Shown: piece by piece, positions 1-64,000 of the stretch
Layout of the letters: each line of letters opens with the position of its first letter
Numbering within the stretch: position 1 is the first letter of the stretch
NCBI GenBank assembly: GCA_044229975.1
Contig: JBGARZ010000002.1
Span: 640,001 to 704,000, forward strand
Length of the DNA: 64,000 nucleotides
Reading direction: 5' to 3'
Source of the DNA: Polyangiales bacterium
Lineage (GTDB): Bacteria; Myxococcota_A; Polyangia; Polyangiales; Ga0077539
The notes under the pieces: generated by a model
What the model saw: the letters and a program-made list of their open reading frames with translations, nothing else
Databases searched by the model: none
What the model was told of the DNA's origin: nothing
Program-made: the position numbers and the translations under genes

Positions 1-1712
1 CCCGTCACTGCGACACCGCGACGCACGCGTGCGTCGACTGCGCCACCGACGCGCACTGCCCGTCGGGTGCGCTCTGCGTGGGCAGCGTCTGCGTCGCCGG
101 GTGCAACGCCGGTCGCCCCTGCCCCGCGTCGCAGCAGTGCTGCGGCGGAGCGTGCGTCGACCCGCAGTCCAACATCGCCCACTGCGGCGCGTGCGACGCC
201 CGCTGCACCATCGCGAGCGGCACTGCGGCGTGCATGAACGGCACGTGCGCCGTCGGCGCCTGCACGGCGCCCAACGCCAACTGCGACGGCAACGCGACCA
301 ACGGCTGCGAGACCGACACGTCCCGCGACGTCATGCACTGCGGCGGCTGCGCGATGCCCTGCGCGGCGCGCGCCCACGCGACGGCGTCGTGCGGCTCGGG
401 CACCTGCTCGTACGTCTGCGAGACCGGCTTCGCGGACTGCGACGGCGACGCGAGCAACGGCTGCGAGGCCGACACGCGCACCAGCACCGCCGCGTGCGGC
501 GCCTGCGGGACGCGCTGCGATCCGCCCAACGCGACGGCGGCCTGCGTGGCGAGCCGCTGCGAGGTCGCGGCTTGCGCGACGGGCTTCGGCAACTGCGACG
601 GCAACGCCACCAACGGCTGCGAGACCGACACCCGCGCGACCGTCGCCCACTGCGGCACCTGCGGAACCGTCTGCCCGGGCGCGGCCAACGCCGTCGCGGC
701 CTGCGCGGCGGGCGCCTGCGCGACGGTGTGCACGGCGGGCTACGCGGACTGCGACGGCATGGCAGGCAACGGCTGCGAGACCGATACGCGCAGCAGCGCG
801 ACCCACTGCGGCGGCTGTGGGCGCACCTGCGCGCTGCCCAACACGGCGACCTCGGGCTGCGCCGCGTCGCTCTGCACGGTGGCCACCTGCGCGACCAACT
901 TCGGCAACTGCGACGGCGTGGCGATGAACGGCTGCGAGACCGACACGCGCACCGCCCTGGCTCACTGCGGCGCGTGCGGCGTGGCGTGTGGAGCGGGCCT
1001 CACCTGCACGGCGAGCGCATGCACCCCGCTCGCGAACTGCGCGGCGATTCTCGCGGCGTTTCCCGGCATCGCGAGCGGCGCTTACCCCATCGACCCGGAC
1101 GGCGCCGGGGGTGACGCGCCCTTCACCGTGTACTGCGACATGACCGCCGACGGCGGCGGCTGGACCATGGTCTACAAGCTCTCGTCGGGCGTCGCGGGTG
1201 AGCCCGATGCGCTCTGGGCGGGCGGCGCGGTCAACGACGGCACGGCCGCGCTCCTCAACACGGCGCGCGGCGACGCGCAGTACGTGAGCCGCCTCCTCGG
1301 CCGCTGGAACTCCGGCCTCACCGTCACGCAGGCGCGGGTGGTGATGTACGAGGCGGGCGTCGCGTCGGCGTTCATGCGCTTCAACGCGGCGGGCAGTGAC
1401 CGGACCAACTGGTTTGCCCTCGGTCGCATGCAGGCCGGGTCGTGGACCGACCTCGGCACGCAGGGACAGAACTTCTTCCAGATCTCGGCGGCCGGAAACT
1501 ACGGCCGTCACTGGTTCGTGAACCGCAACTACGGCGGCTGCCCGGCCGACGCGGGCTGGCTGGTGCTCAACGGCTCCACCGACATCACCTGCGACTGGGC
1601 GACGCGCGTCCCAACGGTGTCGATCATGTTTGCCCGCGGCACCACCGTCCAGAACTGGAACGACTACCCCAACGTCGGCCTCGCCGACGCGATGGCGGTC
1701 TACATCCGATGA
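1..1712 (+). CDS. Cys-rich repeat protein with fibrinogen-like segment and C-terminal globular domain (5' partial)
   Basis: Frame is open from position 3. Five CDGxxxNGCExD repeats, then NCAAI..SGAYPIDPDG..VYCDMTADGGGWT (fibrinogen-related motif). Confidence 0.85.
   Translation, partial: RHCDTATHACVDCATDAHCPSGALCVGSVCVAGCNAGRPCPASQQCCGGACVDPQSNIAHCGACDARCTIASGTAACMNGTCAVGACTAPNANCDGNATNGCETDTSRDVMHCGGCAMPCAARAHATASCGSGTCSYVCETGFADCDGDASNGCEADTRTSTAACGACGTRCDPPNATAACVASRCEVAACATGFGNCDGNATNGCETDTRATVAHCGTCGTVCPGAANAVAACAAGACATVCTAGYADCDGMAGNGCETDTRSSATHCGGCGRTCALPNTATSGCAASLCTVATCATNFGNCDGVAMNGCETDTRTALAHCGACGVACGAGLTCTASACTPLANCAAILAAFPGIASGAYPIDPDGAGGDAPFTVYCDMTADGGGWTMVYKLSSGVAGEPDALWAGGAVNDGTAALLNTARGDAQYVSRLLGRWNSGLTVTQARVVMYEAGVASAFMRFNAAGSDRTNWFALGRMQAGSWTDLGTQGQNFFQISAAGNYGRHWFVNRNYGGCPADAGWLVLNGSTDITCDWATRVPTVSIMFARGTTVQNWNDYPNVGLADAMAVYIR
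160..1040 (+). repeat. Intragenic tandem Cys-rich repeat, ~52-53 aa period, 5 full copies plus a partial one
   Basis: (N/D)CDGxxxNGCE(T/A)DT..CGxC recurs near 280, 436, 591, 748 and 907. Confidence 0.85.
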
Positions 1713-1716
1713 GCGT

Positions 1717-2994
1717 TCAGCCCGGGATGGTGATGCAGCCGAACTGGACCTCGATGCGGGCGCTGCCTGCGCGGAGCTGTTCGTTGGCGCTCTCACACGA
1801 CGCGGGGCAGAGGTTGACCCGCGTCGGGTGCGCGTCGTCGTCGTAGTACCAGCCGCCCGTCGTCCGACACGCGGCGGCGTTGGCGACCTTCCCGATGACC
1901 GACCGCGATGTCCCGGTGACCACCACGTTCACGAGCCGCGGGTCGAGCACCGACCCTCCCGGCGGCGCCGGGAGTTCGAGGTCACACGCGATGCGGCTGC
2001 TGCGCTCGACGGCCGTGGCGACCCGCTCGAAGAAGGGCACCCATGCCGCCGCGCCGTCGCAGAGCTTCGCCCGCACGCCGCCAGTGCGAGCGACGAGCGT
2101 GGTGTAGACGCTGCCCGAGGTCGGCGGCGACGAGCCGTCGGGGTACATGCAGCGCGTGGCCGGGTTGGTCTCGCTGCCCCAGCCGTAGATTCCGCTGAAG
2201 GTATAGCCCGCGAAGAGGCCCGCCCACGACGGGTCGAGGAGGCCGGGCGGCAGGCTGAAGGAGCCGGAGTTGGGGTTGGTCCCGCCGCGGAAGCGATCGA
2301 ACTCGTCGGCCGTGAGCCGCGACTGGTCGTCGGTCACCACCACGATGGTCTTGCTCGCGTCGGCGCGCAGGAACTCCCGCCACGCCTCGCCGCCCCGCGG
2401 GTCGGCGCTCGTGTACCCGTGGGTCTGGCCGAGCGTGCCGAGGAGCTGCTCCAGGGGCTGCGTGCTGCGGACGTCCACCGAGGAGTGGAAGAAGCGCTCG
2501 CCGTTGCCGCAGGCGTCGTCGCCCGCGAGCGGCCGCGGGATGCACACGGCGTAGCGACCGCTGCCAGCGACGGTGACGCTGCGCCGCACGTTGCGGAGGG
2601 AGAGCATCACGACGCGGTAGTCGAGGCCGCGCGAGCCCACCACGCGGGCGAAGTCGTTGAGCCCGCGGATCACTTCATCGATGGCCGGCGCCATGCTGAT
2701 GGAGTTGTCGACCACCCAGATGATGTCGACGGGCTGCCGCTCGACCTGGGCCTCGACCGCGCTGGTCGAACACGCCGCGTCGGGCGAGAGCACGAGGTCG
2801 GTGGGGACGTCGCGAGGCCCCGTCTGGACATCGGGGGGAGGGCCCGCGTCGACGATCACGACGTCGGCGGACGGCCCATCGCGGCGGCCCGCATCGAAGC
2901 CCGCGTCGGCGACGAAGGTGCGCGGCGGTAGATCGCCGGCGCAGGCGGGGAGCAGCCCGAGGAGACCCACGGCGAGGCGCGACGATCGAGGCAT
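1717..2994 (-). CDS. VWA-domain lipoprotein (CglB-like myxobacterial family)
   Basis: ATG at 2994, lipobox LLPAC, MIDAS motif DIIWVVDNSISM, VVVTDD, Cys-rich C-terminus GWYYDD..LCPASC. Confidence 0.8.
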   Translation of the reverse strand: MPRSSRLAVGLLGLLPACAGDLPPRTFVADAGFDAGRRDGPSADVVIVDAGPPPDVQTGPRDVPTDLVLSPDAACSTSAVEAQVERQPVDIIWVVDNSISMAPAIDEVIRGLNDFARVVGSRGLDYRVVMLSLRNVRRSVTVAGSGRYAVCIPRPLAGDDACGNGERFFHSSVDVRSTQPLEQLLGTLGQTHGYTSADPRGGEAWREFLRADASKTIVVVTDDQSRLTADEFDRFRGGTNPNSGSFSLPPGLLDPSWAGLFAGYTFSGIYGWGSETNPATRCMYPDGSSPPTSGSVYTTLVARTGGVRAKLCDGAAAWVPFFERVATAVERSSRIACDLELPAPPGGSVLDPRLVNVVVTGTSRSVIGKVANAAACRTTGGWYYDDDAHPTRVNLCPASCESANEQLRAGSARIEVQFGCITIPG

Positions 2995-3163
2995 TCCCTT
3001 CGGGTAGCACGGTCGGCCGTGACCGTGGGCCTCACCCTGGTGACGGTCGTGTGAGGGGAAACGCCTCAGCGCGCGCGTCACGCCCGCCGCGCTGGACCGC
3101 TCGACCGAAGAGGGTGGTAGCTTCGGAGCGTCCTTTGGCCGCGAGTCTTCTGAGAGTCTGCCA

Positions 3164-3180
3164 ATGGCGCACGAGATGCA
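3164..3180 (+). promoter_or_regulatory. Putative sigma54 -24/-12 promoter
   Basis: TGGCGCACGAGATGCA with GG at 3166-67 and GC at 3178-79 (GG-N10-GC), ~60 nt upstream of ORF 3242. Confidence 0.55.
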
Positions 3181-3241
3181 GCCTCGTCGTGGGTGACGGA
3201 GCCGCCAGACGCGCCCGTCACTCACGAGGAGCGAGAGAGCA

Positions 3242-3568
3242 ATGAAGCCATCCAGGACCAGGACGCCGGAACTCCACATCGGAGGCCGCATGGACGACGG
3301 CAACGCCTTCATCCGCGACCCGGGCTCCGGCCCCGCACGGACCAAGGACAGCCTCGCGGAGAACCTTGCGGAGCAGTTCCTCACGTCGGCCACGTCGGCG
3401 GAGGAGGCAGGGCAGGAGGAGTTTGACCGCGAGGTGCCCGAGGAGTCGGGCGGCCCCTTCGTGCGATCGAGCGGCGCGAAGGAGTACGCGCGCACCTCCG
3501 ACGCGCCCGACATCCCCGACGCCGAGCGCGAGCCCTTCCCGACGCCCATGCGCGTCGGCCGCCGCTAG
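3242..3568 (+). CDS. Small acidic hypothetical protein
   Basis: 108 aa ORF, GAGGAG upstream, fills the gap between genes, convergent 4-nt overlap with the queA-like stop. Confidence 0.75.
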   Translation: MKPSRTRTPELHIGGRMDDGNAFIRDPGSGPARTKDSLAENLAEQFLTSATSAEEAGQEEFDREVPEESGGPFVRSSGAKEYARTSDAPDIPDAEREPFPTPMRVGRR

Positions 3569-4632
3569 CGCGCGAGCACCAGCGCGCTGTCTCCAAACTC
3601 GTGCTGGAGGTATCCCCGGCCCGCCGCGAAGCGCAGCGAGGCGTGCAGCAGCGGCGCGCTCGCGAAGGCCGTGAGCAGCGCGAAGTGCGAGGTGCCGGGC
3701 TCGTGCATCCCCGTGAAGATCCCGTCGACGACCCGCGGCGTCGTCCCCTCCCCCAGCACCAGAGCCGTCATCGCCGTGCCCGCGCTGAGCACTCCCTGCG
3801 ATGCATCGGCGCGCCCCTCCAGCGCCCGCACCACGCTCGTCCCCACGGCAATCACCCGACCGCGGCGCGCACGGCAACGCGCCACGGCGTCCACGGTCGC
3901 CTGCGGGATGTCAGAGCGCTCGGGCCACGGCATCGCGGCATCGAGCACCTCGTCTCCCGTCGAGGACAAGCCCGCGGCGTGAGTGATGGCTGCGAGCTCG
4001 ACGCCCGACTCGCGCAGGGCCTGCACCAACGCCCACGAGAGCGGTCGCCCCGCCGACGGCATCTCCAGCGACCACGGTCGCGACGCGAAGGGCGTCTGCA
4101 CATCCCACAGCGCGAGCTCGTCGCGGAGATGCGCGTACTGCACCGGCCGACCGATGGCGTACAGCCGCCGCCAGAACGCGTCGCCCTCATGGGAGAAGCG
4201 CACCGTCACCAACCGCGCCGATCGGTCGGAGCGCGCCTCGACGACCGCGCGCAGATCACCCGCGCAGGTGAGCACCTCGCCCGGTGAGAGCACCGGAGGC
4301 GGAGCGCGGTGCTCCGTGCGGGTGCGCCAGTCCCCGTCGCCGAAGAGCACCACGTCCCAGGCTCCGTCGTCGTGGTGATGGGCGAGGCGCAGCTCCATCG
4401 CTTCGCCCGCGGGGCCCTTCGCGGAGAGCGAAGCCGGGAGCGTCGCCGCGTCGTTGACCACCAGCAGATCGCCCGCCCGCAGGAAGCGCGGAAGGTCTGC
4501 GATGCGGGCGTCTTCCAACGCCTCCGACGACGGGTCGATCACCAGCAGCTTCTCCGCCAGGACGTCGCCCCGCACGCCCGTCGCCGCGGCGAGCACCTCG
4601 TCGCCGTAGGAGCCCGATGGAACGGCGTTCAT
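3565..4632 (-). CDS. QueA-family (SAM:tRNA ribosyltransferase-isomerase-like) divergent paralog
   Basis: GDLLVVNDAATLPASL, EMPSAGRP, IAVGTSVVRALE, HEFGD. ATGA overlap with the upstream SDR. Confidence 0.85.
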   Translation of the reverse strand: MNAVPSGSYGDEVLAAATGVRGDVLAEKLLVIDPSSEALEDARIADLPRFLRAGDLLVVNDAATLPASLSAKGPAGEAMELRLAHHHDDGAWDVVLFGDGDWRTRTEHRAPPPVLSPGEVLTCAGDLRAVVEARSDRSARLVTVRFSHEGDAFWRRLYAIGRPVQYAHLRDELALWDVQTPFASRPWSLEMPSAGRPLSWALVQALRESGVELAAITHAAGLSSTGDEVLDAAMPWPERSDIPQATVDAVARCRARRGRVIAVGTSVVRALEGRADASQGVLSAGTAMTALVLGEGTTPRVVDGIFTGMHEPGTSHFALLTAFASAPLLHASLRFAAGRGYLQHEFGDSALVLAR

Positions 4633-5363
4633 GACTGCACCTGCGCGACGAAGCTCGGCGCGTGGAGGCGGTGTCCCGGCGTGATGTTCTCGGCGTGGGC
4701 GATGATGTCCACGAAGCGCTCGGCGACCGCCCCAGGTGCGCTCAGGGTCGCGCGATCGGCGTGGGGCATCGCGTCGGCGTGCATCGCCGTGTCCATCTCG
4801 CCCGGGTCGACGGACACCACGCGCACGCCGCTCTCTTCGAGCTCGGCCGACCAGATGCGACCGAGGTGATCGAGCGCCGCCTTCGAGGCGCCGTACGCGC
4901 CCCACGCGGGGTACGCCTCCACCGCAGCATCGGAGCTCACCAGCAGCACCAGCCCCCGCGCCCCGAGCAGCATCGGCCCGAGCAGCGCCTTCGTCAGCCG
5001 GAACGGCCCCAGCACGTTGACCGCCAGCGCCCGCTCCAGCGCCTCGCAGTCCGTGTCCGCGAGCAACCGCAGCGGAACGTGGCCCAGCGTGCTCGCGTTG
5101 TGCACCACCACGTCGACCCCACCCAGCGCGGCGAGCGCCTGCCCCGCGATGCGGTGGATCGCCTGCTTGTCCCCCACGTCGCCCGCCACCGCGTGCGCCT
5201 CGCCACCCGCCGCCACCACCTCCGCCGCCACCGCGTCGAGCGCGGCCTCGGTGCGTGCCACCAGCGCGAGCCGCGCGCCTCGCCGCCCCAACGCCAGCGC
5301 CAGCGCGCGCCCCAAGCCCGCTCCAGCTCCCGTCACCACGATTCTCAGCCCGTTGATGTCCAT
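4629..5363 (-). CDS. Short-chain dehydrogenase/reductase (SDR)
   Basis: TGAGAGLG, HNAS, catalytic Ser and YGASK, VDPGEMDT. Confidence 0.92.
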   Translation of the reverse strand: MDINGLRIVVTGAGAGLGRALALALGRRGARLALVARTEAALDAVAAEVVAAGGEAHAVAGDVGDKQAIHRIAGQALAALGGVDVVVHNASTLGHVPLRLLADTDCEALERALAVNVLGPFRLTKALLGPMLLGARGLVLLVSSDAAVEAYPAWGAYGASKAALDHLGRIWSAELEESGVRVVSVDPGEMDTAMHADAMPHADRATLSAPGAVAERFVDIIAHAENITPGHRLHAPSFVAQVQS

Positions 5364-5406
5364 ATGCCGCGTCACTCCTTCGGTGGTTGGGAGTCTGTGT
5401 CGCGGG

Positions 5407-5460
5407 TGCCAGCCGGTTGGCCGTTCTGCCAATACGCTGGCATCCTGCCAACGCATGGAC
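5407..5460. promoter_or_regulatory. Three tandem imperfect palindromes TGCCA-N5/6-TGG(C/A)N, candidate XRE operator array
   Basis: 5407 TGCCA-GCCGGT-TGGCC; 5427 TGCCA-ATACGC-TGGCA; 5446 TGCCA-ACGCA-TGGAC, all in the divergent intergenic region. Confidence 0.65.
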
Positions 5461-6015
5461 ACCCCCGCCGACGTCGCCGAGCGCCTCGCCGCCAACATCC
5501 GCGCGCTGCGTGAAGCCCGCGGGCTCACCCAATCGCAGCTCGCGCGCCAGTCGGGCCTGCCCCGCGCGACGTGGGCCAACCTCGAAAGTGGCGGCGCCAA
5601 CCCCACGCTCGCCGTGATGCAGAAGGTCGCCGTCGCCCTCCAGGTGTCCTTCGAGGAGCTCGTCGCGGCGCCCATCGCGGGCGCGCGCTTCTTCGCGAAG
5701 GACTCGCTCCCGGTGCAGTCCCGCGGGCAGGCGACCATCCGCAAGCTGCTGCCCGACCGCGTCCCCGGAACAGAGATCGACCGCATCGCGCTGCCGCCGG
5801 GCGCGCGCATGACGGGCGTCCCGCACACACCGGGGACCCGCGAGTACCTCACCGTCGAGACCGGCTCCATCGCCCTCACCGCGAGCGGCCAGACGTGGAC
5901 GCTCCAACCCGGCGACGTCCTCGCCTTTCGCGGCGACCAGAAGCACTCCTACGCCAACCCCGGCCGCGGCGCCGCGGTGGGCTACTCCGTCGTGATGCTC
6001 CGACCCGTGGATTGA
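5455..6015 (+). CDS. XRE-family HTH regulator with C-terminal cupin domain
   Basis: IRALREARGLTQSQLA..LESGGANPTL HTH; PHTPGTREYL..GD..FRGDQKHSY cupin. Confidence 0.92.
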   Translation: MDTPADVAERLAANIRALREARGLTQSQLARQSGLPRATWANLESGGANPTLAVMQKVAVALQVSFEELVAAPIAGARFFAKDSLPVQSRGQATIRKLLPDRVPGTEIDRIALPPGARMTGVPHTPGTREYLTVETGSIALTASGQTWTLQPGDVLAFRGDQKHSYANPGRGAAVGYSVVMLRPVD

Positions 6016-6051
6016 CCGGCCGCGCGCGATGGGGTTCCACTGCGCGCCCTC

Positions 6052-6891
6052 ATGCTCAACGACCTTCGTTTCGCCTTCGTCGGCGCGGGCAACATGGCCG
6101 AGGCCCTCATCCGCGGGCTCATCGCGTCGGGCGCCGTCCCCGCTTCGCACATCACCGTCTCGGGCCGCCGCCGCGAGCGCACCGACCGCACCGCCGAGCG
6201 CCTCGGCGTCACCGCCGCCACCGACAACGCCCACTGCGTCGCCGGGGCCGACGTGGTGATGCTCTGCGTGAAGCCCCAGGTGCTGCGTGGCGTCCTCGAA
6301 CAGGTCGGCCGCGACATCCCCCGCGAGGCGCTGGTGGTCAGCGTCGCCGCGGGCATCTCGGCCTCGTCCATCGAGGCCCAGCTCGCGCCCGGCCAGCGCG
6401 TCGTGCGCAGCATGCCCAACACCGGCGCCGTCGTGCGGCAGAGCGCCTCCGCCATCGCCCCAGGAGCCAGCGCCACCGAGCGCGATCTGGCCGTCGCCAA
6501 GGACATCTTCGATCGCGTGGGCCGCACCGTCGTCGTCGACGAGGTGCACCTCGACGCGGTCACGGGGCTCTCGGGCAGCGGGCCCGCGTACATCTTCCTC
6601 ATCATCGACGCGCTCGCCGACGCGGGCGTGAAGGTCGGCCTCTCGCGCGACGTGGCCTTGGAGCTCGCCGCGCAGACCGTGATGGGCTCCGCGCAGCTCC
6701 TGCTCCAGACCGGCGAACACCCCGGCAAGCTCAAGGACCAGGTGACCTCCCCCGGCGGCACCGCCATCGCGGGCCTGCACACGCTCGAAGCGGGCGGCCT
6801 TCGTACGACGCTCATCACCGCCGTCGAGACCGCCACACGACGCTCGAAGGAGCTCGGCGAGGCAGCCGCGGCGGCAGCAGCGCACAAGTGA
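6052..6891 (+). CDS. proC: Pyrroline-5-carboxylate reductase
   Basis: GAGNMA, CVKPQ, RSMPNT, GLSGSGPAY, VTSPGGT. Confidence 0.97.
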   Translation: MLNDLRFAFVGAGNMAEALIRGLIASGAVPASHITVSGRRRERTDRTAERLGVTAATDNAHCVAGADVVMLCVKPQVLRGVLEQVGRDIPREALVVSVAAGISASSIEAQLAPGQRVVRSMPNTGAVVRQSASAIAPGASATERDLAVAKDIFDRVGRTVVVDEVHLDAVTGLSGSGPAYIFLIIDALADAGVKVGLSRDVALELAAQTVMGSAQLLLQTGEHPGKLKDQVTSPGGTAIAGLHTLEAGGLRTTLITAVETATRRSKELGEAAAAAAAHK

Positions 6892-6902
6892 GGCGGTGAC
6901 CC

Positions 6903-7901
6903 ATGGACGACGCCGTCAAGATCGAGCACGAGACCACCCCCAACAGCGACGGCTGGGAGCTCTCGCTCCGGCACACCGTCGCCCATCGGACGCAGCACCA
7001 CGGAGATGAGGCCCCGAAGCGCCCCGTGCTCGTGGTGCCGGGCTACGGGATGAACTCGTTCATCTTCGGGTTTCACCCGAGCGGGCGGTCGCTGGAGCAC
7101 CACCTCGCGTGGCGCGGCTTCGACGTGTGGAGCGTGGACTTCCGCGCCCAGGGCCGCTCGCGCTCCACGGGCGGTTCGATGAAGGGCTGGGGACTCGCCG
7201 AGCTCGCCACCGTCGACACCACCGCCGCCGTCGACCACGTGCTCAAACGCACCGGCGCCGCGCAGGTCGACCTCATCGGCTGCTCCCTCGGCACGGCCAT
7301 CATGCTCGGCCACGCCGTACTCGGTGACCGCACCCGCCTCGGGTCGCTCGTCGCCTTCGGTGGGCCCCTTCGTTGGGAAGACGTCCACCCGCTGGTGTCG
7401 GTGGCCTTTCGCTCCCCGCGACTCGCGGCCGCCATCCCCTTCAAGGGCACGCGCGCCCTCGCAGGCTTCGCGCTGCCGTTGCTGCTCAAGACGCCGCTGC
7501 TGTCGATCTATCTCAACCCCAGGAGTTCGGACATGAGCCGCTGGCGCGAGATGATCAACACCGTCGAAGACCCCATTCCCCAGATCAACGGCGAGATCGC
7601 GCAGTGGATCCTCGACCGCGACCTCACCCTCCGCGGCACCAACATCACCCGCGGCGCCGAGACGCTCACCAACCCGCTGCTCTGCGTGGTCGCCCTGCAA
7701 GACGGCATCGTCCCCGTCGAGACGGCGCGCTCGCCCTACCGTCACACCGGCGCGACCGTGAAGGCCATGCTGGAGGTCGGCGACACCGAGCTGCCACACG
7801 CCCACGCCGACCTCTTCCTGTCGCGCGAGGCCGAGGCCCGGGTCTTCGAACCGACGGCACGATGGCTGGCCCAGCCGACTTCCGTGATCGCCGGAGTGTG
7901 A
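6903..7901 (+). CDS. Alpha/beta hydrolase (PHA synthase/lipase-like fold)
   Basis: DGWELSL, VPGYGMN, GCSLG nucleophile elbow, DGIVP, HADLF. Confidence 0.8.
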   Translation: MDDAVKIEHETTPNSDGWELSLRHTVAHRTQHHGDEAPKRPVLVVPGYGMNSFIFGFHPSGRSLEHHLAWRGFDVWSVDFRAQGRSRSTGGSMKGWGLAELATVDTTAAVDHVLKRTGAAQVDLIGCSLGTAIMLGHAVLGDRTRLGSLVAFGGPLRWEDVHPLVSVAFRSPRLAAAIPFKGTRALAGFALPLLLKTPLLSIYLNPRSSDMSRWREMINTVEDPIPQINGEIAQWILDRDLTLRGTNITRGAETLTNPLLCVVALQDGIVPVETARSPYRHTGATVKAMLEVGDTELPHAHADLFLSREAEARVFEPTARWLAQPTSVIAGV

Positions 7902-7917
7902 TAAGAGCGGCGCTCCC

Positions 7918-9375
7918 ATGAGCGACCTGAACAAGCCCGCCGACGACAGCTTCGCCTCCCTCTTCGCACAGTCCGGCGGCCCGAGCCGCAAGAGCGGTCC
8001 CTCCGTGAAGGTCGGCGCGCGCATCGAGGCGGCGATCGTCCAGATCACCGCCAACGCCGTCTTCGTCGACCTCGACCAGAAGCGTCAGGCGTACCTCGAC
8101 CGCGCCGAGGTGCTCGGCCCCGACGGCCAGCTCACCGTGAAGGTCGGCGACAAGCTCGTCGCCCACGTGCTGGAGATCGACGGCCGCTCCGGGTCGGTGC
8201 GCCTCGGCCGCTCGCTCGGGAAGAACGGCGACGTCAGCTCGCTCGAACTCGCGCGCGAGCAGGGCATCTCCGTCGAGGGGAAGATCGCCGCCATCAACAA
8301 GGGCGGCGCCGAGGTGGAGCTGTACGGCGTGAAGGCGTTCTGCCCGACGTCGCAGCTGGACAACCGCTTCGTGCAGGACCCCACCTCGCTCATCGGCAAG
8401 ACCTTCCAGTTCAAGGTCACCGAGGTGCGTGAGGGCGGCCGAAGCATCGTGCTGTCGCGCCGCGCCCACCTCGAAGCCGAGTCGCGCGAGGCGATGGACA
8501 AGCTCCTCACCACCCTCGCCCCCGGCGCCATCGTGAAGGGCACCGTCTCGGGCGTGCGCGACTTCGGCGCCTTCGTCGACCTCGGCGGCGTCGAGGGCCT
8601 CGTGCCCGCGAGCGAGCTCTCCCACGACAGCCGCGTGCGCCCCGCCGACATCGTCAACATCGGCGACGCCATGGAGGTGCAGGTCAAGGAGATCCGCGGC
8701 ACCGGCCGCGACACCAAGATCACCCTCTCGCTCAAGGCCCTCTCCGCCGACCCGTGGGAGGCCATCGAGGTCATCGCTCCGGTCGGTCGCGTGGTCTCCG
8801 GTGCGGTCACCCGCCTCGCCGACTTCGGCGCCTTCGTGCGCCTCGGCAGCGGCATCGAAGGACTCCTTCACGTCTCGGAGCTCCCGGGTCGCGTCGATCA
8901 TCCCTCCAAGGTGCTCGCCGAGGGCCAGGCGTTGCTGGTGGTGGTTCGGTCGGTCGACCGCGGCACCAAGAAGATCTCCCTCGCGCTCGCGCCCGAAGGC
9001 TCGACGGCAGGCAGCGCGGCCCAGTCCCGCTCGCTCCCCGTCGGAACCATCGTGAAGGCCACCGTCGACCGCATCGAGACCTTCGGGGTGTTCGTTCAGG
9101 TCGATGGGACCAACGGTCGCGCGGGTCGCGGGCTCATCCCCAACGCCGAGCTCGGCGTCCCCCGCGGGGCCGACCTCCGCAAGCTCTTCCCTGAGGGTCA
9201 CGCCGTCACCGCCAAGGTCGTCGAGACCGGCGAAGGTCGCCTGCGCCTCTCCATCCGCGCCATCGGCGCCGACGAAGAGCGCGCCGCCTACGACGGCTAC
9301 CAGAAGACCACCAAGGGCGCGGGGAAGACCGGCGCGACCCTCGGTGATCTCCTCAAGTCCCGCCTCAAGCTCTGA
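7918..9375 (+). CDS. Ribosomal protein S1-like paralog (5 S1 domains)
   Basis: N-terminal DSFASLF, repeated FGAFVDLGG/EGLLHVSE motifs, C-terminal TLGDLL. Confidence 0.9.
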   Translation: MSDLNKPADDSFASLFAQSGGPSRKSGPSVKVGARIEAAIVQITANAVFVDLDQKRQAYLDRAEVLGPDGQLTVKVGDKLVAHVLEIDGRSGSVRLGRSLGKNGDVSSLELAREQGISVEGKIAAINKGGAEVELYGVKAFCPTSQLDNRFVQDPTSLIGKTFQFKVTEVREGGRSIVLSRRAHLEAESREAMDKLLTTLAPGAIVKGTVSGVRDFGAFVDLGGVEGLVPASELSHDSRVRPADIVNIGDAMEVQVKEIRGTGRDTKITLSLKALSADPWEAIEVIAPVGRVVSGAVTRLADFGAFVRLGSGIEGLLHVSELPGRVDHPSKVLAEGQALLVVVRSVDRGTKKISLALAPEGSTAGSAAQSRSLPVGTIVKATVDRIETFGVFVQVDGTNGRAGRGLIPNAELGVPRGADLRKLFPEGHAVTAKVVETGEGRLRLSIRAIGADEERAAYDGYQKTTKGAGKTGATLGDLLKSRLKL

Positions 9376-9417
9376 CCCGTAGCCACCGTCAACCGACGGC
9401 CCGCCCCCCGTCTCCCA

Positions 9418-11658
9418 TCACAGCCCCGCGCGCACCTCGTCGGACGAACCCGCCGCCCCATCGGGCGCGTCGCCGATCGCGCTGGTGCGGCCGCCTTCGC
9501 CGCCCATCCCACCGCCGCCGCGCGTGCACGTGAGCCCCGAGATCGAGGGCGAGCTGCCCAGGTAGTAGACGCACACCGACGGCCCGCCGGGGCCACCTGA
9601 TCCGCTGCCGCCCGTGCCGCCCGTGCCGCCGCGCGCGCCCGCGCCGCCGCCGCCCGCGTTGCCCGCAAAGCCGCCGCCCGCGCCGCCGTTGCCACCCGCG
9701 CCGCCGCTGCCGCCGTTGCCGCCGTTGCCGCCGGAGCCGCCGCGGCCCGACGAGAGTCGACAGTCCTCGATGCGGACGTTGGACGACGCGCTCATCACCG
9801 CAAAGGACCCGCCGCCCCCGGAGCCGCCGGTGCCTGGTGCGCCCGCGCAACCGCCACCACCACCGCCACCGCCTCCGCCGCCGTTGTGGTTGACGCACGA
9901 CGGCGGAAAGATGACCAGCGCGCTGCCGCCCGTCCCCGCGCCGCCGCCGCCACCGCCGCCGCCGGCCGCCGCGTCGGTTCCGCTCACGCCGCTCGGCGCG
10001 AGGTAGATGCCCGTGTTGGGGTCCGCCGAGCCGACGCTCGACGCGCTGCGGCCGTTGTTGCCGTTGCGGCCGTCGGTGCCGTTGTTCGCCGCGCCCGCCG
10101 CGGGGGGAGACGCCGCCATCACTCCCGCGCAGGTACCGAAGCACTCGATGCACGCCGTCCCGCGCGTCGCGCCTGCGCCGCCGCCGCCACCCGCCGCACC
10201 GCCCGCCGCCGTCGCGCCGATGGCCCCGCCTGCGCCAGGGGAAGCGCCCGAGCCCGACGCGCCGCCCGCGCCGCCCGTCGCACCGCAGGGCGATGATCCG
10301 CCGCCGCCACCGTTGGGCGTACCGCCGCCCGTGCCCGTCGCGCCGCTCGCGCCCGTCGTACCGTTGGTCCCTGCCGGCCCGCTCGCCCCGCTGCCCGCGG
10401 CGATGGTGCACGCCCGCAGCGTGAGCAGCGCCGACCCGTTGACCACGCGCACGCCGTAGCTGCTGCCGCCCGGCGTGGTCGCACTGGCCGATTGGATGGT
10501 GAGCAGTTGGAGCTCGGTCGCCCGCGCCAGCTCGTTGGCGAAGACCGCCGTGGTGTCGCCCTGGATCACCGACGACGTGTCGCGCGAGCGCGTCCACCCG
10601 CTGAGGTCGTCGTAGCCGCCGTAGAGGCTCACTCCGCCGACGAGCTCGACCGAGCTGCGGTAGGTGCCCTGCGCGACGTACACCGGCCGCAGGAGCGCCC
10701 CTATGCGCGCGAGGTTGATGGCCGCGGCGATGGTCTGGAGCGGCATGTCGCGCGTGCCGGGGTTGCCGTCCGAGCCGCGCGGCGACACGAACACCGCGAT
10801 GCTCGCGTCACCATCGATGCCGTCACAGTTGGTGTCCTGAAACATCAGGTCGGGCGCGTCGGCCACGCTGCGGTTGCACTCGCAGCCGTTGGCCGGCATC
10901 CGATCGACGTCCGCGAACCCGTCGGCGCAGGTGTACGCGCAGACACCCATGGCGCACGCGGCGGTCTGGTTGGGGCCCGCGGTGCAGCGCGTGCCGCAGG
11001 TTCCGCAGTTGGCGAGGTCGGTCTGGTAGTCGGGGCCCCGGTGCGCACACATCGGCGCGGTGCCCGCGACCATGCACATGTCGACGGTGCACGCGTCCAT
11101 GTCGTCGCAGTTGTACGGGGCGCTCCGAACGCAGCGGTTGCGGCCCGCCTGGCAGCTCCAGGTGCCGGTGCAGGGGTTGCCGTTGAGGCGCGCGCAGGTC
11201 GCGTCGCCGACCTCGCAGGGCAGCTCGGTGACGCAGCCCGACTCCTGCGCGCAGAACTGATCGCCCGGGCACCGCATGTCGTTGGACGCGTGCACGCAGC
11301 GCCCCGCCGCGGCGTCGCAGCTGTCGTCCGTGCACGCGACGGCGTCGTCGCAGCTCGCGGGTCCGCCCACCACCACGCAGCGCCCGAGGCGGCACGCCTG
11401 CGCGTTGGTGCAGAGGTCGGGCGCGGTGCAGTCGTCGACCGTGCGACACGCTCGACCTGCGTCGAGGGAGACGTCCACGGCTGCGTCGACGCCGAGGTCC
11501 GCGGGAGGCACATCGACACTGGCTTCGGTGACCGTGGGGAGGTCGTCGCTGCCCGCGTCGAGCACGCCCGTGTCGAGGTCGTAGACCACCGGCGTCGGGT
11601 CGTTGCAGGCCACGAGCAGGAGAATCCCCAGCGAGAGCAGGTGGCGAGAGCGTCCCAT
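9418..11658 (-). CDS. Lipoprotein with Cys-rich repeats, beta-helix-like domain and Gly-rich (PGRS-like) tail
   Basis: Lipobox LLVAC; CDDAVACTDDSC; DTNCDGIDGD; FVSPRGSDGNPGT..PLQTIAAAI; long GGxGG tract. Confidence 0.85.
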   Translation of the reverse strand: MGRSRHLLSLGILLLVACNDPTPVVYDLDTGVLDAGSDDLPTVTEASVDVPPADLGVDAAVDVSLDAGRACRTVDDCTAPDLCTNAQACRLGRCVVVGGPASCDDAVACTDDSCDAAAGRCVHASNDMRCPGDQFCAQESGCVTELPCEVGDATCARLNGNPCTGTWSCQAGRNRCVRSAPYNCDDMDACTVDMCMVAGTAPMCAHRGPDYQTDLANCGTCGTRCTAGPNQTAACAMGVCAYTCADGFADVDRMPANGCECNRSVADAPDLMFQDTNCDGIDGDASIAVFVSPRGSDGNPGTRDMPLQTIAAAINLARIGALLRPVYVAQGTYRSSVELVGGVSLYGGYDDLSGWTRSRDTSSVIQGDTTAVFANELARATELQLLTIQSASATTPGGSSYGVRVVNGSALLTLRACTIAAGSGASGPAGTNGTTGASGATGTGGGTPNGGGGGSSPCGATGGAGGASGSGASPGAGGAIGATAAGGAAGGGGGAGATRGTACIECFGTCAGVMAASPPAAGAANNGTDGRNGNNGRSASSVGSADPNTGIYLAPSGVSGTDAAAGGGGGGGGAGTGGSALVIFPPSCVNHNGGGGGGGGGGGCAGAPGTGGSGGGGSFAVMSASSNVRIEDCRLSSGRGGSGGNGGNGGSGGAGGNGGAGGGFAGNAGGGGAGARGGTGGTGGSGSGGPGGPSVCVYYLGSSPSISGLTCTRGGGGMGGEGGRTSAIGDAPDGAAGSSDEVRAGL
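9480..10400 (-). repeat. Gly-rich low-complexity coding repeat
   Basis: Runs of GCC/CCG on the + strand encoding GGGGG/GGxGG. Confidence 0.8.
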
Positions 11659-11714
11659 GCTCGCGACGGTATCGCAGAGAGCGTCGCGACGACGAGGGTA
11701 TGCTCCGCGATCCA

Positions 11715-11999
11715 ATGACCGACACGCAGGGCATCATCGAGACGAAGCTGACCGAGGCGCTGGCTCCGACCCGGCTCACCATCGAGGACGAGGGGCACCT
11801 CCACGCGGGCCACGCCGGCGCGAAAGCCCACGGCGGCGGCCATTTCCGCGTGACCATCGTGAGCGCGGCCTTCGAGGGACTCGGGCCCGTGACGCGGCAC
11901 CGTCGGGTCTACGCCGTGCTGGCTGAGGAGATGAAGTCGCGCATCCACGCGCTGGCGCTGACCACGCTCACGCCGGCCGAAGACGCTCGCTCGGCGTAG
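11715..11999 (+). CDS. bolA: BolA family protein
   Basis: HAGHAG, HFRVTIVSAAFEG, RHRRVY, IHALAL. Confidence 0.93.
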   Translation: MTDTQGIIETKLTEALAPTRLTIEDEGHLHAGHAGAKAHGGGHFRVTIVSAAFEGLGPVTRHRRVYAVLAEEMKSRIHALALTTLTPAEDARSA

Positions 12000-12008
12000 G
12001 CGCCGACG

Positions 12009-13322
12009 TCACTCGGGCGCTGCGGCCGTGGGCTCCGTCGGCGGTCGCCGGACGCGCACCATCTTCACCCGCCGCGCGCTCGCCTCGACCACCTCCAGCT
12101 CGGCGCCGCCCGGCACCGCGATGGTGTCGCCCACCTGCGGGATGTGACCTGCGAGGACGATGCAGAGCCCGGCCAGCGTCGAGTAGTTGTCCCCCTCGGG
12201 CAGGTCGAAGTCGATGGCCCGGTTGACCTCGTGCACCGGCGTCTGGCCCGCGATGAGGTAGCTCCCCGCGGCCTCGCGCTGCACCCGCACCGGGGCCGGG
12301 TCGTTTTCGCTCAAGATCTCCCCGACCAGCTCTTCGAGGAGGTCTTCGACCGTCACGAGCCCGACCACCGTGCCCACCTCGTCGACGAGCATGGCGATGG
12401 GCGTGCGATCGGTCTGAAGCTCCTTGAGGAGGTCGACCGCGCGCACGCTGCCCGGCGTGAACTTGATGGGCCGCAGGTACGCCTCCAGCGAGAAGGTCTC
12501 GCCGCGCAGCACCGGCCCCAGCGCGTCACGCTGCGTGAGGTACCCGATCACGTTTTCTTCGGAGCCGTCGTAGACAGGGAGCCGCGCGAACCGCGCCGTG
12601 CGGGCGAGCAGACCGAGCTCGGCGCTGGTGACGTCCTTGGACACCATCACCACGGACCGCCGCGGCACCATCACATCGACGGCGCGCAGCGACTGGAAGT
12701 CGATGGCCCGCGACGCGATCTCGCTCGCGCTCTTGTCGAGCGAGCCCACGCGCGCGGCCTCCTCGACGAGCTCTTGAATCTCCTCGGGCGACAGCCGCGC
12801 CTCGGTGAAGCTGGTCTTGTCACCGACCAGGCCGAGCACCGCGTTGGAGGCCGCCGTGAGCACCCACACCAGCGGCCGCACCACCGACGCCATGCCCCGC
12901 AGCGCAGGTCCGAAGAGCAGCGAGTAGCGCTCCGCCGAGCGCAGCGCGAGCGACTTGGGCACCAGCTCGCCCACCACGATCTCCAGAAACGAGATGCACG
13001 CGATCACCGCCACGAGCCCGAGGGTCGACGCGTAGGCGCCCAGCAAAGGCACTCCGCGGAGGTGCACCGCCACGTCGTGCGCGAGCGCCTCGCCGCCGAA
13101 GGCCGCCGCCGTGGTGCCCACCACGGTGAGCCCGATCTGCACCGTCGCGAGGAAGCGCTCGGGCTTGTCGCGCAGCCACAGCACCGCCGCGACGCCGCCG
13201 CGCTTCTCCTCGGCCAGCTCCGCGAGACGCGTCTTGCGCACCGAGAGCACCGCGATCTCCGCCGCGGCGAAGAGCCCGTTGAGCAGCATCAGCACCATCA
13301 CGATGACGAGCTCGCCGATCAC
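12009..13322 (-). CDS. CNNM/HlyC-CorC family transporter (DUF21 + CBS pair + CorC)
   Basis: NGLFAAAEIA, FLATVQIG, GELVPKSLA, VMVPR, VTVEDLLEELVGEI. Confidence 0.93.
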   Translation of the reverse strand: MIGELVIVMVLMLLNGLFAAAEIAVLSVRKTRLAELAEEKRGGVAAVLWLRDKPERFLATVQIGLTVVGTTAAAFGGEALAHDVAVHLRGVPLLGAYASTLGLVAVIACISFLEIVVGELVPKSLALRSAERYSLLFGPALRGMASVVRPLVWVLTAASNAVLGLVGDKTSFTEARLSPEEIQELVEEAARVGSLDKSASEIASRAIDFQSLRAVDVMVPRRSVVMVSKDVTSAELGLLARTARFARLPVYDGSEENVIGYLTQRDALGPVLRGETFSLEAYLRPIKFTPGSVRAVDLLKELQTDRTPIAMLVDEVGTVVGLVTVEDLLEELVGEILSENDPAPVRVQREAAGSYLIAGQTPVHEVNRAIDFDLPEGDNYSTLAGLCIVLAGHIPQVGDTIAVPGGAELEVVEASARRVKMVRVRRPPTEPTAAAPE

Positions 13323-13783
13323 GGGTGCCCTCGCTCTCCGTGGCCGTGGTGATGCCCATCGCCCTCACACCGCGCGTCGGCCCAGCCCACCCAGTACGGA
13401 CCATCCGGCCCGTGCTCGCGCTTCCAGATGGGCACCCGCGACTTGATGGCGTCGATGAGCGCCTGGCACCCGCGAAAGGCTTCGCCCCGATGCACCGCGC
13501 TCGCCGCGCACACCACGGCCGCGTCGCCGACCCCGAGCGAACCCACGCGGTGCAGCGCCGCAAAGCGAACGCCCGGCATCTGCGCGCTCAACTCCGCGGC
13601 GATGCGCTCCATCTCGGCGACCGCCATCGCCGGGTACGCCTCGTAGTCCAGGCGCGTCACGGCGCGGCCCTCGTTGTGGTCGCGCACCACCCCGACGAAC
13701 ACGTCGACGCCGCCCGCCGTCGGGTGCGCCACCGCTGCCACCACCGCCTCGATGGACAGCGCCTCCGTCGACAACGCGAACAT
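13319..13783 (-). CDS. moaE: Molybdopterin synthase catalytic subunit
   Basis: FVGVVRDHNEG, LDYEAY, HRVGSL, HRGEAF, VPIWKRE. Confidence 0.95.
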   Translation of the reverse strand: MFALSTEALSIEAVVAAVAHPTAGGVDVFVGVVRDHNEGRAVTRLDYEAYPAMAVAEMERIAAELSAQMPGVRFAALHRVGSLGVGDAAVVCAASAVHRGEAFRGCQALIDAIKSRVPIWKREHGPDGPYWVGWADARCEGDGHHHGHGERGHP

Positions 13784-13789
13784 CCCCGC

Positions 13790-14275
13790 CTACTCCTCGC
13801 GCCGCCAGGTTCCGGTGCGGCCGCCGGACTTCTCCAGCAGCGCGACCTCGGTGATGACCACTCCGCGCTCCAGGCCCTTCACCATGTCGTAGAGCGCGAG
13901 CGCCGCGATGGACGCACCCGTCATCGCCTCCATCTCCACGCCGGTGCGGTCGCGCGCCTCGGCCGTCACGGTGATCTCGGCGCCCTCGTCGGTCCACGCG
14001 AGCGCCACGGTCACGCCCGTCAGCGCGACGTGGTGGCAGAGCGGAATCACCTCGGGTGTTCGCTTGGCGCCCATGATCGCCGCGAGGCGCACCGTCGCGC
14101 CCACGTCCCCCTTCGGACCGTCGCCCGACCGCGCCGCTGCCACCGTCGCGGGGAGCATCCGCAGCCGGGCCCTCGCCACCGCGCGTCGTTGCGTCTCGAC
14201 CTTCTCGCCGACCCCGACCATGTGCACCGCGCCGGACTCATCGACGTGCGTCGGACGCATCGGATCGTTGCTCAT
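13790..14275 (-). CDS. moaC: Cyclic pyranopterin monophosphate synthase
   Basis: THVDESGAVHMV, KGDV, IPLCH, TGVEMEAM, YDMVK, KSGG. Confidence 0.95.
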   Translation of the reverse strand: MSNDPMRPTHVDESGAVHMVGVGEKVETQRRAVARARLRMLPATVAAARSGDGPKGDVGATVRLAAIMGAKRTPEVIPLCHHVALTGVTVALAWTDEGAEITVTAEARDRTGVEMEAMTGASIAALALYDMVKGLERGVVITEVALLEKSGGRTGTWRREE

Positions 14276-14338
14276 CGCGGGCGACACCATCGCACAGCTC
14301 GCGCCGCGCGCGTGATAGCGTCGGCGCCGTCGACGGCC

Positions 14339-16033
14339 GTGCTGAGCAACGTGGTGAGGTTCCTGGCGCTGATTGGCGCGCTGGTGTTCGTGCATGAGCT
14401 CGGACACTTCGTGTGGGCGAAGGCGTACGGCATCAAGGTGCTGAAGTTTTCGCTGGGCTTCGGCCCGCGCGTCATCGGCATCCGCTACGGCGAGACCGAC
14501 TACTGCGTGGGCCTCGTCCCCTTCGGCGGCTTCGTAAAGATGCTGGGCGAAGACCCCGGCGACGAGATCCCCCACGAAGACCTCCCCCGCGCCTTCCACG
14601 CCCAGTCGCTGCGCCGACGCTTCGCCGTCGTGCTCGCCGGGCCGATGATGTCCCTGCTCTTCCCGGTGCTGCTCTACTTCGTGGCCCTCCTCGGTCGCAG
14701 CGACCTCACGCCGCCCCTCATCGGAACCGTCGCCGCCGGTTACCCCGCCGCCGGCCTCCTCCTCCCCGGCGACCGCGTGACGGCCATCGAGGGCCGGGAG
14801 ATCCAGTCCTTCGAGGAGATTCGCGAGGCCATCGCCCACGCCCCGCGCCACACGCTCCGCTTCGACGTCGAGCGCGCGGGCGTTCCCGTCGTCGTGCGCG
14901 TCACCCCGGAGGCCGTCACCACCGAGCGCCCCTTCGACGAGCGCGTCACCACCGGCTTCCTCGGCGTCGCGCCCGGCTTTCCGCTCCCGGTGGTCGGCGT
15001 CATCGCCCCGTCGCCCGCCCACACCGCGGGGCTCCGCACCTTCGACGTGGTGACCATGTACCGCGGCGCGCCCATCCGTCGCTGGTCCGACCTCGAAGCG
15101 TCGCTCACCCGCTCGCGCGGCTCGACGGTGCCGCTCGCCTTCCTCCGCCCGCGCGCCATCGAGGGCGCCCTCGGCGGTTTCATGGACATCGAGGTCTTCG
15201 ACCCCGGCCTCGCGCAGATCGCCCCCGAACCCGGCACCGGCGCGATGACCACCCGCACCGGCATCGAAGCCTCCGACCTCTACCTCTCCGACGTCGCCGC
15301 CGACAGCCCCGAGGCCCTCATGGGCCTGCGCCGAGGCGCTCGTGTGCTCGCCCTCGACGGCGCGACGCCGCCCTCCTGGGAGCGCTTCATCGCCTCGCTC
15401 ACGACGAGCCCCGCCCGCCTCCGCACGCTCCGCTTCACCCTCGACCATCGCACGGCGGAGGGCGGCTTCTCGCTGCGCCCCGTGATGATCACCGACGAGT
15501 TCGGCGAGCGCACCGTGCAGCTCCGTCCCGGCCTCGATCGCTGGCGGCCCATCGTCGCCGAGGCGCCCGTCGCCAACCCCCACCCGATCCGCTACGCGTT
15601 CTCGGGCGCCATCTCCGAGACCGCCGAGGCCCTGCGCTTCTTGAGCATCGGCATCGTGCGGATGCTCCAGGGCCGCGTCCCGGTCGCGAGCGTGGGCGGG
15701 CCCATCGCCATCTACGACGCGTCGCGCACCGTCGCGGTCGACGGCGTGTGGGGCTTCTTCCGTCTCATGGCGCTCATCAGCCTCAACCTCGGGCTGCTCA
15801 ACCTCCTCCCCGTGCCCACCCTCGACGGCGGCCACCTGCTCTTCTTCGGGATGGAGGCCGTGATGCGCCGCCCCGTCCCACTGCGCGTGCGGCAGGTGGC
15901 CTCGGTGCTCGGGCTCCTCCTCGTGGTGGGCGTGATGCTCCTCGCCTTCCGCAACGACCTCGAACGCAAGCTCGGCGTCGACCTCGGCGTCCACACCTCG
16001 GCGGCTTCACCGCTGGTCCCTGGTCCGGGGTAG
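14339..16033 (+). CDS. rseP: Site-2 (M50) intramembrane metalloprotease with PDZ domains
   Basis: HELGH, FSLGFGP, GGFVKM, AGP, NLLPVPTLDGG. GTG start estimated. Confidence 0.92.
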   Translation: MLSNVVRFLALIGALVFVHELGHFVWAKAYGIKVLKFSLGFGPRVIGIRYGETDYCVGLVPFGGFVKMLGEDPGDEIPHEDLPRAFHAQSLRRRFAVVLAGPMMSLLFPVLLYFVALLGRSDLTPPLIGTVAAGYPAAGLLLPGDRVTAIEGREIQSFEEIREAIAHAPRHTLRFDVERAGVPVVVRVTPEAVTTERPFDERVTTGFLGVAPGFPLPVVGVIAPSPAHTAGLRTFDVVTMYRGAPIRRWSDLEASLTRSRGSTVPLAFLRPRAIEGALGGFMDIEVFDPGLAQIAPEPGTGAMTTRTGIEASDLYLSDVAADSPEALMGLRRGARVLALDGATPPSWERFIASLTTSPARLRTLRFTLDHRTAEGGFSLRPVMITDEFGERTVQLRPGLDRWRPIVAEAPVANPHPIRYAFSGAISETAEALRFLSIGIVRMLQGRVPVASVGGPIAIYDASRTVAVDGVWGFFRLMALISLNLGLLNLLPVPTLDGGHLLFFGMEAVMRRPVPLRVRQVASVLGLLLVVGVMLLAFRNDLERKLGVDLGVHTSAASPLVPGPG

Positions 16034-16045
16034 AGTCGGACGCCT

Positions 16046-16702
16046 ATGCGTCGCTCACTGGAGCTCGACCTCGAAGCCTGTGACGCCCTGCTGGGGCTCC
16101 TCCGCCTGCACGCCGCCTCCGAGGTGCACCGCTGGCCGGCGCACCTTTCGGGCGTCCTCGTGTCCGCCGTCGCCGACGAGATGGACCGCATCGAGGAGAC
16201 CGTGCGCACCCTCGGCATGGCCTACGAGCACCTCGAATCGCACGGGGTCGCGACCCTCGACCGCACGCCTCAGTCGCGCTTCTCCGACGTCGACGAGGCG
16301 TTTCATCTCGTCGCCTGCCCGGTCGCTTTGGCCCTCGACCTCGACGCCCTCCGCGTCGCCCTCGACCGCGGCGACGCCGACACCCGCGACGAGGCCGTGC
16401 GCCTCTCCCACGCACTGCGCACGGTCATCGCTTCGGTCGCCGAGAGCGAGCTCCTCGTCTGCCGTCGGCTGCTCCTCGCCGGCGCCGAACAGCCGCCCGA
16501 CCGGGTGCTGCGCTTCGTCGACGCCTACCTCGCGAGCGCCTGGCCCGTCGGCGCCAAGCCGCAGGCGTCGCTCCCCAGCATGCTGCCCGTCGCGCTCGGG
16601 TACGAGGTGCACCCGTCGCTCACCGACGTCTCGACGAGCGCCCACTCGGGCGGCGACTCCACCGCCGTGTTTCGCCTCGACGCCGAGCTGGAGGACCTGT
16701 GA
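16046..16702 (+). CDS. Hypothetical helical protein, possibly a degenerate ferritin/Dps-like fold
   Basis: 218 aa operonic ORF; DEMDRIEETVRTLG and GDADTRD weakly resemble Dps motifs. Confidence 0.6.
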   Translation: MRRSLELDLEACDALLGLLRLHAASEVHRWPAHLSGVLVSAVADEMDRIEETVRTLGMAYEHLESHGVATLDRTPQSRFSDVDEAFHLVACPVALALDLDALRVALDRGDADTRDEAVRLSHALRTVIASVAESELLVCRRLLLAGAEQPPDRVLRFVDAYLASAWPVGAKPQASLPSMLPVALGYEVHPSLTDVSTSAHSGGDSTAVFRLDAELEDL

Positions 16703-17232
16703 GCCGCAGACTCGGCGCCCTCCTGGCGCTGCTGTTATCGGTCGCACCGCTGACGGCCATCGCAACGACGGTGGTCCCGGTCACCACCGAGGAGCTCACC
16801 CGGCGCTCGGACGAGGTCGTGCTCGCCACGGTGCGCGCGTCGTCGTCGCGCTGGGAGCACGGGCTCATCGTCACGGACCACGAGCTCACGGTCGACGCCA
16901 CGGTCCGCGGCAGCGCCCTCCCCCGCGCCACCATCTTCGTCCGCACCCCCGGCGGAACCGTCGGCCGCATCACCCAGGTCATCCCCGACGCGCCCTCGCT
17001 GGAGGTCGGCCGCAGCTACGTCTTCTTCCTCTCCGGCGGCGTGGGCCAGGTTCGCTTCCTGGCGCATCTCACGGCGGCCGTGGTGCCCGTGCAGGCGTCT
17101 CCCCAGGGCGCCCTCGTCGCGCAGCCCCCGGTGGCGCTGCTCACCGACAGCTCGCGCTCCGCCGAGGCCGCCCCGGCGGCGCCCGTCTCGCTGCCCACGC
17201 TCCTCGATCGTGTTCGCGCGGTGCCGCGGTGA
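16699..17232 (+). CDS. Secreted hypothetical protein, partner of the downstream metalloprotease
   Basis: Signal peptide, ATTVVPVTTEEL, TPGGTVG. GTGA overlaps at both ends. Confidence 0.8.
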   Translation: MSRRLGALLALLLSVAPLTAIATTVVPVTTEELTRRSDEVVLATVRASSSRWEHGLIVTDHELTVDATVRGSALPRATIFVRTPGGTVGRITQVIPDAPSLEVGRSYVFFLSGGVGQVRFLAHLTAAVVPVQASPQGALVAQPPVALLTDSSRSAEAAPAAPVSLPTLLDRVRAVPR

Positions 17233-18140
17233 AGCTCAGCCCTGTTGCTGCGGCCCTCGCGCTGCCGCTCCTCGTGAGCTCATCAGCGAGCGCGTACTGC
17301 CGCACGATGACGACCCGCAGTCGCGCGCAGGAGGGCGAGTGCCCGATGTACGGCGTCGCCCTCTCGTGGCGAAACCTCTGCACCGGCTACTCGCTCTACC
17401 GCGCCAACCTCCAGGCCGGTCTCACGCTCCCCGACCTCGATCGCATCACCGCCTCCTCGACGGGCGCCTGGGGCCGCGTGGCCTGCGACGACAACGGCCG
17501 CGAGCCCCAGTACTTCCGCATCGTCCCCAACGGAACGACCTCCAACCCCACGGGCTACAACCCCTTCGGCCCCAACTCCAACACCGTGTCGTTTCGCCCG
17601 AAGTGGGAGGACGACGCGCTCCACCGGCCCGGCACCATCGCCATCACCGTGGTGACCTTCGACTCGCTGACGGGTGAGATCTTCGACGCCGACATCGAGC
17701 TCAACAGCCGCGCGTCCACCAACGCCGGGGGATTCGTCTTCGCCGTTGGGCGCATGCCCGAGCCCGACGAGTGCGACCTCCAGACGATTCTGACCCACGA
17801 GTTCGGGCACTTCCTCGGCCTCGCCCACTCCAACATCACCCGCGCGGTGATGTACCCGACGGCGGGCCTCGGCGAGATTCGCAGCGACCTCAACAACGAC
17901 GACTCCGCCGGCATCTGCGCCATCTACCCTGAGCGGGCGACCCCGCCGGGCCGCTGCATCGGCATCCCCTACGGCGGCCTCGCCACGACCCCGGGCGGCG
18001 CCCGCGTCGTCGGCGCCAACAACGTCTCCTGCGCCGTCGGTCGCGCGCCCGTCACCGCTTCGGGGCTGCTCCCGCTCTGCGCCTTCGCCGTGTTCACGCT
18101 CGCCCGACGTCGTCGGCGCGCGCCCGTGAATTGCGATTGA
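17229..18140 (+). CDS. Matrixin-type (M10) zinc metalloprotease with MYXO-CTERM-like tail
   Basis: Signal peptide, DADIELN, HEFGHFLGLAH, Met-turn AVMYP, C-terminal SCAVG + hydrophobic segment + RRRRR. Confidence 0.9.
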   Translation: MKLSPVAAALALPLLVSSSASAYCRTMTTRSRAQEGECPMYGVALSWRNLCTGYSLYRANLQAGLTLPDLDRITASSTGAWGRVACDDNGREPQYFRIVPNGTTSNPTGYNPFGPNSNTVSFRPKWEDDALHRPGTIAITVVTFDSLTGEIFDADIELNSRASTNAGGFVFAVGRMPEPDECDLQTILTHEFGHFLGLAHSNITRAVMYPTAGLGEIRSDLNNDDSAGICAIYPERATPPGRCIGIPYGGLATTPGGARVVGANNVSCAVGRAPVTASGLLPLCAFAVFTLARRRRRAPVNCD

Positions 18141-18176
18141 TGCCGAGGTTGTGACGTCCCGTTCGCGGTCCAACGC

Positions 18177-18192
18177 TCACAGCCCGCTGTGA
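18177..18192. promoter_or_regulatory. Perfect palindrome, candidate enhancer (UAS) site
   Basis: TCACAGC-CC-GCTGTGA, ~100 bp upstream of a sigma54-like promoter. Confidence 0.5.
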
Positions 18193-18291
18193 ACGCTTGT
18201 CCACGCGAATCCCTGCTCGTCGCCCCGGACCGTTGAACGTCTGCCGCGGGGACTCTCTTCGCGACCCGCGTGATTTTTCGACGGACGACCG

Positions 18292-18308
18292 TTGGTACGG
18301 CCGCTGCT
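18292..18308 (+). promoter_or_regulatory. Putative sigma54 -24/-12 promoter
   Basis: TTGGTACGGCCGCTGCT with GG at 18294-95 and GC at 18306-07; GGAGG at 18322 follows. Confidence 0.65.
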
Positions 18309-18337
18309 CTAGCGCTCCGCCGGAGGCAACAAGCGAT

Positions 18338-18949
18338 ATGACCCACCCGACCCACGAGACGACCCTCGACGATCAGGCCCTCGTCACCCGGCTGCTGCGC
18401 GGAGACGCAGCCGGTTGGAAGGAGTTCCAGGTGCGCTTCGACCGCCTCGTACGGCGACAGGTCGAGCGCGTCTGCCGCGGCTTCGCCCGCGTGCTGGGCA
18501 ACGACGAGATGGAGGAGATCCGCGCGGAGTTCTACCTCTCGCTGGTCGACCGCGAGATGCGCAAGCTCCGCCTCTTCGACCCGGCGCGCGGCCTCAAGCT
18601 CTCCAGCTGGGTCGCCCTGCTCGCAGGCAACTCGGCGCGCGACTTCCTCCGCTCGCACCGTCGCCGCCCCGCCACCCTGAGCTCCACCGGAGAGGTCGAC
18701 CGCGTCGACGACCGCGACCTCTTCGAGGACGCCGCGCGCAACGAGCGCTGCGGTCGCACCCTCGAAGCGCTCAAGGGCTTCGCGCCGCAAGACCAGCGCC
18801 TCCTCCTGATGCTCCACGTCGAGGAGGCGTCGGTCGAAGAGATCGCCCGCGCCTGCGGCGGCTCGGAGAAGACCGTCTACACCCGCGCGCATCGCATCCG
18901 CGCCCAGATGCGCCAGCGCTGCAACCCCTCCTCCTCCCTCGCCGCCTGA
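18338..18949 (+). CDS. ECF-type RNA polymerase sigma factor
   Basis: DDQALVTRLLRGDAAGW, FDPARG.KLSSWV..LAGNSARDFLR (region 2), SVEEIA..SEKTVYTR (region 4). Confidence 0.88.
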   Translation: MTHPTHETTLDDQALVTRLLRGDAAGWKEFQVRFDRLVRRQVERVCRGFARVLGNDEMEEIRAEFYLSLVDREMRKLRLFDPARGLKLSSWVALLAGNSARDFLRSHRRRPATLSSTGEVDRVDDRDLFEDAARNERCGRTLEALKGFAPQDQRLLLMLHVEEASVEEIARACGGSEKTVYTRAHRIRAQMRQRCNPSSSLAA

Positions 18950-19011
18950 CCTCCCCAGAAATTACCGCTCCTCCCCGGCGCCCCCGCTACGGTGCGTTTG
19001 CACCCCGCGCC

Positions 19012-19587
19012 ATGTCGTCGTCGCTCACCACCCCCGCCCCCGCGACCTGGTCGCTCGGAGCCGCCCTCGTGGCCGCCCACCTCGCGCGACGCCTGGCCCA
19101 CCACGCCGGGCCCGACGCCCTCGTGCGCTGGGGCGCCATCCGCTCGGGCGACCACCGCCTCGCCGACTCGTGGCGACTCGCCGCGCACGGCTGGCTGCAC
19201 ATCCACGCGCTGCACCTGCTGCTCAACCTCGTGCCGCTGCTCCTCCTCGGCCCATGGATCGAGCGCCGCGTCGGACGTCGCCGCCTCATCGCCACATGGA
19301 CCGGCGCCACCGTCGCGGGCGGCCTGCTCGCCGCCACCACGGCTCCCTCGGGAGCGCTCGTGGTGGGCGCTTCGGGCGGTAGCTTCGGTCTCCTCGGCCT
19401 GACCCTCGCTCAGCTCGCAGCAACCCCGTCGCGCACGCGCACGGCGCTCGCGGCCTTCGTCGTCGTGCATCTCGCCGCCGACCTCGGCGACCCTGGCGCG
19501 GCGCTCTCCGCTCACCTCGGCGGGCTGCTCATGGGCGCCATGGCGGGCTTCGCGTTTCGCCCGCGCGGGACCGTCGCGACGGCGTAG
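19012..19587 (+). CDS. Rhomboid intramembrane serine protease
   Basis: WRL..H..HLLLN, GASGG, AHLGG. Confidence 0.88.
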   Translation: MSSSLTTPAPATWSLGAALVAAHLARRLAHHAGPDALVRWGAIRSGDHRLADSWRLAAHGWLHIHALHLLLNLVPLLLLGPWIERRVGRRRLIATWTGATVAGGLLAATTAPSGALVVGASGGSFGLLGLTLAQLAATPSRTRTALAAFVVVHLAADLGDPGAALSAHLGGLLMGAMAGFAFRPRGTVATA

Positions 19588-19591
19588 CGGA

Positions 19592-20689
19592 TCAGCGCGG
19601 GGCCGTGCAGGCGATCTCGATCTGCAACGCCGCTGCGCTCATCGCGACGCGGTCGCAGGTCGCGCCGAACATGGTGAGCGTCGAGCGGTCGGCGTCGGTC
19701 CAGTCCCAGCCGTCCTGGCGGCTCGGGTCGCGGGTGATGGGCGTGGCGCCCTGGCTCACCGTCACCGTCGCCTCGGCCGGAACCGACCGGCCGACGCCAA
19801 ACACGCAGCGCGACACCTGCCGCTGGATCTGATCGAACGCGCTGGTGAGATCTTCCGGTCGGCGGACGCTGTAATAGGGCCGAGCCGAGGTCGCGGGGTT
19901 GGGTCGTCCACCGGCGACCGCGAGGCGCGAGAGCGAGGCGATGAGCTCGGGCTGACCGTCACCATCGATGCCCACGACGTAGGTGGGAATGCCGCCCGCC
20001 GCGAGCTCACGGAGCGCCTGCACCGTGCGCGCATCGTCGAGGCAGAGGGACGGGTCGTCCTCGCACTGCTGCTGGCCGGTGCCGCCGAGGGCCGTGCACT
20101 CGCAGCGCGCCCCATCGAGAGCGCCGTTGCAGTTGGGCGCGCCATCGGTCGCGAGGAGCAGCGCGCGAAACCGGTTCGGCGCCGCGCGGCCCTGGAGGTA
20201 GCGCCCCGCGGACTGAACCCCGAGCCAGGTCGGGGTGCGACCGTTGGGCCCGGTCTCGGCGAAGCGACGCAGGATGAGCGGTGCTTGCGCGAGCGCCGGG
20301 TTGAGGTCGGGGGTCGGCGCCACCGTGCAGAGGCCGACCACCCCGACGCCCGGGAAGAACTGCAACCCCATCGCGATGCGATCCTGATAGCGGGGGAGCG
20401 TGGTGGTGAGCGCGGAGATGAGAACGCCCCAGCGCTGAGGCACGCCCGCGCCGCCGAGCAGGTCGCGCTCCATGGAGGTCGAGCGGTCGGCGACGAGCAA
20501 GAGCTCGACCGACGAGGGTTGCGCGACCACGCGGGTCGGGACGCACACGTCGACGAGAGGAACGTCGCGCGGAACGTCCCCGGCGACGTCGACGCGATCG
20601 ACGCTGGCGTCGACGAGCAGGCCCGTCCTGGCGCCGCACGAGAACATCACCGACGCACAAGCTGCGATCAGTGCGTGGCCGTATCGCAT
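19592..20689 (-). CDS. VWA-domain lipoprotein (CglB-like family)
   Basis: MFSC lipobox, DRSTSM MIDAS, TPT, LATDGAPNC, DGWDW..GATC. Confidence 0.82.
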   Translation of the reverse strand: MRYGHALIAACASVMFSCGARTGLLVDASVDRVDVAGDVPRDVPLVDVCVPTRVVAQPSSVELLLVADRSTSMERDLLGGAGVPQRWGVLISALTTTLPRYQDRIAMGLQFFPGVGVVGLCTVAPTPDLNPALAQAPLILRRFAETGPNGRTPTWLGVQSAGRYLQGRAAPNRFRALLLATDGAPNCNGALDGARCECTALGGTGQQQCEDDPSLCLDDARTVQALRELAAGGIPTYVVGIDGDGQPELIASLSRLAVAGGRPNPATSARPYYSVRRPEDLTSAFDQIQRQVSRCVFGVGRSVPAEATVTVSQGATPITRDPSRQDGWDWTDADRSTLTMFGATCDRVAMSAAALQIEIACTAPR

Positions 20690-20713
20690 CGCCCAACCTC
20701 CCCTGCGGACCGC

Positions 20714-21976
20714 CTACGAGACCGAGTCCGTGGCCGCGTCGCCGTAGCCCAGGGCGTACTGCCGCCAATGGAGAAACAGCGTCTGCGCGATGGACATCAT
20801 CGGCACCGCGAGCAGCGCCCCGAGGATGCCGAAGGCGTGCTCACCCGCGAGCAGCGAGAACACGATGAGCACCGGGTGGATCTTCGCCTGGTCGCCCATG
20901 ATCTTTGGGTTGAGCAGGTTGGCTTCGAGCTGATGGATGCCGATGATCCAGAGCAGCACGAAGACGGCCGTGCCGAAGCTCTGCGTGAGCCCGATGGCGA
21001 CCGCGGGCACCGAGCTCAGCACCGTTCCGAAGATGGGGATGAGGGAGAACACCGTCGCGATCACGGCGAGCGTGGGCCAGTACTTCAGGTCGGCGAGCGC
21101 GAAGCCCACGGCGCTCAGCGAGCCGTTGACGAGGCAGATGATGAGCTGCCCGCGCACCACGCCCGAGAGACCGCGATCAAGGCGGCGCAGCAGCAGGTCG
21201 AAGGACTCGCGCGACTCCGGTCGCACCAGCGTGCGGAAAAAGCCCAGCACGCGCGCCTCGGTGATGAGCAGGTAGGCGCTCACCATCAGGGTCATGAAGA
21301 AGTTGAAGATGCCGCCGATGACGCCGCCGATGATGCCGCGGCCCACGCGCACCACATCGCCGACGTGCCCCTGCCCGAGGCGCCGCAGCTCGCGCTGCAT
21401 CGAGTCGCCTTCGCTCTGCGGCTGTCTCCGCGGTCGGATGCGCCAGTGCGAGTCGTCCTCCCGCTCGACGACCACGCCCTCGGGAGGCAGCGAGACGCGT
21501 AGCACCCCGTTGGCCTCCGGGGTCACCCGCAGCGCGCCGTCTTCGGGCGGGCGCTCGCCCGTCAGGTCGTTTTCTTCGCGCGGCGGTGTCGCGACGACGA
21601 CGCCCTGCGCCCGCGCCACCAGCGAGCGAACCTTCGGCATCCAGTCGCGCTCGGCCCGCGCGCGCAGCGTCGGCACCTCATGCACGAGAAACGATCGCGC
21701 CTCGGTCACCACCCGCGGCGTGATCGCGAGCAGCCCGAACACCAGACCCGCGACGAGCGTGACGTAGATGCCGAGCACCGCGGTCCACCGTGGCATCGAG
21801 CGACCGGCGACCTTCACGCGGGTGAGGGCACCGACCACCGGGTGCAGCACGTAGGCGAGCAGGGTGCCGATGACGAAGGGGCGCAGCACCGCCCACGAGA
21901 AGTAGAGCGACGTGGCGATGACCGCGACCCAGACGGCCGCGAAGAGGAGGCGCCGCCGGCGCACCACGTCGATCAT
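20714..21976 (-). CDS. AI-2E family transporter
   Basis: LAYVLHPVV, VRGQLII, IPIFG, QLEANLLNPKIMG..IHP, GALLAVP. Confidence 0.92.
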   Translation of the reverse strand: MIDVVRRRRLLFAAVWVAVIATSLYFSWAVLRPFVIGTLLAYVLHPVVGALTRVKVAGRSMPRWTAVLGIYVTLVAGLVFGLLAITPRVVTEARSFLVHEVPTLRARAERDWMPKVRSLVARAQGVVVATPPREENDLTGERPPEDGALRVTPEANGVLRVSLPPEGVVVEREDDSHWRIRPRRQPQSEGDSMQRELRRLGQGHVGDVVRVGRGIIGGVIGGIFNFFMTLMVSAYLLITEARVLGFFRTLVRPESRESFDLLLRRLDRGLSGVVRGQLIICLVNGSLSAVGFALADLKYWPTLAVIATVFSLIPIFGTVLSSVPAVAIGLTQSFGTAVFVLLWIIGIHQLEANLLNPKIMGDQAKIHPVLIVFSLLAGEHAFGILGALLAVPMMSIAQTLFLHWRQYALGYGDAATDSVS

Positions 21977-22554
21977 CGACCGGACGCCTTGGCCTTGCGA
22001 GCGGGCTTGCGGCGACCGCCAGGCACCGAGTCGATGGGCGAGTCACCCAGCGGTCGGAAGTAGGGGGCCAGGCGGTTCCAGGTGTCGCTGAGGGCCTCGG
22101 GCATGACGCGGAGGTCGGCCACGACGGGCATGAAGTTCATGTCGCCGCGCCACCGCGGGACGATGTGCACGTGCAGGTGCTCGGCGATGCCCGCGCCCGC
22201 CGCCGCGCCGATGTTGATGCCGATGTTGATGCCCTCGGCGTTGACCGCGACCTTCAGCGCCGAGCCCGCGGCGCGCACCAGTTCGAAGAGCGCGGCGTGC
22301 TCCTTCGGGGTGAGCTCGTCGAGGTTGTTGGCGTGCCGCGTCGGCACGACCATCAGGTGACCCGCCGCGAAGGGGTATTTGTTGAGCATCACGAAGGCGT
22401 CGGCGCGCACGCACAGGATGAGGCGCTCGGGCAGCTTCGCGGGGTCTTCCGCGGGGTACTTGCAGAAGATGCAGCCGGGCTCCTTCGGGCCGCGGATGTA
22501 CTCCATGCGCCACGGGGCCCAGAGACGATTGGGGGAGTCGTTTCGGCTGGTCAC
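21973..22554 (-). CDS. HIT family hydrolase
   Basis: LWAPWRMEYI, CIFC, LNKYPF..GHLMVVP, HLHVHIVPRW. Confidence 0.93.
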   Translation of the reverse strand: MTSRNDSPNRLWAPWRMEYIRGPKEPGCIFCKYPAEDPAKLPERLILCVRADAFVMLNKYPFAAGHLMVVPTRHANNLDELTPKEHAALFELVRAAGSALKVAVNAEGINIGINIGAAAGAGIAEHLHVHIVPRWRGDMNFMPVVADLRVMPEALSDTWNRLAPYFRPLGDSPIDSVPGGRRKPARKAKASGR

Positions 22555-22634
22555 GGAGCGCGCAGGGTGGCGCGCGTTGCCACAGGAATCAACGGCCAAC
22601 CGATCGGCGACCGCGACGCGTGCAGGACACCGGA

Positions 22635-22660
22635 GCCCCTCTCCTGCGAGGGAGAGGGGC
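22635..22660 (-). terminator. GC-rich hairpin downstream of rpsA (terminator or REP-like)
   Basis: GCCCCTCTCC-N6-GGAGAGGGGC 10-bp stem with no U-tract. Confidence 0.45.
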
Positions 22661-22709
22661 GCGCGGCGGCGGGGGTGAGGTCAGGAAGGGAGGAGAGAGG
22701 AGGACGCGA

Positions 22710-24494
<1,785 letters not shown>

Positions 24495-24686
24495 GCAGTC
24501 GTTCTATGACCTGTCCTCGCGCACCGTCGGGGGGAGACTCTTCCTCACACCGCCGCGGCGACCATCGCCGCGCGTGTCAGGAAGAACCGATGGTGCAGTG
24601 GAGTTGACCGAGGAGCGTTGGTGGGTTCGCCGAACCCACTTCGGGTCAATGCGGGCTCTGTTAGAGCAATCGCCGAAACCTGTCAA
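24495..24686 (-). promoter_or_regulatory. rpsA promoter and structured 5' leader
   Basis: TTGACA (24681-86)-N17-TAACAG, followed by two compound hairpins (24604-24649, 24539-24585). Confidence 0.6.
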
Positions 24687-25372
24687 AGGGCTCCGCGCCC
24701 GCGGGCCAGAGCGACGATGGCCGCCACGACCTCGTCGGGCGTGAGCCGGTCACTGTCCACCCGTACAGCGTCGGCCGCCTCTCGCAGCGGGGCGATCTCC
24801 CGGCTCGCATCCTGGTGGTCGCGCTGCCGCACGTCCGCGAGCGTCGCCTCGTAGTCCGCGTCGGTGCCCTTCGCGCGAAGCTCCTCGCAGCGCCGACGCG
24901 CCCGCTCCTCCGCCGTCGCCGTGAGGAAGACCTTCAGCTCCGCTTGCGGAAACACCACCGTGCCGATGTCGCGGCCCTCCAGCACCACCGCCCCGTGACG
25001 GCCGAAGACCCGCTGCGCGTCGAGCAGCGCCTCGCGCACCGCCGGGTACGCCGCCACCGCGCTCGCGCCCATGGACATCTCCGGCGTCCGCAGCGCGTCG
25101 CCCGGATCGCTCCCGTCGATGAGCACCCGCGTGACGCCGCGATCGCCCGCTTCGAGACGCAGCGCGCCCGACGCCACCGCCGCCCGTACGGTCGCCTCCA
25201 CGCCCGCCCGGTCGCCCATCGCCACGCCCGCCCGCGAGGCCACCAGCGCCGACGCCCGGTAGAGCGACCCCGTGTCCACCAGCGTGTACCCGAGCGCCGC
25301 CGCCACCTGCCGCGCCACGGTGCTCTTGCCCGCGCCCGCGGGCCCGTCGATCGCCACCACGATGCCGCTCAT
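24683..25372 (-). CDS. cmk: Cytidylate kinase
   Basis: IDGPAGAGKS, DTGSLYR, EGRDIGTVVFP. ATGA overlap with aroA. Confidence 0.96.
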   Translation of the reverse strand: MSGIVVAIDGPAGAGKSTVARQVAAALGYTLVDTGSLYRASALVASRAGVAMGDRAGVEATVRAAVASGALRLEAGDRGVTRVLIDGSDPGDALRTPEMSMGASAVAAYPAVREALLDAQRVFGRHGAVVLEGRDIGTVVFPQAELKVFLTATAEERARRRCEELRAKGTDADYEATLADVRQRDHQDASREIAPLREAADAVRVDSDRLTPDEVVAAIVALARGRGAL

Positions 25373-26727
25373 TCCATCACCTCGATGTCTCCGCCCAGTC
25401 CACGCAGCACCGCCGCGAAGTCCGGGTCGCTCGTGTCGACGCACGCGACGTCGTCGATGGTCGTCTCGCCGTCGGCCGCGAGCGCCAGCACCGCCGCCGC
25501 CATCGCGATGCGGTGATCGCCGCGCGTCGCCACCACGGCCCCGCCCTTCGGTCGTCCGCCGCGCACCAGCAACCCGTCCGCCGACGCCGCGTGCTCGATG
25601 CCGAAGGCCGCGAGCATCGCCGCGAGCGCTGCCACCCGATCGCTCTCCTTCACCCGCAGCTCGGCCAGGTCTTCGAAGCGGCTCTCGCCCGGCGACACCG
25701 CCGCCGCCGCCACCAGCGCCGGGATCTCGTCGATGCACCGCGTGGTCAGCTCGCCCGCGACATGCGCCGCCCGACGGAGCGTCCCCGTGCCCGCGACGCC
25801 GACGTGGAGGTCGCCCACCGGCTCGCCGCCGACCTCTCCCTTCGGTGCCACGCCCGCGCCGCCCCCCTGGTCGCGCAGCGCTTCGAGGAAGCCAGTGCGC
25901 GTCGGGTTGACGCCCACGCCGCGCACCTGGATCCGCGATCCCTCCACCACGTGCGCCGCCGCCACCCAGAACGCCGCCGCCGACGGATCGCCCGGGATCT
26001 CCAGGTCGAGCGGCGCGAGCGCACCGTCCCATCCGCTGGGGTCGAGCACGCACATCGGCCCGAGCGTTCGCAGCGGAACGCCCATCGCCAGCAGCATCCG
26101 CTCGGTGTGGTCGCGCGAGAGCGTGGGCTCGCGCAACGAGGTCTCGCCGTCCGCGAAGAGCCCGGAGAGCAGCAGGCACGACTTCACCTGCGCGCTCGCC
26201 GCGGCCAGCGACTCGTCGCTCGCGAAGAGCCTTCGTCCGCCCGTGAGACCGCGGATGACCAGCGGCGCCGTCTCGTCGCGTCGCACCGGGTCGATGGTCC
26301 CTTCGATGCTCGCGCCGCGGGCGCGCAGCGGTCGCGTGATGCGACCCATCGGGCGACGCGAGAGGGAGGCATCGCCAACCAGCGTCGTGTCGAAGCCCTG
26401 CGCAGCAAGAACGCCCGCGACCAGCCGCATGGACGTGCCCGCGTTGCCGCAGTCGAGCGTCGCGTCGGCGGGCGCACCGAGCCCACCGAGGCCGCGGCCC
26501 TCCACCCTCACCGAGCGCCCGTCCAACTGGTGCGTGGCGACACCGAGCGCCTCCATGATGGCGCGGGTGCGGGCCACGTCGTCGCCCGGCGAGAGCCCGC
26601 GCAGCACGCTGTCACCCTCGGCGAGCGACGCGAGAATCCACGCCCGGTGCGAGATGGACTTGTCGCCCGGGACGCGGAAGGCTCCGCGCAAGGGACGGGT
26701 CGCGGGGCGGACGATCCAACGGCGCAT
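25369..26727 (-). CDS. aroA: EPSP synthase
   Basis: PGDKSISHR, DCGNAGT, SAQVKS, RDHTERML, RVKESDR, DHRIAM. Start at 26727 or 26739. Confidence 0.96.
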   Translation of the reverse strand: MRRWIVRPATRPLRGAFRVPGDKSISHRAWILASLAEGDSVLRGLSPGDDVARTRAIMEALGVATHQLDGRSVRVEGRGLGGLGAPADATLDCGNAGTSMRLVAGVLAAQGFDTTLVGDASLSRRPMGRITRPLRARGASIEGTIDPVRRDETAPLVIRGLTGGRRLFASDESLAAASAQVKSCLLLSGLFADGETSLREPTLSRDHTERMLLAMGVPLRTLGPMCVLDPSGWDGALAPLDLEIPGDPSAAAFWVAAAHVVEGSRIQVRGVGVNPTRTGFLEALRDQGGGAGVAPKGEVGGEPVGDLHVGVAGTGTLRRAAHVAGELTTRCIDEIPALVAAAAVSPGESRFEDLAELRVKESDRVAALAAMLAAFGIEHAASADGLLVRGGRPKGGAVVATRGDHRIAMAAAVLALAADGETTIDDVACVDTSDPDFAAVLRGLGGDIEVME

Positions 26728-26795
26728 GCGCGGCGGCATACACGATCGACCCCCTCGGCGTCACGAGCGCGCGCCGGGCTGATACAACCGTCGCC

Positions 26796-28502
26796 ATGGA
26801 CTTCGCCCGCCGCTCCATCGTCGCCGCCTGTCTGCTCTCGCTCGCCGCCGGCTGCGACGACGCACCGACCACACCAGTCGATGCCGCCGTGTCCGACCTG
26901 GGCAGCGATACGGGCTCCGACCTCGGCTTTGCTGTCGATGTGCCTGAAGCCGTCGATGCGGGCGCGGCTGATGTGGTCGACGCGAGCGCCTTCGGCCCGG
27001 GACCGTATGGCCTTCGCCCGCGCGACCTCGCGGGCCCGTTTACCGTGATGACCGAGGCGGGCCCGTGGTCACTGCAAGAGCACTTCACTGGCGAGGACAG
27101 CTACGTGTTCATCGTGGTGACGGCGGCGAGCTACTCGACCAACCTGCTCGCCGGAAGCATCGAAGAGCTCATCGATCGCTCACCCCGCAACGTCCACTAT
27201 TTCTTCCTCACCACCACGGCGACGACGCAGCTCGAAGCCTTCCAGCAGCGCACCCAGGAGGCGCTCGGCAACCTCGGCGAGGAAGACCGCGCGCACTGGG
27301 CGCAGCGCTTTCACTTCGTGAGCGAAAACCTCACGACGATGCAGAACTGGCTCGGCGAGCTCTACCGCGCGCGCCGCAACACCACGAACATGGTCCCGCG
27401 CTACGAGTCGGTGCAGTGGGCGGTCGACCGCACGCAGCACATCCGCGAGGTGGGCCAGCTCGGTCGCCTCGCCTCTGGGGGACTGCGCCTCGAGCTCCCG
27501 CTGCTCGCCAACGAGGCCCGCTACTACAACTTCGAGTACGCCCGCGAAGCCGAGCTCGCGTCGCACCCCGCCACCACCGTCACGCTCCTCGACCACGCCA
27601 TGGTCGTCGACAACATCGACGTCGACGCGACGCTGCCCGACGCGACCGCAATGGCGAGCTTCGACACGCTCGAAGTCGACCTGAGCACCGACTGCGTCAA
27701 CCGCCGCGACGGTGACTGCGGCGCGTGGGACTACCTCTCGCACCTCTGGCTGTGCTCTGAAGCGACACCCTCCGCCGACGCAGGCGCCCCCTCTCCCGAC
27801 GCGGGACCGCAGTGGCGCTGCGACACCGAGCTCGCCCGCTGGATCACCACCTACTGGCGCGAGGGCCGCTGGGTCACCGACATCTCGGGCGTTCTTCCGC
27901 TGCTCCGCGCGGGCGGGCGGCAGCACCTCCGCTGGTACGCGTCGCGGCAGTTCGATCCGCGGCCCGCTCCCTATGTCGCGAGCCTCTCGCTGCGCTTCGG
28001 CAACCGCGCGCGAGCGGTGCGTCCCTTCGAGACGCGGCTGCTCTACCAGGGCGGCAACCTCAACGCGACGTGGACCGAGCGGCACCCCGCGCAGCGCTTC
28101 ACCGTGCCCGCCGACACGCGCCGCGCCGAGCTCTACGCGCTCATCACGGGTCATGGTTCGGAGACGAGCCAGTGCGCGGAGTTCTGCAACCACGGGCACC
28201 ACCTGCGGCTCAACAACAACGACCACGTCATCGACTTCCCTGAGGCGCGCTCGGCCGACGGGTGCAACGACATGGTCGACCAGGGCGTGGTGCCCAACCA
28301 GCACGGCACCTGGTACTTCGGCCGCGGCGGCTGGTGCCCGGGGTGGGACGTTCGGCCCGTCGTCATCGACGTCACCTCCGAGCTGCGCATGGGCGGCGAC
28401 AACGAGCTCACCTACGGGGTCACCGTCGACAACCGGGCCATCACCTCGATGGCGGGCTACGGCAACGTCGTCGTCACCGCCTACCTCGTGCTGTCGCGCT
28501 GA
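26796..28502 (+). CDS. PNGase F-related lipoprotein
   Basis: Lipobox LAAGC; CGAWDY; ELARWITTY; ITGHG..CAEFC; GTWYFGRGGWCPG. Confidence 0.8.
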   Translation: MDFARRSIVAACLLSLAAGCDDAPTTPVDAAVSDLGSDTGSDLGFAVDVPEAVDAGAADVVDASAFGPGPYGLRPRDLAGPFTVMTEAGPWSLQEHFTGEDSYVFIVVTAASYSTNLLAGSIEELIDRSPRNVHYFFLTTTATTQLEAFQQRTQEALGNLGEEDRAHWAQRFHFVSENLTTMQNWLGELYRARRNTTNMVPRYESVQWAVDRTQHIREVGQLGRLASGGLRLELPLLANEARYYNFEYAREAELASHPATTVTLLDHAMVVDNIDVDATLPDATAMASFDTLEVDLSTDCVNRRDGDCGAWDYLSHLWLCSEATPSADAGAPSPDAGPQWRCDTELARWITTYWREGRWVTDISGVLPLLRAGGRQHLRWYASRQFDPRPAPYVASLSLRFGNRARAVRPFETRLLYQGGNLNATWTERHPAQRFTVPADTRRAELYALITGHGSETSQCAEFCNHGHHLRLNNNDHVIDFPEARSADGCNDMVDQGVVPNQHGTWYFGRGGWCPGWDVRPVVIDVTSELRMGGDNELTYGVTVDNRAITSMAGYGNVVVTAYLVLSR

Positions 28503-28648
28503 CGGAGTCGTCCTACGAGATGACGCACAGCGCGCCACTGCGACGGACTCCGGCGAACCGGCGCTGACGGGGTGCCTGGTCCGTGTGCCGGTTCACAGGA
28601 GGTCCCGGCTCTCGTCGGGGTCGTCCCCTGCGGGTTAGGGTGGCGTCC

Positions 28649-29419
28649 ATGACGTCTGGCCTCGGAGTGGGACTCTTCTTCGTCCTGTTGATCGGCGGCA
28701 TGGCCGTGATGTTCATCTGGGCCTGGCTCGGCGGCCGCAGAGAAGATCGCGAGCGGCGGGAGGTGGTCGAGCGTTGGTACGCCGGAGTGGAGCGGAGGCG
28801 TGAGGAGGCGCGCGCAGAGGCTCGCACTCACCTGGCGTCGCTCTCGCCGGACGAGATCCGAGCGCGGCTCCGTGTGTCGGTCTGTCGGCACGCCCCGAGC
28901 GAGGCGCAGCTCCCGCCGGGTAGCTGGCTGTTGGCCGAGGACCTCGCCTGCCGCCTCATCGTCGAGGAGTTTCCGTTGCAGGAAATCGATCCCGACGTGC
29001 GCGCTCGCCTGCCCGAAGACGACGCGTCGCTCGCGCGAATCGCGCTGGAGCAGACCTTCGCCGCGCCGCTGGAGGCCGGCGCTCAGCGCGCGCCCAACGG
29101 CTGGCTCGCCGCTCCCGACCGTCTCCTCGGCGCGGTCCCGTCGGTGCTGGCTGGGGCCGGCGCCGACGTCGTGTGGAGGGCGCTTCCGGTCGACGTCGAA
29201 GCACTCGCCGCACTCGCCGCGAACACCCCGATCGAGGGGCCGCTGAAGCACGCGATGTTCTTCTGGGACGGCGCGCGCCTCGAACAGATCTCCGCGTACG
29301 CTCACACGGTCATCGGGCCGACGACGCCACACTTCACGCTTCGGCTCCCCGCGTCGATGCGCGCGATGACCGACCTGCCGACAGATCCGACCGGACGGAT
29401 CGGCGTTCGCCGGCGCTGA
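28649..29419 (+). CDS. Hypothetical membrane-anchored protein
   Basis: N-terminal TM helix and charged coiled segment; TAGGGT 7 nt upstream of the ATG. Confidence 0.65.
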   Translation: MTSGLGVGLFFVLLIGGMAVMFIWAWLGGRREDRERREVVERWYAGVERRREEARAEARTHLASLSPDEIRARLRVSVCRHAPSEAQLPPGSWLLAEDLACRLIVEEFPLQEIDPDVRARLPEDDASLARIALEQTFAAPLEAGAQRAPNGWLAAPDRLLGAVPSVLAGAGADVVWRALPVDVEALAALAANTPIEGPLKHAMFFWDGARLEQISAYAHTVIGPTTPHFTLRLPASMRAMTDLPTDPTGRIGVRRR

Positions 29420-29424
29420 CCTCG

Positions 29425-29454
29425 CGCTGATCCACCCTTTGGGGGATGCCAGCG
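29425..29454. terminator. Hairpin between convergent genes
   Basis: CGCTG-ATCC-ACCC-TTT-GGG-GGAT-GC-CAGCG imperfect stem. Confidence 0.4.
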
Positions 29455-29706
29455 TCAACGCCCGGCTGCGAGCGCCGACGGCGCCCCGAGAACCTTCGCG
29501 ACGAGCTCGCGCCCGTAGAGTCGGGCGGCCAGATACAGCTCGATCTCCCGCTCGGTCGCGCCGGGGTGCTGCGCGCGCACGCCGACCTCCGCGAGCTGCC
29601 GGACCGCCAACGAGAGGCCGGCGGCGATGCCCAGACGCTCCGCAGGCGACAACGACCGCAGGTGCTGGTGGTAGAAGCGCGCCGCGGTGGGGGAGGTGTC
29701 GTTCAT
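29455..29706 (-). CDS. Small helical hypothetical protein
   Basis: MNDTSP..LRSLSPAERL..GVRAQHP..ARLYG, 83 aa, protein-like composition. Confidence 0.7.
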   Translation of the reverse strand: MNDTSPTAARFYHQHLRSLSPAERLGIAAGLSLAVRQLAEVGVRAQHPGATEREIELYLAARLYGRELVAKVLGAPSALAAGR

Positions 29707-29835
29707 CACGAGCCAGATCGATCCGTACCACGCTGCCAGCGCGCATGGCACAGCTCGCGACGGCCCGACCATCGACGAACGGGACGAGCGACGCCCCGGT
29801 CGAAGCGCAGACGGCTGCGTCCGGCGCGCTCGCGC

Positions 29836-30852
29836 TTACTGTTGCGCGGTGCCGCCGAGCTCTTGCAGCGCGGAGCTGATGCGCAGCACGCGCCCCGCCT
29901 CGACCGAGTTGGCCTGCACCGTCAGCGTCACACGCTCGCCATCGGCCCGAGCCACGACGCCCTCGCGCAGCAGCCGACCCAGCCCGAGGATGCGCACCAT
30001 CACCTGACCCGCGAGCTCGCGCGTTGACGCATCCACGAGCCGAACGATCTCCCGCGCCGCCGCCTCGGTGTGCGCCTGCCCCGCCGCGCGCACGCTCACG
30101 TCACCCGGGACGTCGCCCCACGCCACGAGCCGATCGAGCCCCTCGCCCGTGCGCGCCACGCCCCGCGTCGGAACCCTCACCCGCGCCCGAATCGCCGCGA
30201 GGTCGGCCGCCACCTGAAGCGATCCATGGCGGCCGTCGACCAGCGCCCACAGGTCGTTGAAGCGGTCGTCGTCGCGCACCGAGCGCCGCTCTTCGCCGAC
30301 GAGCCGCGCGGCCACGCGGCGCACCAGCGAGCGCTCCATCACCACCACCACGTCGCTCGCCGGAAACATGTACGCCCGCTGCCCGACGCTGACGTACGCG
30401 ATGCCCTGTTCGGTGCCCTCTTCCGGTGACACGCCGGGCGTCCGCTCGCGCGCCGCCTGCAACACGGCGGCGCGGTCGTAGCGACCTCGCGCGACGATGA
30501 TCGGCCAGCCCACGGTGGCTGCCGTGCCGGGCGGCAGGTACACGCCAAAGGCGAGGTGATCGGCCTCGTGGAGCGCGTCGAAGCCCAGCTCGCGGCGCAC
30601 GCCACCGACGTCGGCGCCGAGGGTCACGGCCAGCTCCAACGCCCCGTCGAAGTGCGGCGAGCGGCGCGCCTCGGTCAGCTCGAAGCGACCCCACGCCACG
30701 GCGCCGGGCGGCAGGAGCGCGAGCAGCTCGCCGTGCACGTCGGGCGGTCGCGGAGCCTCGGCGCGGGCGGTGGCAGCGGTGCCCGTCGAGGCGCACCCGA
30801 CCGGCGCGAAGAAGCAGAGGAAGAGCGCGAAACCATGGAGGGAGCGGGTCAC
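29836..30852 (-). CDS. Hypothetical lipoprotein
   Basis: Hydrophobic N-terminus ending PVGC, LLALLPPGA. GTG start estimated. Confidence 0.7.
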   Translation of the reverse strand: MTRSLHGFALFLCFFAPVGCASTGTAATARAEAPRPPDVHGELLALLPPGAVAWGRFELTEARRSPHFDGALELAVTLGADVGGVRRELGFDALHEADHLAFGVYLPPGTAATVGWPIIVARGRYDRAAVLQAARERTPGVSPEEGTEQGIAYVSVGQRAYMFPASDVVVVMERSLVRRVAARLVGEERRSVRDDDRFNDLWALVDGRHGSLQVAADLAAIRARVRVPTRGVARTGEGLDRLVAWGDVPGDVSVRAAGQAHTEAAAREIVRLVDASTRELAGQVMVRILGLGRLLREGVVARADGERVTLTVQANSVEAGRVLRISSALQELGGTAQQ

Positions 30853-30920
30853 GGCGCGCGTTCTATCACGGCTGCCCGCCGACGCCGTGGCGACCATGGT
30901 AGGGCTCCGGGCCAACCGTC

Positions 30921-31733
30921 ATGTTGTCCTACGCCGTCGTCACTGCTCCGGGTGCCTCTCCCGATCGTTCGTGCCTGGTGCTCCACGGCATCCTCGGATC
31001 GAAGACCAACTGGCGCACCCTCGCCCGTCGCTTCGTCGCCGAGCTCCCGTCGTGGGCCTTCGTGCTCGTCGACCTCCGCAAGCACGGCGCCTCGCAAGAC
31101 CTCCCGCCCCCGCACACCCTCTCGGCCGCGGTCGACGACCTCGTCACCCTCGCCCCCTTGCTCGCGCCGCCCGTGCGCGGGGTGCTCGGGCACAGCTTCG
31201 GCGGGAAGGTCGCCCTCGCCTACGCGGAGGCCACACCGTCGCTCACGCACCTCGTGGCCGTGGACTCCAACCCCGGCGCGCGGCCCGACCGTCACGGCTC
31301 CGAGGCATCACTCCGCGCCCTCGACACGCTCGCCGCCATCGGTCCCACCTGGGCGACCCGCGAGGACTTCATGCAGGCCGTCGTCGCCGATGGACACGAC
31401 CGTGGGATGGCCGCATGGCTCGCCATGAACCTCGAACACGCCGACCAGGGCTTTCGCCTGCGCGTGGAGATCCCGGCGATTCGCGCGCTCCTCGACGGTT
31501 ACTTCGAGCGCGACCTCTGGCCCGTGGTCGAGTCCCCGCCGCCCGGTCGACGCACGGGCTTCATCCTGGGTGGTGACTCCCTCGTGATGGACGCCGCCGA
31601 GCGCGCCCGCCTCGACGCCGTGGCCGCGCGCGGTGACTGCGAGGTGATCGTCGCCGCGGGCGCCGGGCACTGGGTTCACGTCGACGCGCCCGACGCCACC
31701 GTCGCGGGCGTCGTACGCCTGCTCAGTTCGTAG
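30921..31733 (+). CDS. Alpha/beta hydrolase (YbfF/ABHD11-like esterase)
   Basis: LHGILGS..NW, DLRKHGAS, GHSFGGK, AGHWVHVDAP. Confidence 0.9.
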   Translation: MLSYAVVTAPGASPDRSCLVLHGILGSKTNWRTLARRFVAELPSWAFVLVDLRKHGASQDLPPPHTLSAAVDDLVTLAPLLAPPVRGVLGHSFGGKVALAYAEATPSLTHLVAVDSNPGARPDRHGSEASLRALDTLAAIGPTWATREDFMQAVVADGHDRGMAAWLAMNLEHADQGFRLRVEIPAIRALLDGYFERDLWPVVESPPPGRRTGFILGGDSLVMDAAERARLDAVAARGDCEVIVAAGAGHWVHVDAPDATVAGVVRLLSS

Positions 31734-33495
31734 GCGGTCGCCAGCGGGCGAGCTCGCGCATCGGTCCGTTGAGGTAGCGCTCGACCTCCGGGCCCACCGA
31801 GTTGGTCTCCTCGTAGTGCTCGCCCATCGCCTCGGCGAGGTAGGGGACGACGGGGTTCACGACGTAGTTGTAGGCCGGGACGATGTAGCCGAGAAAATCC
31901 TCGGTGAGCCCGCCGACGAAGGCGTAGCGAACGTCGGGGTTCATGAGCATCAGGTCGCGCAGATAGGGCGGCTGCGGGCCCATCGCGAGGTCGGGTCGGT
32001 TGACCGTCTCGGTGAGCGTCGGCTGTCCCCACGAGTAGCGCGGGTCGGTGCCGATCCAGAGCTCGGGGTGCAGCTCCCCGGGCGCGGAGATCATCGCGAC
32101 GGGGCCCACCTGGAGGTAGGTGACGCGCGAGCGGATCCACGGGTAGTTGCCCACCCCGACGGGGCGCCGCGGGTTGTACCCGATGAGCTCGCGCTCCACC
32201 GTGCGCTGGTTGTAGAGGATGCCGTAGAGGGTGTTCTGCGCGCGGCAGTGGATGGGCGCCGTGCGGTAGCTCACCGCCGTCACGCTGGCCTCGACGCCGT
32301 CGCTCGCCAGGGCCCGCAGCGCGAGCGCACCGACGTTGCGCCCCGCCGCCATCGCCTTCGGAAGACCCGACTGGGGAATCGGGATGCCGTCCTCGCCGCG
32401 CGGCGCGACGCCGCCGCCGGGGCCCACCTGTCCGCCGATGGCACCGTTGTGGAAGACGGTGATGCCGCCGAGGCCGGGGAGGCTGTCGCGCGCGACGCCG
32501 GACTCCACGGTCTCGCGCAGCGCGTGCACGTAGTCGGCGGAGAGGAGGTTGTTGCTCGACCCGGTGTACTCGGGGTGCGCCGACCAGTTGACCCACGTGG
32601 CGATGGTGCGCGTCGGGTCACCGTCCTCGACGAACTGCGCGATGGTGACCGTCGGGTCGAAGAGCACCGGGTCGCGCGTGTCGTTGACGTACGCGAGCGT
32701 CGAGCCCGTCACCGGGTCGACCGTGAGGGTCTGGGCCACGCGCATGCGCGCCGGGCGCAGCGACTCCACCGCCCGGCGAATCGCGATCGCGCCACGCTCT
32801 CGGATGCGCGCCATGTACGCGGCGTTGAGGCCCGACACGGCGAGCTGCGGACCCCACAGCCCCACGGTGTCGACACCCTCGTGGACGTGCGTCGAGGCGA
32901 GGACGATGCGGTCGACGTCGAGGCCCGCGAGCGACGGCTCCGCGCGCACCGCGTCGAGGTGGTTGATGAACAACCCCACCGTGTCGAACACCGCCAACGC
33001 AACGGTGGTCTCGTTGTAGCGAAACGCGAGGGCCCGCACCTCCAGGTCGTCGTGCGAGCCGATGGCTGCACGGCCGTTGCCGAAGCCGGCGATCCAGGTG
33101 GCGTCGAACACCCCGTTGCCGTTGAGGTCGACGAAGGGTTCACCCGGGTCGAAGTTGTGGTTGCGGTTCGTGTCGGTCCACTCGCGCTCGATGATGTCGG
33201 GGTTGATGAGCTCGCGCGCGGCGCCCACGAGGAGGCGGTTGTCGCCCATCGCGCGACAGTGCTCGCGCCCGGGGCACCAGTCGTCCGGGCCCGCGTAGGG
33301 TGTCGGATCAGGCACCGAAGCATCCGGCGCGACGTCCTCCGTCACGTCGTCGGTGACGTCTGGCGCGACCGCGGCGTCAGCAGCGTCCATCACCGCGGCG
33401 TCGACCGGCGCGGGCCCCGCGTCGTCACAGCCACCGAGCGCGAGGCCCGCGGCGAGGAGCGCGATGGCGCACCGCCGGATCACCATCGACGTCAC
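31723..33495 (-). CDS. Neutral/alkaline ceramidase-like lipoprotein
   Basis: Lipobox LGGC; AGFGNGR..HDDLEVRA; STHVHEGVD; WSAHPE; SADY; PGELHPE; YEETNS; DxNxN Ca-binding-like loops. Confidence 0.75.
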   Translation of the reverse strand: MTSMVIRRCAIALLAAGLALGGCDDAGPAPVDAAVMDAADAAVAPDVTDDVTEDVAPDASVPDPTPYAGPDDWCPGREHCRAMGDNRLLVGAARELINPDIIEREWTDTNRNHNFDPGEPFVDLNGNGVFDATWIAGFGNGRAAIGSHDDLEVRALAFRYNETTVALAVFDTVGLFINHLDAVRAEPSLAGLDVDRIVLASTHVHEGVDTVGLWGPQLAVSGLNAAYMARIRERGAIAIRRAVESLRPARMRVAQTLTVDPVTGSTLAYVNDTRDPVLFDPTVTIAQFVEDGDPTRTIATWVNWSAHPEYTGSSNNLLSADYVHALRETVESGVARDSLPGLGGITVFHNGAIGGQVGPGGGVAPRGEDGIPIPQSGLPKAMAAGRNVGALALRALASDGVEASVTAVSYRTAPIHCRAQNTLYGILYNQRTVERELIGYNPRRPVGVGNYPWIRSRVTYLQVGPVAMISAPGELHPELWIGTDPRYSWGQPTLTETVNRPDLAMGPQPPYLRDLMLMNPDVRYAFVGGLTEDFLGYIVPAYNYVVNPVVPYLAEAMGEHYEETNSVGPEVERYLNGPMRELARWRPPTN

Positions 33496-35561
33496 CGCGC
33501 CGCGCTGAAGTCGCAGCTTCCCGGCGGGGTGTTCATCGCGCAGTTGCGCGGGAGCACGACCCGCGCGCGCCCCGCCCAGGCCGAGCGCAGGAAGGTCTCG
33601 ATCTGCTCAAGGGCCGCGTCGGTGTGCAGGCCCGAGCGCGCCGCGAAGCCGTGGATGTCCGAGGCGTCGAGGATGTTGGAGGGCCCGCGGTACTGCGTGA
33701 TGGTGGTGCGACCGTCGGCCGCCTCGACGCTCATCACGCCCGCCATCGGGGTGAGCACGGCGCCGACCTGCACCGCGCCGAGCGACGACGCGGCAAACTC
33801 CGTCCCGAGGTTGGGCAGCACCGGGTCGCCCATCGCCTCTTGAATGAGGAGCGGGTGGGGGTTCTCCTGCGCGTCGGCCCAGACGGCGCCGTCGACCTCG
33901 TCCCAGTGGGTCTGGCTCACGGCGAGCTGGAGGAAGATGTCGAGGGTGCTCCCGTAGATGCGCTGGAGACCCGCGCGCACGAGGTCGAAGAGCACCGAGC
34001 GGATGAGGAAGTGCGACCACGCCGACCCCGGCACGTTGGCCACGCCCGCGAGAAACAAGGGCTCGGCGTTGACCATGGTGATGCCCATGGTTCCGCCGAG
34101 GGAGCCGCCCGCCCAGGTGAGCGTATCGGGGTTCGATCGGCGACCCGCGGAGGGGTTCACCATGCCGCCAACCATCGGCGCCGCGAGCACCTCGCGGAGG
34201 TTGGACGCCGCCGGAATCGCCGCCCCGTCGGGCGTCACGCCGCGCATCGAGTGGATCACCGCCATGCCCCCGGCGAGCGCCTGGAGCAGCACGCTGTCGG
34301 CCTGCTCGACGCCGAGGTTCATCCGCGCGAAGCCCAGGAAGGTCGGGGCCATCTCCGTCTCGGTGAGCCCGTCGAAGCGGATGTTGATCTTGGCCGCGCC
34401 CGCGTTGGTGAGGAGGTGGTCGAAGGACGAGTCGGTCACCTCGCCGCCCATGCCATGCCCGAACACCACCGCGGGGTAGTTTCCTGTTCCGCCGCGTGGC
34501 AGCAGCACGCGAAAGGGCGCGTCGTAGGTCATGCCCGCCACGGTGACTGGCAGGCCGGCCTGCCGGGTGAGAAGCCGCTGGTCGTTCACCCAGCGTGGCA
34601 GACCGACGATGTGCCCGTTGACGATGAGCGACGCCGTCGGGTCGGTCGGCGCGCTCACCGAGTCGATGCGAACCGTCGCCGTCCCCGCGCGCAGCGCCTC
34701 GATGGCCCGCTCGCGCATCGTCCGAAGCGCCACCAGCGGCTGGTCGTGCGAGCGCGTGACGAAGCCCCACACCCGTAGGACGTGGGCGGGGTCGATGCCC
34801 GCCCGCATGAGCAGCGTACGGGTCGGAGCGTGCCAGGCGCGAAGGTGCTCCTGGGCAGGCGTTCGCGGCGGTTGCAGGCCAAGCGCAGCGCGGGTCTCGT
34901 CGTTGGCGCGGAGGGTCGCGCCGTCGCTCGAACGGAGGTCGTCGGTGATGACGACGATGTGCTCCGTGGCGGCGGCGAGGAGCGTGCGGGGATAGGCGAT
35001 GAGACCGGTCTCGGGGTCGCGGGTGTCCTGCGGCGCGACCGTGACCGTGCGCACCGGGACGAGCGATCCTCGCATGGGACCATCGGCCACGATGAGTCGC
35101 ACCGCGCCGGTGGTTCCGTCACCGAGAGACTCCGCGGCGAGGTTGGCCGAGAAGGCCGTGATGAGCGGCGTCGCGCGAGAGAACCCGTCAGCGCGGTTGA
35201 GCCCCCCGACGTCGTCGGTGCGCACCACGCCCGCCTGCGGGATGTCGAGTCGCACGCGCGTCGCCTGCACCTCGTCGTCGCGCATGAACGACGTCGACGG
35301 CCACGGCATGAGGCACCGCGCCGGGTCGGTCGGATCACACCCGAGCGCGAGCGCCTGCCGCTCCCCCTCGCGGCGATCGGCCACCGGAACGATCGGCCCG
35401 ACGTCCTCGCCCACGTCAGCACCACCGACGTCGTTCTTCGCGGCGGTGTCGGTCGTGGGCACGTCTGCGACCGAGGCGTCGACGGTCGGCGCGGGGTCGT
35501 CGCATCCGACCAACGGCAAGGCAGAGAAGGCCAGGCCCAGGAGCGCGCGTCGTAGCTTCAC
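33492..35561 (-). CDS. Lipoprotein with Ig-like N-domain and alpha/beta-hydrolase (lipase-like) domain
   Basis: LVGC lipobox; CLMPWPS..DGFS; FGHGMGG; GGSLGG; GDPVLPN; DIHG. Confidence 0.75.
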   Translation of the reverse strand: MKLRRALLGLAFSALPLVGCDDPAPTVDASVADVPTTDTAAKNDVGGADVGEDVGPIVPVADRREGERQALALGCDPTDPARCLMPWPSTSFMRDDEVQATRVRLDIPQAGVVRTDDVGGLNRADGFSRATPLITAFSANLAAESLGDGTTGAVRLIVADGPMRGSLVPVRTVTVAPQDTRDPETGLIAYPRTLLAAATEHIVVITDDLRSSDGATLRANDETRAALGLQPPRTPAQEHLRAWHAPTRTLLMRAGIDPAHVLRVWGFVTRSHDQPLVALRTMRERAIEALRAGTATVRIDSVSAPTDPTASLIVNGHIVGLPRWVNDQRLLTRQAGLPVTVAGMTYDAPFRVLLPRGGTGNYPAVVFGHGMGGEVTDSSFDHLLTNAGAAKINIRFDGLTETEMAPTFLGFARMNLGVEQADSVLLQALAGGMAVIHSMRGVTPDGAAIPAASNLREVLAAPMVGGMVNPSAGRRSNPDTLTWAGGSLGGTMGITMVNAEPLFLAGVANVPGSAWSHFLIRSVLFDLVRAGLQRIYGSTLDIFLQLAVSQTHWDEVDGAVWADAQENPHPLLIQEAMGDPVLPNLGTEFAASSLGAVQVGAVLTPMAGVMSVEAADGRTTITQYRGPSNILDASDIHGFAARSGLHTDAALEQIETFLRSAWAGRARVVLPRNCAMNTPPGSCDFSAAR

Positions 35562-35606
35562 GGGCGCACGCTAGCGCAGGCCCCGCCGGGCCGCGAAGTG
35601 CGGACA

Positions 35607-36836
35607 TCACGGCGCAGGGAGCGACAGCGGTGGCCCAAGACCGGTGCCGTGCGCGAGCCCGGTCATCACCTTGACCATCAATCGTTCCATGCCGGGAAGC
35701 CTCATTCCCAGCGGGAATCCGAGGTCGCGCACCCACCCCAGGGCCGTGAGATCGCTCTGGAACCACGGCGTCAACCAGCGCGTCGCGAGCGCGTAGAAGC
35801 CGAGGTTGGAGCGGCGCGTGCGGGAGTAGCGGGCGAGCGCGCGCGCCACCTCGTCCTCCGCCGCGAGCGACTCGGACAGCACGAGCGCGTCCATCAACGC
35901 GAGGTTGGCGCCCTGGCCGAGCTGCGGGCTCATCGCATGCGCGGCGTCACCCAGGTACACGACGCGGTCGGTGTTCCACGGGTACATCGCGACGTCCTGG
36001 TAGCGGGTGAAGAGGAGCTGCTCGGGCGCGACGACCTGGTCGAGCACGGCGTCGAGTGCCGGGACGAACTGTCGCAGCTCGCGCTTGCACACGTCGAGGC
36101 CGCGGGCCCGCCACGCCTCGGCGCGGTCGTGCCGCACCGAGTAGAAGACGCTCACCTTGCGCGGCCCCGCGTGGTCACCGGGTCCGAGTCCCGAGGGCAG
36201 CGCGCCGACCATGCGCTTCGTCCCATCGAGCACCTGATGGAGCCCGCGGGTGAAGCGCGCTTCGGGGTCATCGAGCACGCACCAGATGGCGCCCCACGGG
36301 TACGCCCGCACCGACTTGCGGATGCTCGTGTCGTCGCGGAGCTGCGAGCGTGAACCATCCGCGACGACGCACACCTCGTGCGGCCCGAGCCGTTGCCCAC
36401 CCGGCTGCACGAACCACAGCCCGGCGTTGTCTTCGGTCGCCTTGAGATCGGCCACCTCGACGCCCGTGACGAGCGTCGCCGTCGAGGCTCGCACCGCCGC
36501 AAAGAGCCGCTCGAAGAGGGCGCCGCGGTGCAAGCCGTACCCGCGGTGTCCCCCCGGCATCGAGGCGTAGTTCAGCTTGAAGAGCTGGCGCCGTTGGAGG
36601 GTCTCGCAGCGCAGCGACTCCAGCGGCTCGGCCCGCGCGACCACCGCCTCGCGCAGCCCCAGCAGCGAGAGCACCGCCTGCCCCGTCGGTTGCAGCATGA
36701 TCCCTGCGCCAACCGCCTTCGGCTCGGGCACCCGCTCGTACACGGTGACCTTGTGCCCCGCCCTCGACAGGAACAACGCCGCCGCCGCCCCCGCGGTGCC
36801 GCAGCCGATCACCCCGACGTCGAGCGATCGCTTCAC
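35607..36836 (-). CDS. FAD-dependent monooxygenase (UbiH/aromatic hydroxylase family)
   Basis: GCGTAG, ADGSRS, GDAAHAMSPQLGQGANLALMDA. Confidence 0.9.
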   Translation of the reverse strand: MKRSLDVGVIGCGTAGAAAALFLSRAGHKVTVYERVPEPKAVGAGIMLQPTGQAVLSLLGLREAVVARAEPLESLRCETLQRRQLFKLNYASMPGGHRGYGLHRGALFERLFAAVRASTATLVTGVEVADLKATEDNAGLWFVQPGGQRLGPHEVCVVADGSRSQLRDDTSIRKSVRAYPWGAIWCVLDDPEARFTRGLHQVLDGTKRMVGALPSGLGPGDHAGPRKVSVFYSVRHDRAEAWRARGLDVCKRELRQFVPALDAVLDQVVAPEQLLFTRYQDVAMYPWNTDRVVYLGDAAHAMSPQLGQGANLALMDALVLSESLAAEDEVARALARYSRTRRSNLGFYALATRWLTPWFQSDLTALGWVRDLGFPLGMRLPGMERLMVKVMTGLAHGTGLGPPLSLPAP

Positions 36837-38554
36837 ACCACGTCGAAGCTGTAACCGCCGTCGATGTACGCCTGCGCGGCGACGCCCTTGCGGAGCTCGT
36901 CGTCGTTGTCGTCGAAGGCCGCGAGATTGGCCTGCATGCGCCGCTCGGCCATGTGGGCGAAGGCGGACGTGAGCTCCACCTCGCGTCGCGCGCCTTCTTC
37001 GCCCTTTCGCTCGATCGCCCGCGTGGTGCGTGAGATCACCGCCGTCAGCGCGTAGAGATCCGTCGCGAGGTCGGCCACGCGGCGCTGCGTGTACTGCATC
37101 TCGGCGATGTCCTTGCCGTGCTTGCGCAGCACCTTGTCGACGCTCTTCTGGAAGTGCGTGACGTACTCCTCCACGAGCACGACCTCGCGGCGCAACGCGT
37201 GGTGCGCGCGGTTCATCCGCTCGCGACCGAAGGTCGTACGCGCCCGCTGCATCGCAAACTCGTACATCAGCCCCATGCCCTTGATGGGCTCGCGGATCGC
37301 GCGCACCACCTCGGCCAGCTTGCGACCGGGGCCCTGCATCCCGCTCAGGGCCACGAAGGCGCGCAGCACCTCGTTGGTGCCCTCGAAGATCGGGTTGGCC
37401 CGCGCGTCACGCAGCATGCGCTCGCACGGGTGCGGCTGGGTGTACCCGGCGCCCGCGGCGATCTGCATGGCCTCGTCAGCCACGCGCCACAGCACCTCGC
37501 TGCCAAACACCTTGCAGATCGCGCTCTCCAGCGACCAGTCGGGCACCTTCGCGTCCACCATCCCGGTGGTCAGGAACACCATCGACTCCAGCGCGAAGGT
37601 CTCCGCCATCATGCGGGCGATCTTGTCCTTCATCATCCCGAACTCGCCGATGGGACGACCAAACGCACGACGCTCCTGCGCGCGGTCGACGGACAGCCGG
37701 ATGAGCCGACGGCACATGCCCACCGCCCCCGCGGCCAGCGACAGGCGCCCGCCGTTGAGCACCTCCATCGCCACGCGAAACCCTCGACCGGTCTCACCCA
37801 GAACGTTCTCCGACGGCACCTTGGCGCCCTCGAAGCGCAGCCACGGTGTCGACGTGGCGCGCAGCCCCAGCTTGAGATCGTTGGGTCCGCGAACCATCCC
37901 CTCGCCCGCCTCCACGAGGAAGGCCGTGAGCCGCGGCTTCGATCGCATGTCGAAGGCCGTCGTGCGCGCGAAGACGGTCACCACGTCGGCGTTGGCGCCA
38001 TTGGTGACCCACACCTTGGTGCCGTGCACCGTCCACGCCTCGCCGCCCCGATCGAGGTCGGCCCGCGTCTGGATGCCCGCGGCGTCGCTGCCCGCTCCGG
38101 CCTCGGTGAGCGCGAAGGCCCCGATGCGCTCGCCGCGCGCCATCGCCGGAAGAAACCTCCGCCGCTGGGCCTCGGTGCCGAAGAGCAGGAGCCCCGCGGT
38201 GCCGAGCGTCAGGTGCGCGCCGACCGTGACCGCGAGCGAGGTGTCGTAGCTGGCCAGCTCCTGGATGACGCGGGCGAGCCCCGTGGCGCCGAGGCCCGAG
38301 CCGCCGTACTCGGTGGGGACGCTCAACCCGAAGAGCCCGAGGTCGCGCATGCCCTGGAGGACGGGCGCCGGAATCTCCGCATCGCGATCGAAGGCGGCGG
38401 CGTCGACGTGCTTGCGCGCGAAGGCCCGCACCCCGTCGAGGATGAGCCCGATGTGCTCCCGCTGCTCCCTCCCGGGCTCCGGGTACGGAAACACCATCTC
38501 TTCGGGAATCACCCCGTAGAACACGGACTTGAGGAAGCTCTCCTCCATCGCCAT
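36833..38554 (-). CDS. Acyl-CoA dehydrogenase (long, VLCAD/ACAD9-like)
   Basis: FALTEAGAGSD, GTKVWVTNG, KLGLRA, R.AFGRPI, IFEGTNEVLR, extra C-terminal domain. Confidence 0.93.
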   Translation of the reverse strand: MAMEESFLKSVFYGVIPEEMVFPYPEPGREQREHIGLILDGVRAFARKHVDAAAFDRDAEIPAPVLQGMRDLGLFGLSVPTEYGGSGLGATGLARVIQELASYDTSLAVTVGAHLTLGTAGLLLFGTEAQRRRFLPAMARGERIGAFALTEAGAGSDAAGIQTRADLDRGGEAWTVHGTKVWVTNGANADVVTVFARTTAFDMRSKPRLTAFLVEAGEGMVRGPNDLKLGLRATSTPWLRFEGAKVPSENVLGETGRGFRVAMEVLNGGRLSLAAGAVGMCRRLIRLSVDRAQERRAFGRPIGEFGMMKDKIARMMAETFALESMVFLTTGMVDAKVPDWSLESAICKVFGSEVLWRVADEAMQIAAGAGYTQPHPCERMLRDARANPIFEGTNEVLRAFVALSGMQGPGRKLAEVVRAIREPIKGMGLMYEFAMQRARTTFGRERMNRAHHALRREVVLVEEYVTHFQKSVDKVLRKHGKDIAEMQYTQRRVADLATDLYALTAVISRTTRAIERKGEEGARREVELTSAFAHMAERRMQANLAAFDDNDDELRKGVAAQAYIDGGYSFDVV

Positions 38555-38664
38555 GGCGTGGAACTACCACGCGATCGCGCCGCGGGTCATCCGTCCCGAA
38601 AAGGCCACCGCGCGGCGTCGAGAGCCCTTCCAAGAACAGCTCCCCCCGTGGTGTCATCCCTCCG

Positions 38665-39171
38665 ATGAACACCTCGGCGTTGGTTCCGTGTGGGGGATGT
38701 CAGCGGCACGTGCGCTCCAATGAGCCCGTGTGTCCGTTCTGCGGGGGGGCGCTCGCCGGCACCTCCGTCGAAGGCATCGTCCCAGAGCCCGCCCAGCGCC
38801 TGAGCCGCGCCGGGATGCTGGCCTTCGCGACGGCCTTTCTGTCGTCGGCCTGCCACCCGAGCGAGCCGCCGACCCCGCCGCCGCCCACGCCCACGGTGGT
38901 CGATGCGGGCTCGGTGATGGCCATCTACGGAGCGCCCGCGCCGCAGACACCGGAGCCGCAAGCGCAGCCGCAGCCCGTCCCGACACCGACGCCGACGCCG
39001 ACGCCCAACGACATGGCCGTGCCCGCCTATGGTGCTCCTCCGCCCACCGTTACGCCGCAGGCGCCGCCCGTGGTGACGCCTCCAGCGCGGCCGACCCCGC
39101 CGCGTCGACCTGGCGGCAGCGTCTCGACCCGCTACGGCGCTCCGCCCCGTCCGTCCGACGATGACCGCTGA
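38665..39171 (+). CDS. CxxC..CPFC Zn-ribbon, Pro-rich protein with three xYGAP motifs
   Basis: CGGCQRH..CPFC, hydrophobic stretch ending SSAC, then IYGAP, AYGAP, RYGAP. Confidence 0.8.
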   Translation: MNTSALVPCGGCQRHVRSNEPVCPFCGGALAGTSVEGIVPEPAQRLSRAGMLAFATAFLSSACHPSEPPTPPPPTPTVVDAGSVMAIYGAPAPQTPEPQAQPQPVPTPTPTPTPNDMAVPAYGAPPPTVTPQAPPVVTPPARPTPPRRPGGSVSTRYGAPPRPSDDDR

Positions 39172-39205
39172 GTCGGTGCACCGCGACCGCTGCCCCTGAG
39201 CGTTG

Positions 39206-40864
39206 ATGGATCGAGTCTCCGACAACTTCGATTCGACCCCCGAGAAGCCACCGCGCTTCATCGGCAAGTACGAGGTCCGCGGAGAGCTCGGTCATGGCGG
39301 GATGGCAGTGGTGTACCGCGCCCACGACCCGACGCTCGACCGCGAGGTGGCCGTCAAGGTGTTGCATCCGCACCTCGCGCAAGACCCCGAGAGTCGCATG
39401 CGCTTCGAGCGCGAGGCGAAGGCCGCCGCGCGACTGCGGCACCCCAACATCGTCGAGGTGTACGAGTTCTCTGAAGGCGGCGACGACGCGTCGTTCATGG
39501 TCACGGAGATGCTGGAGGGGCCGACGCTGCGGCGCTTCCTGGAAGGGCAGCGGGAGATCCCCGCGGAGATCGTGGCCTCCATCGGCGTGGTGCTCTGCGA
39601 CGCGCTCGCCTGCGCGCACGCCCAGGGGGTCGTGCACCGCGACGTGAAGCCCGACAACCTGCTGCTCTCCAAAGGGGCGCTGAAGCTCACCGACTTCGGC
39701 ATCGCCCACGTCGCCGACCAGCGCGAGATGACCGCGACGGGCCAGGTGCTCGGATCGCCCGCCCACATGGCCCCGGAGCAGATCGAGGGCTCCATGGTCG
39801 ACGCGCGCACCGACATCTTCGCGACCGGCACGGTGCTCTACGCGCTCGCCGCGGGTCGACTGCCCTTCGATGGTCCCAACCCGCACAGCCTGCTGCGGAA
39901 GATCCTCGACAACGACTACCCCGACCCGTTGCGGACGGGGCCGAAGATGGGCCACCGCCTCGCGGCCATCATTCGCAAGTGCATGTCCCGCATCGCGGAC
40001 GACCGCTACCCCGACGCGCTCGCGCTGCGTGCGGCGCTGCTGGCCATGCTCGCGGACGTCGGCTGGGACGACCCCGGCAAGGAGCTCGGTCGCTACCTGA
40101 AGGACCCGGACGCGGTCACCGCATCGCTCCACGCGACGCTGGTGACGAAGCTCCCGGCGCTGGGTCTCGCGGCGCGCAACCGCGGCGACCTGCCCGACGC
40201 GATGGGCTACTTCAACCGGGCGCTCGCCATCGATCCGGGCAACACGAAGGTGCTCGCGATGGTGCGCGGCGCGGCGCGGGCGCAGCGACGGAAGCGCGCG
40301 GTGCGGTCGGCGGCCATCGTGGCGGGCGCGGCCGCGGTGTCGGCGGTGCTGGCGGCCATCGTGTTGCCGAAGATGATGCCGCCCAAGCCGAGGCCGATGC
40401 TGGTGGCGCCACCGATGGTTCCGGTGAGGGTGGAGAATCGGGTGTTCGCGCCGCCGATGCACGAGACCCAGACACAGCGACCGGCGCTGGTGGTGGATGC
40501 CGGGTCGGCGACCGATCCCGTGCGGACGGCGGCCCATCTCGCCGCTGCGACCCCGCGCAGGACGGCACCGGCGGCCCTGGCCGCGACGGAGCCGCCGCCC
40601 CGACAATTGCGGGCCGTGCGGATCCGCCCTACCCGCTGGGACTCCTGGTATGGCATCAACGGGGTCCTCCGTGAGTTCAGCAACCGCGACATGCCGCTGC
40701 ACCTCCCCGTCGGTCAGCGGACTCGCATCACCGTGCAGTGGAACGGGTCGGAGACCGTCGTATGGGACGACGTGATCCCCGCAGGCACGGAGGACATGGT
40801 GATCGTTCAGCGGCGCGAGAGCCCGCCAAGCGCGGTCGCCGTGGGGCTCGACGCCTCGCCCTGA
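39206..40864 (+). CDS. Membrane Ser/Thr protein kinase (Hanks type) with TPR-like motif
   Basis: GHGGMA, VAVK, HRDVKPDN, DFG, MAPEQ; YFNRALAIDPGN; TM helix. Confidence 0.95.
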   Translation: MDRVSDNFDSTPEKPPRFIGKYEVRGELGHGGMAVVYRAHDPTLDREVAVKVLHPHLAQDPESRMRFEREAKAAARLRHPNIVEVYEFSEGGDDASFMVTEMLEGPTLRRFLEGQREIPAEIVASIGVVLCDALACAHAQGVVHRDVKPDNLLLSKGALKLTDFGIAHVADQREMTATGQVLGSPAHMAPEQIEGSMVDARTDIFATGTVLYALAAGRLPFDGPNPHSLLRKILDNDYPDPLRTGPKMGHRLAAIIRKCMSRIADDRYPDALALRAALLAMLADVGWDDPGKELGRYLKDPDAVTASLHATLVTKLPALGLAARNRGDLPDAMGYFNRALAIDPGNTKVLAMVRGAARAQRRKRAVRSAAIVAGAAAVSAVLAAIVLPKMMPPKPRPMLVAPPMVPVRVENRVFAPPMHETQTQRPALVVDAGSATDPVRTAAHLAAATPRRTAPAALAATEPPPRQLRAVRIRPTRWDSWYGINGVLREFSNRDMPLHLPVGQRTRITVQWNGSETVVWDDVIPAGTEDMVIVQRRESPPSAVAVGLDASP

Positions 40865-41736
40865 CCGCTGCGCTGCTTTCGCTGACGGCCCTGCCATCCG
40901 TCGCTCTCGCCAACGACGTCGACGACCTCGTCTCCGCGCAGAACGCCTACCTGAACGGCGACTACGATCGCGCCACGCAGGAACTGAACGCCCTCCTCTC
41001 TCGCGGCGACTCCGATGCGATGCGGACCGTTCGACCCACGGCGCGTCGGTACCTCGCGGCGGCGTACTTCGCGTGGGGGCGAGAGATAGACGCCACCCGC
41101 GTCATCGGACAGCTGCTCGAAGAGGATCCCAACGCGCGGCTCACTCCTGGGCAATTCGAGGCGGGCTTCGTGCGCCTCTATGAAAACGTCGTGAGCAGGA
41201 TGCAGCCGATCCTCGCCCGCATCCTCGCCGACCGTGCGCTGGCGCAACAGCGCGCGGAGGTCGACCGCGCCAACCGCCAGGAAGCGGTCAGGTTGCTTCT
41301 CAACACCGAGGCACAGGTGCAGACCGTCCCTCGTTGGCAGATGTTCGTACCCTTCGGCGTCGGCCAGTTTGCCAACCGTCAGTCCGTGGCCGGGGCGTTG
41401 TTTCTCTCGTTCGAGATGCTCTTCATCGGCGGAGGCATCGCATCGATCGTCGCGGACAACGCCGTCGCATCCCCGCTGCAACCCGCCGGTGTCTGGGAGA
41501 ACGTCGGCCTCGACGACCAGCGCGCCACCATCGCGACCACGATGCGCATCCTCAACTGGACGTCCCTCTCTCTCTTCGCGGCGACGACCATCGCCGGGAT
41601 CATCCACGCCAACGTGACCTACGCCCCGACCCACGTTCTCCAGCGGACCCCGCGCCCGATTCCGCCCGCGCTCCGCGGCTTCCAGATCTCGTCCGCCCAG
41701 GGCGGCGCGAGCGCTTCGGTGACCATCACCTTCTGA
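40762..41736 (+). CDS. Exported TPR-like protein with C-terminal hydrophobic segments
   Basis: Signal-like LALTAALLSL..ALA; AYLNGDYDRA; FVPFGVGQFAN. Start uncertain (in-frame ATG at 40762, preceded by GGAG). Confidence 0.72.
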   Translation: MGRRDPRRHGGHGDRSAAREPAKRGRRGARRLALTAALLSLTALPSVALANDVDDLVSAQNAYLNGDYDRATQELNALLSRGDSDAMRTVRPTARRYLAAAYFAWGREIDATRVIGQLLEEDPNARLTPGQFEAGFVRLYENVVSRMQPILARILADRALAQQRAEVDRANRQEAVRLLLNTEAQVQTVPRWQMFVPFGVGQFANRQSVAGALFLSFEMLFIGGGIASIVADNAVASPLQPAGVWENVGLDDQRATIATTMRILNWTSLSLFAATTIAGIIHANVTYAPTHVLQRTPRPIPPALRGFQISSAQGGASASVTITF

Positions 41737-41812
41737 GCGGCGTACGCCCCTCGATGAATCGTCTTGAGGCCCGCGCCGTCATGGGCCCACCATCGCCGCC
41801 AGAAGGTCCACC

Positions 41813-42163
41813 GTGCACAAACCAAAGCTCACCCGTCACCGCGTCGTGCTCACCCTCTCGGCCCTCGGCTCCATCGGGGCCGTCCTCGCCGCCCTCGCCG
41901 CCACCTCGCCGCCCGCCGACGCACAGACGCCCCCGGAGGGCACGGCGCAGTACAACCGCGCGTGCGGCCGCTGCCACACGCAGCCCCACGACGACGACGA
42001 CATCGGCCCCGCCATCGCCAACAAGCGGCTCACCACCGAGGCGATGACCAAGGTGATCCGTGAGGGCACCAAGCGCATGCGCCCCATCGCGCCGACCAAG
42101 CTCTCGGACGCCGACCTCGCACGGGTGATGGCGTTTCTGCGCTCGATCAACGCCGTGCGCTGA
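41813..42163 (+). CDS. Monoheme c-type cytochrome
   Basis: Signal peptide, CGRCH heme motif, distal Met (KRMRP), LSDADL..V.AFL. Confidence 0.88.
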   Translation: MHKPKLTRHRVVLTLSALGSIGAVLAALAATSPPADAQTPPEGTAQYNRACGRCHTQPHDDDDIGPAIANKRLTTEAMTKVIREGTKRMRPIAPTKLSDADLARVMAFLRSINAVR

Positions 42164-42168
42164 CTACG

Positions 42169-42507
42169 TCACTGGAGCACCAGCGACGCGCCGCGGGTGA
42201 TCCGCGCGCCGCGCAGGATGCTCGACCCCTCGTGCTGGCAGTTCTCGATGCGGATGTCCCAGCTGCCCGGGGGCATCGGCACCACCCGTGACGCCCCGTC
42301 GGCCACCGTGCTGCTGCCGAGGAGATCGTCCGTCCACGAGTCGTCGTTGATGGGCGAGAGGTACAGGTAGCAGATGCTGTCGCGGGTTCGGTTGACCACC
42401 GAGATCGGCACGGTCATCCCGTCCGAGCGAACCCGCGGCGCCGACGCGCACCCCACCACGGCCAACAACAACCCGAAGAGCATGGACAGTCGCACGTCGC
42501 GGAGCAT
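42169..42507 (-). CDS. Small beta-rich lipoprotein
   Basis: LLAVVGC lipobox; VVNRT..ICYLYLSP..SW..DLLG. Confidence 0.72.
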   Translation of the reverse strand: MLRDVRLSMLFGLLLAVVGCASAPRVRSDGMTVPISVVNRTRDSICYLYLSPINDDSWTDDLLGSSTVADGASRVVPMPPGSWDIRIENCQHEGSSILRGARITRGASLVLQ

Positions 42508-42600
42508 GGACGACCCCCGGCGGCGCGGCCAACTTTCGCGGGGCGCGACACTGACGGCGGAGGAGTATGCTCCGCTCCCGCCGTACAGAAAGGTCACGAG

Positions 42601-44418
<1,818 letters not shown>

Positions 44419-44423
44419 CCCGG

Positions 44424-47400
44424 ATGCCCGCGTGCGTCGGACGGGAGCGCGAGCTCGCGTGGATCACCGCGCGCCTCGACGCGACCAGCGCCAACGGGAC
44501 CGGTGCGGTGGTGGTCTCGGGGCCGTCGGGCATCGGCAAGTCGCGGCTCCTCGACGAGCTGCGCGACCAGGCGCGGAGCGTGTCGTTTCCGGTGCTGGAG
44601 GGGTGGTGCATCCGGCACGCGGCCTTCGCGCCCTTCCTCTCCATCGCGTCGCAAGCGCTGGCGTGGCTGCGCGCGCGCGATGAGCAGCACCTCCTGAGCA
44701 CGGCGCACCTCGAAGCGCTGGCCCCGCTGGTGAGCGCGCGCGTCCCACGTGGGCGCGACGACGTCGACGCCACCGAAGCCGCGGCGGGCTTCACCGAGGC
44801 GGTCACGCGGCTGCTCTCGGCGGTGGGTCGGCAGCGCCCGGTGCTCGTGCTCATCCGCGGAGCGGCGCGCATGGACGAAGCGTCGTCGGCGCTGGTGCGG
44901 GCGCTGCTCGACTCGGCCGGCCCCGCGGGTGAGGCGACCCCCGGTGCCGCTCCTGCGCTGCTTGTGGCATCGACCCGGGAGCGAACGCTCACCGCGGCCT
45001 TCGACCACGCGCGCACCGAGCTGCTCCCGATGCAGGGCCTCGACGCCGACGCCTTCGGACGGCTGCTCACCGATCCCGCGCTCTTGCAGCGATTGCAGGC
45101 CGCGACCGACGGCAATCCCGCGGTGTTGCTGGGGCTCCTCGGTCGGCCGCCGACCTCACGCGGCGACGAGGTGCTGTCACGCATGGAGGAGCTCGGGGAG
45201 GTTCCGCGGCGGGTGGTGGCGACGCTCGCGCTGGCCGACCGCCCGCTGCCCGTGCATGTGCTCGCCGCGGCGATCGGGGTGGACGCGCCGTCGGTGCACC
45301 GGGCCGTGCCTCCGCTCGTCGGGGCCGACCTCGCGCGACGAACCCTCGACCCGGCAGTGGGCGACGTGGTGGTGGGCCTCGCGCGTTACGACGACGGCGC
45401 GCGGGTGCTGGCGGGGTACGCCGACGCGGAGTGCTCGGCGATCAGGGCGCGGCTGGGCGCGGCGCTCGCGGAGTGGGGCCGCGCGACACCCGAGGAGGTG
45501 GTGCGGCACCGGCTCGCGGGTGGCGTGGGCGCCGGGCTGGTGAGCGAGTCGATGGAGGTCGCGCGCTCGCTGCTGCGGCGACATGCGCCGGCGTCGGCGC
45601 TGGCCCTGTTGGAGGCGTGCGCGCAGGTCGCGGACGCGGCGACGCTGAAGGACGTCGCGACGCTCGCGGTGGCGGCGGCGCGAGCGACGGGGGCGGAGAC
45701 CGAGGCACGCGGGCACGTGCTGCGTGCGCGCGAGGCCAACCCCGACGACCCCGAGCTGGCGCGATTGGAGGCCGCCATCGCGCTCGCGGAGGGTGACCTC
45801 GCGCGGGCCGAGCGGGCGCTCGATCACGCCGAGGCGAAGCTCGCCACGGGCGACGACGAGCAGCGGGCGACCGTGTTGCTCACGCGCGCGGAGCTCCGGT
45901 TTCAGCAGGGGCGCTTCGAGGAGTCCGAGCGGCTCGCGATGGACGCCCTGGCGCGCGCCCCGGAGGGACCGCTCGTGGCGCAGGCGCGCAACGTGGTGAC
46001 CAAGGTGCTGCTGGTGCGGCGCGACTTCGACCGCGGCCAGGCGTGGACCGAGCAGTCGCTGGAGCTGGCGCGCGCCCGACGGTCGCAGGACGAGTTGCTG
46101 CGGGGGCTCATTAACCTGGGCGTGGTCGCCATCTGGCGCGACGACCTGGACGAGGCGCAGCGGCGCTTCGTCGAGGCGCGGGCGGTGGCCCAGCGCGGCG
46201 GATCGATGATGCTCCAGGGGGTGCTCCGCGAAAACGAGGCGGTGGTGGCGCACCTCCAGGCTCGCTACGGCGACGCGCTGCGGTCGTACCAGGAGGCGCT
46301 GGAGATTCTTACCCGCGTGGGTAACCACCGCTTCGTGGCACGGGTCGCCAACAACCTGGGCGAGCTCTACGCGCAGGTCGGGGCGAGCGATCGGGCGCGG
46401 CGACTCTTCGAGCACGCGGCGCGGGTCTCGCGCGGCTCGACCGGGACACTGGCCGCGGAGTCGCGGATGCTGCGCGCGCAGGTGGAGCTGGTCGAAGGGC
46501 GCTCGGACGCGGCGGCCGAGGCGGCGCGTGAGGCGGCCCGGCACTTCGCGGCGGCGGGCGACACGGAGCGGCTCGCCGGGGCGCGGCTGCTGCTCATCCG
46601 GGCGGCGCTGATGGACGGCGACGTCGCGCGGGTGGAGCAGTTGTTGGGGGAGGTTCCGGACGACGCCGCGGTGTCGCCGCGGACGCGGGCCGAGCGGGCG
46701 GCCTTCGAGGCGGAGTGGGAGCGGGCGCGTGGGCACGACGGCCTCCCCGCGGCGCGGCGCGCGCTGGAGCGGGCCGAGGCGGTGGCCGATCGGGAGCTGC
46801 AGTTTCGCGCGGAGGTGCTGGTGGCAACGGCTCTCTTGCACCGGGGTGACGTGCTCACGGCGCGGCGTCACGCGGAGCGGGCCTCGTCGCTGCGCGCGGC
46901 CATCCTCGGAGCGGTTCCGGATGCGTTGCGGCCGGGCTTCGGCGCGCAGCTCGAACGCACTGGCATCGCGCAGCTGGAGGCGCGGCTGGAGACCTACGCG
47001 GCGCCCGCGAGCGCGCTGATGACGGTGGGTCGACCGTCGATCACGGCGCCCGCGATGGACGCGACGGGGCTCGTCGGCGAGAGCGCGGCGATGCGCGAGC
47101 TGCGACGGCGCATCCAGCGGGTGGCGCCACAGGACGTGACGGTGCTCATCCAGGGCGAGTCGGGCACCGGGAAGGAGCGCGTCGCCGAGGCGCTGCATCG
47201 CGGGTCTCGACGGCGCGAGGGTCCGCTGGTGAAGGTGAACTGCGCGGCGCTGGCGGAGGGCGTGCTGTTGAGCGAGCTCTTCGGGCACGAGCGCGGGGCG
47301 TTTACCGGGGCCGACCGGCGTCGGCGCGGGCGCTTCGAGATCGCCGACGGCGGGACCATCTTCCTCGACGAGATCGGCGACGTCTCACCGGCCACGCAGG

Positions 47401-48107
47401 CCGCGCTGTTGCGGGTGCTGCAGGAGCGGTCGTTCGAGCGGGTGGGCGGCAACGAGACGCTGCGCGTGGACGTGCGGGTGTTGGCGGCGACCAACCGCGA
47501 CCTCGACGCCATGGTGGCTGCGCGCACCTTCCGTGAAGACCTCTTCTTCCGGCTGAGCTCGCTCACCATCAAGCTGCCTCCGCTGCGCGAGCGGCGTGAT
47601 GACCTCCCGGTGCTGGCGGCCTGGTTTCTGGAGCGCGCGGCGGCCGAGTCGGGCACCCGACCGCGGAGGCTGACGACGGCCGCGCTGCGACGCCTCGGCG
47701 AGCACGGATGGCCGGGCAACGTGCGCGAACTGGAGAACGTGTTGCGCGCGAGCGCGCTGCTGGCAGAGACTGACGACCTCTCTCCCGAAGACCTCCAGGG
47801 CCTGCCCGACCTCAACCGTCCGTCCCCACCCGGCGCGTATCAGAGCATTCCGCCGCCGCCCCCGTCGGGCGCTTCGGCCAACGAGGTCGACCTCGTCTAT
47901 CAGCGCATCCGTCACGGCGGCGTGGCCCTCTTCGACATGCGCCGCGAGATCGAGCGGGGCTGCATCGCGCAGGCTCTGGACGAGGCGGGCGGCAACATCA
48001 CCCGGGCGGCGACCCTGCTGGGCATGAAGCGACCCAGGCTGTCGCAGCTTGTCCGGGAGTACGGGCTTGCCAAGGGTGGGACACCCGAGGACAATGCCGA
48101 GTCATGA
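44424..48107 (+). CDS. Sigma54-dependent activator with N-terminal STAND-like ATPase and TPR array
   Basis: VGRERELA..GPSGIGKSRL, TPR-like helices, GESGTGKE, GAFTGA, FLDEIGD, WPGNVRE, HTH. Confidence 0.92.
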   Translation: MPACVGRERELAWITARLDATSANGTGAVVVSGPSGIGKSRLLDELRDQARSVSFPVLEGWCIRHAAFAPFLSIASQALAWLRARDEQHLLSTAHLEALAPLVSARVPRGRDDVDATEAAAGFTEAVTRLLSAVGRQRPVLVLIRGAARMDEASSALVRALLDSAGPAGEATPGAAPALLVASTRERTLTAAFDHARTELLPMQGLDADAFGRLLTDPALLQRLQAATDGNPAVLLGLLGRPPTSRGDEVLSRMEELGEVPRRVVATLALADRPLPVHVLAAAIGVDAPSVHRAVPPLVGADLARRTLDPAVGDVVVGLARYDDGARVLAGYADAECSAIRARLGAALAEWGRATPEEVVRHRLAGGVGAGLVSESMEVARSLLRRHAPASALALLEACAQVADAATLKDVATLAVAAARATGAETEARGHVLRAREANPDDPELARLEAAIALAEGDLARAERALDHAEAKLATGDDEQRATVLLTRAELRFQQGRFEESERLAMDALARAPEGPLVAQARNVVTKVLLVRRDFDRGQAWTEQSLELARARRSQDELLRGLINLGVVAIWRDDLDEAQRRFVEARAVAQRGGSMMLQGVLRENEAVVAHLQARYGDALRSYQEALEILTRVGNHRFVARVANNLGELYAQVGASDRARRLFEHAARVSRGSTGTLAAESRMLRAQVELVEGRSDAAAEAAREAARHFAAAGDTERLAGARLLLIRAALMDGDVARVEQLLGEVPDDAAVSPRTRAERAAFEAEWERARGHDGLPAARRALERAEAVADRELQFRAEVLVATALLHRGDVLTARRHAERASSLRAAILGAVPDALRPGFGAQLERTGIAQLEARLETYAAPASALMTVGRPSITAPAMDATGLVGESAAMRELRRRIQRVAPQDVTVLIQGESGTGKERVAEALHRGSRRREGPLVKVNCAALAEGVLLSELFGHERGAFTGADRRRRGRFEIADGGTIFLDEIGDVSPATQAALLRVLQERSFERVGGNETLRVDVRVLAATNRDLDAMVAARTFREDLFFRLSSLTIKLPPLRERRDDLPVLAAWFLERAAAESGTRPRRLTTAALRRLGEHGWPGNVRELENVLRASALLAETDDLSPEDLQGLPDLNRPSPPGAYQSIPPPPPSGASANEVDLVYQRIRHGGVALFDMRREIERGCIAQALDEAGGNITRAATLLGMKRPRLSQLVREYGLAKGGTPEDNAES

Positions 48108-48430
48108 AGCTCCCCCACGCTCTCGCGGTGCTCGTCGCGTCATCGTGCCTCGTCGCGGGTTGCGCCACCACCGGCTCTTCCCACAACGGAGGCGTCGGCG
48201 TCGTGCGCGGAGCCAACGGGGGACTCAGCGTCGTCGCGACCTCCGTCGCCGCGCGCAACCTCGCCGATGAGCACGTCGGCGGTTCAGTCTCTGGTGCGAC
48301 GATGCACGACGAGATGCACGGCAACGAGGCCGCTGCGTTCTCCGGTCGCGACCCTCAGTTTGCCGGCCCGACGCCGCAGGTGCCCATCCCCCGCGACGGC
48401 CGCAACGGCGACCCCAGCAGCAACTGGTAG
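48104..48430 (+). CDS. Small putative lipoprotein
   Basis: LVAGC lipobox; ATGA overlap with the activator gene. Confidence 0.65.
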   Translation: MKLPHALAVLVASSCLVAGCATTGSSHNGGVGVVRGANGGLSVVATSVAARNLADEHVGGSVSGATMHDEMHGNEAAAFSGRDPQFAGPTPQVPIPRDGRNGDPSSNW

Positions 48431-48437
48431 TCGCTCG

Positions 48438-49091
48438 CTACTCTGCGTCGGTCGAGCCTCCCGCCACCTGCGGGAGGTTGTGGTTCATCCGAACCTGCTT
48501 GGTGTGCAGATAGCCCCGCGAGTGGACGTTGGGAGCGATGAGCACCGGCACACGCTCGGTCACCGTCACGCCCAGCGCGCGTAGCGCCGAGACCTTCTCG
48601 GGGTTGTTGGTGAGCAGCCGCACCGAATGCACCCCGAGGTACGAGAGCATCGCCGCGGCGCCGTCGTAGCGGCGCGTGTCGTCGGGCAACCCGAGGCGAC
48701 GGTTGGCGTCCACGGTGTCGACGCCCTGCGCCTGGAGGGCGTACGCGCGGATCTTGTTGCCCAGACCGATGCCGCGACCTTCCTGGCGAAGGTAGAGCAC
48801 CACGCCCGGTGCCTGGTGCGCGATGTAGCCGAGGGCGAACTCGAGCTGCTCGCGGCAGTCGCACTTGAGGGAGCCGAGCACCTCGCTGGTGAGGCACTCC
48901 GAGTGGACGCGCACGGGCACGTCCGTCGCGCCGCGGAGGGAGCCGGAGACGATGGCGACGTGTTCCTTGTCGGGCTCGTCGTCGTAGCGGAAGACGTAGA
49001 CCTCGAAGGTTCCGTGGCGGGTGGGGAGCGGAGACTGAGCCTCGACGTGAAGCCGACGGGAATCTGCGCCGGCAATGGGGGAGTCGCTCAT
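48438..49091 (-). CDS. ribA: GTP cyclohydrolase II (standalone)
   Basis: VRVHSECLT, SLKCDC, QEGRGIGL, LLTNNPEK. Confidence 0.96.
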   Translation of the reverse strand: MSDSPIAGADSRRLHVEAQSPLPTRHGTFEVYVFRYDDEPDKEHVAIVSGSLRGATDVPVRVHSECLTSEVLGSLKCDCREQLEFALGYIAHQAPGVVLYLRQEGRGIGLGNKIRAYALQAQGVDTVDANRRLGLPDDTRRYDGAAAMLSYLGVHSVRLLTNNPEKVSALRALGVTVTERVPVLIAPNVHSRGYLHTKQVRMNHNLPQVAGGSTDAE

Positions 49092-49119
49092 GTCGTCCTT
49101 TCCTGGTCCGGGAGTCGCG

Positions 49120-49134
49120 CAGGTATATCACCTG
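49120..49134. promoter_or_regulatory. AT-rich palindrome upstream of ribA
   Basis: CAGGT-ATATC-ACCTG about 30 nt upstream of the ATG, overlapping a -10-like element. Confidence 0.4.
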
Positions 49135-49239
49135 AACAAAGGGTGAGATGCACCGGGCACCCCGCGTGGCGCGCGATCATGCGGCCTCGTTCACGCGAGG
49201 CAAGGGAACGATTGCCGTCCCACCGCCGGGGCCCTTAGG

Positions 49240-50382
49240 GTGCCGCGCCGTGAGCCCCGCCGGAGCGATACGTTGAAGCACGATGTGATCGTCGTCGGCG
49301 GCGGGCTGGTGGGCAGCCTCATCGCGCTGCGCCTCCACGAAGCTGGGATGCGGGTGCGGCTCTACGACTACGCGTGGCCGGGCGGCGAAGCGTCCGGCGC
49401 GGCGGCGGGCATCCTCGCGGCGCAGGTGGAGGCGACCACGGCGGGGACGTTGTTCGAGCTGGGCATGGAGAGTCGTGGGCTGCACGCCACACTCGATGAC
49501 GAGCTGCGCGAGCACGGCTGCCCGTCCTACCGCGCCAACGGCACCCTCGAAGCGACGACGGAGAACGACCACCCGGCGCTGCTTGCGCGCTCCCTCTGGC
49601 AGCGCGAGCTGGGGTTGCGGGTGGAGTCCCTGGACGAGCGCTCGCTTCGCACGATCGCACCGGGTCTACACCCACGATTCAACGGCGGTGTCTTCTTCCC
49701 AGACGACGCATCGGTCGACCCGCGCGCACTCATGAGGAGCGTCGCCTTGCGCGTGGAGAACCACGGCATCGAGGTCGACTCACACGTCGAGGTGTCAGGC
49801 GTTTCGACGGCGGGCGGTCGTGTCACCGGCATCTCCCTCCGGCGCAACTCACCCGCGGCGGCACCGATCGTGGTGCTGTGCGCAGGCTCGTGGAGCGGCC
49901 TCATCGGCGGTGTCCCCCAGGCGAGCGCCATCGTCCCGGCGCGCGGACAGCTCACCGAGTTCGCCCTCGACCCGGTGCCCTTTGGCCCGGTGGTCTACGC
50001 GGGCGGCGGCTACCTCGTCCCCCGCGTCGACGGTCGCGTCTGCGCGGGCAGCACGTTGGAGATGGTGGGCTACCAGCGCGGCACCACCGAGGAGGGCCTC
50101 GCGCTCGTCCGCGACCGCGCCATCGCGACCGTGCCCGCCCTCGCCCACGCCACGGTGAACCGCTCGTGGTCCAGCTTTCGACCGCGCACGCCCGATGGAC
50201 TGCCGCTGGTCGGTGCGCTCCACGCGTCGGGCCTCTACGTCGCCGCGGGTCACCATCGCAGCGGCATCCTCCTCGCGCCCGTCACGGCGGAGATCGTTCG
50301 CGACCTCATCGTCCACGGTCGACGGCACCGGCACCTCGACGCCCTGGACCCCTACCGCTTCGAGAAGAACCCTCCCGCATGA
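49240..50382 (+). CDS. thiO: Glycine oxidase / D-amino acid oxidase family
   Basis: VVGGGLVG, ASGAAAGIL, PARGQ, YLVPR.DG, RPRTPDGLP, GHHRSGILLAP. Start may be TTG at 49273. Confidence 0.8.
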   Translation: MPRREPRRSDTLKHDVIVVGGGLVGSLIALRLHEAGMRVRLYDYAWPGGEASGAAAGILAAQVEATTAGTLFELGMESRGLHATLDDELREHGCPSYRANGTLEATTENDHPALLARSLWQRELGLRVESLDERSLRTIAPGLHPRFNGGVFFPDDASVDPRALMRSVALRVENHGIEVDSHVEVSGVSTAGGRVTGISLRRNSPAAAPIVVLCAGSWSGLIGGVPQASAIVPARGQLTEFALDPVPFGPVVYAGGGYLVPRVDGRVCAGSTLEMVGYQRGTTEEGLALVRDRAIATVPALAHATVNRSWSSFRPRTPDGLPLVGALHASGLYVAAGHHRSGILLAPVTAEIVRDLIVHGRRHRHLDALDPYRFEKNPPA

Positions 50383-51242
50383 CCTCTCTCGTCGACCGCT
50401 TCGTCGTCGCCAACGGCCTGCGCCAGCACCTCGTCGAGCACCCCGGCAGCGGCCGCGGAACCCTCGTTCTCCTTCACGGCTACCTCGACCTCGCGCGCTC
50501 CTTCGACGAGGTCATCACGGCCCTCGGTGACGCTGGCTACCGCGTGATCGCCCCGGATTTCCGAGGCCACGGCGAGACCGACCCCACGCCGCCCGGCTCC
50601 TACTACTACGCGATGGACTACGTCGCCGACCTCGACGCGCTCCTCGACGCGCTCGCCCTCGACCGCGTCCACCTCGTCGCCCACTCCATGGGCGGAACCG
50701 TCGCCACCCGCTACGCCGGCACCCGCCCCGCGCGCATCGCGTCGCTCGCGCTCATCGAAGGTGTCGGCCCTCCATCGATGCCCGCTGACGTCTCGCCCGA
50801 CCGCACCCTCGCCTGGCTCGACGGCGTGAAGAAGGTCCGCGCCCGACCCGCGCGCGTGCTGCGATCGCTCGACGAGGTCGTCGCCCGCATGCGCCTGTCG
50901 CACCCGTCGGTCGCGCTGGAGATCCTGCGCGTGATGGGCGAGCGCGCCACCGCCCCGACGCCCGATGGAGGCCGCGCGTTTCGCTTCGACCCGCTGCACA
51001 TGACCACCTCGCCGCAGCGCTACGACGCCGAAGCCTTCGAGGCCTACGTCGCGCGCATCGCGTGCCCCGTGCTCAGCGTCGACGGCGGTGACCTCGCCGC
51101 GTGGCCCGAGCTCGCCGACCGCGCCACCCGCTACCCCAACGTGCGCTCGGTGAGCATCCCCAACGCGGGCCACATGATCCACTGGACGGCGCCCGAGGCG
51201 CTCGTCGCGGCGCTGCTCGCGTTTCTCGCCGATCAGCCCTGA
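50379..51242 (+). CDS. Alpha/beta hydrolase
   Basis: LHGYLD, DFRGHG, AHSMGG, AGHMIH. ATGA overlap with the upstream gene. Confidence 0.9.
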   Translation: MTSLVDRFVVANGLRQHLVEHPGSGRGTLVLLHGYLDLARSFDEVITALGDAGYRVIAPDFRGHGETDPTPPGSYYYAMDYVADLDALLDALALDRVHLVAHSMGGTVATRYAGTRPARIASLALIEGVGPPSMPADVSPDRTLAWLDGVKKVRARPARVLRSLDEVVARMRLSHPSVALEILRVMGERATAPTPDGGRAFRFDPLHMTTSPQRYDAEAFEAYVARIACPVLSVDGGDLAAWPELADRATRYPNVRSVSIPNAGHMIHWTAPEALVAALLAFLADQP

Positions 51243-52096
51243 GGGCGCTTCGGCTTCTGGCCGCCGCCCTTGCGCTTGTCCCAAGCCGCCGCCCAGCCGG
51301 TCTCCTTCGTGGTGGGCAGCGTCGCGAAGAGCTCGGCGTCGTGCGAGACCACCACGCGCGCCTCCATCGTCGACTCGGCCGCACGCAGCAGGCCGTAGGT
51401 GCGTCGCTGCTCGGGGAGGTTCCAGCTCATGCAGCGGGTGTAGAGGCTCGGCGGCGCAGCGTCGTCCGCGCGGTACTCGCCCGTGCGCTGCGCGGCGTCG
51501 CCCGCGTGGAGCATCCACCCGTCCTGCATCTTCACCGCGACCACCGTCGACCCGGCGGTGTGACCGCGCCCGTCGAGGAGCAGCACGGTGCCATCACCGA
51601 AGAGGTCTTTGGAGAAGGGGAAGCCCAGCATCGGCGGGCCGTCGAGGCTGTGTCGCTCGACGTTGGCGAAGGTGTTGAGGTCGACCGAGTAGCCGCCGCG
51701 CAGTCCGCTCGCCGCGGCGTCGCACTCGCGGGTGTTCACATGAAACTGCGCGCGGTCGAAGTCGACGGCGCCGCCGATGTGATCGGAGTGGAGGTGCGTC
51801 GCGATGACGTGGCGGACGTCCGTCGGCGCGTAACCGAGCGAGATGAGCTGCGAGGCGAGCGCGTCTTCGGGCTTCACCGACAGGCCGAGAAACAGGCGCT
51901 GCGCGAGGCCGGGGTCGTCGTCGGGGAAGGCGCAGGTGCGGCGGCTCCAGCCCGTGTCGATCAGCACAAGACCGTCGGGCCGCTCGATGATCGCCACGGC
52001 CACGGGCATGGTGAGGTAACGCAGCGAGCGCGAGCCCGGGCGCAGGAAGAACTCGGGTCCCGCCACGGTCCCGGTCGTTCGGAAGAACACCGTCAT
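51233..52096 (-). CDS. Metallo-beta-lactamase fold hydrolase (AHL-lactonase-like)
   Basis: LIDTG, THLHSDH, DLFGDG, GHTAG, AGDA, SHD. Confidence 0.87.
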   Translation of the reverse strand: MTVFFRTTGTVAGPEFFLRPGSRSLRYLTMPVAVAIIERPDGLVLIDTGWSRRTCAFPDDDPGLAQRLFLGLSVKPEDALASQLISLGYAPTDVRHVIATHLHSDHIGGAVDFDRAQFHVNTRECDAAASGLRGGYSVDLNTFANVERHSLDGPPMLGFPFSKDLFGDGTVLLLDGRGHTAGSTVVAVKMQDGWMLHAGDAAQRTGEYRADDAAPPSLYTRCMSWNLPEQRRTYGLLRAAESTMEARVVVSHDAELFATLPTTKETGWAAAWDKRKGGGQKPKRPQG

Positions 52097-52126
52097 GGCG
52101 ACACGACTATCACGATCGCGTGAGGG

Positions 52127-54136
52127 TCAGTACTCCGCGCGCAGCCCGAGGTTGGGCGTGATGGGCAGACCCGTCACGTAGCTGCTGCGACGACGATCCC
52201 ACGCGTAGAGCCGCGACTCGGCGTTGGCCTGGTTGGTCGTGTTGAGCACCTCGGCGATGAACTGCATCCGCAGCGGCCCCCATCGAAACCGCTTCGCTGC
52301 CCGCAGATCGAGCGACCATGTATCGGGCAAGCGACCGTCCCTCCGCGGGTCGACCCACGTCAGCGCCACGTCGTGATCGCTGTCGACGAGCGCGCCCGTC
52401 ACCACCGGCTCGGGCAGGCCAGACGCCCACCGCAGCCGCGCGCCCACCTCCCAGCCGCGCGGCAGCACCGCCCCCAGGATCAACGACAGGAGGTGCGGCT
52501 GATCCCACGTCGACGGCCGCCACGCGAGGCCCAGCGCGTCGCGTCGCTCGGCCCGCTGGTACGTGTACGAGAGCCACCCGTAGAGCGGCAGACGGCCCGC
52601 GCGCAGCCGCAGCCACCACTCGCCGCCGACCACCCGCGCCGACCCGATGTTGGCGAAGCGCTCCGGCGTCTCCACCCCGTCGCGAAGCACCGTGCGCGAC
52701 GTCGGCGCGGCCACGTCGTCGCCCCACTTCACGAACGCATCGGCCGTCAGCTCAAGCGCACCCGGCACGACGTCGATCTGCATGCCGATCGTCCCGTGCC
52801 ACCAGCGCTCGGGGCCGAGGTCGGGGTTGCCGAAGCCCGGGATCACCCGGTAGCCGCGCGGAATGGAGCTGTACGAGCCGAACGCGCCGCGCACCCCGAG
52901 TCGTGGATGGGCCCGCCAGAGACCCGACACGCGCGGGTCGACCGTGAGCGCATCGGCGCGAGAGAAGTGATCGACGCGAACGCCCAGCAGCGCACGCCAC
53001 CGACGCTGATCGTCGAGCTCGATCTCGACGTGCCCCGCCGGGTTGAAGAAGCCGCGCGTGCCCTGGTAGCGCGCGAGCCCGGTGGCTCCCGTCGGGTCGG
53101 TGATGCCGTCGGCGCTGAGCGGCGGCGCGGCGAGCGTGGCGTCGGTCTCGCCCAGGAGGACATCGACGCCCGCGAAGAGGCGCGCCCAGCGACCGAGGCG
53201 CACCTCCGCTTCATCACGCAACGAGAGCTGCCGCGTCGTGATGAGGTAGCGGATGGTGCTGCCCGCCGAGACATCGGAGTCCGTCATCGAGGCCGCGAAG
53301 GAGAGGGAGTGTTGTGTTCCGCCCGCCCATCGATGGCGCCAGCGGGCCTGCGCGCCGTGGAACGAGATGGCGCTCCCCGACGACCCGCGCACGTTGGGGT
53401 CGTTGGCGTCGGGCGCGTCGAAGGACACCCCCAGCGCATCGTCGCTACCCGACACCACGAGGCGGATGCTGTCCGCCTCGGTGGGGTCGGCGTCATACAC
53501 GGCCTGGTAATCCCAGTAGCGCGGGAGCTGGGTGAAGCCGGCGCCGAGATCGACGAGCCCGAGCCACGCGTCGACGTAGCTGCGGCGCACCCCGATGGCG
53601 AGCGAGCTGCGGCGGCCGATGGGCACGGACGCGTAGGCCCCGGCGTCGATGAGGTCGACGTCGACGGTGACGTGAGGATGGTCACGCGCCGGAGCGCGGA
53701 GCGTGACGTTGACCACACCGCCCGCGACGCGACCCCAGCGGGCGGAGAAGTTGCCGGGCAGCACCTCGATGCGGTCGATGAGGTCGGTCGCGAGCGTGGT
53801 GGCGAGGCCGTAGAAGTGAAACGGCAGGCCGAAGGGCTGCGACTCCAACGTGACGAGAGAGTCCTCCGGGTCCGACGCGCGGAGGATGAACGCACCGAGG
53901 CCGAAGGAGGGTCGACCGACGCCGGGGAGGTTCTGCACCGCGAGGAGCGCGTCGCCGCGGGTGCCGGGCATGCGCTGCATCTCGGCGGTGTCGAGCTCGC
54001 GGCGGTGGATCTCCCGCGCGCGCGCCCTCGACCGCACCGTCGCCTCGGGCGGGTCGTCGTTGGTGGGGGTTCGCTCCTGGGCCGCGGCGGGAGCAGCGAC
54101 CAGGAGTGTAGCGAGCGCGACCCTCAGCCGTCCCAC
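52127..54136 (-). CDS. TonB-dependent receptor
   Basis: Signal peptide, plug QNLPGV..IEVLPGNFSARWG, GNPDLGPE, terminal LGLRAEY. Confidence 0.9.
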   Translation of the reverse strand: MGRLRVALATLLVAAPAAAQERTPTNDDPPEATVRSRARAREIHRRELDTAEMQRMPGTRGDALLAVQNLPGVGRPSFGLGAFILRASDPEDSLVTLESQPFGLPFHFYGLATTLATDLIDRIEVLPGNFSARWGRVAGGVVNVTLRAPARDHPHVTVDVDLIDAGAYASVPIGRRSSLAIGVRRSYVDAWLGLVDLGAGFTQLPRYWDYQAVYDADPTEADSIRLVVSGSDDALGVSFDAPDANDPNVRGSSGSAISFHGAQARWRHRWAGGTQHSLSFAASMTDSDVSAGSTIRYLITTRQLSLRDEAEVRLGRWARLFAGVDVLLGETDATLAAPPLSADGITDPTGATGLARYQGTRGFFNPAGHVEIELDDQRRWRALLGVRVDHFSRADALTVDPRVSGLWRAHPRLGVRGAFGSYSSIPRGYRVIPGFGNPDLGPERWWHGTIGMQIDVVPGALELTADAFVKWGDDVAAPTSRTVLRDGVETPERFANIGSARVVGGEWWLRLRAGRLPLYGWLSYTYQRAERRDALGLAWRPSTWDQPHLLSLILGAVLPRGWEVGARLRWASGLPEPVVTGALVDSDHDVALTWVDPRRDGRLPDTWSLDLRAAKRFRWGPLRMQFIAEVLNTTNQANAESRLYAWDRRRSSYVTGLPITPNLGLRAEY

Positions 54137-54831
54137 GGAGACCGCTCGGCGCGCGCGATCGATCCCTCACGATCGACCCTCCACCACGATGCGCCGTCGA
54201 CCCTGATCCAGAGGTTGTCCTGGTAGGTGGTCATCACCGGCATCGCGGCGCGCGCTCGCTCGGCGATGGTGCGGACGGAGGTTCCGCCGTCGGCCGACAC
54301 CTGCACCATGCCGCGAACGCTCGACCACGCGACCACCCGTCCGAGCACGGCCACGTCGACGAGCATGTCGCCCACGTCGCGTCGGGTGCGCCAGGTCTGC
54401 CCGCGGTCGTTGGAAGTCCAGACCGTTCCGTTGGTGCCGACCGTCGCGCCGAAGCCGCTCGCGTCGTCGAAGGCCATGGCACGCGGCGACTGCGAGCCGT
54501 CCCACCGCGCCGCCGACCAGTGCCCGCCGCGGTCGTCGGTAAACACCAGCCCGCTGTCGATGGCCGCGAAGACGCGCTCACCGAGGTTGGCGAAGTTGTG
54601 GATCTGCGTCGTGCCGAAATCCACCGGCGGCGCCATGCCGTGCAGGCTCCAGGTCACCTGCGACAGGCGCTGCGGAACGCCGACCAACGCGAACAGCGGC
54701 GACGGCTCGCGGTGCGCCGAGATGCCCTGACCGAGCGCGACGTCGGCGGGCGTCGTGCCCCAGCCGATGGCCCACGCGGTCGTCCCACCGAGCAAGCACG
54801 CGCCCATCACCGCCCAGGCCATGGTCTTCAT
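54124..54831 (-). CDS. Secreted BNR/Asp-box (YCF48-like) beta-propeller protein
   Basis: Signal peptide; TDDRGGHW, SNDRGQTW, SADGGTS Asp-boxes. Confidence 0.75.
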   Translation of the reverse strand: MKTMAWAVMGACLLGGTTAWAIGWGTTPADVALGQGISAHREPSPLFALVGVPQRLSQVTWSLHGMAPPVDFGTTQIHNFANLGERVFAAIDSGLVFTDDRGGHWSAARWDGSQSPRAMAFDDASGFGATVGTNGTVWTSNDRGQTWRTRRDVGDMLVDVAVLGRVVAWSSVRGMVQVSADGGTSVRTIAERARAAMPVMTTYQDNLWIRVDGASWWRVDREGSIARAERSPWDG

Positions 54832-54865
54832 GATCGCTGACGGTAGCGCCGCAGCGGTCCTGTCG

Positions 54866-56287
54866 TCACGGCGCGGACGACGGCTTGACCCACGCGGCGT
54901 CGACCGCCAGCGCGGGCATCGGCACGGGCACCGGCGGCGCGGGCATCGCAGGCACGACGGGCACGGCGATCGACGGCGCGGGCAGCACGGTCGGCTCAGA
55001 CCGACGTCGATGCGACCGCGGTGAGTCGTCCTCGACGTCGAAGTAGCCTCCGATGGCGGCGAGCACGACCAGGGCACCGAGCACCACCAGGGCCGGAACC
55101 GCCGCCATCCACCAGCGCGGTCGGGAGCTCGGCGCGGGCGCAGGCGGCCGCTGCGAGTACGCCAACGGAACCGCGGGCTGACCCGTGATGGTGATGGGCC
55201 CCATCGGCGCGCGGGGCGCGTGGAGGACGTCCTGCGTGGGCGTCGACGCCATCGGGGAGACAGGCACCTGCGGCAGCGGCAACGTGCTGGGGCTGCCCGT
55301 CGGCGCGAGCGCGGGCCGCGTCTCCGGACCGTGACCGGGTGCGGTGACGGCAGGCGGGATCGAGCTGCGCGGGAAGAGGGACGAGAACGCCGACGCGAGC
55401 GCCGCACCGAGCTCGGCACCGCTCTGGAAGCGGGCGGCCGGGTCGCGCACGATGCACCGCGAGAGCCACGGGTCGAGCGCCAACGGGATGTCATCGGCGA
55501 CACCCAGCTCGCGCGCGCGCTCCGAGGCGGGCGGGAGGCGCTCGCGTTCGAGCTCGGCGAGCAGCATCGCCATGTCGAGCTCACGACCGCTCGCGCCGCG
55601 CCAGTAGAAGCGCCCCGTGAGGAGGCGGAAGGCGATGAGCCCGACGGCCCACACGTCCGTCGCGGGCGTGAGTTCGGCGGTGGTGTTCTGCTCGGGCGCC
55701 ATCCAGAGGGGTGTGCCGATGGCCGTGGTGACGTTTTGCGACGACTGCGAGGGGTTGAGGAGCTTCGCGATGCCGAAGTCGAGCACCTTCAGCGTGAAGC
55801 CCGACGAGCCGTCCGCATGGGGAATGAGGAACAGGTTCTCGGGCTTCAGGTCGCGGTGCACCACGTTGCGCGCATGCGCCGCGGCGAGCGCGCTACAGAG
55901 CTGGCGCAGCACCTCGTGGGCGTCCGACGGCGCGAGCCCCCTGCCCCGCCCGATGCGCGTGAGGCGCGCGGCGACGGTCTCGCCTTCCAGCAGCTCCATG
56001 GCGAGGTAGGGGATGCCCCGCTCCTCGTCGACGCCCGCGTCGTAGACCTCGACGATGTGCTCGCTCGCGATCATCGAGCCCAGCCGCGCCTCCTGCGCGA
56101 AGCGACCGCGGCTCTTGGCGTCGGCGACGTAGCGCGGGTGCATCACCTTGAGCGCCATGCGTCGCCCGGTGCCCTCGTGCAGCACGACGTAGAGCGCGCC
56201 CATCCCGCCCTGCGCGAGCTTGCGCTCGACGCGGTAGCGCCCCCCGATGAGGCTGCCGTCCGGGATCTGGTACGCGCTGACGGTCAC
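54866..56287 (-). CDS. Membrane Ser/Thr protein kinase
   Basis: GGMG, ALK, HRDLKPEN, DFG, GTPLWMAPEQ, TM helix. GTGA overlap with xth. Confidence 0.94.
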   Translation of the reverse strand: MTVSAYQIPDGSLIGGRYRVERKLAQGGMGALYVVLHEGTGRRMALKVMHPRYVADAKSRGRFAQEARLGSMIASEHIVEVYDAGVDEERGIPYLAMELLEGETVAARLTRIGRGRGLAPSDAHEVLRQLCSALAAAHARNVVHRDLKPENLFLIPHADGSSGFTLKVLDFGIAKLLNPSQSSQNVTTAIGTPLWMAPEQNTTAELTPATDVWAVGLIAFRLLTGRFYWRGASGRELDMAMLLAELERERLPPASERARELGVADDIPLALDPWLSRCIVRDPAARFQSGAELGAALASAFSSLFPRSSIPPAVTAPGHGPETRPALAPTGSPSTLPLPQVPVSPMASTPTQDVLHAPRAPMGPITITGQPAVPLAYSQRPPAPAPSSRPRWWMAAVPALVVLGALVVLAAIGGYFDVEDDSPRSHRRRSEPTVLPAPSIAVPVVPAMPAPPVPVPMPALAVDAAWVKPSSAP

Positions 56288-57063
56288 AGGTCGAGCTCGA
56301 GCGAGACCGGGCAGTGGTCGCTGCCCTTCTGGTCGGGGTGGATCTGCGCGTCCTTCACCTTCGAGACGAAGCCTTCGCTCACGAGGAAGATGTCGATGCG
56401 CCAGCCGACGTTCTTGGCGCGCGCCGCGCCGCGCTGCGACCACCAGGTGTAGAGCGACTTCTCGCCGGGGTGACGGTCGCGGAAGACGTCCCTCATCCCG
56501 GCCGCGAGGTAGCCCTGGAAGTCTTCGCGCTCCTCGTTGGTAAACCCCGGATTGGTGCGGTTGGTCTTCGGGTTGGCGAGGTCGATCTCCTCGGGCGCGA
56601 CGTTCATGTCGCCGACCACCACGACGTTCTCCCCGCGGGCGATGCGGGCCTTCATGTTGGCGGCGAGGTCCTGCGCGAAGGCCCGCTTGTAGGGCATGCG
56701 AACGAGCCCCGTCGACGCGTTGGGGAAGTACCCCGCGATGAACGTGAACCCCATGCCCTCGCTGACGATGAGCCGCCCCTCGACGTCGTACGCCTCCGTA
56801 CCAACCCCCTGGGTGTGCTTGAAGCCGAGGCCCTTGCGGGTGAGCGTGGCCGAGCCCGAGTAGCCCTTCTTCGAGCGCGCCGGAAACCAGCTCACGTCGT
56901 GCTTGCGGGTGAGCTCGTCGCGCGTGGCGAAGTCGAGCTCCTCCCACTCCACGCGAATCTCCTGGAGCGAGAGCACGTCGGGCTTCGTCGCGTCGAACCA
57001 ATCGAGAAACCCCGACTTGAGCGACGAGCGGAAGCCGTTGACGTTCCAACTGACGATCTTCAT
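56284..57063 (-). CDS. xth: Exodeoxyribonuclease III
   Basis: SWNVNG, LQE, GYSG, YFPN, GDMN, YTWW, GWRID, SDHCP. Confidence 0.96.
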
Positions 57064-57095
57064 GGGCGCGGACGATAGCGGTAGGCTGCCGCCCC

Positions 57096-59351
57096 GTGAA
57101 GGTCATCAGCATCGGCGCCGGGCCCGCGGGCCTCTACTTCAGCATCCTGGCCCGACAACGATTCCCGTCGTGGGACATCACCCTCCTCGAACGCAACGCC
57201 ACCGGCGACACCTTCGGCTGGGGCGTGGTGTTCTCCGACGAGACGCTCGCGCACCTGCTCGACGCCGACCCGCCCACGCACGCGAAGATCACCGACAGCT
57301 TCGCCCACTGGGACGCCATCGACGTGCACGCCCGCGGTGAGAGCTTTCGCTCCGCGGGCCATGGCTTCTCGGGCATCGCGCGCCGTCGCCTGCTCGACAT
57401 CCTCGAAGCGCGCGCCATCGAGCTCGGCGTGAAGATCGAGCACGGCGTCGACCTCTCCAGCCTCGATCGGGTGCGCGAGCTCGCGGGCGAGTGCGACCTG
57501 CTGCTCGGCGCCGACGGCCTGCGCTCCATCGTGCGCTCGGCGTGGCGCGACGACTTCCGCCCGAGCTTCGACGTCCGCAAGTGCCGCTATCTCTGGCTCG
57601 GCACCCCGAAGATCTTCGACGCCTTCACCTTCGCCTTCGCCGACAACGAACACGGGATGTTCCAGGCGCACGCGTACCGCTTCGACGACGGGATGAGCAC
57701 CTTCATCGCCGAGTGCGACGAGGAGACCTTCGCGCGCTCGGGCCTCGGCGACGCGCCCATCGAGGAGACCGTGGCGTACCTCCAGCGGCTCTTCGCGCCG
57801 TGGCTCGATGGTCAACCGCTGCTGGTCAACCGCTCGCAGTGGATCCAGTTCGTGACGGTGCGCAACGAGCACTGGCACCGCGACAACGTCGTGCTCCTCG
57901 GCGACGCCGCGCACACGGCGCACTTCTCCATCGGGTCGGGCACCAAGCTCGCCATCGAAGACTCCATCGCCCTCGTCGACGCCTTCGCGCGATCGGCCTC
58001 ACCCGCCGAGGCGCTCGCCCGCTACGAGCGCGAGCGGCGCCCCATCGTCGAACGCACCCAGAAGGCCGCTCAGGACTCGCTCGTTTGGTTCGAGCAGGCG
58101 CGTCGCTACCGGGCGCTGCCGCCGTGGCAGTTCGCGTTCAGCCTGCTCACGCGCTCCAAGCGCATCACCTTCGAGAGCCTCGGGGTGCGCGACCCCGCCT
58201 TCGCCGACGACATCGCCCGCCGCTTCGCCGCGGATGCCCGCGTCTCCGTCGCGCCCGAGCAGCGACCGCCGCCGCCGATGTTCACGCCCTTCAGGCTGCG
58301 CGAGATGACGCTCGCCAACCGCGTCGTGGTGTCGCCCATGTGCATGTACTCGGCGGTCGACGGAACGCCCACGGACTTCCACCTCGTTCACTACGGCTCG
58401 CTCGCCCAGGGCGGCGCCGGGCTCGTGATGACCGAGATGACCGACGTCTCCGCCGAGGGCCGCATCACCCACGGCTGCGCGGGCATCTACACCGACGCCC
58501 ACACCGCGGCGTGGAAGCGCATCGTCGAGTTCGCGCATGGGGGCAGCGACGCGCGCGTCGGGTTGCAGCTCGGTCACGCCGGCCGCAAGGGCGCGACGAA
58601 GCTGATGTGGGAGGGCATCGATGAGCCGCTGACCGATGGCGGTTGGGAGCTCCTGGCCCCGAGCGCGCTGCCGTACTTCCCGCACAGCCAGACACCGCGA
58701 CCGATGGATCGCGCGGACATGGACCGTGTGATCGCGCAGTACGTCGCGGCGACCAGGCGGGCGGTCGAGGCGGGCTTCGACTTCATCGAGCTGCACCTCG
58801 CGCACGGCTACCTGCTCGCGAGCTTCCTGTCGCCGCTCACCAACCTGCGAACGGACGGCTACGGCGGGTCCATCGAGGCGCGGGCGCGCTTCCCGCTGGA
58901 GGTGTTCGACGCGGTGCGGAGCGCGTGGCCCGAGGCGCGACCGATGGGCGTGCGCGTGTCGGCGACGGACTGGCATCCGCACGGCATCACCGACGACGAC
59001 CTGCGGGCGCTCGCGTCGATGTTGAAGGCCCGCGGCTGCGACATCATCGACGTGTCGAGCGGGCAGACGGTGCCGGAGGGAAAGCCGGTGTTCGGTCGGA
59101 TGTTCCAGACACCGTGGAGCGACCTGGTGCGCAACGAGGTCGGCATCGCGACCATGGCGGTGGGCAACATCCAGGGCGCCGACCAGGTGAACAGCATCCT
59201 CGCATCGGGGCGCGCGGACCTCTGCGTGCTCGCTCGGCCGCACCTCGCCGACCCCTTCTGGACGCTGCACGCCGCGGCGTCACAGGGATGGGACGCGCAG
59301 CGCTGGCCGGTGCAGTACCTCGCCGGTCGAAGCGCCCTGCCCCGCCCGTGA
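57096..59351 (+). CDS. Bifunctional salicylyl-CoA 5-hydroxylase / 2-aminobenzoyl-CoA monooxygenase-reductase
   Basis: [35 protein letters not shown], fused to an old-yellow-enzyme domain ([15 protein letters not shown]). Confidence 0.92.
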
Positions 59352-59409
59352 CAGAACACGAACCCCCTGTGTTAGCGTTGCTCCGAACCACCCATCGGAG
59401 GGACCGTCC

Positions 59410-59667
59410 ATGCCATCGAACCAAAAGACCTGGGAAAAGATCACGCGCTCCGAGCTCGACGTCCTGAAGTCCAACCTTCGGAGCAAGGGCCTCGTGCCCC
59501 CGACGAGCGACAAGTCCACGCTGCGCGGCCGTGGCGTGACGGCCGACGTCGAGTACGACGAGAAGGCCCAGACCCTCTCGGTCACCATCAAGGAGACCCC
59601 GCCCTTCGTGAGCTACGGGTACGTGTTCGGTCTGCTCGACGAAGAGATCAAGAAGGTCGATCGCTGA
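59410..59667 (+). CDS. Small hypothetical protein (85 aa)
   Basis: GGAGG RBS, protein-like composition, own TAGCGT -10-like element. Confidence 0.75.
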   Translation: MPSNQKTWEKITRSELDVLKSNLRSKGLVPPTSDKSTLRGRGVTADVEYDEKAQTLSVTIKETPPFVSYGYVFGLLDEEIKKVDR

Positions 59668-59724
59668 CCTCGATCTCCCCGCCGTCGACTCTCCTCCCCC
59701 GACTCCCCCCGACCAGCGCCCCGA

Positions 59725-62256
59725 TCAGTTGAAGATTCGACCCTGGGCGAAGGGGTTGAAGCGAAACTCCATGAGCCCGTTGAGCGCCGAGTCGACGACG
59801 TAGAGGCGGTCGACCCCGCGCAGGTGTCGCACCGCGACGGGTAGCGACCCAGCCGGCGTGAAGACGGGCTCGTACGCGTTGGCCAGCGTGAACGCGATCT
59901 GCGTCCCTCGATCGACGGCCAACGCCGCGACCGTGTTCTCCATCGGAAGGGTCGTCAGCGCCGGGAAGATCTGCGTGCACAGGAACGGGTTGGCGAAGAG
60001 CGGCGCGAGCTCACGGCGCAGGGCGCTCTCGCCGGGGACCAACGTCCCCGTGCAGGCGCGCCCGACGGGACAACGCCGCGCGAGCTGCGCGTCGACGTCG
60101 GTCGCCGGCCTGGTGCGGGTGAGCAGGCACTGGCGCGCGTAGCCCTCGACCTCGGCCTCCTTCACGGGGTCGATCTCGCACTCGCGGCCCGCGCCCACGC
60201 GCACCGAGTGCGCGAAGCCCGTCGACAGACCCACGGCGATCCATTGTTGCCCGGCGCGCACGGCGAACTGCACGGCCTGGGGGAAGCACCGCAGCACCGC
60301 GGCGCCGTCGACCACGCCACCCGACGCGCGCAGCACGAGGTGATCTTCGAAGGCCCGATCGATGACGAAGTCGCGGTTGGTGGGCGTCGTCCCCGAACCG
60401 AAGGTCATGGCGCAACCATCGCGATCGGCCGCGAGGGGCGTGGGGTCGCTCACCAGCGTCAGCCAGTCGCGCGCGCGGTCGTTGGCGAGCGCGCCCCGCG
60501 TGCAGAAGAACCCACCGGGCGCGTCGAGGCGGAGCGCACCGGACGCGTCCATGGCGAGCGCGCCGCCCGACTGTTCGAGGCCGGGGATCACGCCTTCGTA
60601 CACGAAGGCCCACGCGTCGTTGCGCGACGTGTACGGATCGGCGGGAACGTCCACGCCGCCCGTCCCGCCGCTCACTTCACGGCGCGGGAGCTCGACGCCG
60701 TAGTTGTTGGTCGCGGTGCACATCGATGTCCCATCGAGCATCCGGGTGTCGGCGCAGGCGAAGGCGGGGGCGCGCGTCGCTTCGAGCGCCTGGCCGGGGA
60801 CGGTCCCGATGAGGGCGGTGACCGCGGGGGCATCCTTCAGCGCGGGCGCCTGCGCGAACGGCCGATCGGTGTTGATGGTGTTGGCCGCGTGGGGAGCGTG
60901 ACGAACGAACCGATATGCCCCGGTGTCACGGCCGCCCGCGGCGGCGCGGCACTGGGCCTCCCAGTTGTCGACGTTGTAGTCGTCGACGTCGATGACCGCG
61001 AGCTGCCCCGTGCGAAGAACGACCCCGACGTAGACCCCGGCGTAGACCCCCTGGCCGGGCGACTGATAGCCCGACGTGCAGCTCGCCGGGACCGTGGGGT
61101 CCGACGAATCGGGGACCTGCGTCGCCGTGTCGTCGTAGGTGGCGGTGTTGATGGCGACGAGCGCCGTCGCCGGGGCGCTGAGCGCGACGCGATCGACGGC
61201 GAGGCCAGGGTTGATGCGGCTCTCCCGCGCGTTGGGCAGCGGGAGGAGATTGGGGCGCACGCGCGCACCACGCGTGAGGTCCCACACGATGACGGCGCCC
61301 TCGTCGGCCGTGGTGAGATAGAGGTAGCGGGTGCGGGCGCAGTGATCGGGGTCTGTCGCCACGTCGCAGGCGTGGGCCCGCTGGCGCGCGATGCCCGTCA
61401 CCACGGCGACGCGGGTGCGGGCACCCACCGCGAGGGGCTCGACCTCAGCGCGTGACGCGACGTCGATGGCGTGGACCCGGTCGAGCGCATCGTCGGTCAC
61501 GTAGACGCGACCGGCTGCGTCGTCGACCGCGAGCGACACCGGATGCGCGGGGACCGCGGCGCCCGCGTCACCCACCACCGCGCCGCCTTGCAGCGTGATG
61601 ACCTGCGGAGCGCCCGGTGCGGCCGCGTCGGTCACGTCGACGAAGGACACGGCCCGCGCCTCGGGCAGCGTGGCGACGAGCAGCCGACGGGTACCCGCTC
61701 GGACGATGACGAGGTCGCGCGGGATTCCGCCGACGGGGATCTCCTGGCGACGCGCCGTGAAGTCGGCTCGCCGGGGGTCGCCGCGAAGGGCCGCGGCGTC
61801 GACCCGCAGCACCCGGTCGCTTCGGCCACTGGCGACGTAGAGGTAGCCGGTGTTCGCTCCCGTGATGGAGTCGCCGATGTCGGCGGTGATGGAGACCGGA
61901 AACTCCCCGACGGGGAGGAAGCTGTAACCCGGCGTCGCGGGGCTGTTGTCGACGAGCGCGACGCCCGACGTGGTGGCGAGGTCGACCACCGCGAGCTCGC
62001 CGCGGTCGAACTGCGGAACCACCGCGTGCAGGTGAAGGGTCGAGTTGGCGCCCGGGCCGTTGTCGGTGTCCGACAGGACGCAGCGCGCCGTCGGGCGCGG
62101 GATGATTCCGGTGGGAGCGAGCTCAAGGCACACCAGCTCGACGTCGGTCGCGCGGACGATGTTGTTGGTATTGCTGATCGCGGGCGTGCTCGCGCAGGCC
62201 GAGGCGATGAGGGAGGCGACGCCGAGGCACGCCGCGCGGAAGGAAGGGTGTCGCAC
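59725..62256 (-). CDS. Large Cys-containing beta-propeller lipoprotein
   Basis: IASAC lipobox; GELAVVDL, YLYVAS, RVYVTD, RLYVVD blade motifs. Confidence 0.78.
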   Translation of the reverse strand: MRHPSFRAACLGVASLIASACASTPAISNTNNIVRATDVELVCLELAPTGIIPRPTARCVLSDTDNGPGANSTLHLHAVVPQFDRGELAVVDLATTSGVALVDNSPATPGYSFLPVGEFPVSITADIGDSITGANTGYLYVASGRSDRVLRVDAAALRGDPRRADFTARRQEIPVGGIPRDLVIVRAGTRRLLVATLPEARAVSFVDVTDAAAPGAPQVITLQGGAVVGDAGAAVPAHPVSLAVDDAAGRVYVTDDALDRVHAIDVASRAEVEPLAVGARTRVAVVTGIARQRAHACDVATDPDHCARTRYLYLTTADEGAVIVWDLTRGARVRPNLLPLPNARESRINPGLAVDRVALSAPATALVAINTATYDDTATQVPDSSDPTVPASCTSGYQSPGQGVYAGVYVGVVLRTGQLAVIDVDDYNVDNWEAQCRAAAGGRDTGAYRFVRHAPHAANTINTDRPFAQAPALKDAPAVTALIGTVPGQALEATRAPAFACADTRMLDGTSMCTATNNYGVELPRREVSGGTGGVDVPADPYTSRNDAWAFVYEGVIPGLEQSGGALAMDASGALRLDAPGGFFCTRGALANDRARDWLTLVSDPTPLAADRDGCAMTFGSGTTPTNRDFVIDRAFEDHLVLRASGGVVDGAAVLRCFPQAVQFAVRAGQQWIAVGLSTGFAHSVRVGAGRECEIDPVKEAEVEGYARQCLLTRTRPATDVDAQLARRCPVGRACTGTLVPGESALRRELAPLFANPFLCTQIFPALTTLPMENTVAALAVDRGTQIAFTLANAYEPVFTPAGSLPVAVRHLRGVDRLYVVDSALNGLMEFRFNPFAQGRIFN

Positions 62257-62262
62257 CGGGCG

Positions 62263-63669
62263 TTACTCCTGCGGGAGCTGCGGGGCCAGCGTGAGGACGC
62301 GGCGCAGATAGGTGCCGGGCGATGCGGGGTCGGCCGGCGGACGGAGGTCGATGACCTCGAGCGCGCCGTCGAGGAAGTCGACGACGTACAGAAACGGTTG
62401 ACCCGGCGACGGGTCGAGAATCGCTTGATGCGGCCCGCGACGGGTGACCACCTGACCGACGACCCGGCGCTCGTCGGGGTCGATGATGGTCACGCGGCGA
62501 GCGTCGAAGGACACCACGAGCACCTGGGTGCGACCGTTGACGGTGCGCACCGCGAGGCGCGACGGACCTTGCGGCACGGGGATGGCGTCGATGACGTTGG
62601 CCGCCGTGGGGTTGGCGGGGTCGAGGCTCACCGTGAGCAGCGCCTCGGGGGCGCGCGAGGCCACGAAGGCACGCCGCTTCGTCGGGTCGGGGTCGAGCGC
62701 GATGGCGCGGCTGTCGCCGCCGCCCGCGAGCCCGCGAACCTGGATGAGGGCGCTGCGGTAGAGGAAGGGGCTGGCGTCGCGGAGGACTTCGTTGCCCGCG
62801 TACGCCTGGATGAACGTAAACGTCGCCTCGGCGCGGCTCGTCAGCATCCACGTCGAGCGCTCGGCGCTGCCATCCGCTCGCGGGAGCAGCACCGCGCCGC
62901 TGAGGCCGGGCGAGAGGCTGTTGAGCACGCTGAGCAGCACCGGCGCGCCGCCCCCGCCGTTGACGGCGCTGTCGCGGAGGAGCGACGCGCGCGGCACGCC
63001 GGCCTCGTTGGTCTGGTGGGCGACGAACACCCAGCCCCGCGCGGGGTCGAGCGAGATGGACGACGGGTCGGGCGGCAGGCGCGCCGCGGTGGGGCTCTGC
63101 GACGTGTCCGACCCGGCGCGATGGTCATCGCCGCACAGCGCGAGCGGACCAGCGGCGCCGCAGTCGAGGCCGCCCTGGTCGTCGAGGTCGAACCAGGTGA
63201 TCGACCCGTCGCCGCGCACGGCGACGTAGAGGCGCGTGCGGTCGGGGTAGCGCGCGACGGCGCTGTCGACGGCGTAGGGGCTGATGCGACGCACCTGATC
63301 GCCCCGGATGAAGGCGCGCGCCTCGCACACCGACGCGCCAGGCTGGTCGCGGTCCGCCACGCAGCGGATGGCAGGCGCCGCGGGCAGCGCCGCGCAGCGG
63401 GAGTGCGCCGGGTCGGTGATGCGCGTGCGGAGGCAGGTCAGGTCGAGCGGCGCGACGGTGCCGCCGTTGTAGCGGAGGTCGAAGTCCGAGCTGGTGACGT
63501 AGAGCCAGTTGCCGGACGGAGAAGCCGCCGCGCTCACCGGGTAGAAGAACACGTCGCCGGGCGGGTCGATGCCGATGTTGGACGGGCAGCCGACACTCGC
63601 CAGACCGAGCGCGAGACACGTCGAGCGGAGCGCGCGGCGCAGGGTGGAGGCAGTGGGGCGGGCGCTCAT
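62263..63669 (-). CDS. YncE-like beta-propeller lipoprotein
   Basis: SVGC lipobox; FFYP..WLYVTSSDFDLRYNGG; RLYVAVRGD; LYVVDF. Confidence 0.8.
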   Translation of the reverse strand: MSARPTASTLRRALRSTCLALGLASVGCPSNIGIDPPGDVFFYPVSAAASPSGNWLYVTSSDFDLRYNGGTVAPLDLTCLRTRITDPAHSRCAALPAAPAIRCVADRDQPGASVCEARAFIRGDQVRRISPYAVDSAVARYPDRTRLYVAVRGDGSITWFDLDDQGGLDCGAAGPLALCGDDHRAGSDTSQSPTAARLPPDPSSISLDPARGWVFVAHQTNEAGVPRASLLRDSAVNGGGGAPVLLSVLNSLSPGLSGAVLLPRADGSAERSTWMLTSRAEATFTFIQAYAGNEVLRDASPFLYRSALIQVRGLAGGGDSRAIALDPDPTKRRAFVASRAPEALLTVSLDPANPTAANVIDAIPVPQGPSRLAVRTVNGRTQVLVVSFDARRVTIIDPDERRVVGQVVTRRGPHQAILDPSPGQPFLYVVDFLDGALEVIDLRPPADPASPGTYLRRVLTLAPQLPQE

Positions 63670-63719
63670 CGGGCGCGCAAGCTAGTGGAGCAAACCCACG
63701 AATTCAAGCGATGCCGCCA

Positions 63720-64000
63720 TCAGTTCCAGGGATCGCGCAGGCCGTCGGAGTGGGCGGGCGGGTGCGGAGCGGCGACCGGAGGCTCGGGCGTGGCCGTCGG
63801 CGGTCGCACGCGGGGGTCGGGGTGATCGCCCGCGTGCGGTCGGTGACGTCGCGCCGACTCGTTGAGCGGCACGAGCACCACCGGAGGATCGCCCTCGTGG
63901 AGCTCGACGACGGCGGGATCGTAGCCCTCGACCTCGATGCGGTACGCCTGCGCCGCACCGCGGGGGCGCGGCAACACCAGCGGCTGCGGGTTGATCTCTC
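63720..64000 (-). CDS. C-terminal fragment of a PEGA-like/Pro-rich protein (5' end outside the window)
   Basis: Frame is open to the window edge: EINPQPLVLPR..IEVEGYDP..LRDPWN, typical of myxobacterial kinase tails. Confidence 0.6.
   Translation of the reverse strand, partial: EINPQPLVLPRPRGAAQAYRIEVEGYDPAVVELHEGDPPVVLVPLNESARRHRPHAGDHPDPRVRPPTATPEPPVAAPHPPAHSDGLRDPWN

What the first reader, a model, noticed from the sequence alone, without database searches (positions are those of the whole stretch)
11658..63684. Window-wide signature of leaderless gene expression
Seen: a TANNN(T/C) hexamer sits 6-10 nt before many start codons with no Shine-Dalgarno in between. TACCGT-7-ATG 11658(-), TATGCT-10-ATG 11715(+), TATGCC-7-ATG 26727(-), TACAAC-7-ATG 26796(+), TAGGGT-7-ATG 28649(+), TAGAAC-7-GTG 30852(-), TAGCGT-6-GTG 35561(-), TAGTTC-6-ATG 38554(-), TACCGT-8-ATG 54831(-), TATCGT-8-ATG 57063(-), TAGGCT-8-GTG 57096(+), TAGCTT-9-ATG 63669(-). 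TA is rare at this GC content. Known: this geometry marks leaderless mRNAs in Actinobacteria and Deinococcus-Thermus. Inference: a large share of first-in-operon genes in this myxobacterium-like organism are leaderless, which I do not know to be described as a dominant mode in this group.
Basis: partly seen in the sequence, partly recalled or inferred. Interest (0 to 1): 0.7.

Follow-up and report, generated by a model that had tools for sequence, protein, structure and literature searches.

The report
Leaderless and short-leader genes, myxobacterium
An estimated fifth to a quarter of operon-leading genes in this uncultured myxobacterium have a promoter box only 6-14 bases before the start codon, so their mRNAs likely begin at or a few bases before that codon; this known way of expressing genes is already tabulated for related myxobacteria.

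Summary
All 12 sites are at the stated coordinates, and the signal is genome-wide. With motif-blind gene calls, TANNNT lies 5-10 nt before 324 of 2601 divergent first genes (46 at 25-30 nt) but 23 of 1385 operon-internal genes. A gene-free count peaks at 6-10 nt. The hexamers behave as sigma-70 -10 boxes: TTG is enriched 18 bp upstream, Shine-Dalgarno (SD) motifs are nearly excluded, and 13 of 14 are kept in a congener. It is not dominant: about 22% of first genes, and this window is the richest of 154 bins. It is not unreported: a published table lists a -10 motif before ORFs in 9 of 12 Myxococcota genomes I looked up, and the scan noted it in another myxobacterium (e1-6960730). One detail I did not find in print: 56-66% of the 6-10 nt excess lies at 8-10 nt in this family, against 7-9% in Streptomyces and Arthrobacter, so about half of these mRNAs may carry 1-7 nt leaders. 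No transcription start was measured.

The parts
11656..11671 (-). TACCGT -10 box (11666-11671), 7 nt, ATG of a 746-aa protein with no NCBIfam match; divergent from bolA-like gene, 56 nt between starts
11699..11717 (+). TATGCT -10 box (11699-11704), 10 nt, ATG of BolA-family protein; predicted leader of about 3 nt
26725..26740 (-). TATGCC (26735-26740), 7 nt, ATG of aroA; weaker TANNNC class; an alternative ATG at 26739 overlaps the hexamer
26783..26798 (+). TACAAC (26783-26788), 7 nt, ATG of a 568-aa protein; TANNNC class
28636..28651 (+). TAGGGT -10 box (28636-28641), 7 nt, ATG of a 256-aa protein (motif-blind caller preferred GTG 28667)
30850..30865 (-). TAGAAC (30860-30865), 7 nt, GTG of a 338-aa protein; TANNNC class
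35559..35573 (-). TAGCGT -10 box (35568-35573), 6 nt, GTG of a 689-aa protein
38552..38566 (-). TAGTTC (38561-38566), 6 nt, ATG of an acyl-CoA dehydrogenase; TANNNC class; ATGACC 18 bp upstream
54829..54845 (-). TACCGT -10 box (54840-54845), 8 nt, ATG of a 235-aa protein; GTGACG 18 bp upstream
57061..57077 (-). TATCGT -10 box (57072-57077), 8 nt, ATG of exodeoxyribonuclease III (xth); back to back with the next site, 32 nt between starts, 4 nt between hexamers
   Evidence: TANNNT at 8 nt in all 6 same-genus orthologues, and at 8-11 nt in 5 of 13 listed other-genus orthologues
57082..57098 (+). TAGGCT -10 box (57082-57087), 8 nt, GTG of a PRK08255-family oxidoreductase
   Evidence: TANNNT at 8 nt in the same-genus orthologues; SD motif instead in two other-genus orthologues (L087, L091)
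63667..63707 (-). TTGAAT -35-like box (63702-63707), 17 bp, TAGCTT -10 box (63679-63684), 9 nt, ATG of a 468-aa protein
   Evidence: orthologue in G002 keeps both boxes with a 10-nt gap to ATG

Best explanation
The TANNNT hexamers sit 6-14 bases before start codons across this genome and are likely the -10 boxes of ordinary sigma-70 (RpoD) promoters, so an estimated fifth to a quarter of first-in-operon mRNAs would begin at the start codon or up to about 7 bases before it and would be translated without a Shine-Dalgarno site. Shown: position, enrichment, absence from operon-internal genes, a TTG signal 18 bp upstream, G-rich extended -10 and C/G-rich discriminator, near exclusion of SD, conservation in a congener. 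Inferred: RNA polymerase starts mostly at the 8th base after the hexamer (range 7-9). Gaps of 6-7 nt are then zero-leader mRNAs (AUG or GUG), 8 nt is zero or one base, and 9-14 nt gives leaders of about 1-7 nt that strongly prefer AUG. From established knowledge, not tested: such mRNAs are bound at the 5' end by 70S ribosomes with initiator tRNA.
For: Enrichment in first genes only: 324 of 2601 divergent against 23 of 1385 internal; mixture estimate 0.287, 0.278, 0.236, 0.081 and 0.0 for divergent, same-strand 41-100, 11-40, >100 and <=10 nt gaps, with shifted controls 0-0.035. Gene-free peak. TTG at an 18-bp gap in 35 of 586 near hexamers (1-11 at other gaps) and 76 of 1113 distant ones; genome-wide 214 against 75-122. 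Both T1/A2 and T6 are needed: NANNNT 728 against 605/595, TNNNNT not enriched. SD in 10 of 586 against 1168 of 5057; SD rises from 1-4% at gaps of 6-14 nt to 19% at 15-18 and 35-37% at 19-30, where it would fit inside a transcript. Start position: in 368 hexamers 13-40 nt from a start, C peaks at base 7 (0.58) and A rises at base 8 (0.10 to 0.18); in the 14-nt class, purine 0.19 at base 7 and 0.62 at base 8, n=37. GTG is 73 of 205 starts at 6-7 nt and 49 of 395 at 9-14 nt (p=1e-10), the same direction as measured in D. deserti (176 of 916 at zero leader, 18 of 258 at 1-5 nt; PMC4007540). Starts supported by orthologue alignment: 7 of 46 divergent against 0 of 45 internal; motif kept in 13 of 14 orthologues against present in 3 of 81 others. 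One RpoD above cut-off with the usual region-2 sequence.
Against: No transcription start or N-terminus was measured; RNA runs were contigs of relatives holding 5-9% of the words and showed no start. The -35 signal is present in only about 6% of near hexamers. The start-site signature is modest and is weak in the 154 TTG-18-TANNNT sites without a near ATG. Part of the SD exclusion is geometric, since both motifs compete for the same bases. Conservation in a congener partly reflects plain sequence similarity; in two other genera only 1 of 2 and 1 of 2 kept the motif. The matrix used for the fraction was learnt on the divergent genes themselves, and my start calls are imperfect. The 16S rRNA is not assembled, so the anti-SD tail could not be checked.
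Confidence: 0.85

Rival explanations
1. All of these mRNAs are strictly leaderless: polymerase slides its start downstream across the C/G-rich discriminator to the A of ATG even at 9-11 nt, so the long gaps reflect start-site plasticity and not short leaders.
For: A is scarce after the hexamer (0.00-0.11 at bases 1-6); in the 8-nt class base 7 is 91% pyrimidine; the rise of ATG over GTG at long gaps also fits a preference for A as first nucleotide. [quoted passage not shown]
Against: The excess runs smoothly to 14 nt (38, 41, 22, 21 genes above background at 11-14), beyond the range of -10 to start distances I recall. The 10- and 14-nt classes show pyrimidine at base 7 and purine at base 8. 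Gap length differs between orthologues in 6 of 13 pairs, by 1-4 nt.
Confidence: 0.2
2. TANNNT is an mRNA-level, non-SD translation signal, like the A-rich motif of GeneMarkS-2 group B genomes, and the real promoters are further upstream.
For: It lies at the same distance as an SD and replaces it.
Against: Group B motifs occur before internal genes too (PMC6028130); here 23 of 1385 internal genes, mixture estimate 0.0. The same hexamer with the same TTG at 18 bp occurs 20-120 nt upstream of other genes. At 57063/57096 the starts are 32 nt apart.
Confidence: 0.05
3. Chance, composition or stop-codon artefact: TA stands out in intergenic DNA of a 71% GC genome, upstream TAG/TAA stops mimic the motif, and the reader picked examples.
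For: This window is the richest of 154 bins. TANNNC/A/G are only about 2-fold enriched. At window 16031 the TAG is the stop codon of rseP.
Against: 7-fold position-specific enrichment of TANNNT with a sharp edge between 5 nt (10 genes) and 6 nt (98 genes); strongest in divergent genes, which have no upstream stop; only 9 of 92 cases in the 11-40 nt class use the stop codon; no excess in Alsobacter (2 per Mb).
Confidence: 0.03

Closest known systems
Leaderless genes with the -10 motif next to the ORF in Deinococcus-Thermus (PMC12340547; D. deserti dRNA-seq, PMC4007540)
   Same: TANNNT just upstream of ATG/GTG, positions 1, 2 and 6 carry the signal, SD used by other genes, weak -35, GTG rarer when there is a short leader.
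   Different: There the motif is mostly 6-7 bp from the ORF and covers about a third of genes, with 916 zero-leader against 258 short-leader mRNAs. Here the mode is 8 nt, 48% of the excess lies at 9-14 nt, and about a fifth of genes are involved.
GeneMarkS-2 group C genomes / TA-like leaderless genes of Actinobacteria (PMC6028130, PMC3160421)
   Same: Pribnow box at first genes, SD at internal genes. Excess of TANNNT-(6-10)-ATG is 67 per Mb here, 77 in Streptomyces rectiviolaceus and 61 in Arthrobacter hankyongi.
   Different: Only 7% and 9% of the excess is at 8-10 nt in those two, against 60% here; two Solirubrobacterales genomes resemble this one (53-55%). Group C is given as 25-50% of transcripts; this genome is at the lower edge.
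-10 motifs before ORFs in cultured Myxococcota (PMC12340547 Table S7)
   Same: Same motif (e.g. YGSTANSNTS, BGNTANSNTS) and similar share: Sandaracinus 1087 of 8699 ORFs, Polyangium 1086 of 9591, Chondromyces 881 of 8172, Nannocystis 1665 of 10129, Labilithrix 597 of 10540, Haliangium 487 of 6873, Sorangium 269 of 9620, Anaeromyxobacter 449 of 4514 and 405 of 5881.
   Different: No significant -10 motif listed for Myxococcus xanthus, M. stipitatus or Vulgatibacter. The table gives no distances, and the main text has no word starting with 'Myxo'.

Membership tests
Bacterial leaderless genes (group C type) | TANNNT box localised about 6-10 nt before start codons | tested here: met
Bacterial leaderless genes (group C type) | Signal at first-in-operon genes, SD at internal genes | tested here: met
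   324 of 2601 against 23 of 1385; SD 519 of 1385 internal
Bacterial leaderless genes (group C type) | Hexamer has the context of a sigma-70 promoter (-35 at fixed gap, RpoD present) | tested here: met
   TTG peak at 18 bp; RpoD
Bacterial leaderless genes (group C type) | Starts almost only ATG or GTG | tested here: met
   448 ATG, 134 GTG, 4 TTG of 586; my caller penalises TTG, but SD genes have 24 of 847
Bacterial leaderless genes (group C type) | Measured transcription start within 0-5 nt of the start codon | not testable with these tools
   only contigs of relatives were found
Bacterial leaderless genes (group C type) | Genome-level share of 25-50% of transcripts | tested here: inconclusive
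   about 22% of first genes, 29% of divergent ones; upper bound 37-45%
Strictly leaderless (zero-base leader) majority as in Streptomyces and Deinococcus | Gap concentrated at 6-7 nt | tested here: not met
   28% of the excess at 6-7, 25% at 8, 48% at 9-14; Streptomyces 93% at 6-7 of the 6-10 excess
Non-SD ribosome binding motif (group B type) | Motif precedes internal genes as well as first genes | tested here: not met
70S-mediated leaderless initiation | Translation from 5'-proximal AUG by undissociated ribosomes | not testable with these tools
   established knowledge (PMC4007540 passage); needs biochemistry

The most novel reading that the evidence does not exclude
In this family and several related myxobacterial lineages, half or more of the 'leaderless' mRNAs really carry 1-7 nt leaders with no SD, and the leader length drifts freely between orthologues. 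Their ribosomes would then tolerate very short leaders that are rare and strongly inhibitory in Caulobacter, Mycobacterium and Haloferax, which makes cultured Polyangia a natural system for finding what sets the leader-length limit of 5'-end initiation.
Probability: 0.3. Interest if true: 0.5.

Novelty: new member of a known kind. Interest (0 to 1): 0.22.

Why it matters
Practical: about a fifth of genes here, and similar or larger shares in most genomes of the class sampled, need a -10-aware start model for correct annotation, and expression constructs for these secondary-metabolite-rich bacteria cannot assume Myxococcus xanthus or E. coli habits. Conceptual: it confirms that leaderless expression at actinobacterial density is a lineage trait of part of Myxococcota, known so far from tables more than from text in the papers I could search. 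Only the long-gap, short-leader feature would be new biology, and it is a quantitative shift.

Tried and rejected
16S rRNA and anti-SD tail: not assembled (genome 93% complete). RNA evidence: 7 metatranscriptome runs, word share 0.05-0.09, contigs only; 4 of the 7 were laid and gave no place where molecules begin and mostly rpsA of relatives; no use for start mapping or habitat. The search tool's own control (pattern read backwards) fails: Streptomyces scored 388 against 400, so I used distance controls. Free EM with start re-selection over-assigns (the 'promoter' class degenerates to codon periodicity in internal genes), so 37-45% is kept only as an upper bound. Overlapping bidirectional -10 boxes: 14 cases share the TA, about the 13 I expect by rough arithmetic from the 7% A at that position; rejected. 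Folding of the first 40 nt does not separate -10 from SD genes (-7.9 against -7.8 kcal/mol, 400 sampled each). Family-level conservation was too sparse (2 informative genes each in G018 and G019). GeneMarkS-2 supplement: 0 hits for six myxobacterial genera in 6 files, file 1 not searchable, so I did not see its group C list. The genome list behind PMC3160421 Table 2 was not in its one supplement. One search translated the wrong strand and was redone. No structure, complex or large protein search was run, as none bears on a promoter geometry.
Full report
1. Observation. All 12 strings are at the stated coordinates and start ORFs of 94-751 aa. The window lies in a 10.0-Mb, 39-contig, 93% complete genome of about 71% GC. 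Nearest relatives of the PRK08255-family protein at 57096 (84-86% identity) are labelled Myxococcales, Myxococcaceae or delta proteobacterium, the next (56-62%) include Labilithrix and Polyangiaceae. So it is a myxobacterium, probably of class Polyangia (inferred, no marker tree made). I wrote a gene caller that uses in-frame hexamer statistics and start-codon type but no upstream motif (8022 genes). It agrees with 10 of the 12 starts.

2. More than chance. Among 7028 genes of at least 100 aa with score 40 or more (994 of the 8022 calls left out as short, weak or at contig ends), TANNNT lies 5-10 nt before 324 of 2601 divergent first genes (46 at 25-30 nt), 118 of 1053, 96 of 836 and 58 of 1153 same-strand genes with gaps of 41-100, 11-40 and over 100 nt, and 23 of 1385 genes with gaps up to 10 nt. 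Without any gene calls, TANNNT-N(s)-ATG gives 91, 224, 266, 310, 223, 202, 146, 166 for s=5-12 against 89-128 for s=16-30; TANNNT-CTG is flat and TANNNC-ATG shows only codon periodicity. The window is the richest of 154 bins of 64 kb: 13 of 41 non-internal genes against 874 of 6457.

3. What the hexamer is. TTG is enriched exactly 18 bp upstream, both of near hexamers (35 of 586) and of hexamers 20-120 nt from a start (76 of 1113), and genome-wide (214 of 10369 against 75-122 at other gaps). Flanks are G-rich before and C/G-rich after. SD motifs occur in 10 of 586 genes with a near TANNNT against 1168 of 5057 without (partly because both need the same bases), and appear only when the gap reaches 15 nt or more. 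Upstream stop codons explain 9 of 92 cases in the 11-40 nt class. In 172 own genes whose start aligns with the start of an orthologue in 0.8 Mb fetched from three relatives, TANNNT at 6-10 nt precedes 7 of 46 divergent and 0 of 45 internal genes; in the congener G002, 13 of 14 orthologues keep it against 3 of 81 others, while in two other genera 1 of 2 and 1 of 2 do, and the two misses show an SD-like GGAGG instead. A single RpoD passes the family cut-off. This is the anatomy of a sigma-70 -10 box (established knowledge), not of a ribosome binding motif.

4. How many genes. With a fixed matrix and a second-order intergenic background, the estimated share is 0.287 (divergent), 0.278, 0.236, 0.081 and 0.0 (internal), with 0-0.035 in windows shifted upstream. 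My arithmetic on these gives about 22% of non-internal genes and about 18% of all genes. Wrong start calls lower this; an EM that may re-choose starts gives 37-45% of divergent genes and is circular. SD motifs precede 1178 of 5643 non-internal genes before chance correction. So it is a large minority, not the dominant mode.

5. Geometry. Above background, 28% of sites are at 6-7 nt, 25% at 8 and 48% at 9-14 (630 genes). Three indirect signs put the start near base 8 after the hexamer whatever the gap: C at base 7 and a rise of A at base 8 in 368 more distant promoters; purine 0.19 then 0.62 at bases 7 and 8 in the 14-nt class; and GTG falling from 73 of 205 starts at 6-7 nt to 49 of 395 at 9-14 nt, as between zero-leader and short-leader mRNAs in D. 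deserti. Gap length differs in 6 of 13 orthologue pairs. Against: the signature is weak in 154 sites with TTG at 18 bp and no near ATG. I therefore read gaps of 6-7 as zero leader, 8 as zero or one base, 9-14 as leaders of about 1-7 bases (inferred).

6. Lineage spread. In 250 other genomes of the phylum, the excess of the 6-10 nt over the 21-25 nt count has z above 3 in 41 of 48 genomes of the same class (median 69 per Mb) and 94 of 202 outside it (median 21 per Mb), by family from 5 of 5 (f27), 9 of 9 (f46), 10 of 14 (f47) to 1 of 24 (f26) and 0 of 12 (f37). The test loses power in AT-richer genomes and kin are not independent. This genome is typical of its class.

7. Comparison with print. 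PMC6028130 (passages; supplements searched without hits, one file unreadable) defines group C and calls it rare in Proteobacteria (104 of 1854). PMC3160421 (passages with Table 2; one supplement) gives 8 of 33 delta-proteobacteria with 15.8% leaderless genes, unnamed. PMC12340547 (outline, passages, sections 11 and 12, rows of Tables S6 and S7) shows experimentally that the motif is a -10 box in Deinococcus, and its Table S7 lists it in 9 of the 12 Myxococcota genomes I looked up, not in two Myxococcus or Vulgatibacter. PMC12754779 (passage) notes that pexR may be leaderless in myxobacteria. PMC8844925 (passages) maps M. xanthus starts and does not use the word leaderless. PMC8459731 and PMC4007540 (passages) give the short-leader benchmarks. 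Searches for a paper on leaderless genes in this group (listings only) found none devoted to it; the library lacks most subscription journals. The scan itself noted the same pattern in a marine myxobacterium (e1-6960730), which pointed me to PMC12340547.

8. Verdict. The one open point is the long-gap class, which may mean unusual tolerance of very short leaders (0.3; interest 0.5 if shown).

Noticed in passing
window 7918-9375 (+) and 22710-24455 (-): Two ribosomal protein S1 family genes 13 kb apart: a 581-aa one above the rpsA cut-offs and a 485-aa one below them, best match PRK13806. S1 acts in SD-independent initiation (recalled); the second copy has TAAGAG 10 nt before its ATG and no SD.
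   Followed up: partly
genome-wide: The -35 to -10 gap peaks sharply at 18 bp, not the 17 bp cited for E. coli and B. subtilis. I recall 18 bp being common in Streptomyces; not checked.
   Followed up: partly
window 57064-57095: 32-nt divergent region holding two back-to-back -10 boxes 4 nt apart, each 8 nt from its start codon; each promoter's -35 region falls on the start of the other gene; layout kept in the same-genus orthologues.
   Followed up: yes
genome-wide: Genes only 11-40 nt behind a same-strand gene carry the near -10 box almost as often as divergent genes (0.236), so many apparent operon-internal genes likely have their own promoter overlapping the upstream gene's end. Example: 54831 (-). 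At 16031 (+) the TAG of TAGAGT is the rseP stop codon.
   Followed up: partly
genome-wide, positions -2 and -1 before start codons: C at -2 in 60% and C or G at -1 in 87% of 2601 divergent genes; a dipyrimidine before starts is described in PMC3160421.
   Followed up: no
window 11658(-), 26796(+), 33486(-), 35561(-): Several large proteins begin with a signal peptide, a lipobox-like Cys and an acidic D/P/T-rich stretch; the three I scanned (11658, 26796, 35561) have no NCBIfam match. They look like a family of surface lipoproteins.
   Followed up: no
G000 C34:27284-27982 (L140): A second RpoD-like match below the cut-off has one TAA stop inside the matched stretch: broken gene, split gene or assembly error.
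   Followed up: no
G290, G291 (Solirubrobacterales, loci L063, L077): These two actinobacterial genomes have the same long-gap profile (53-55% at 8-10 nt) as this family, unlike Streptomyces and Arthrobacter.
   Followed up: no
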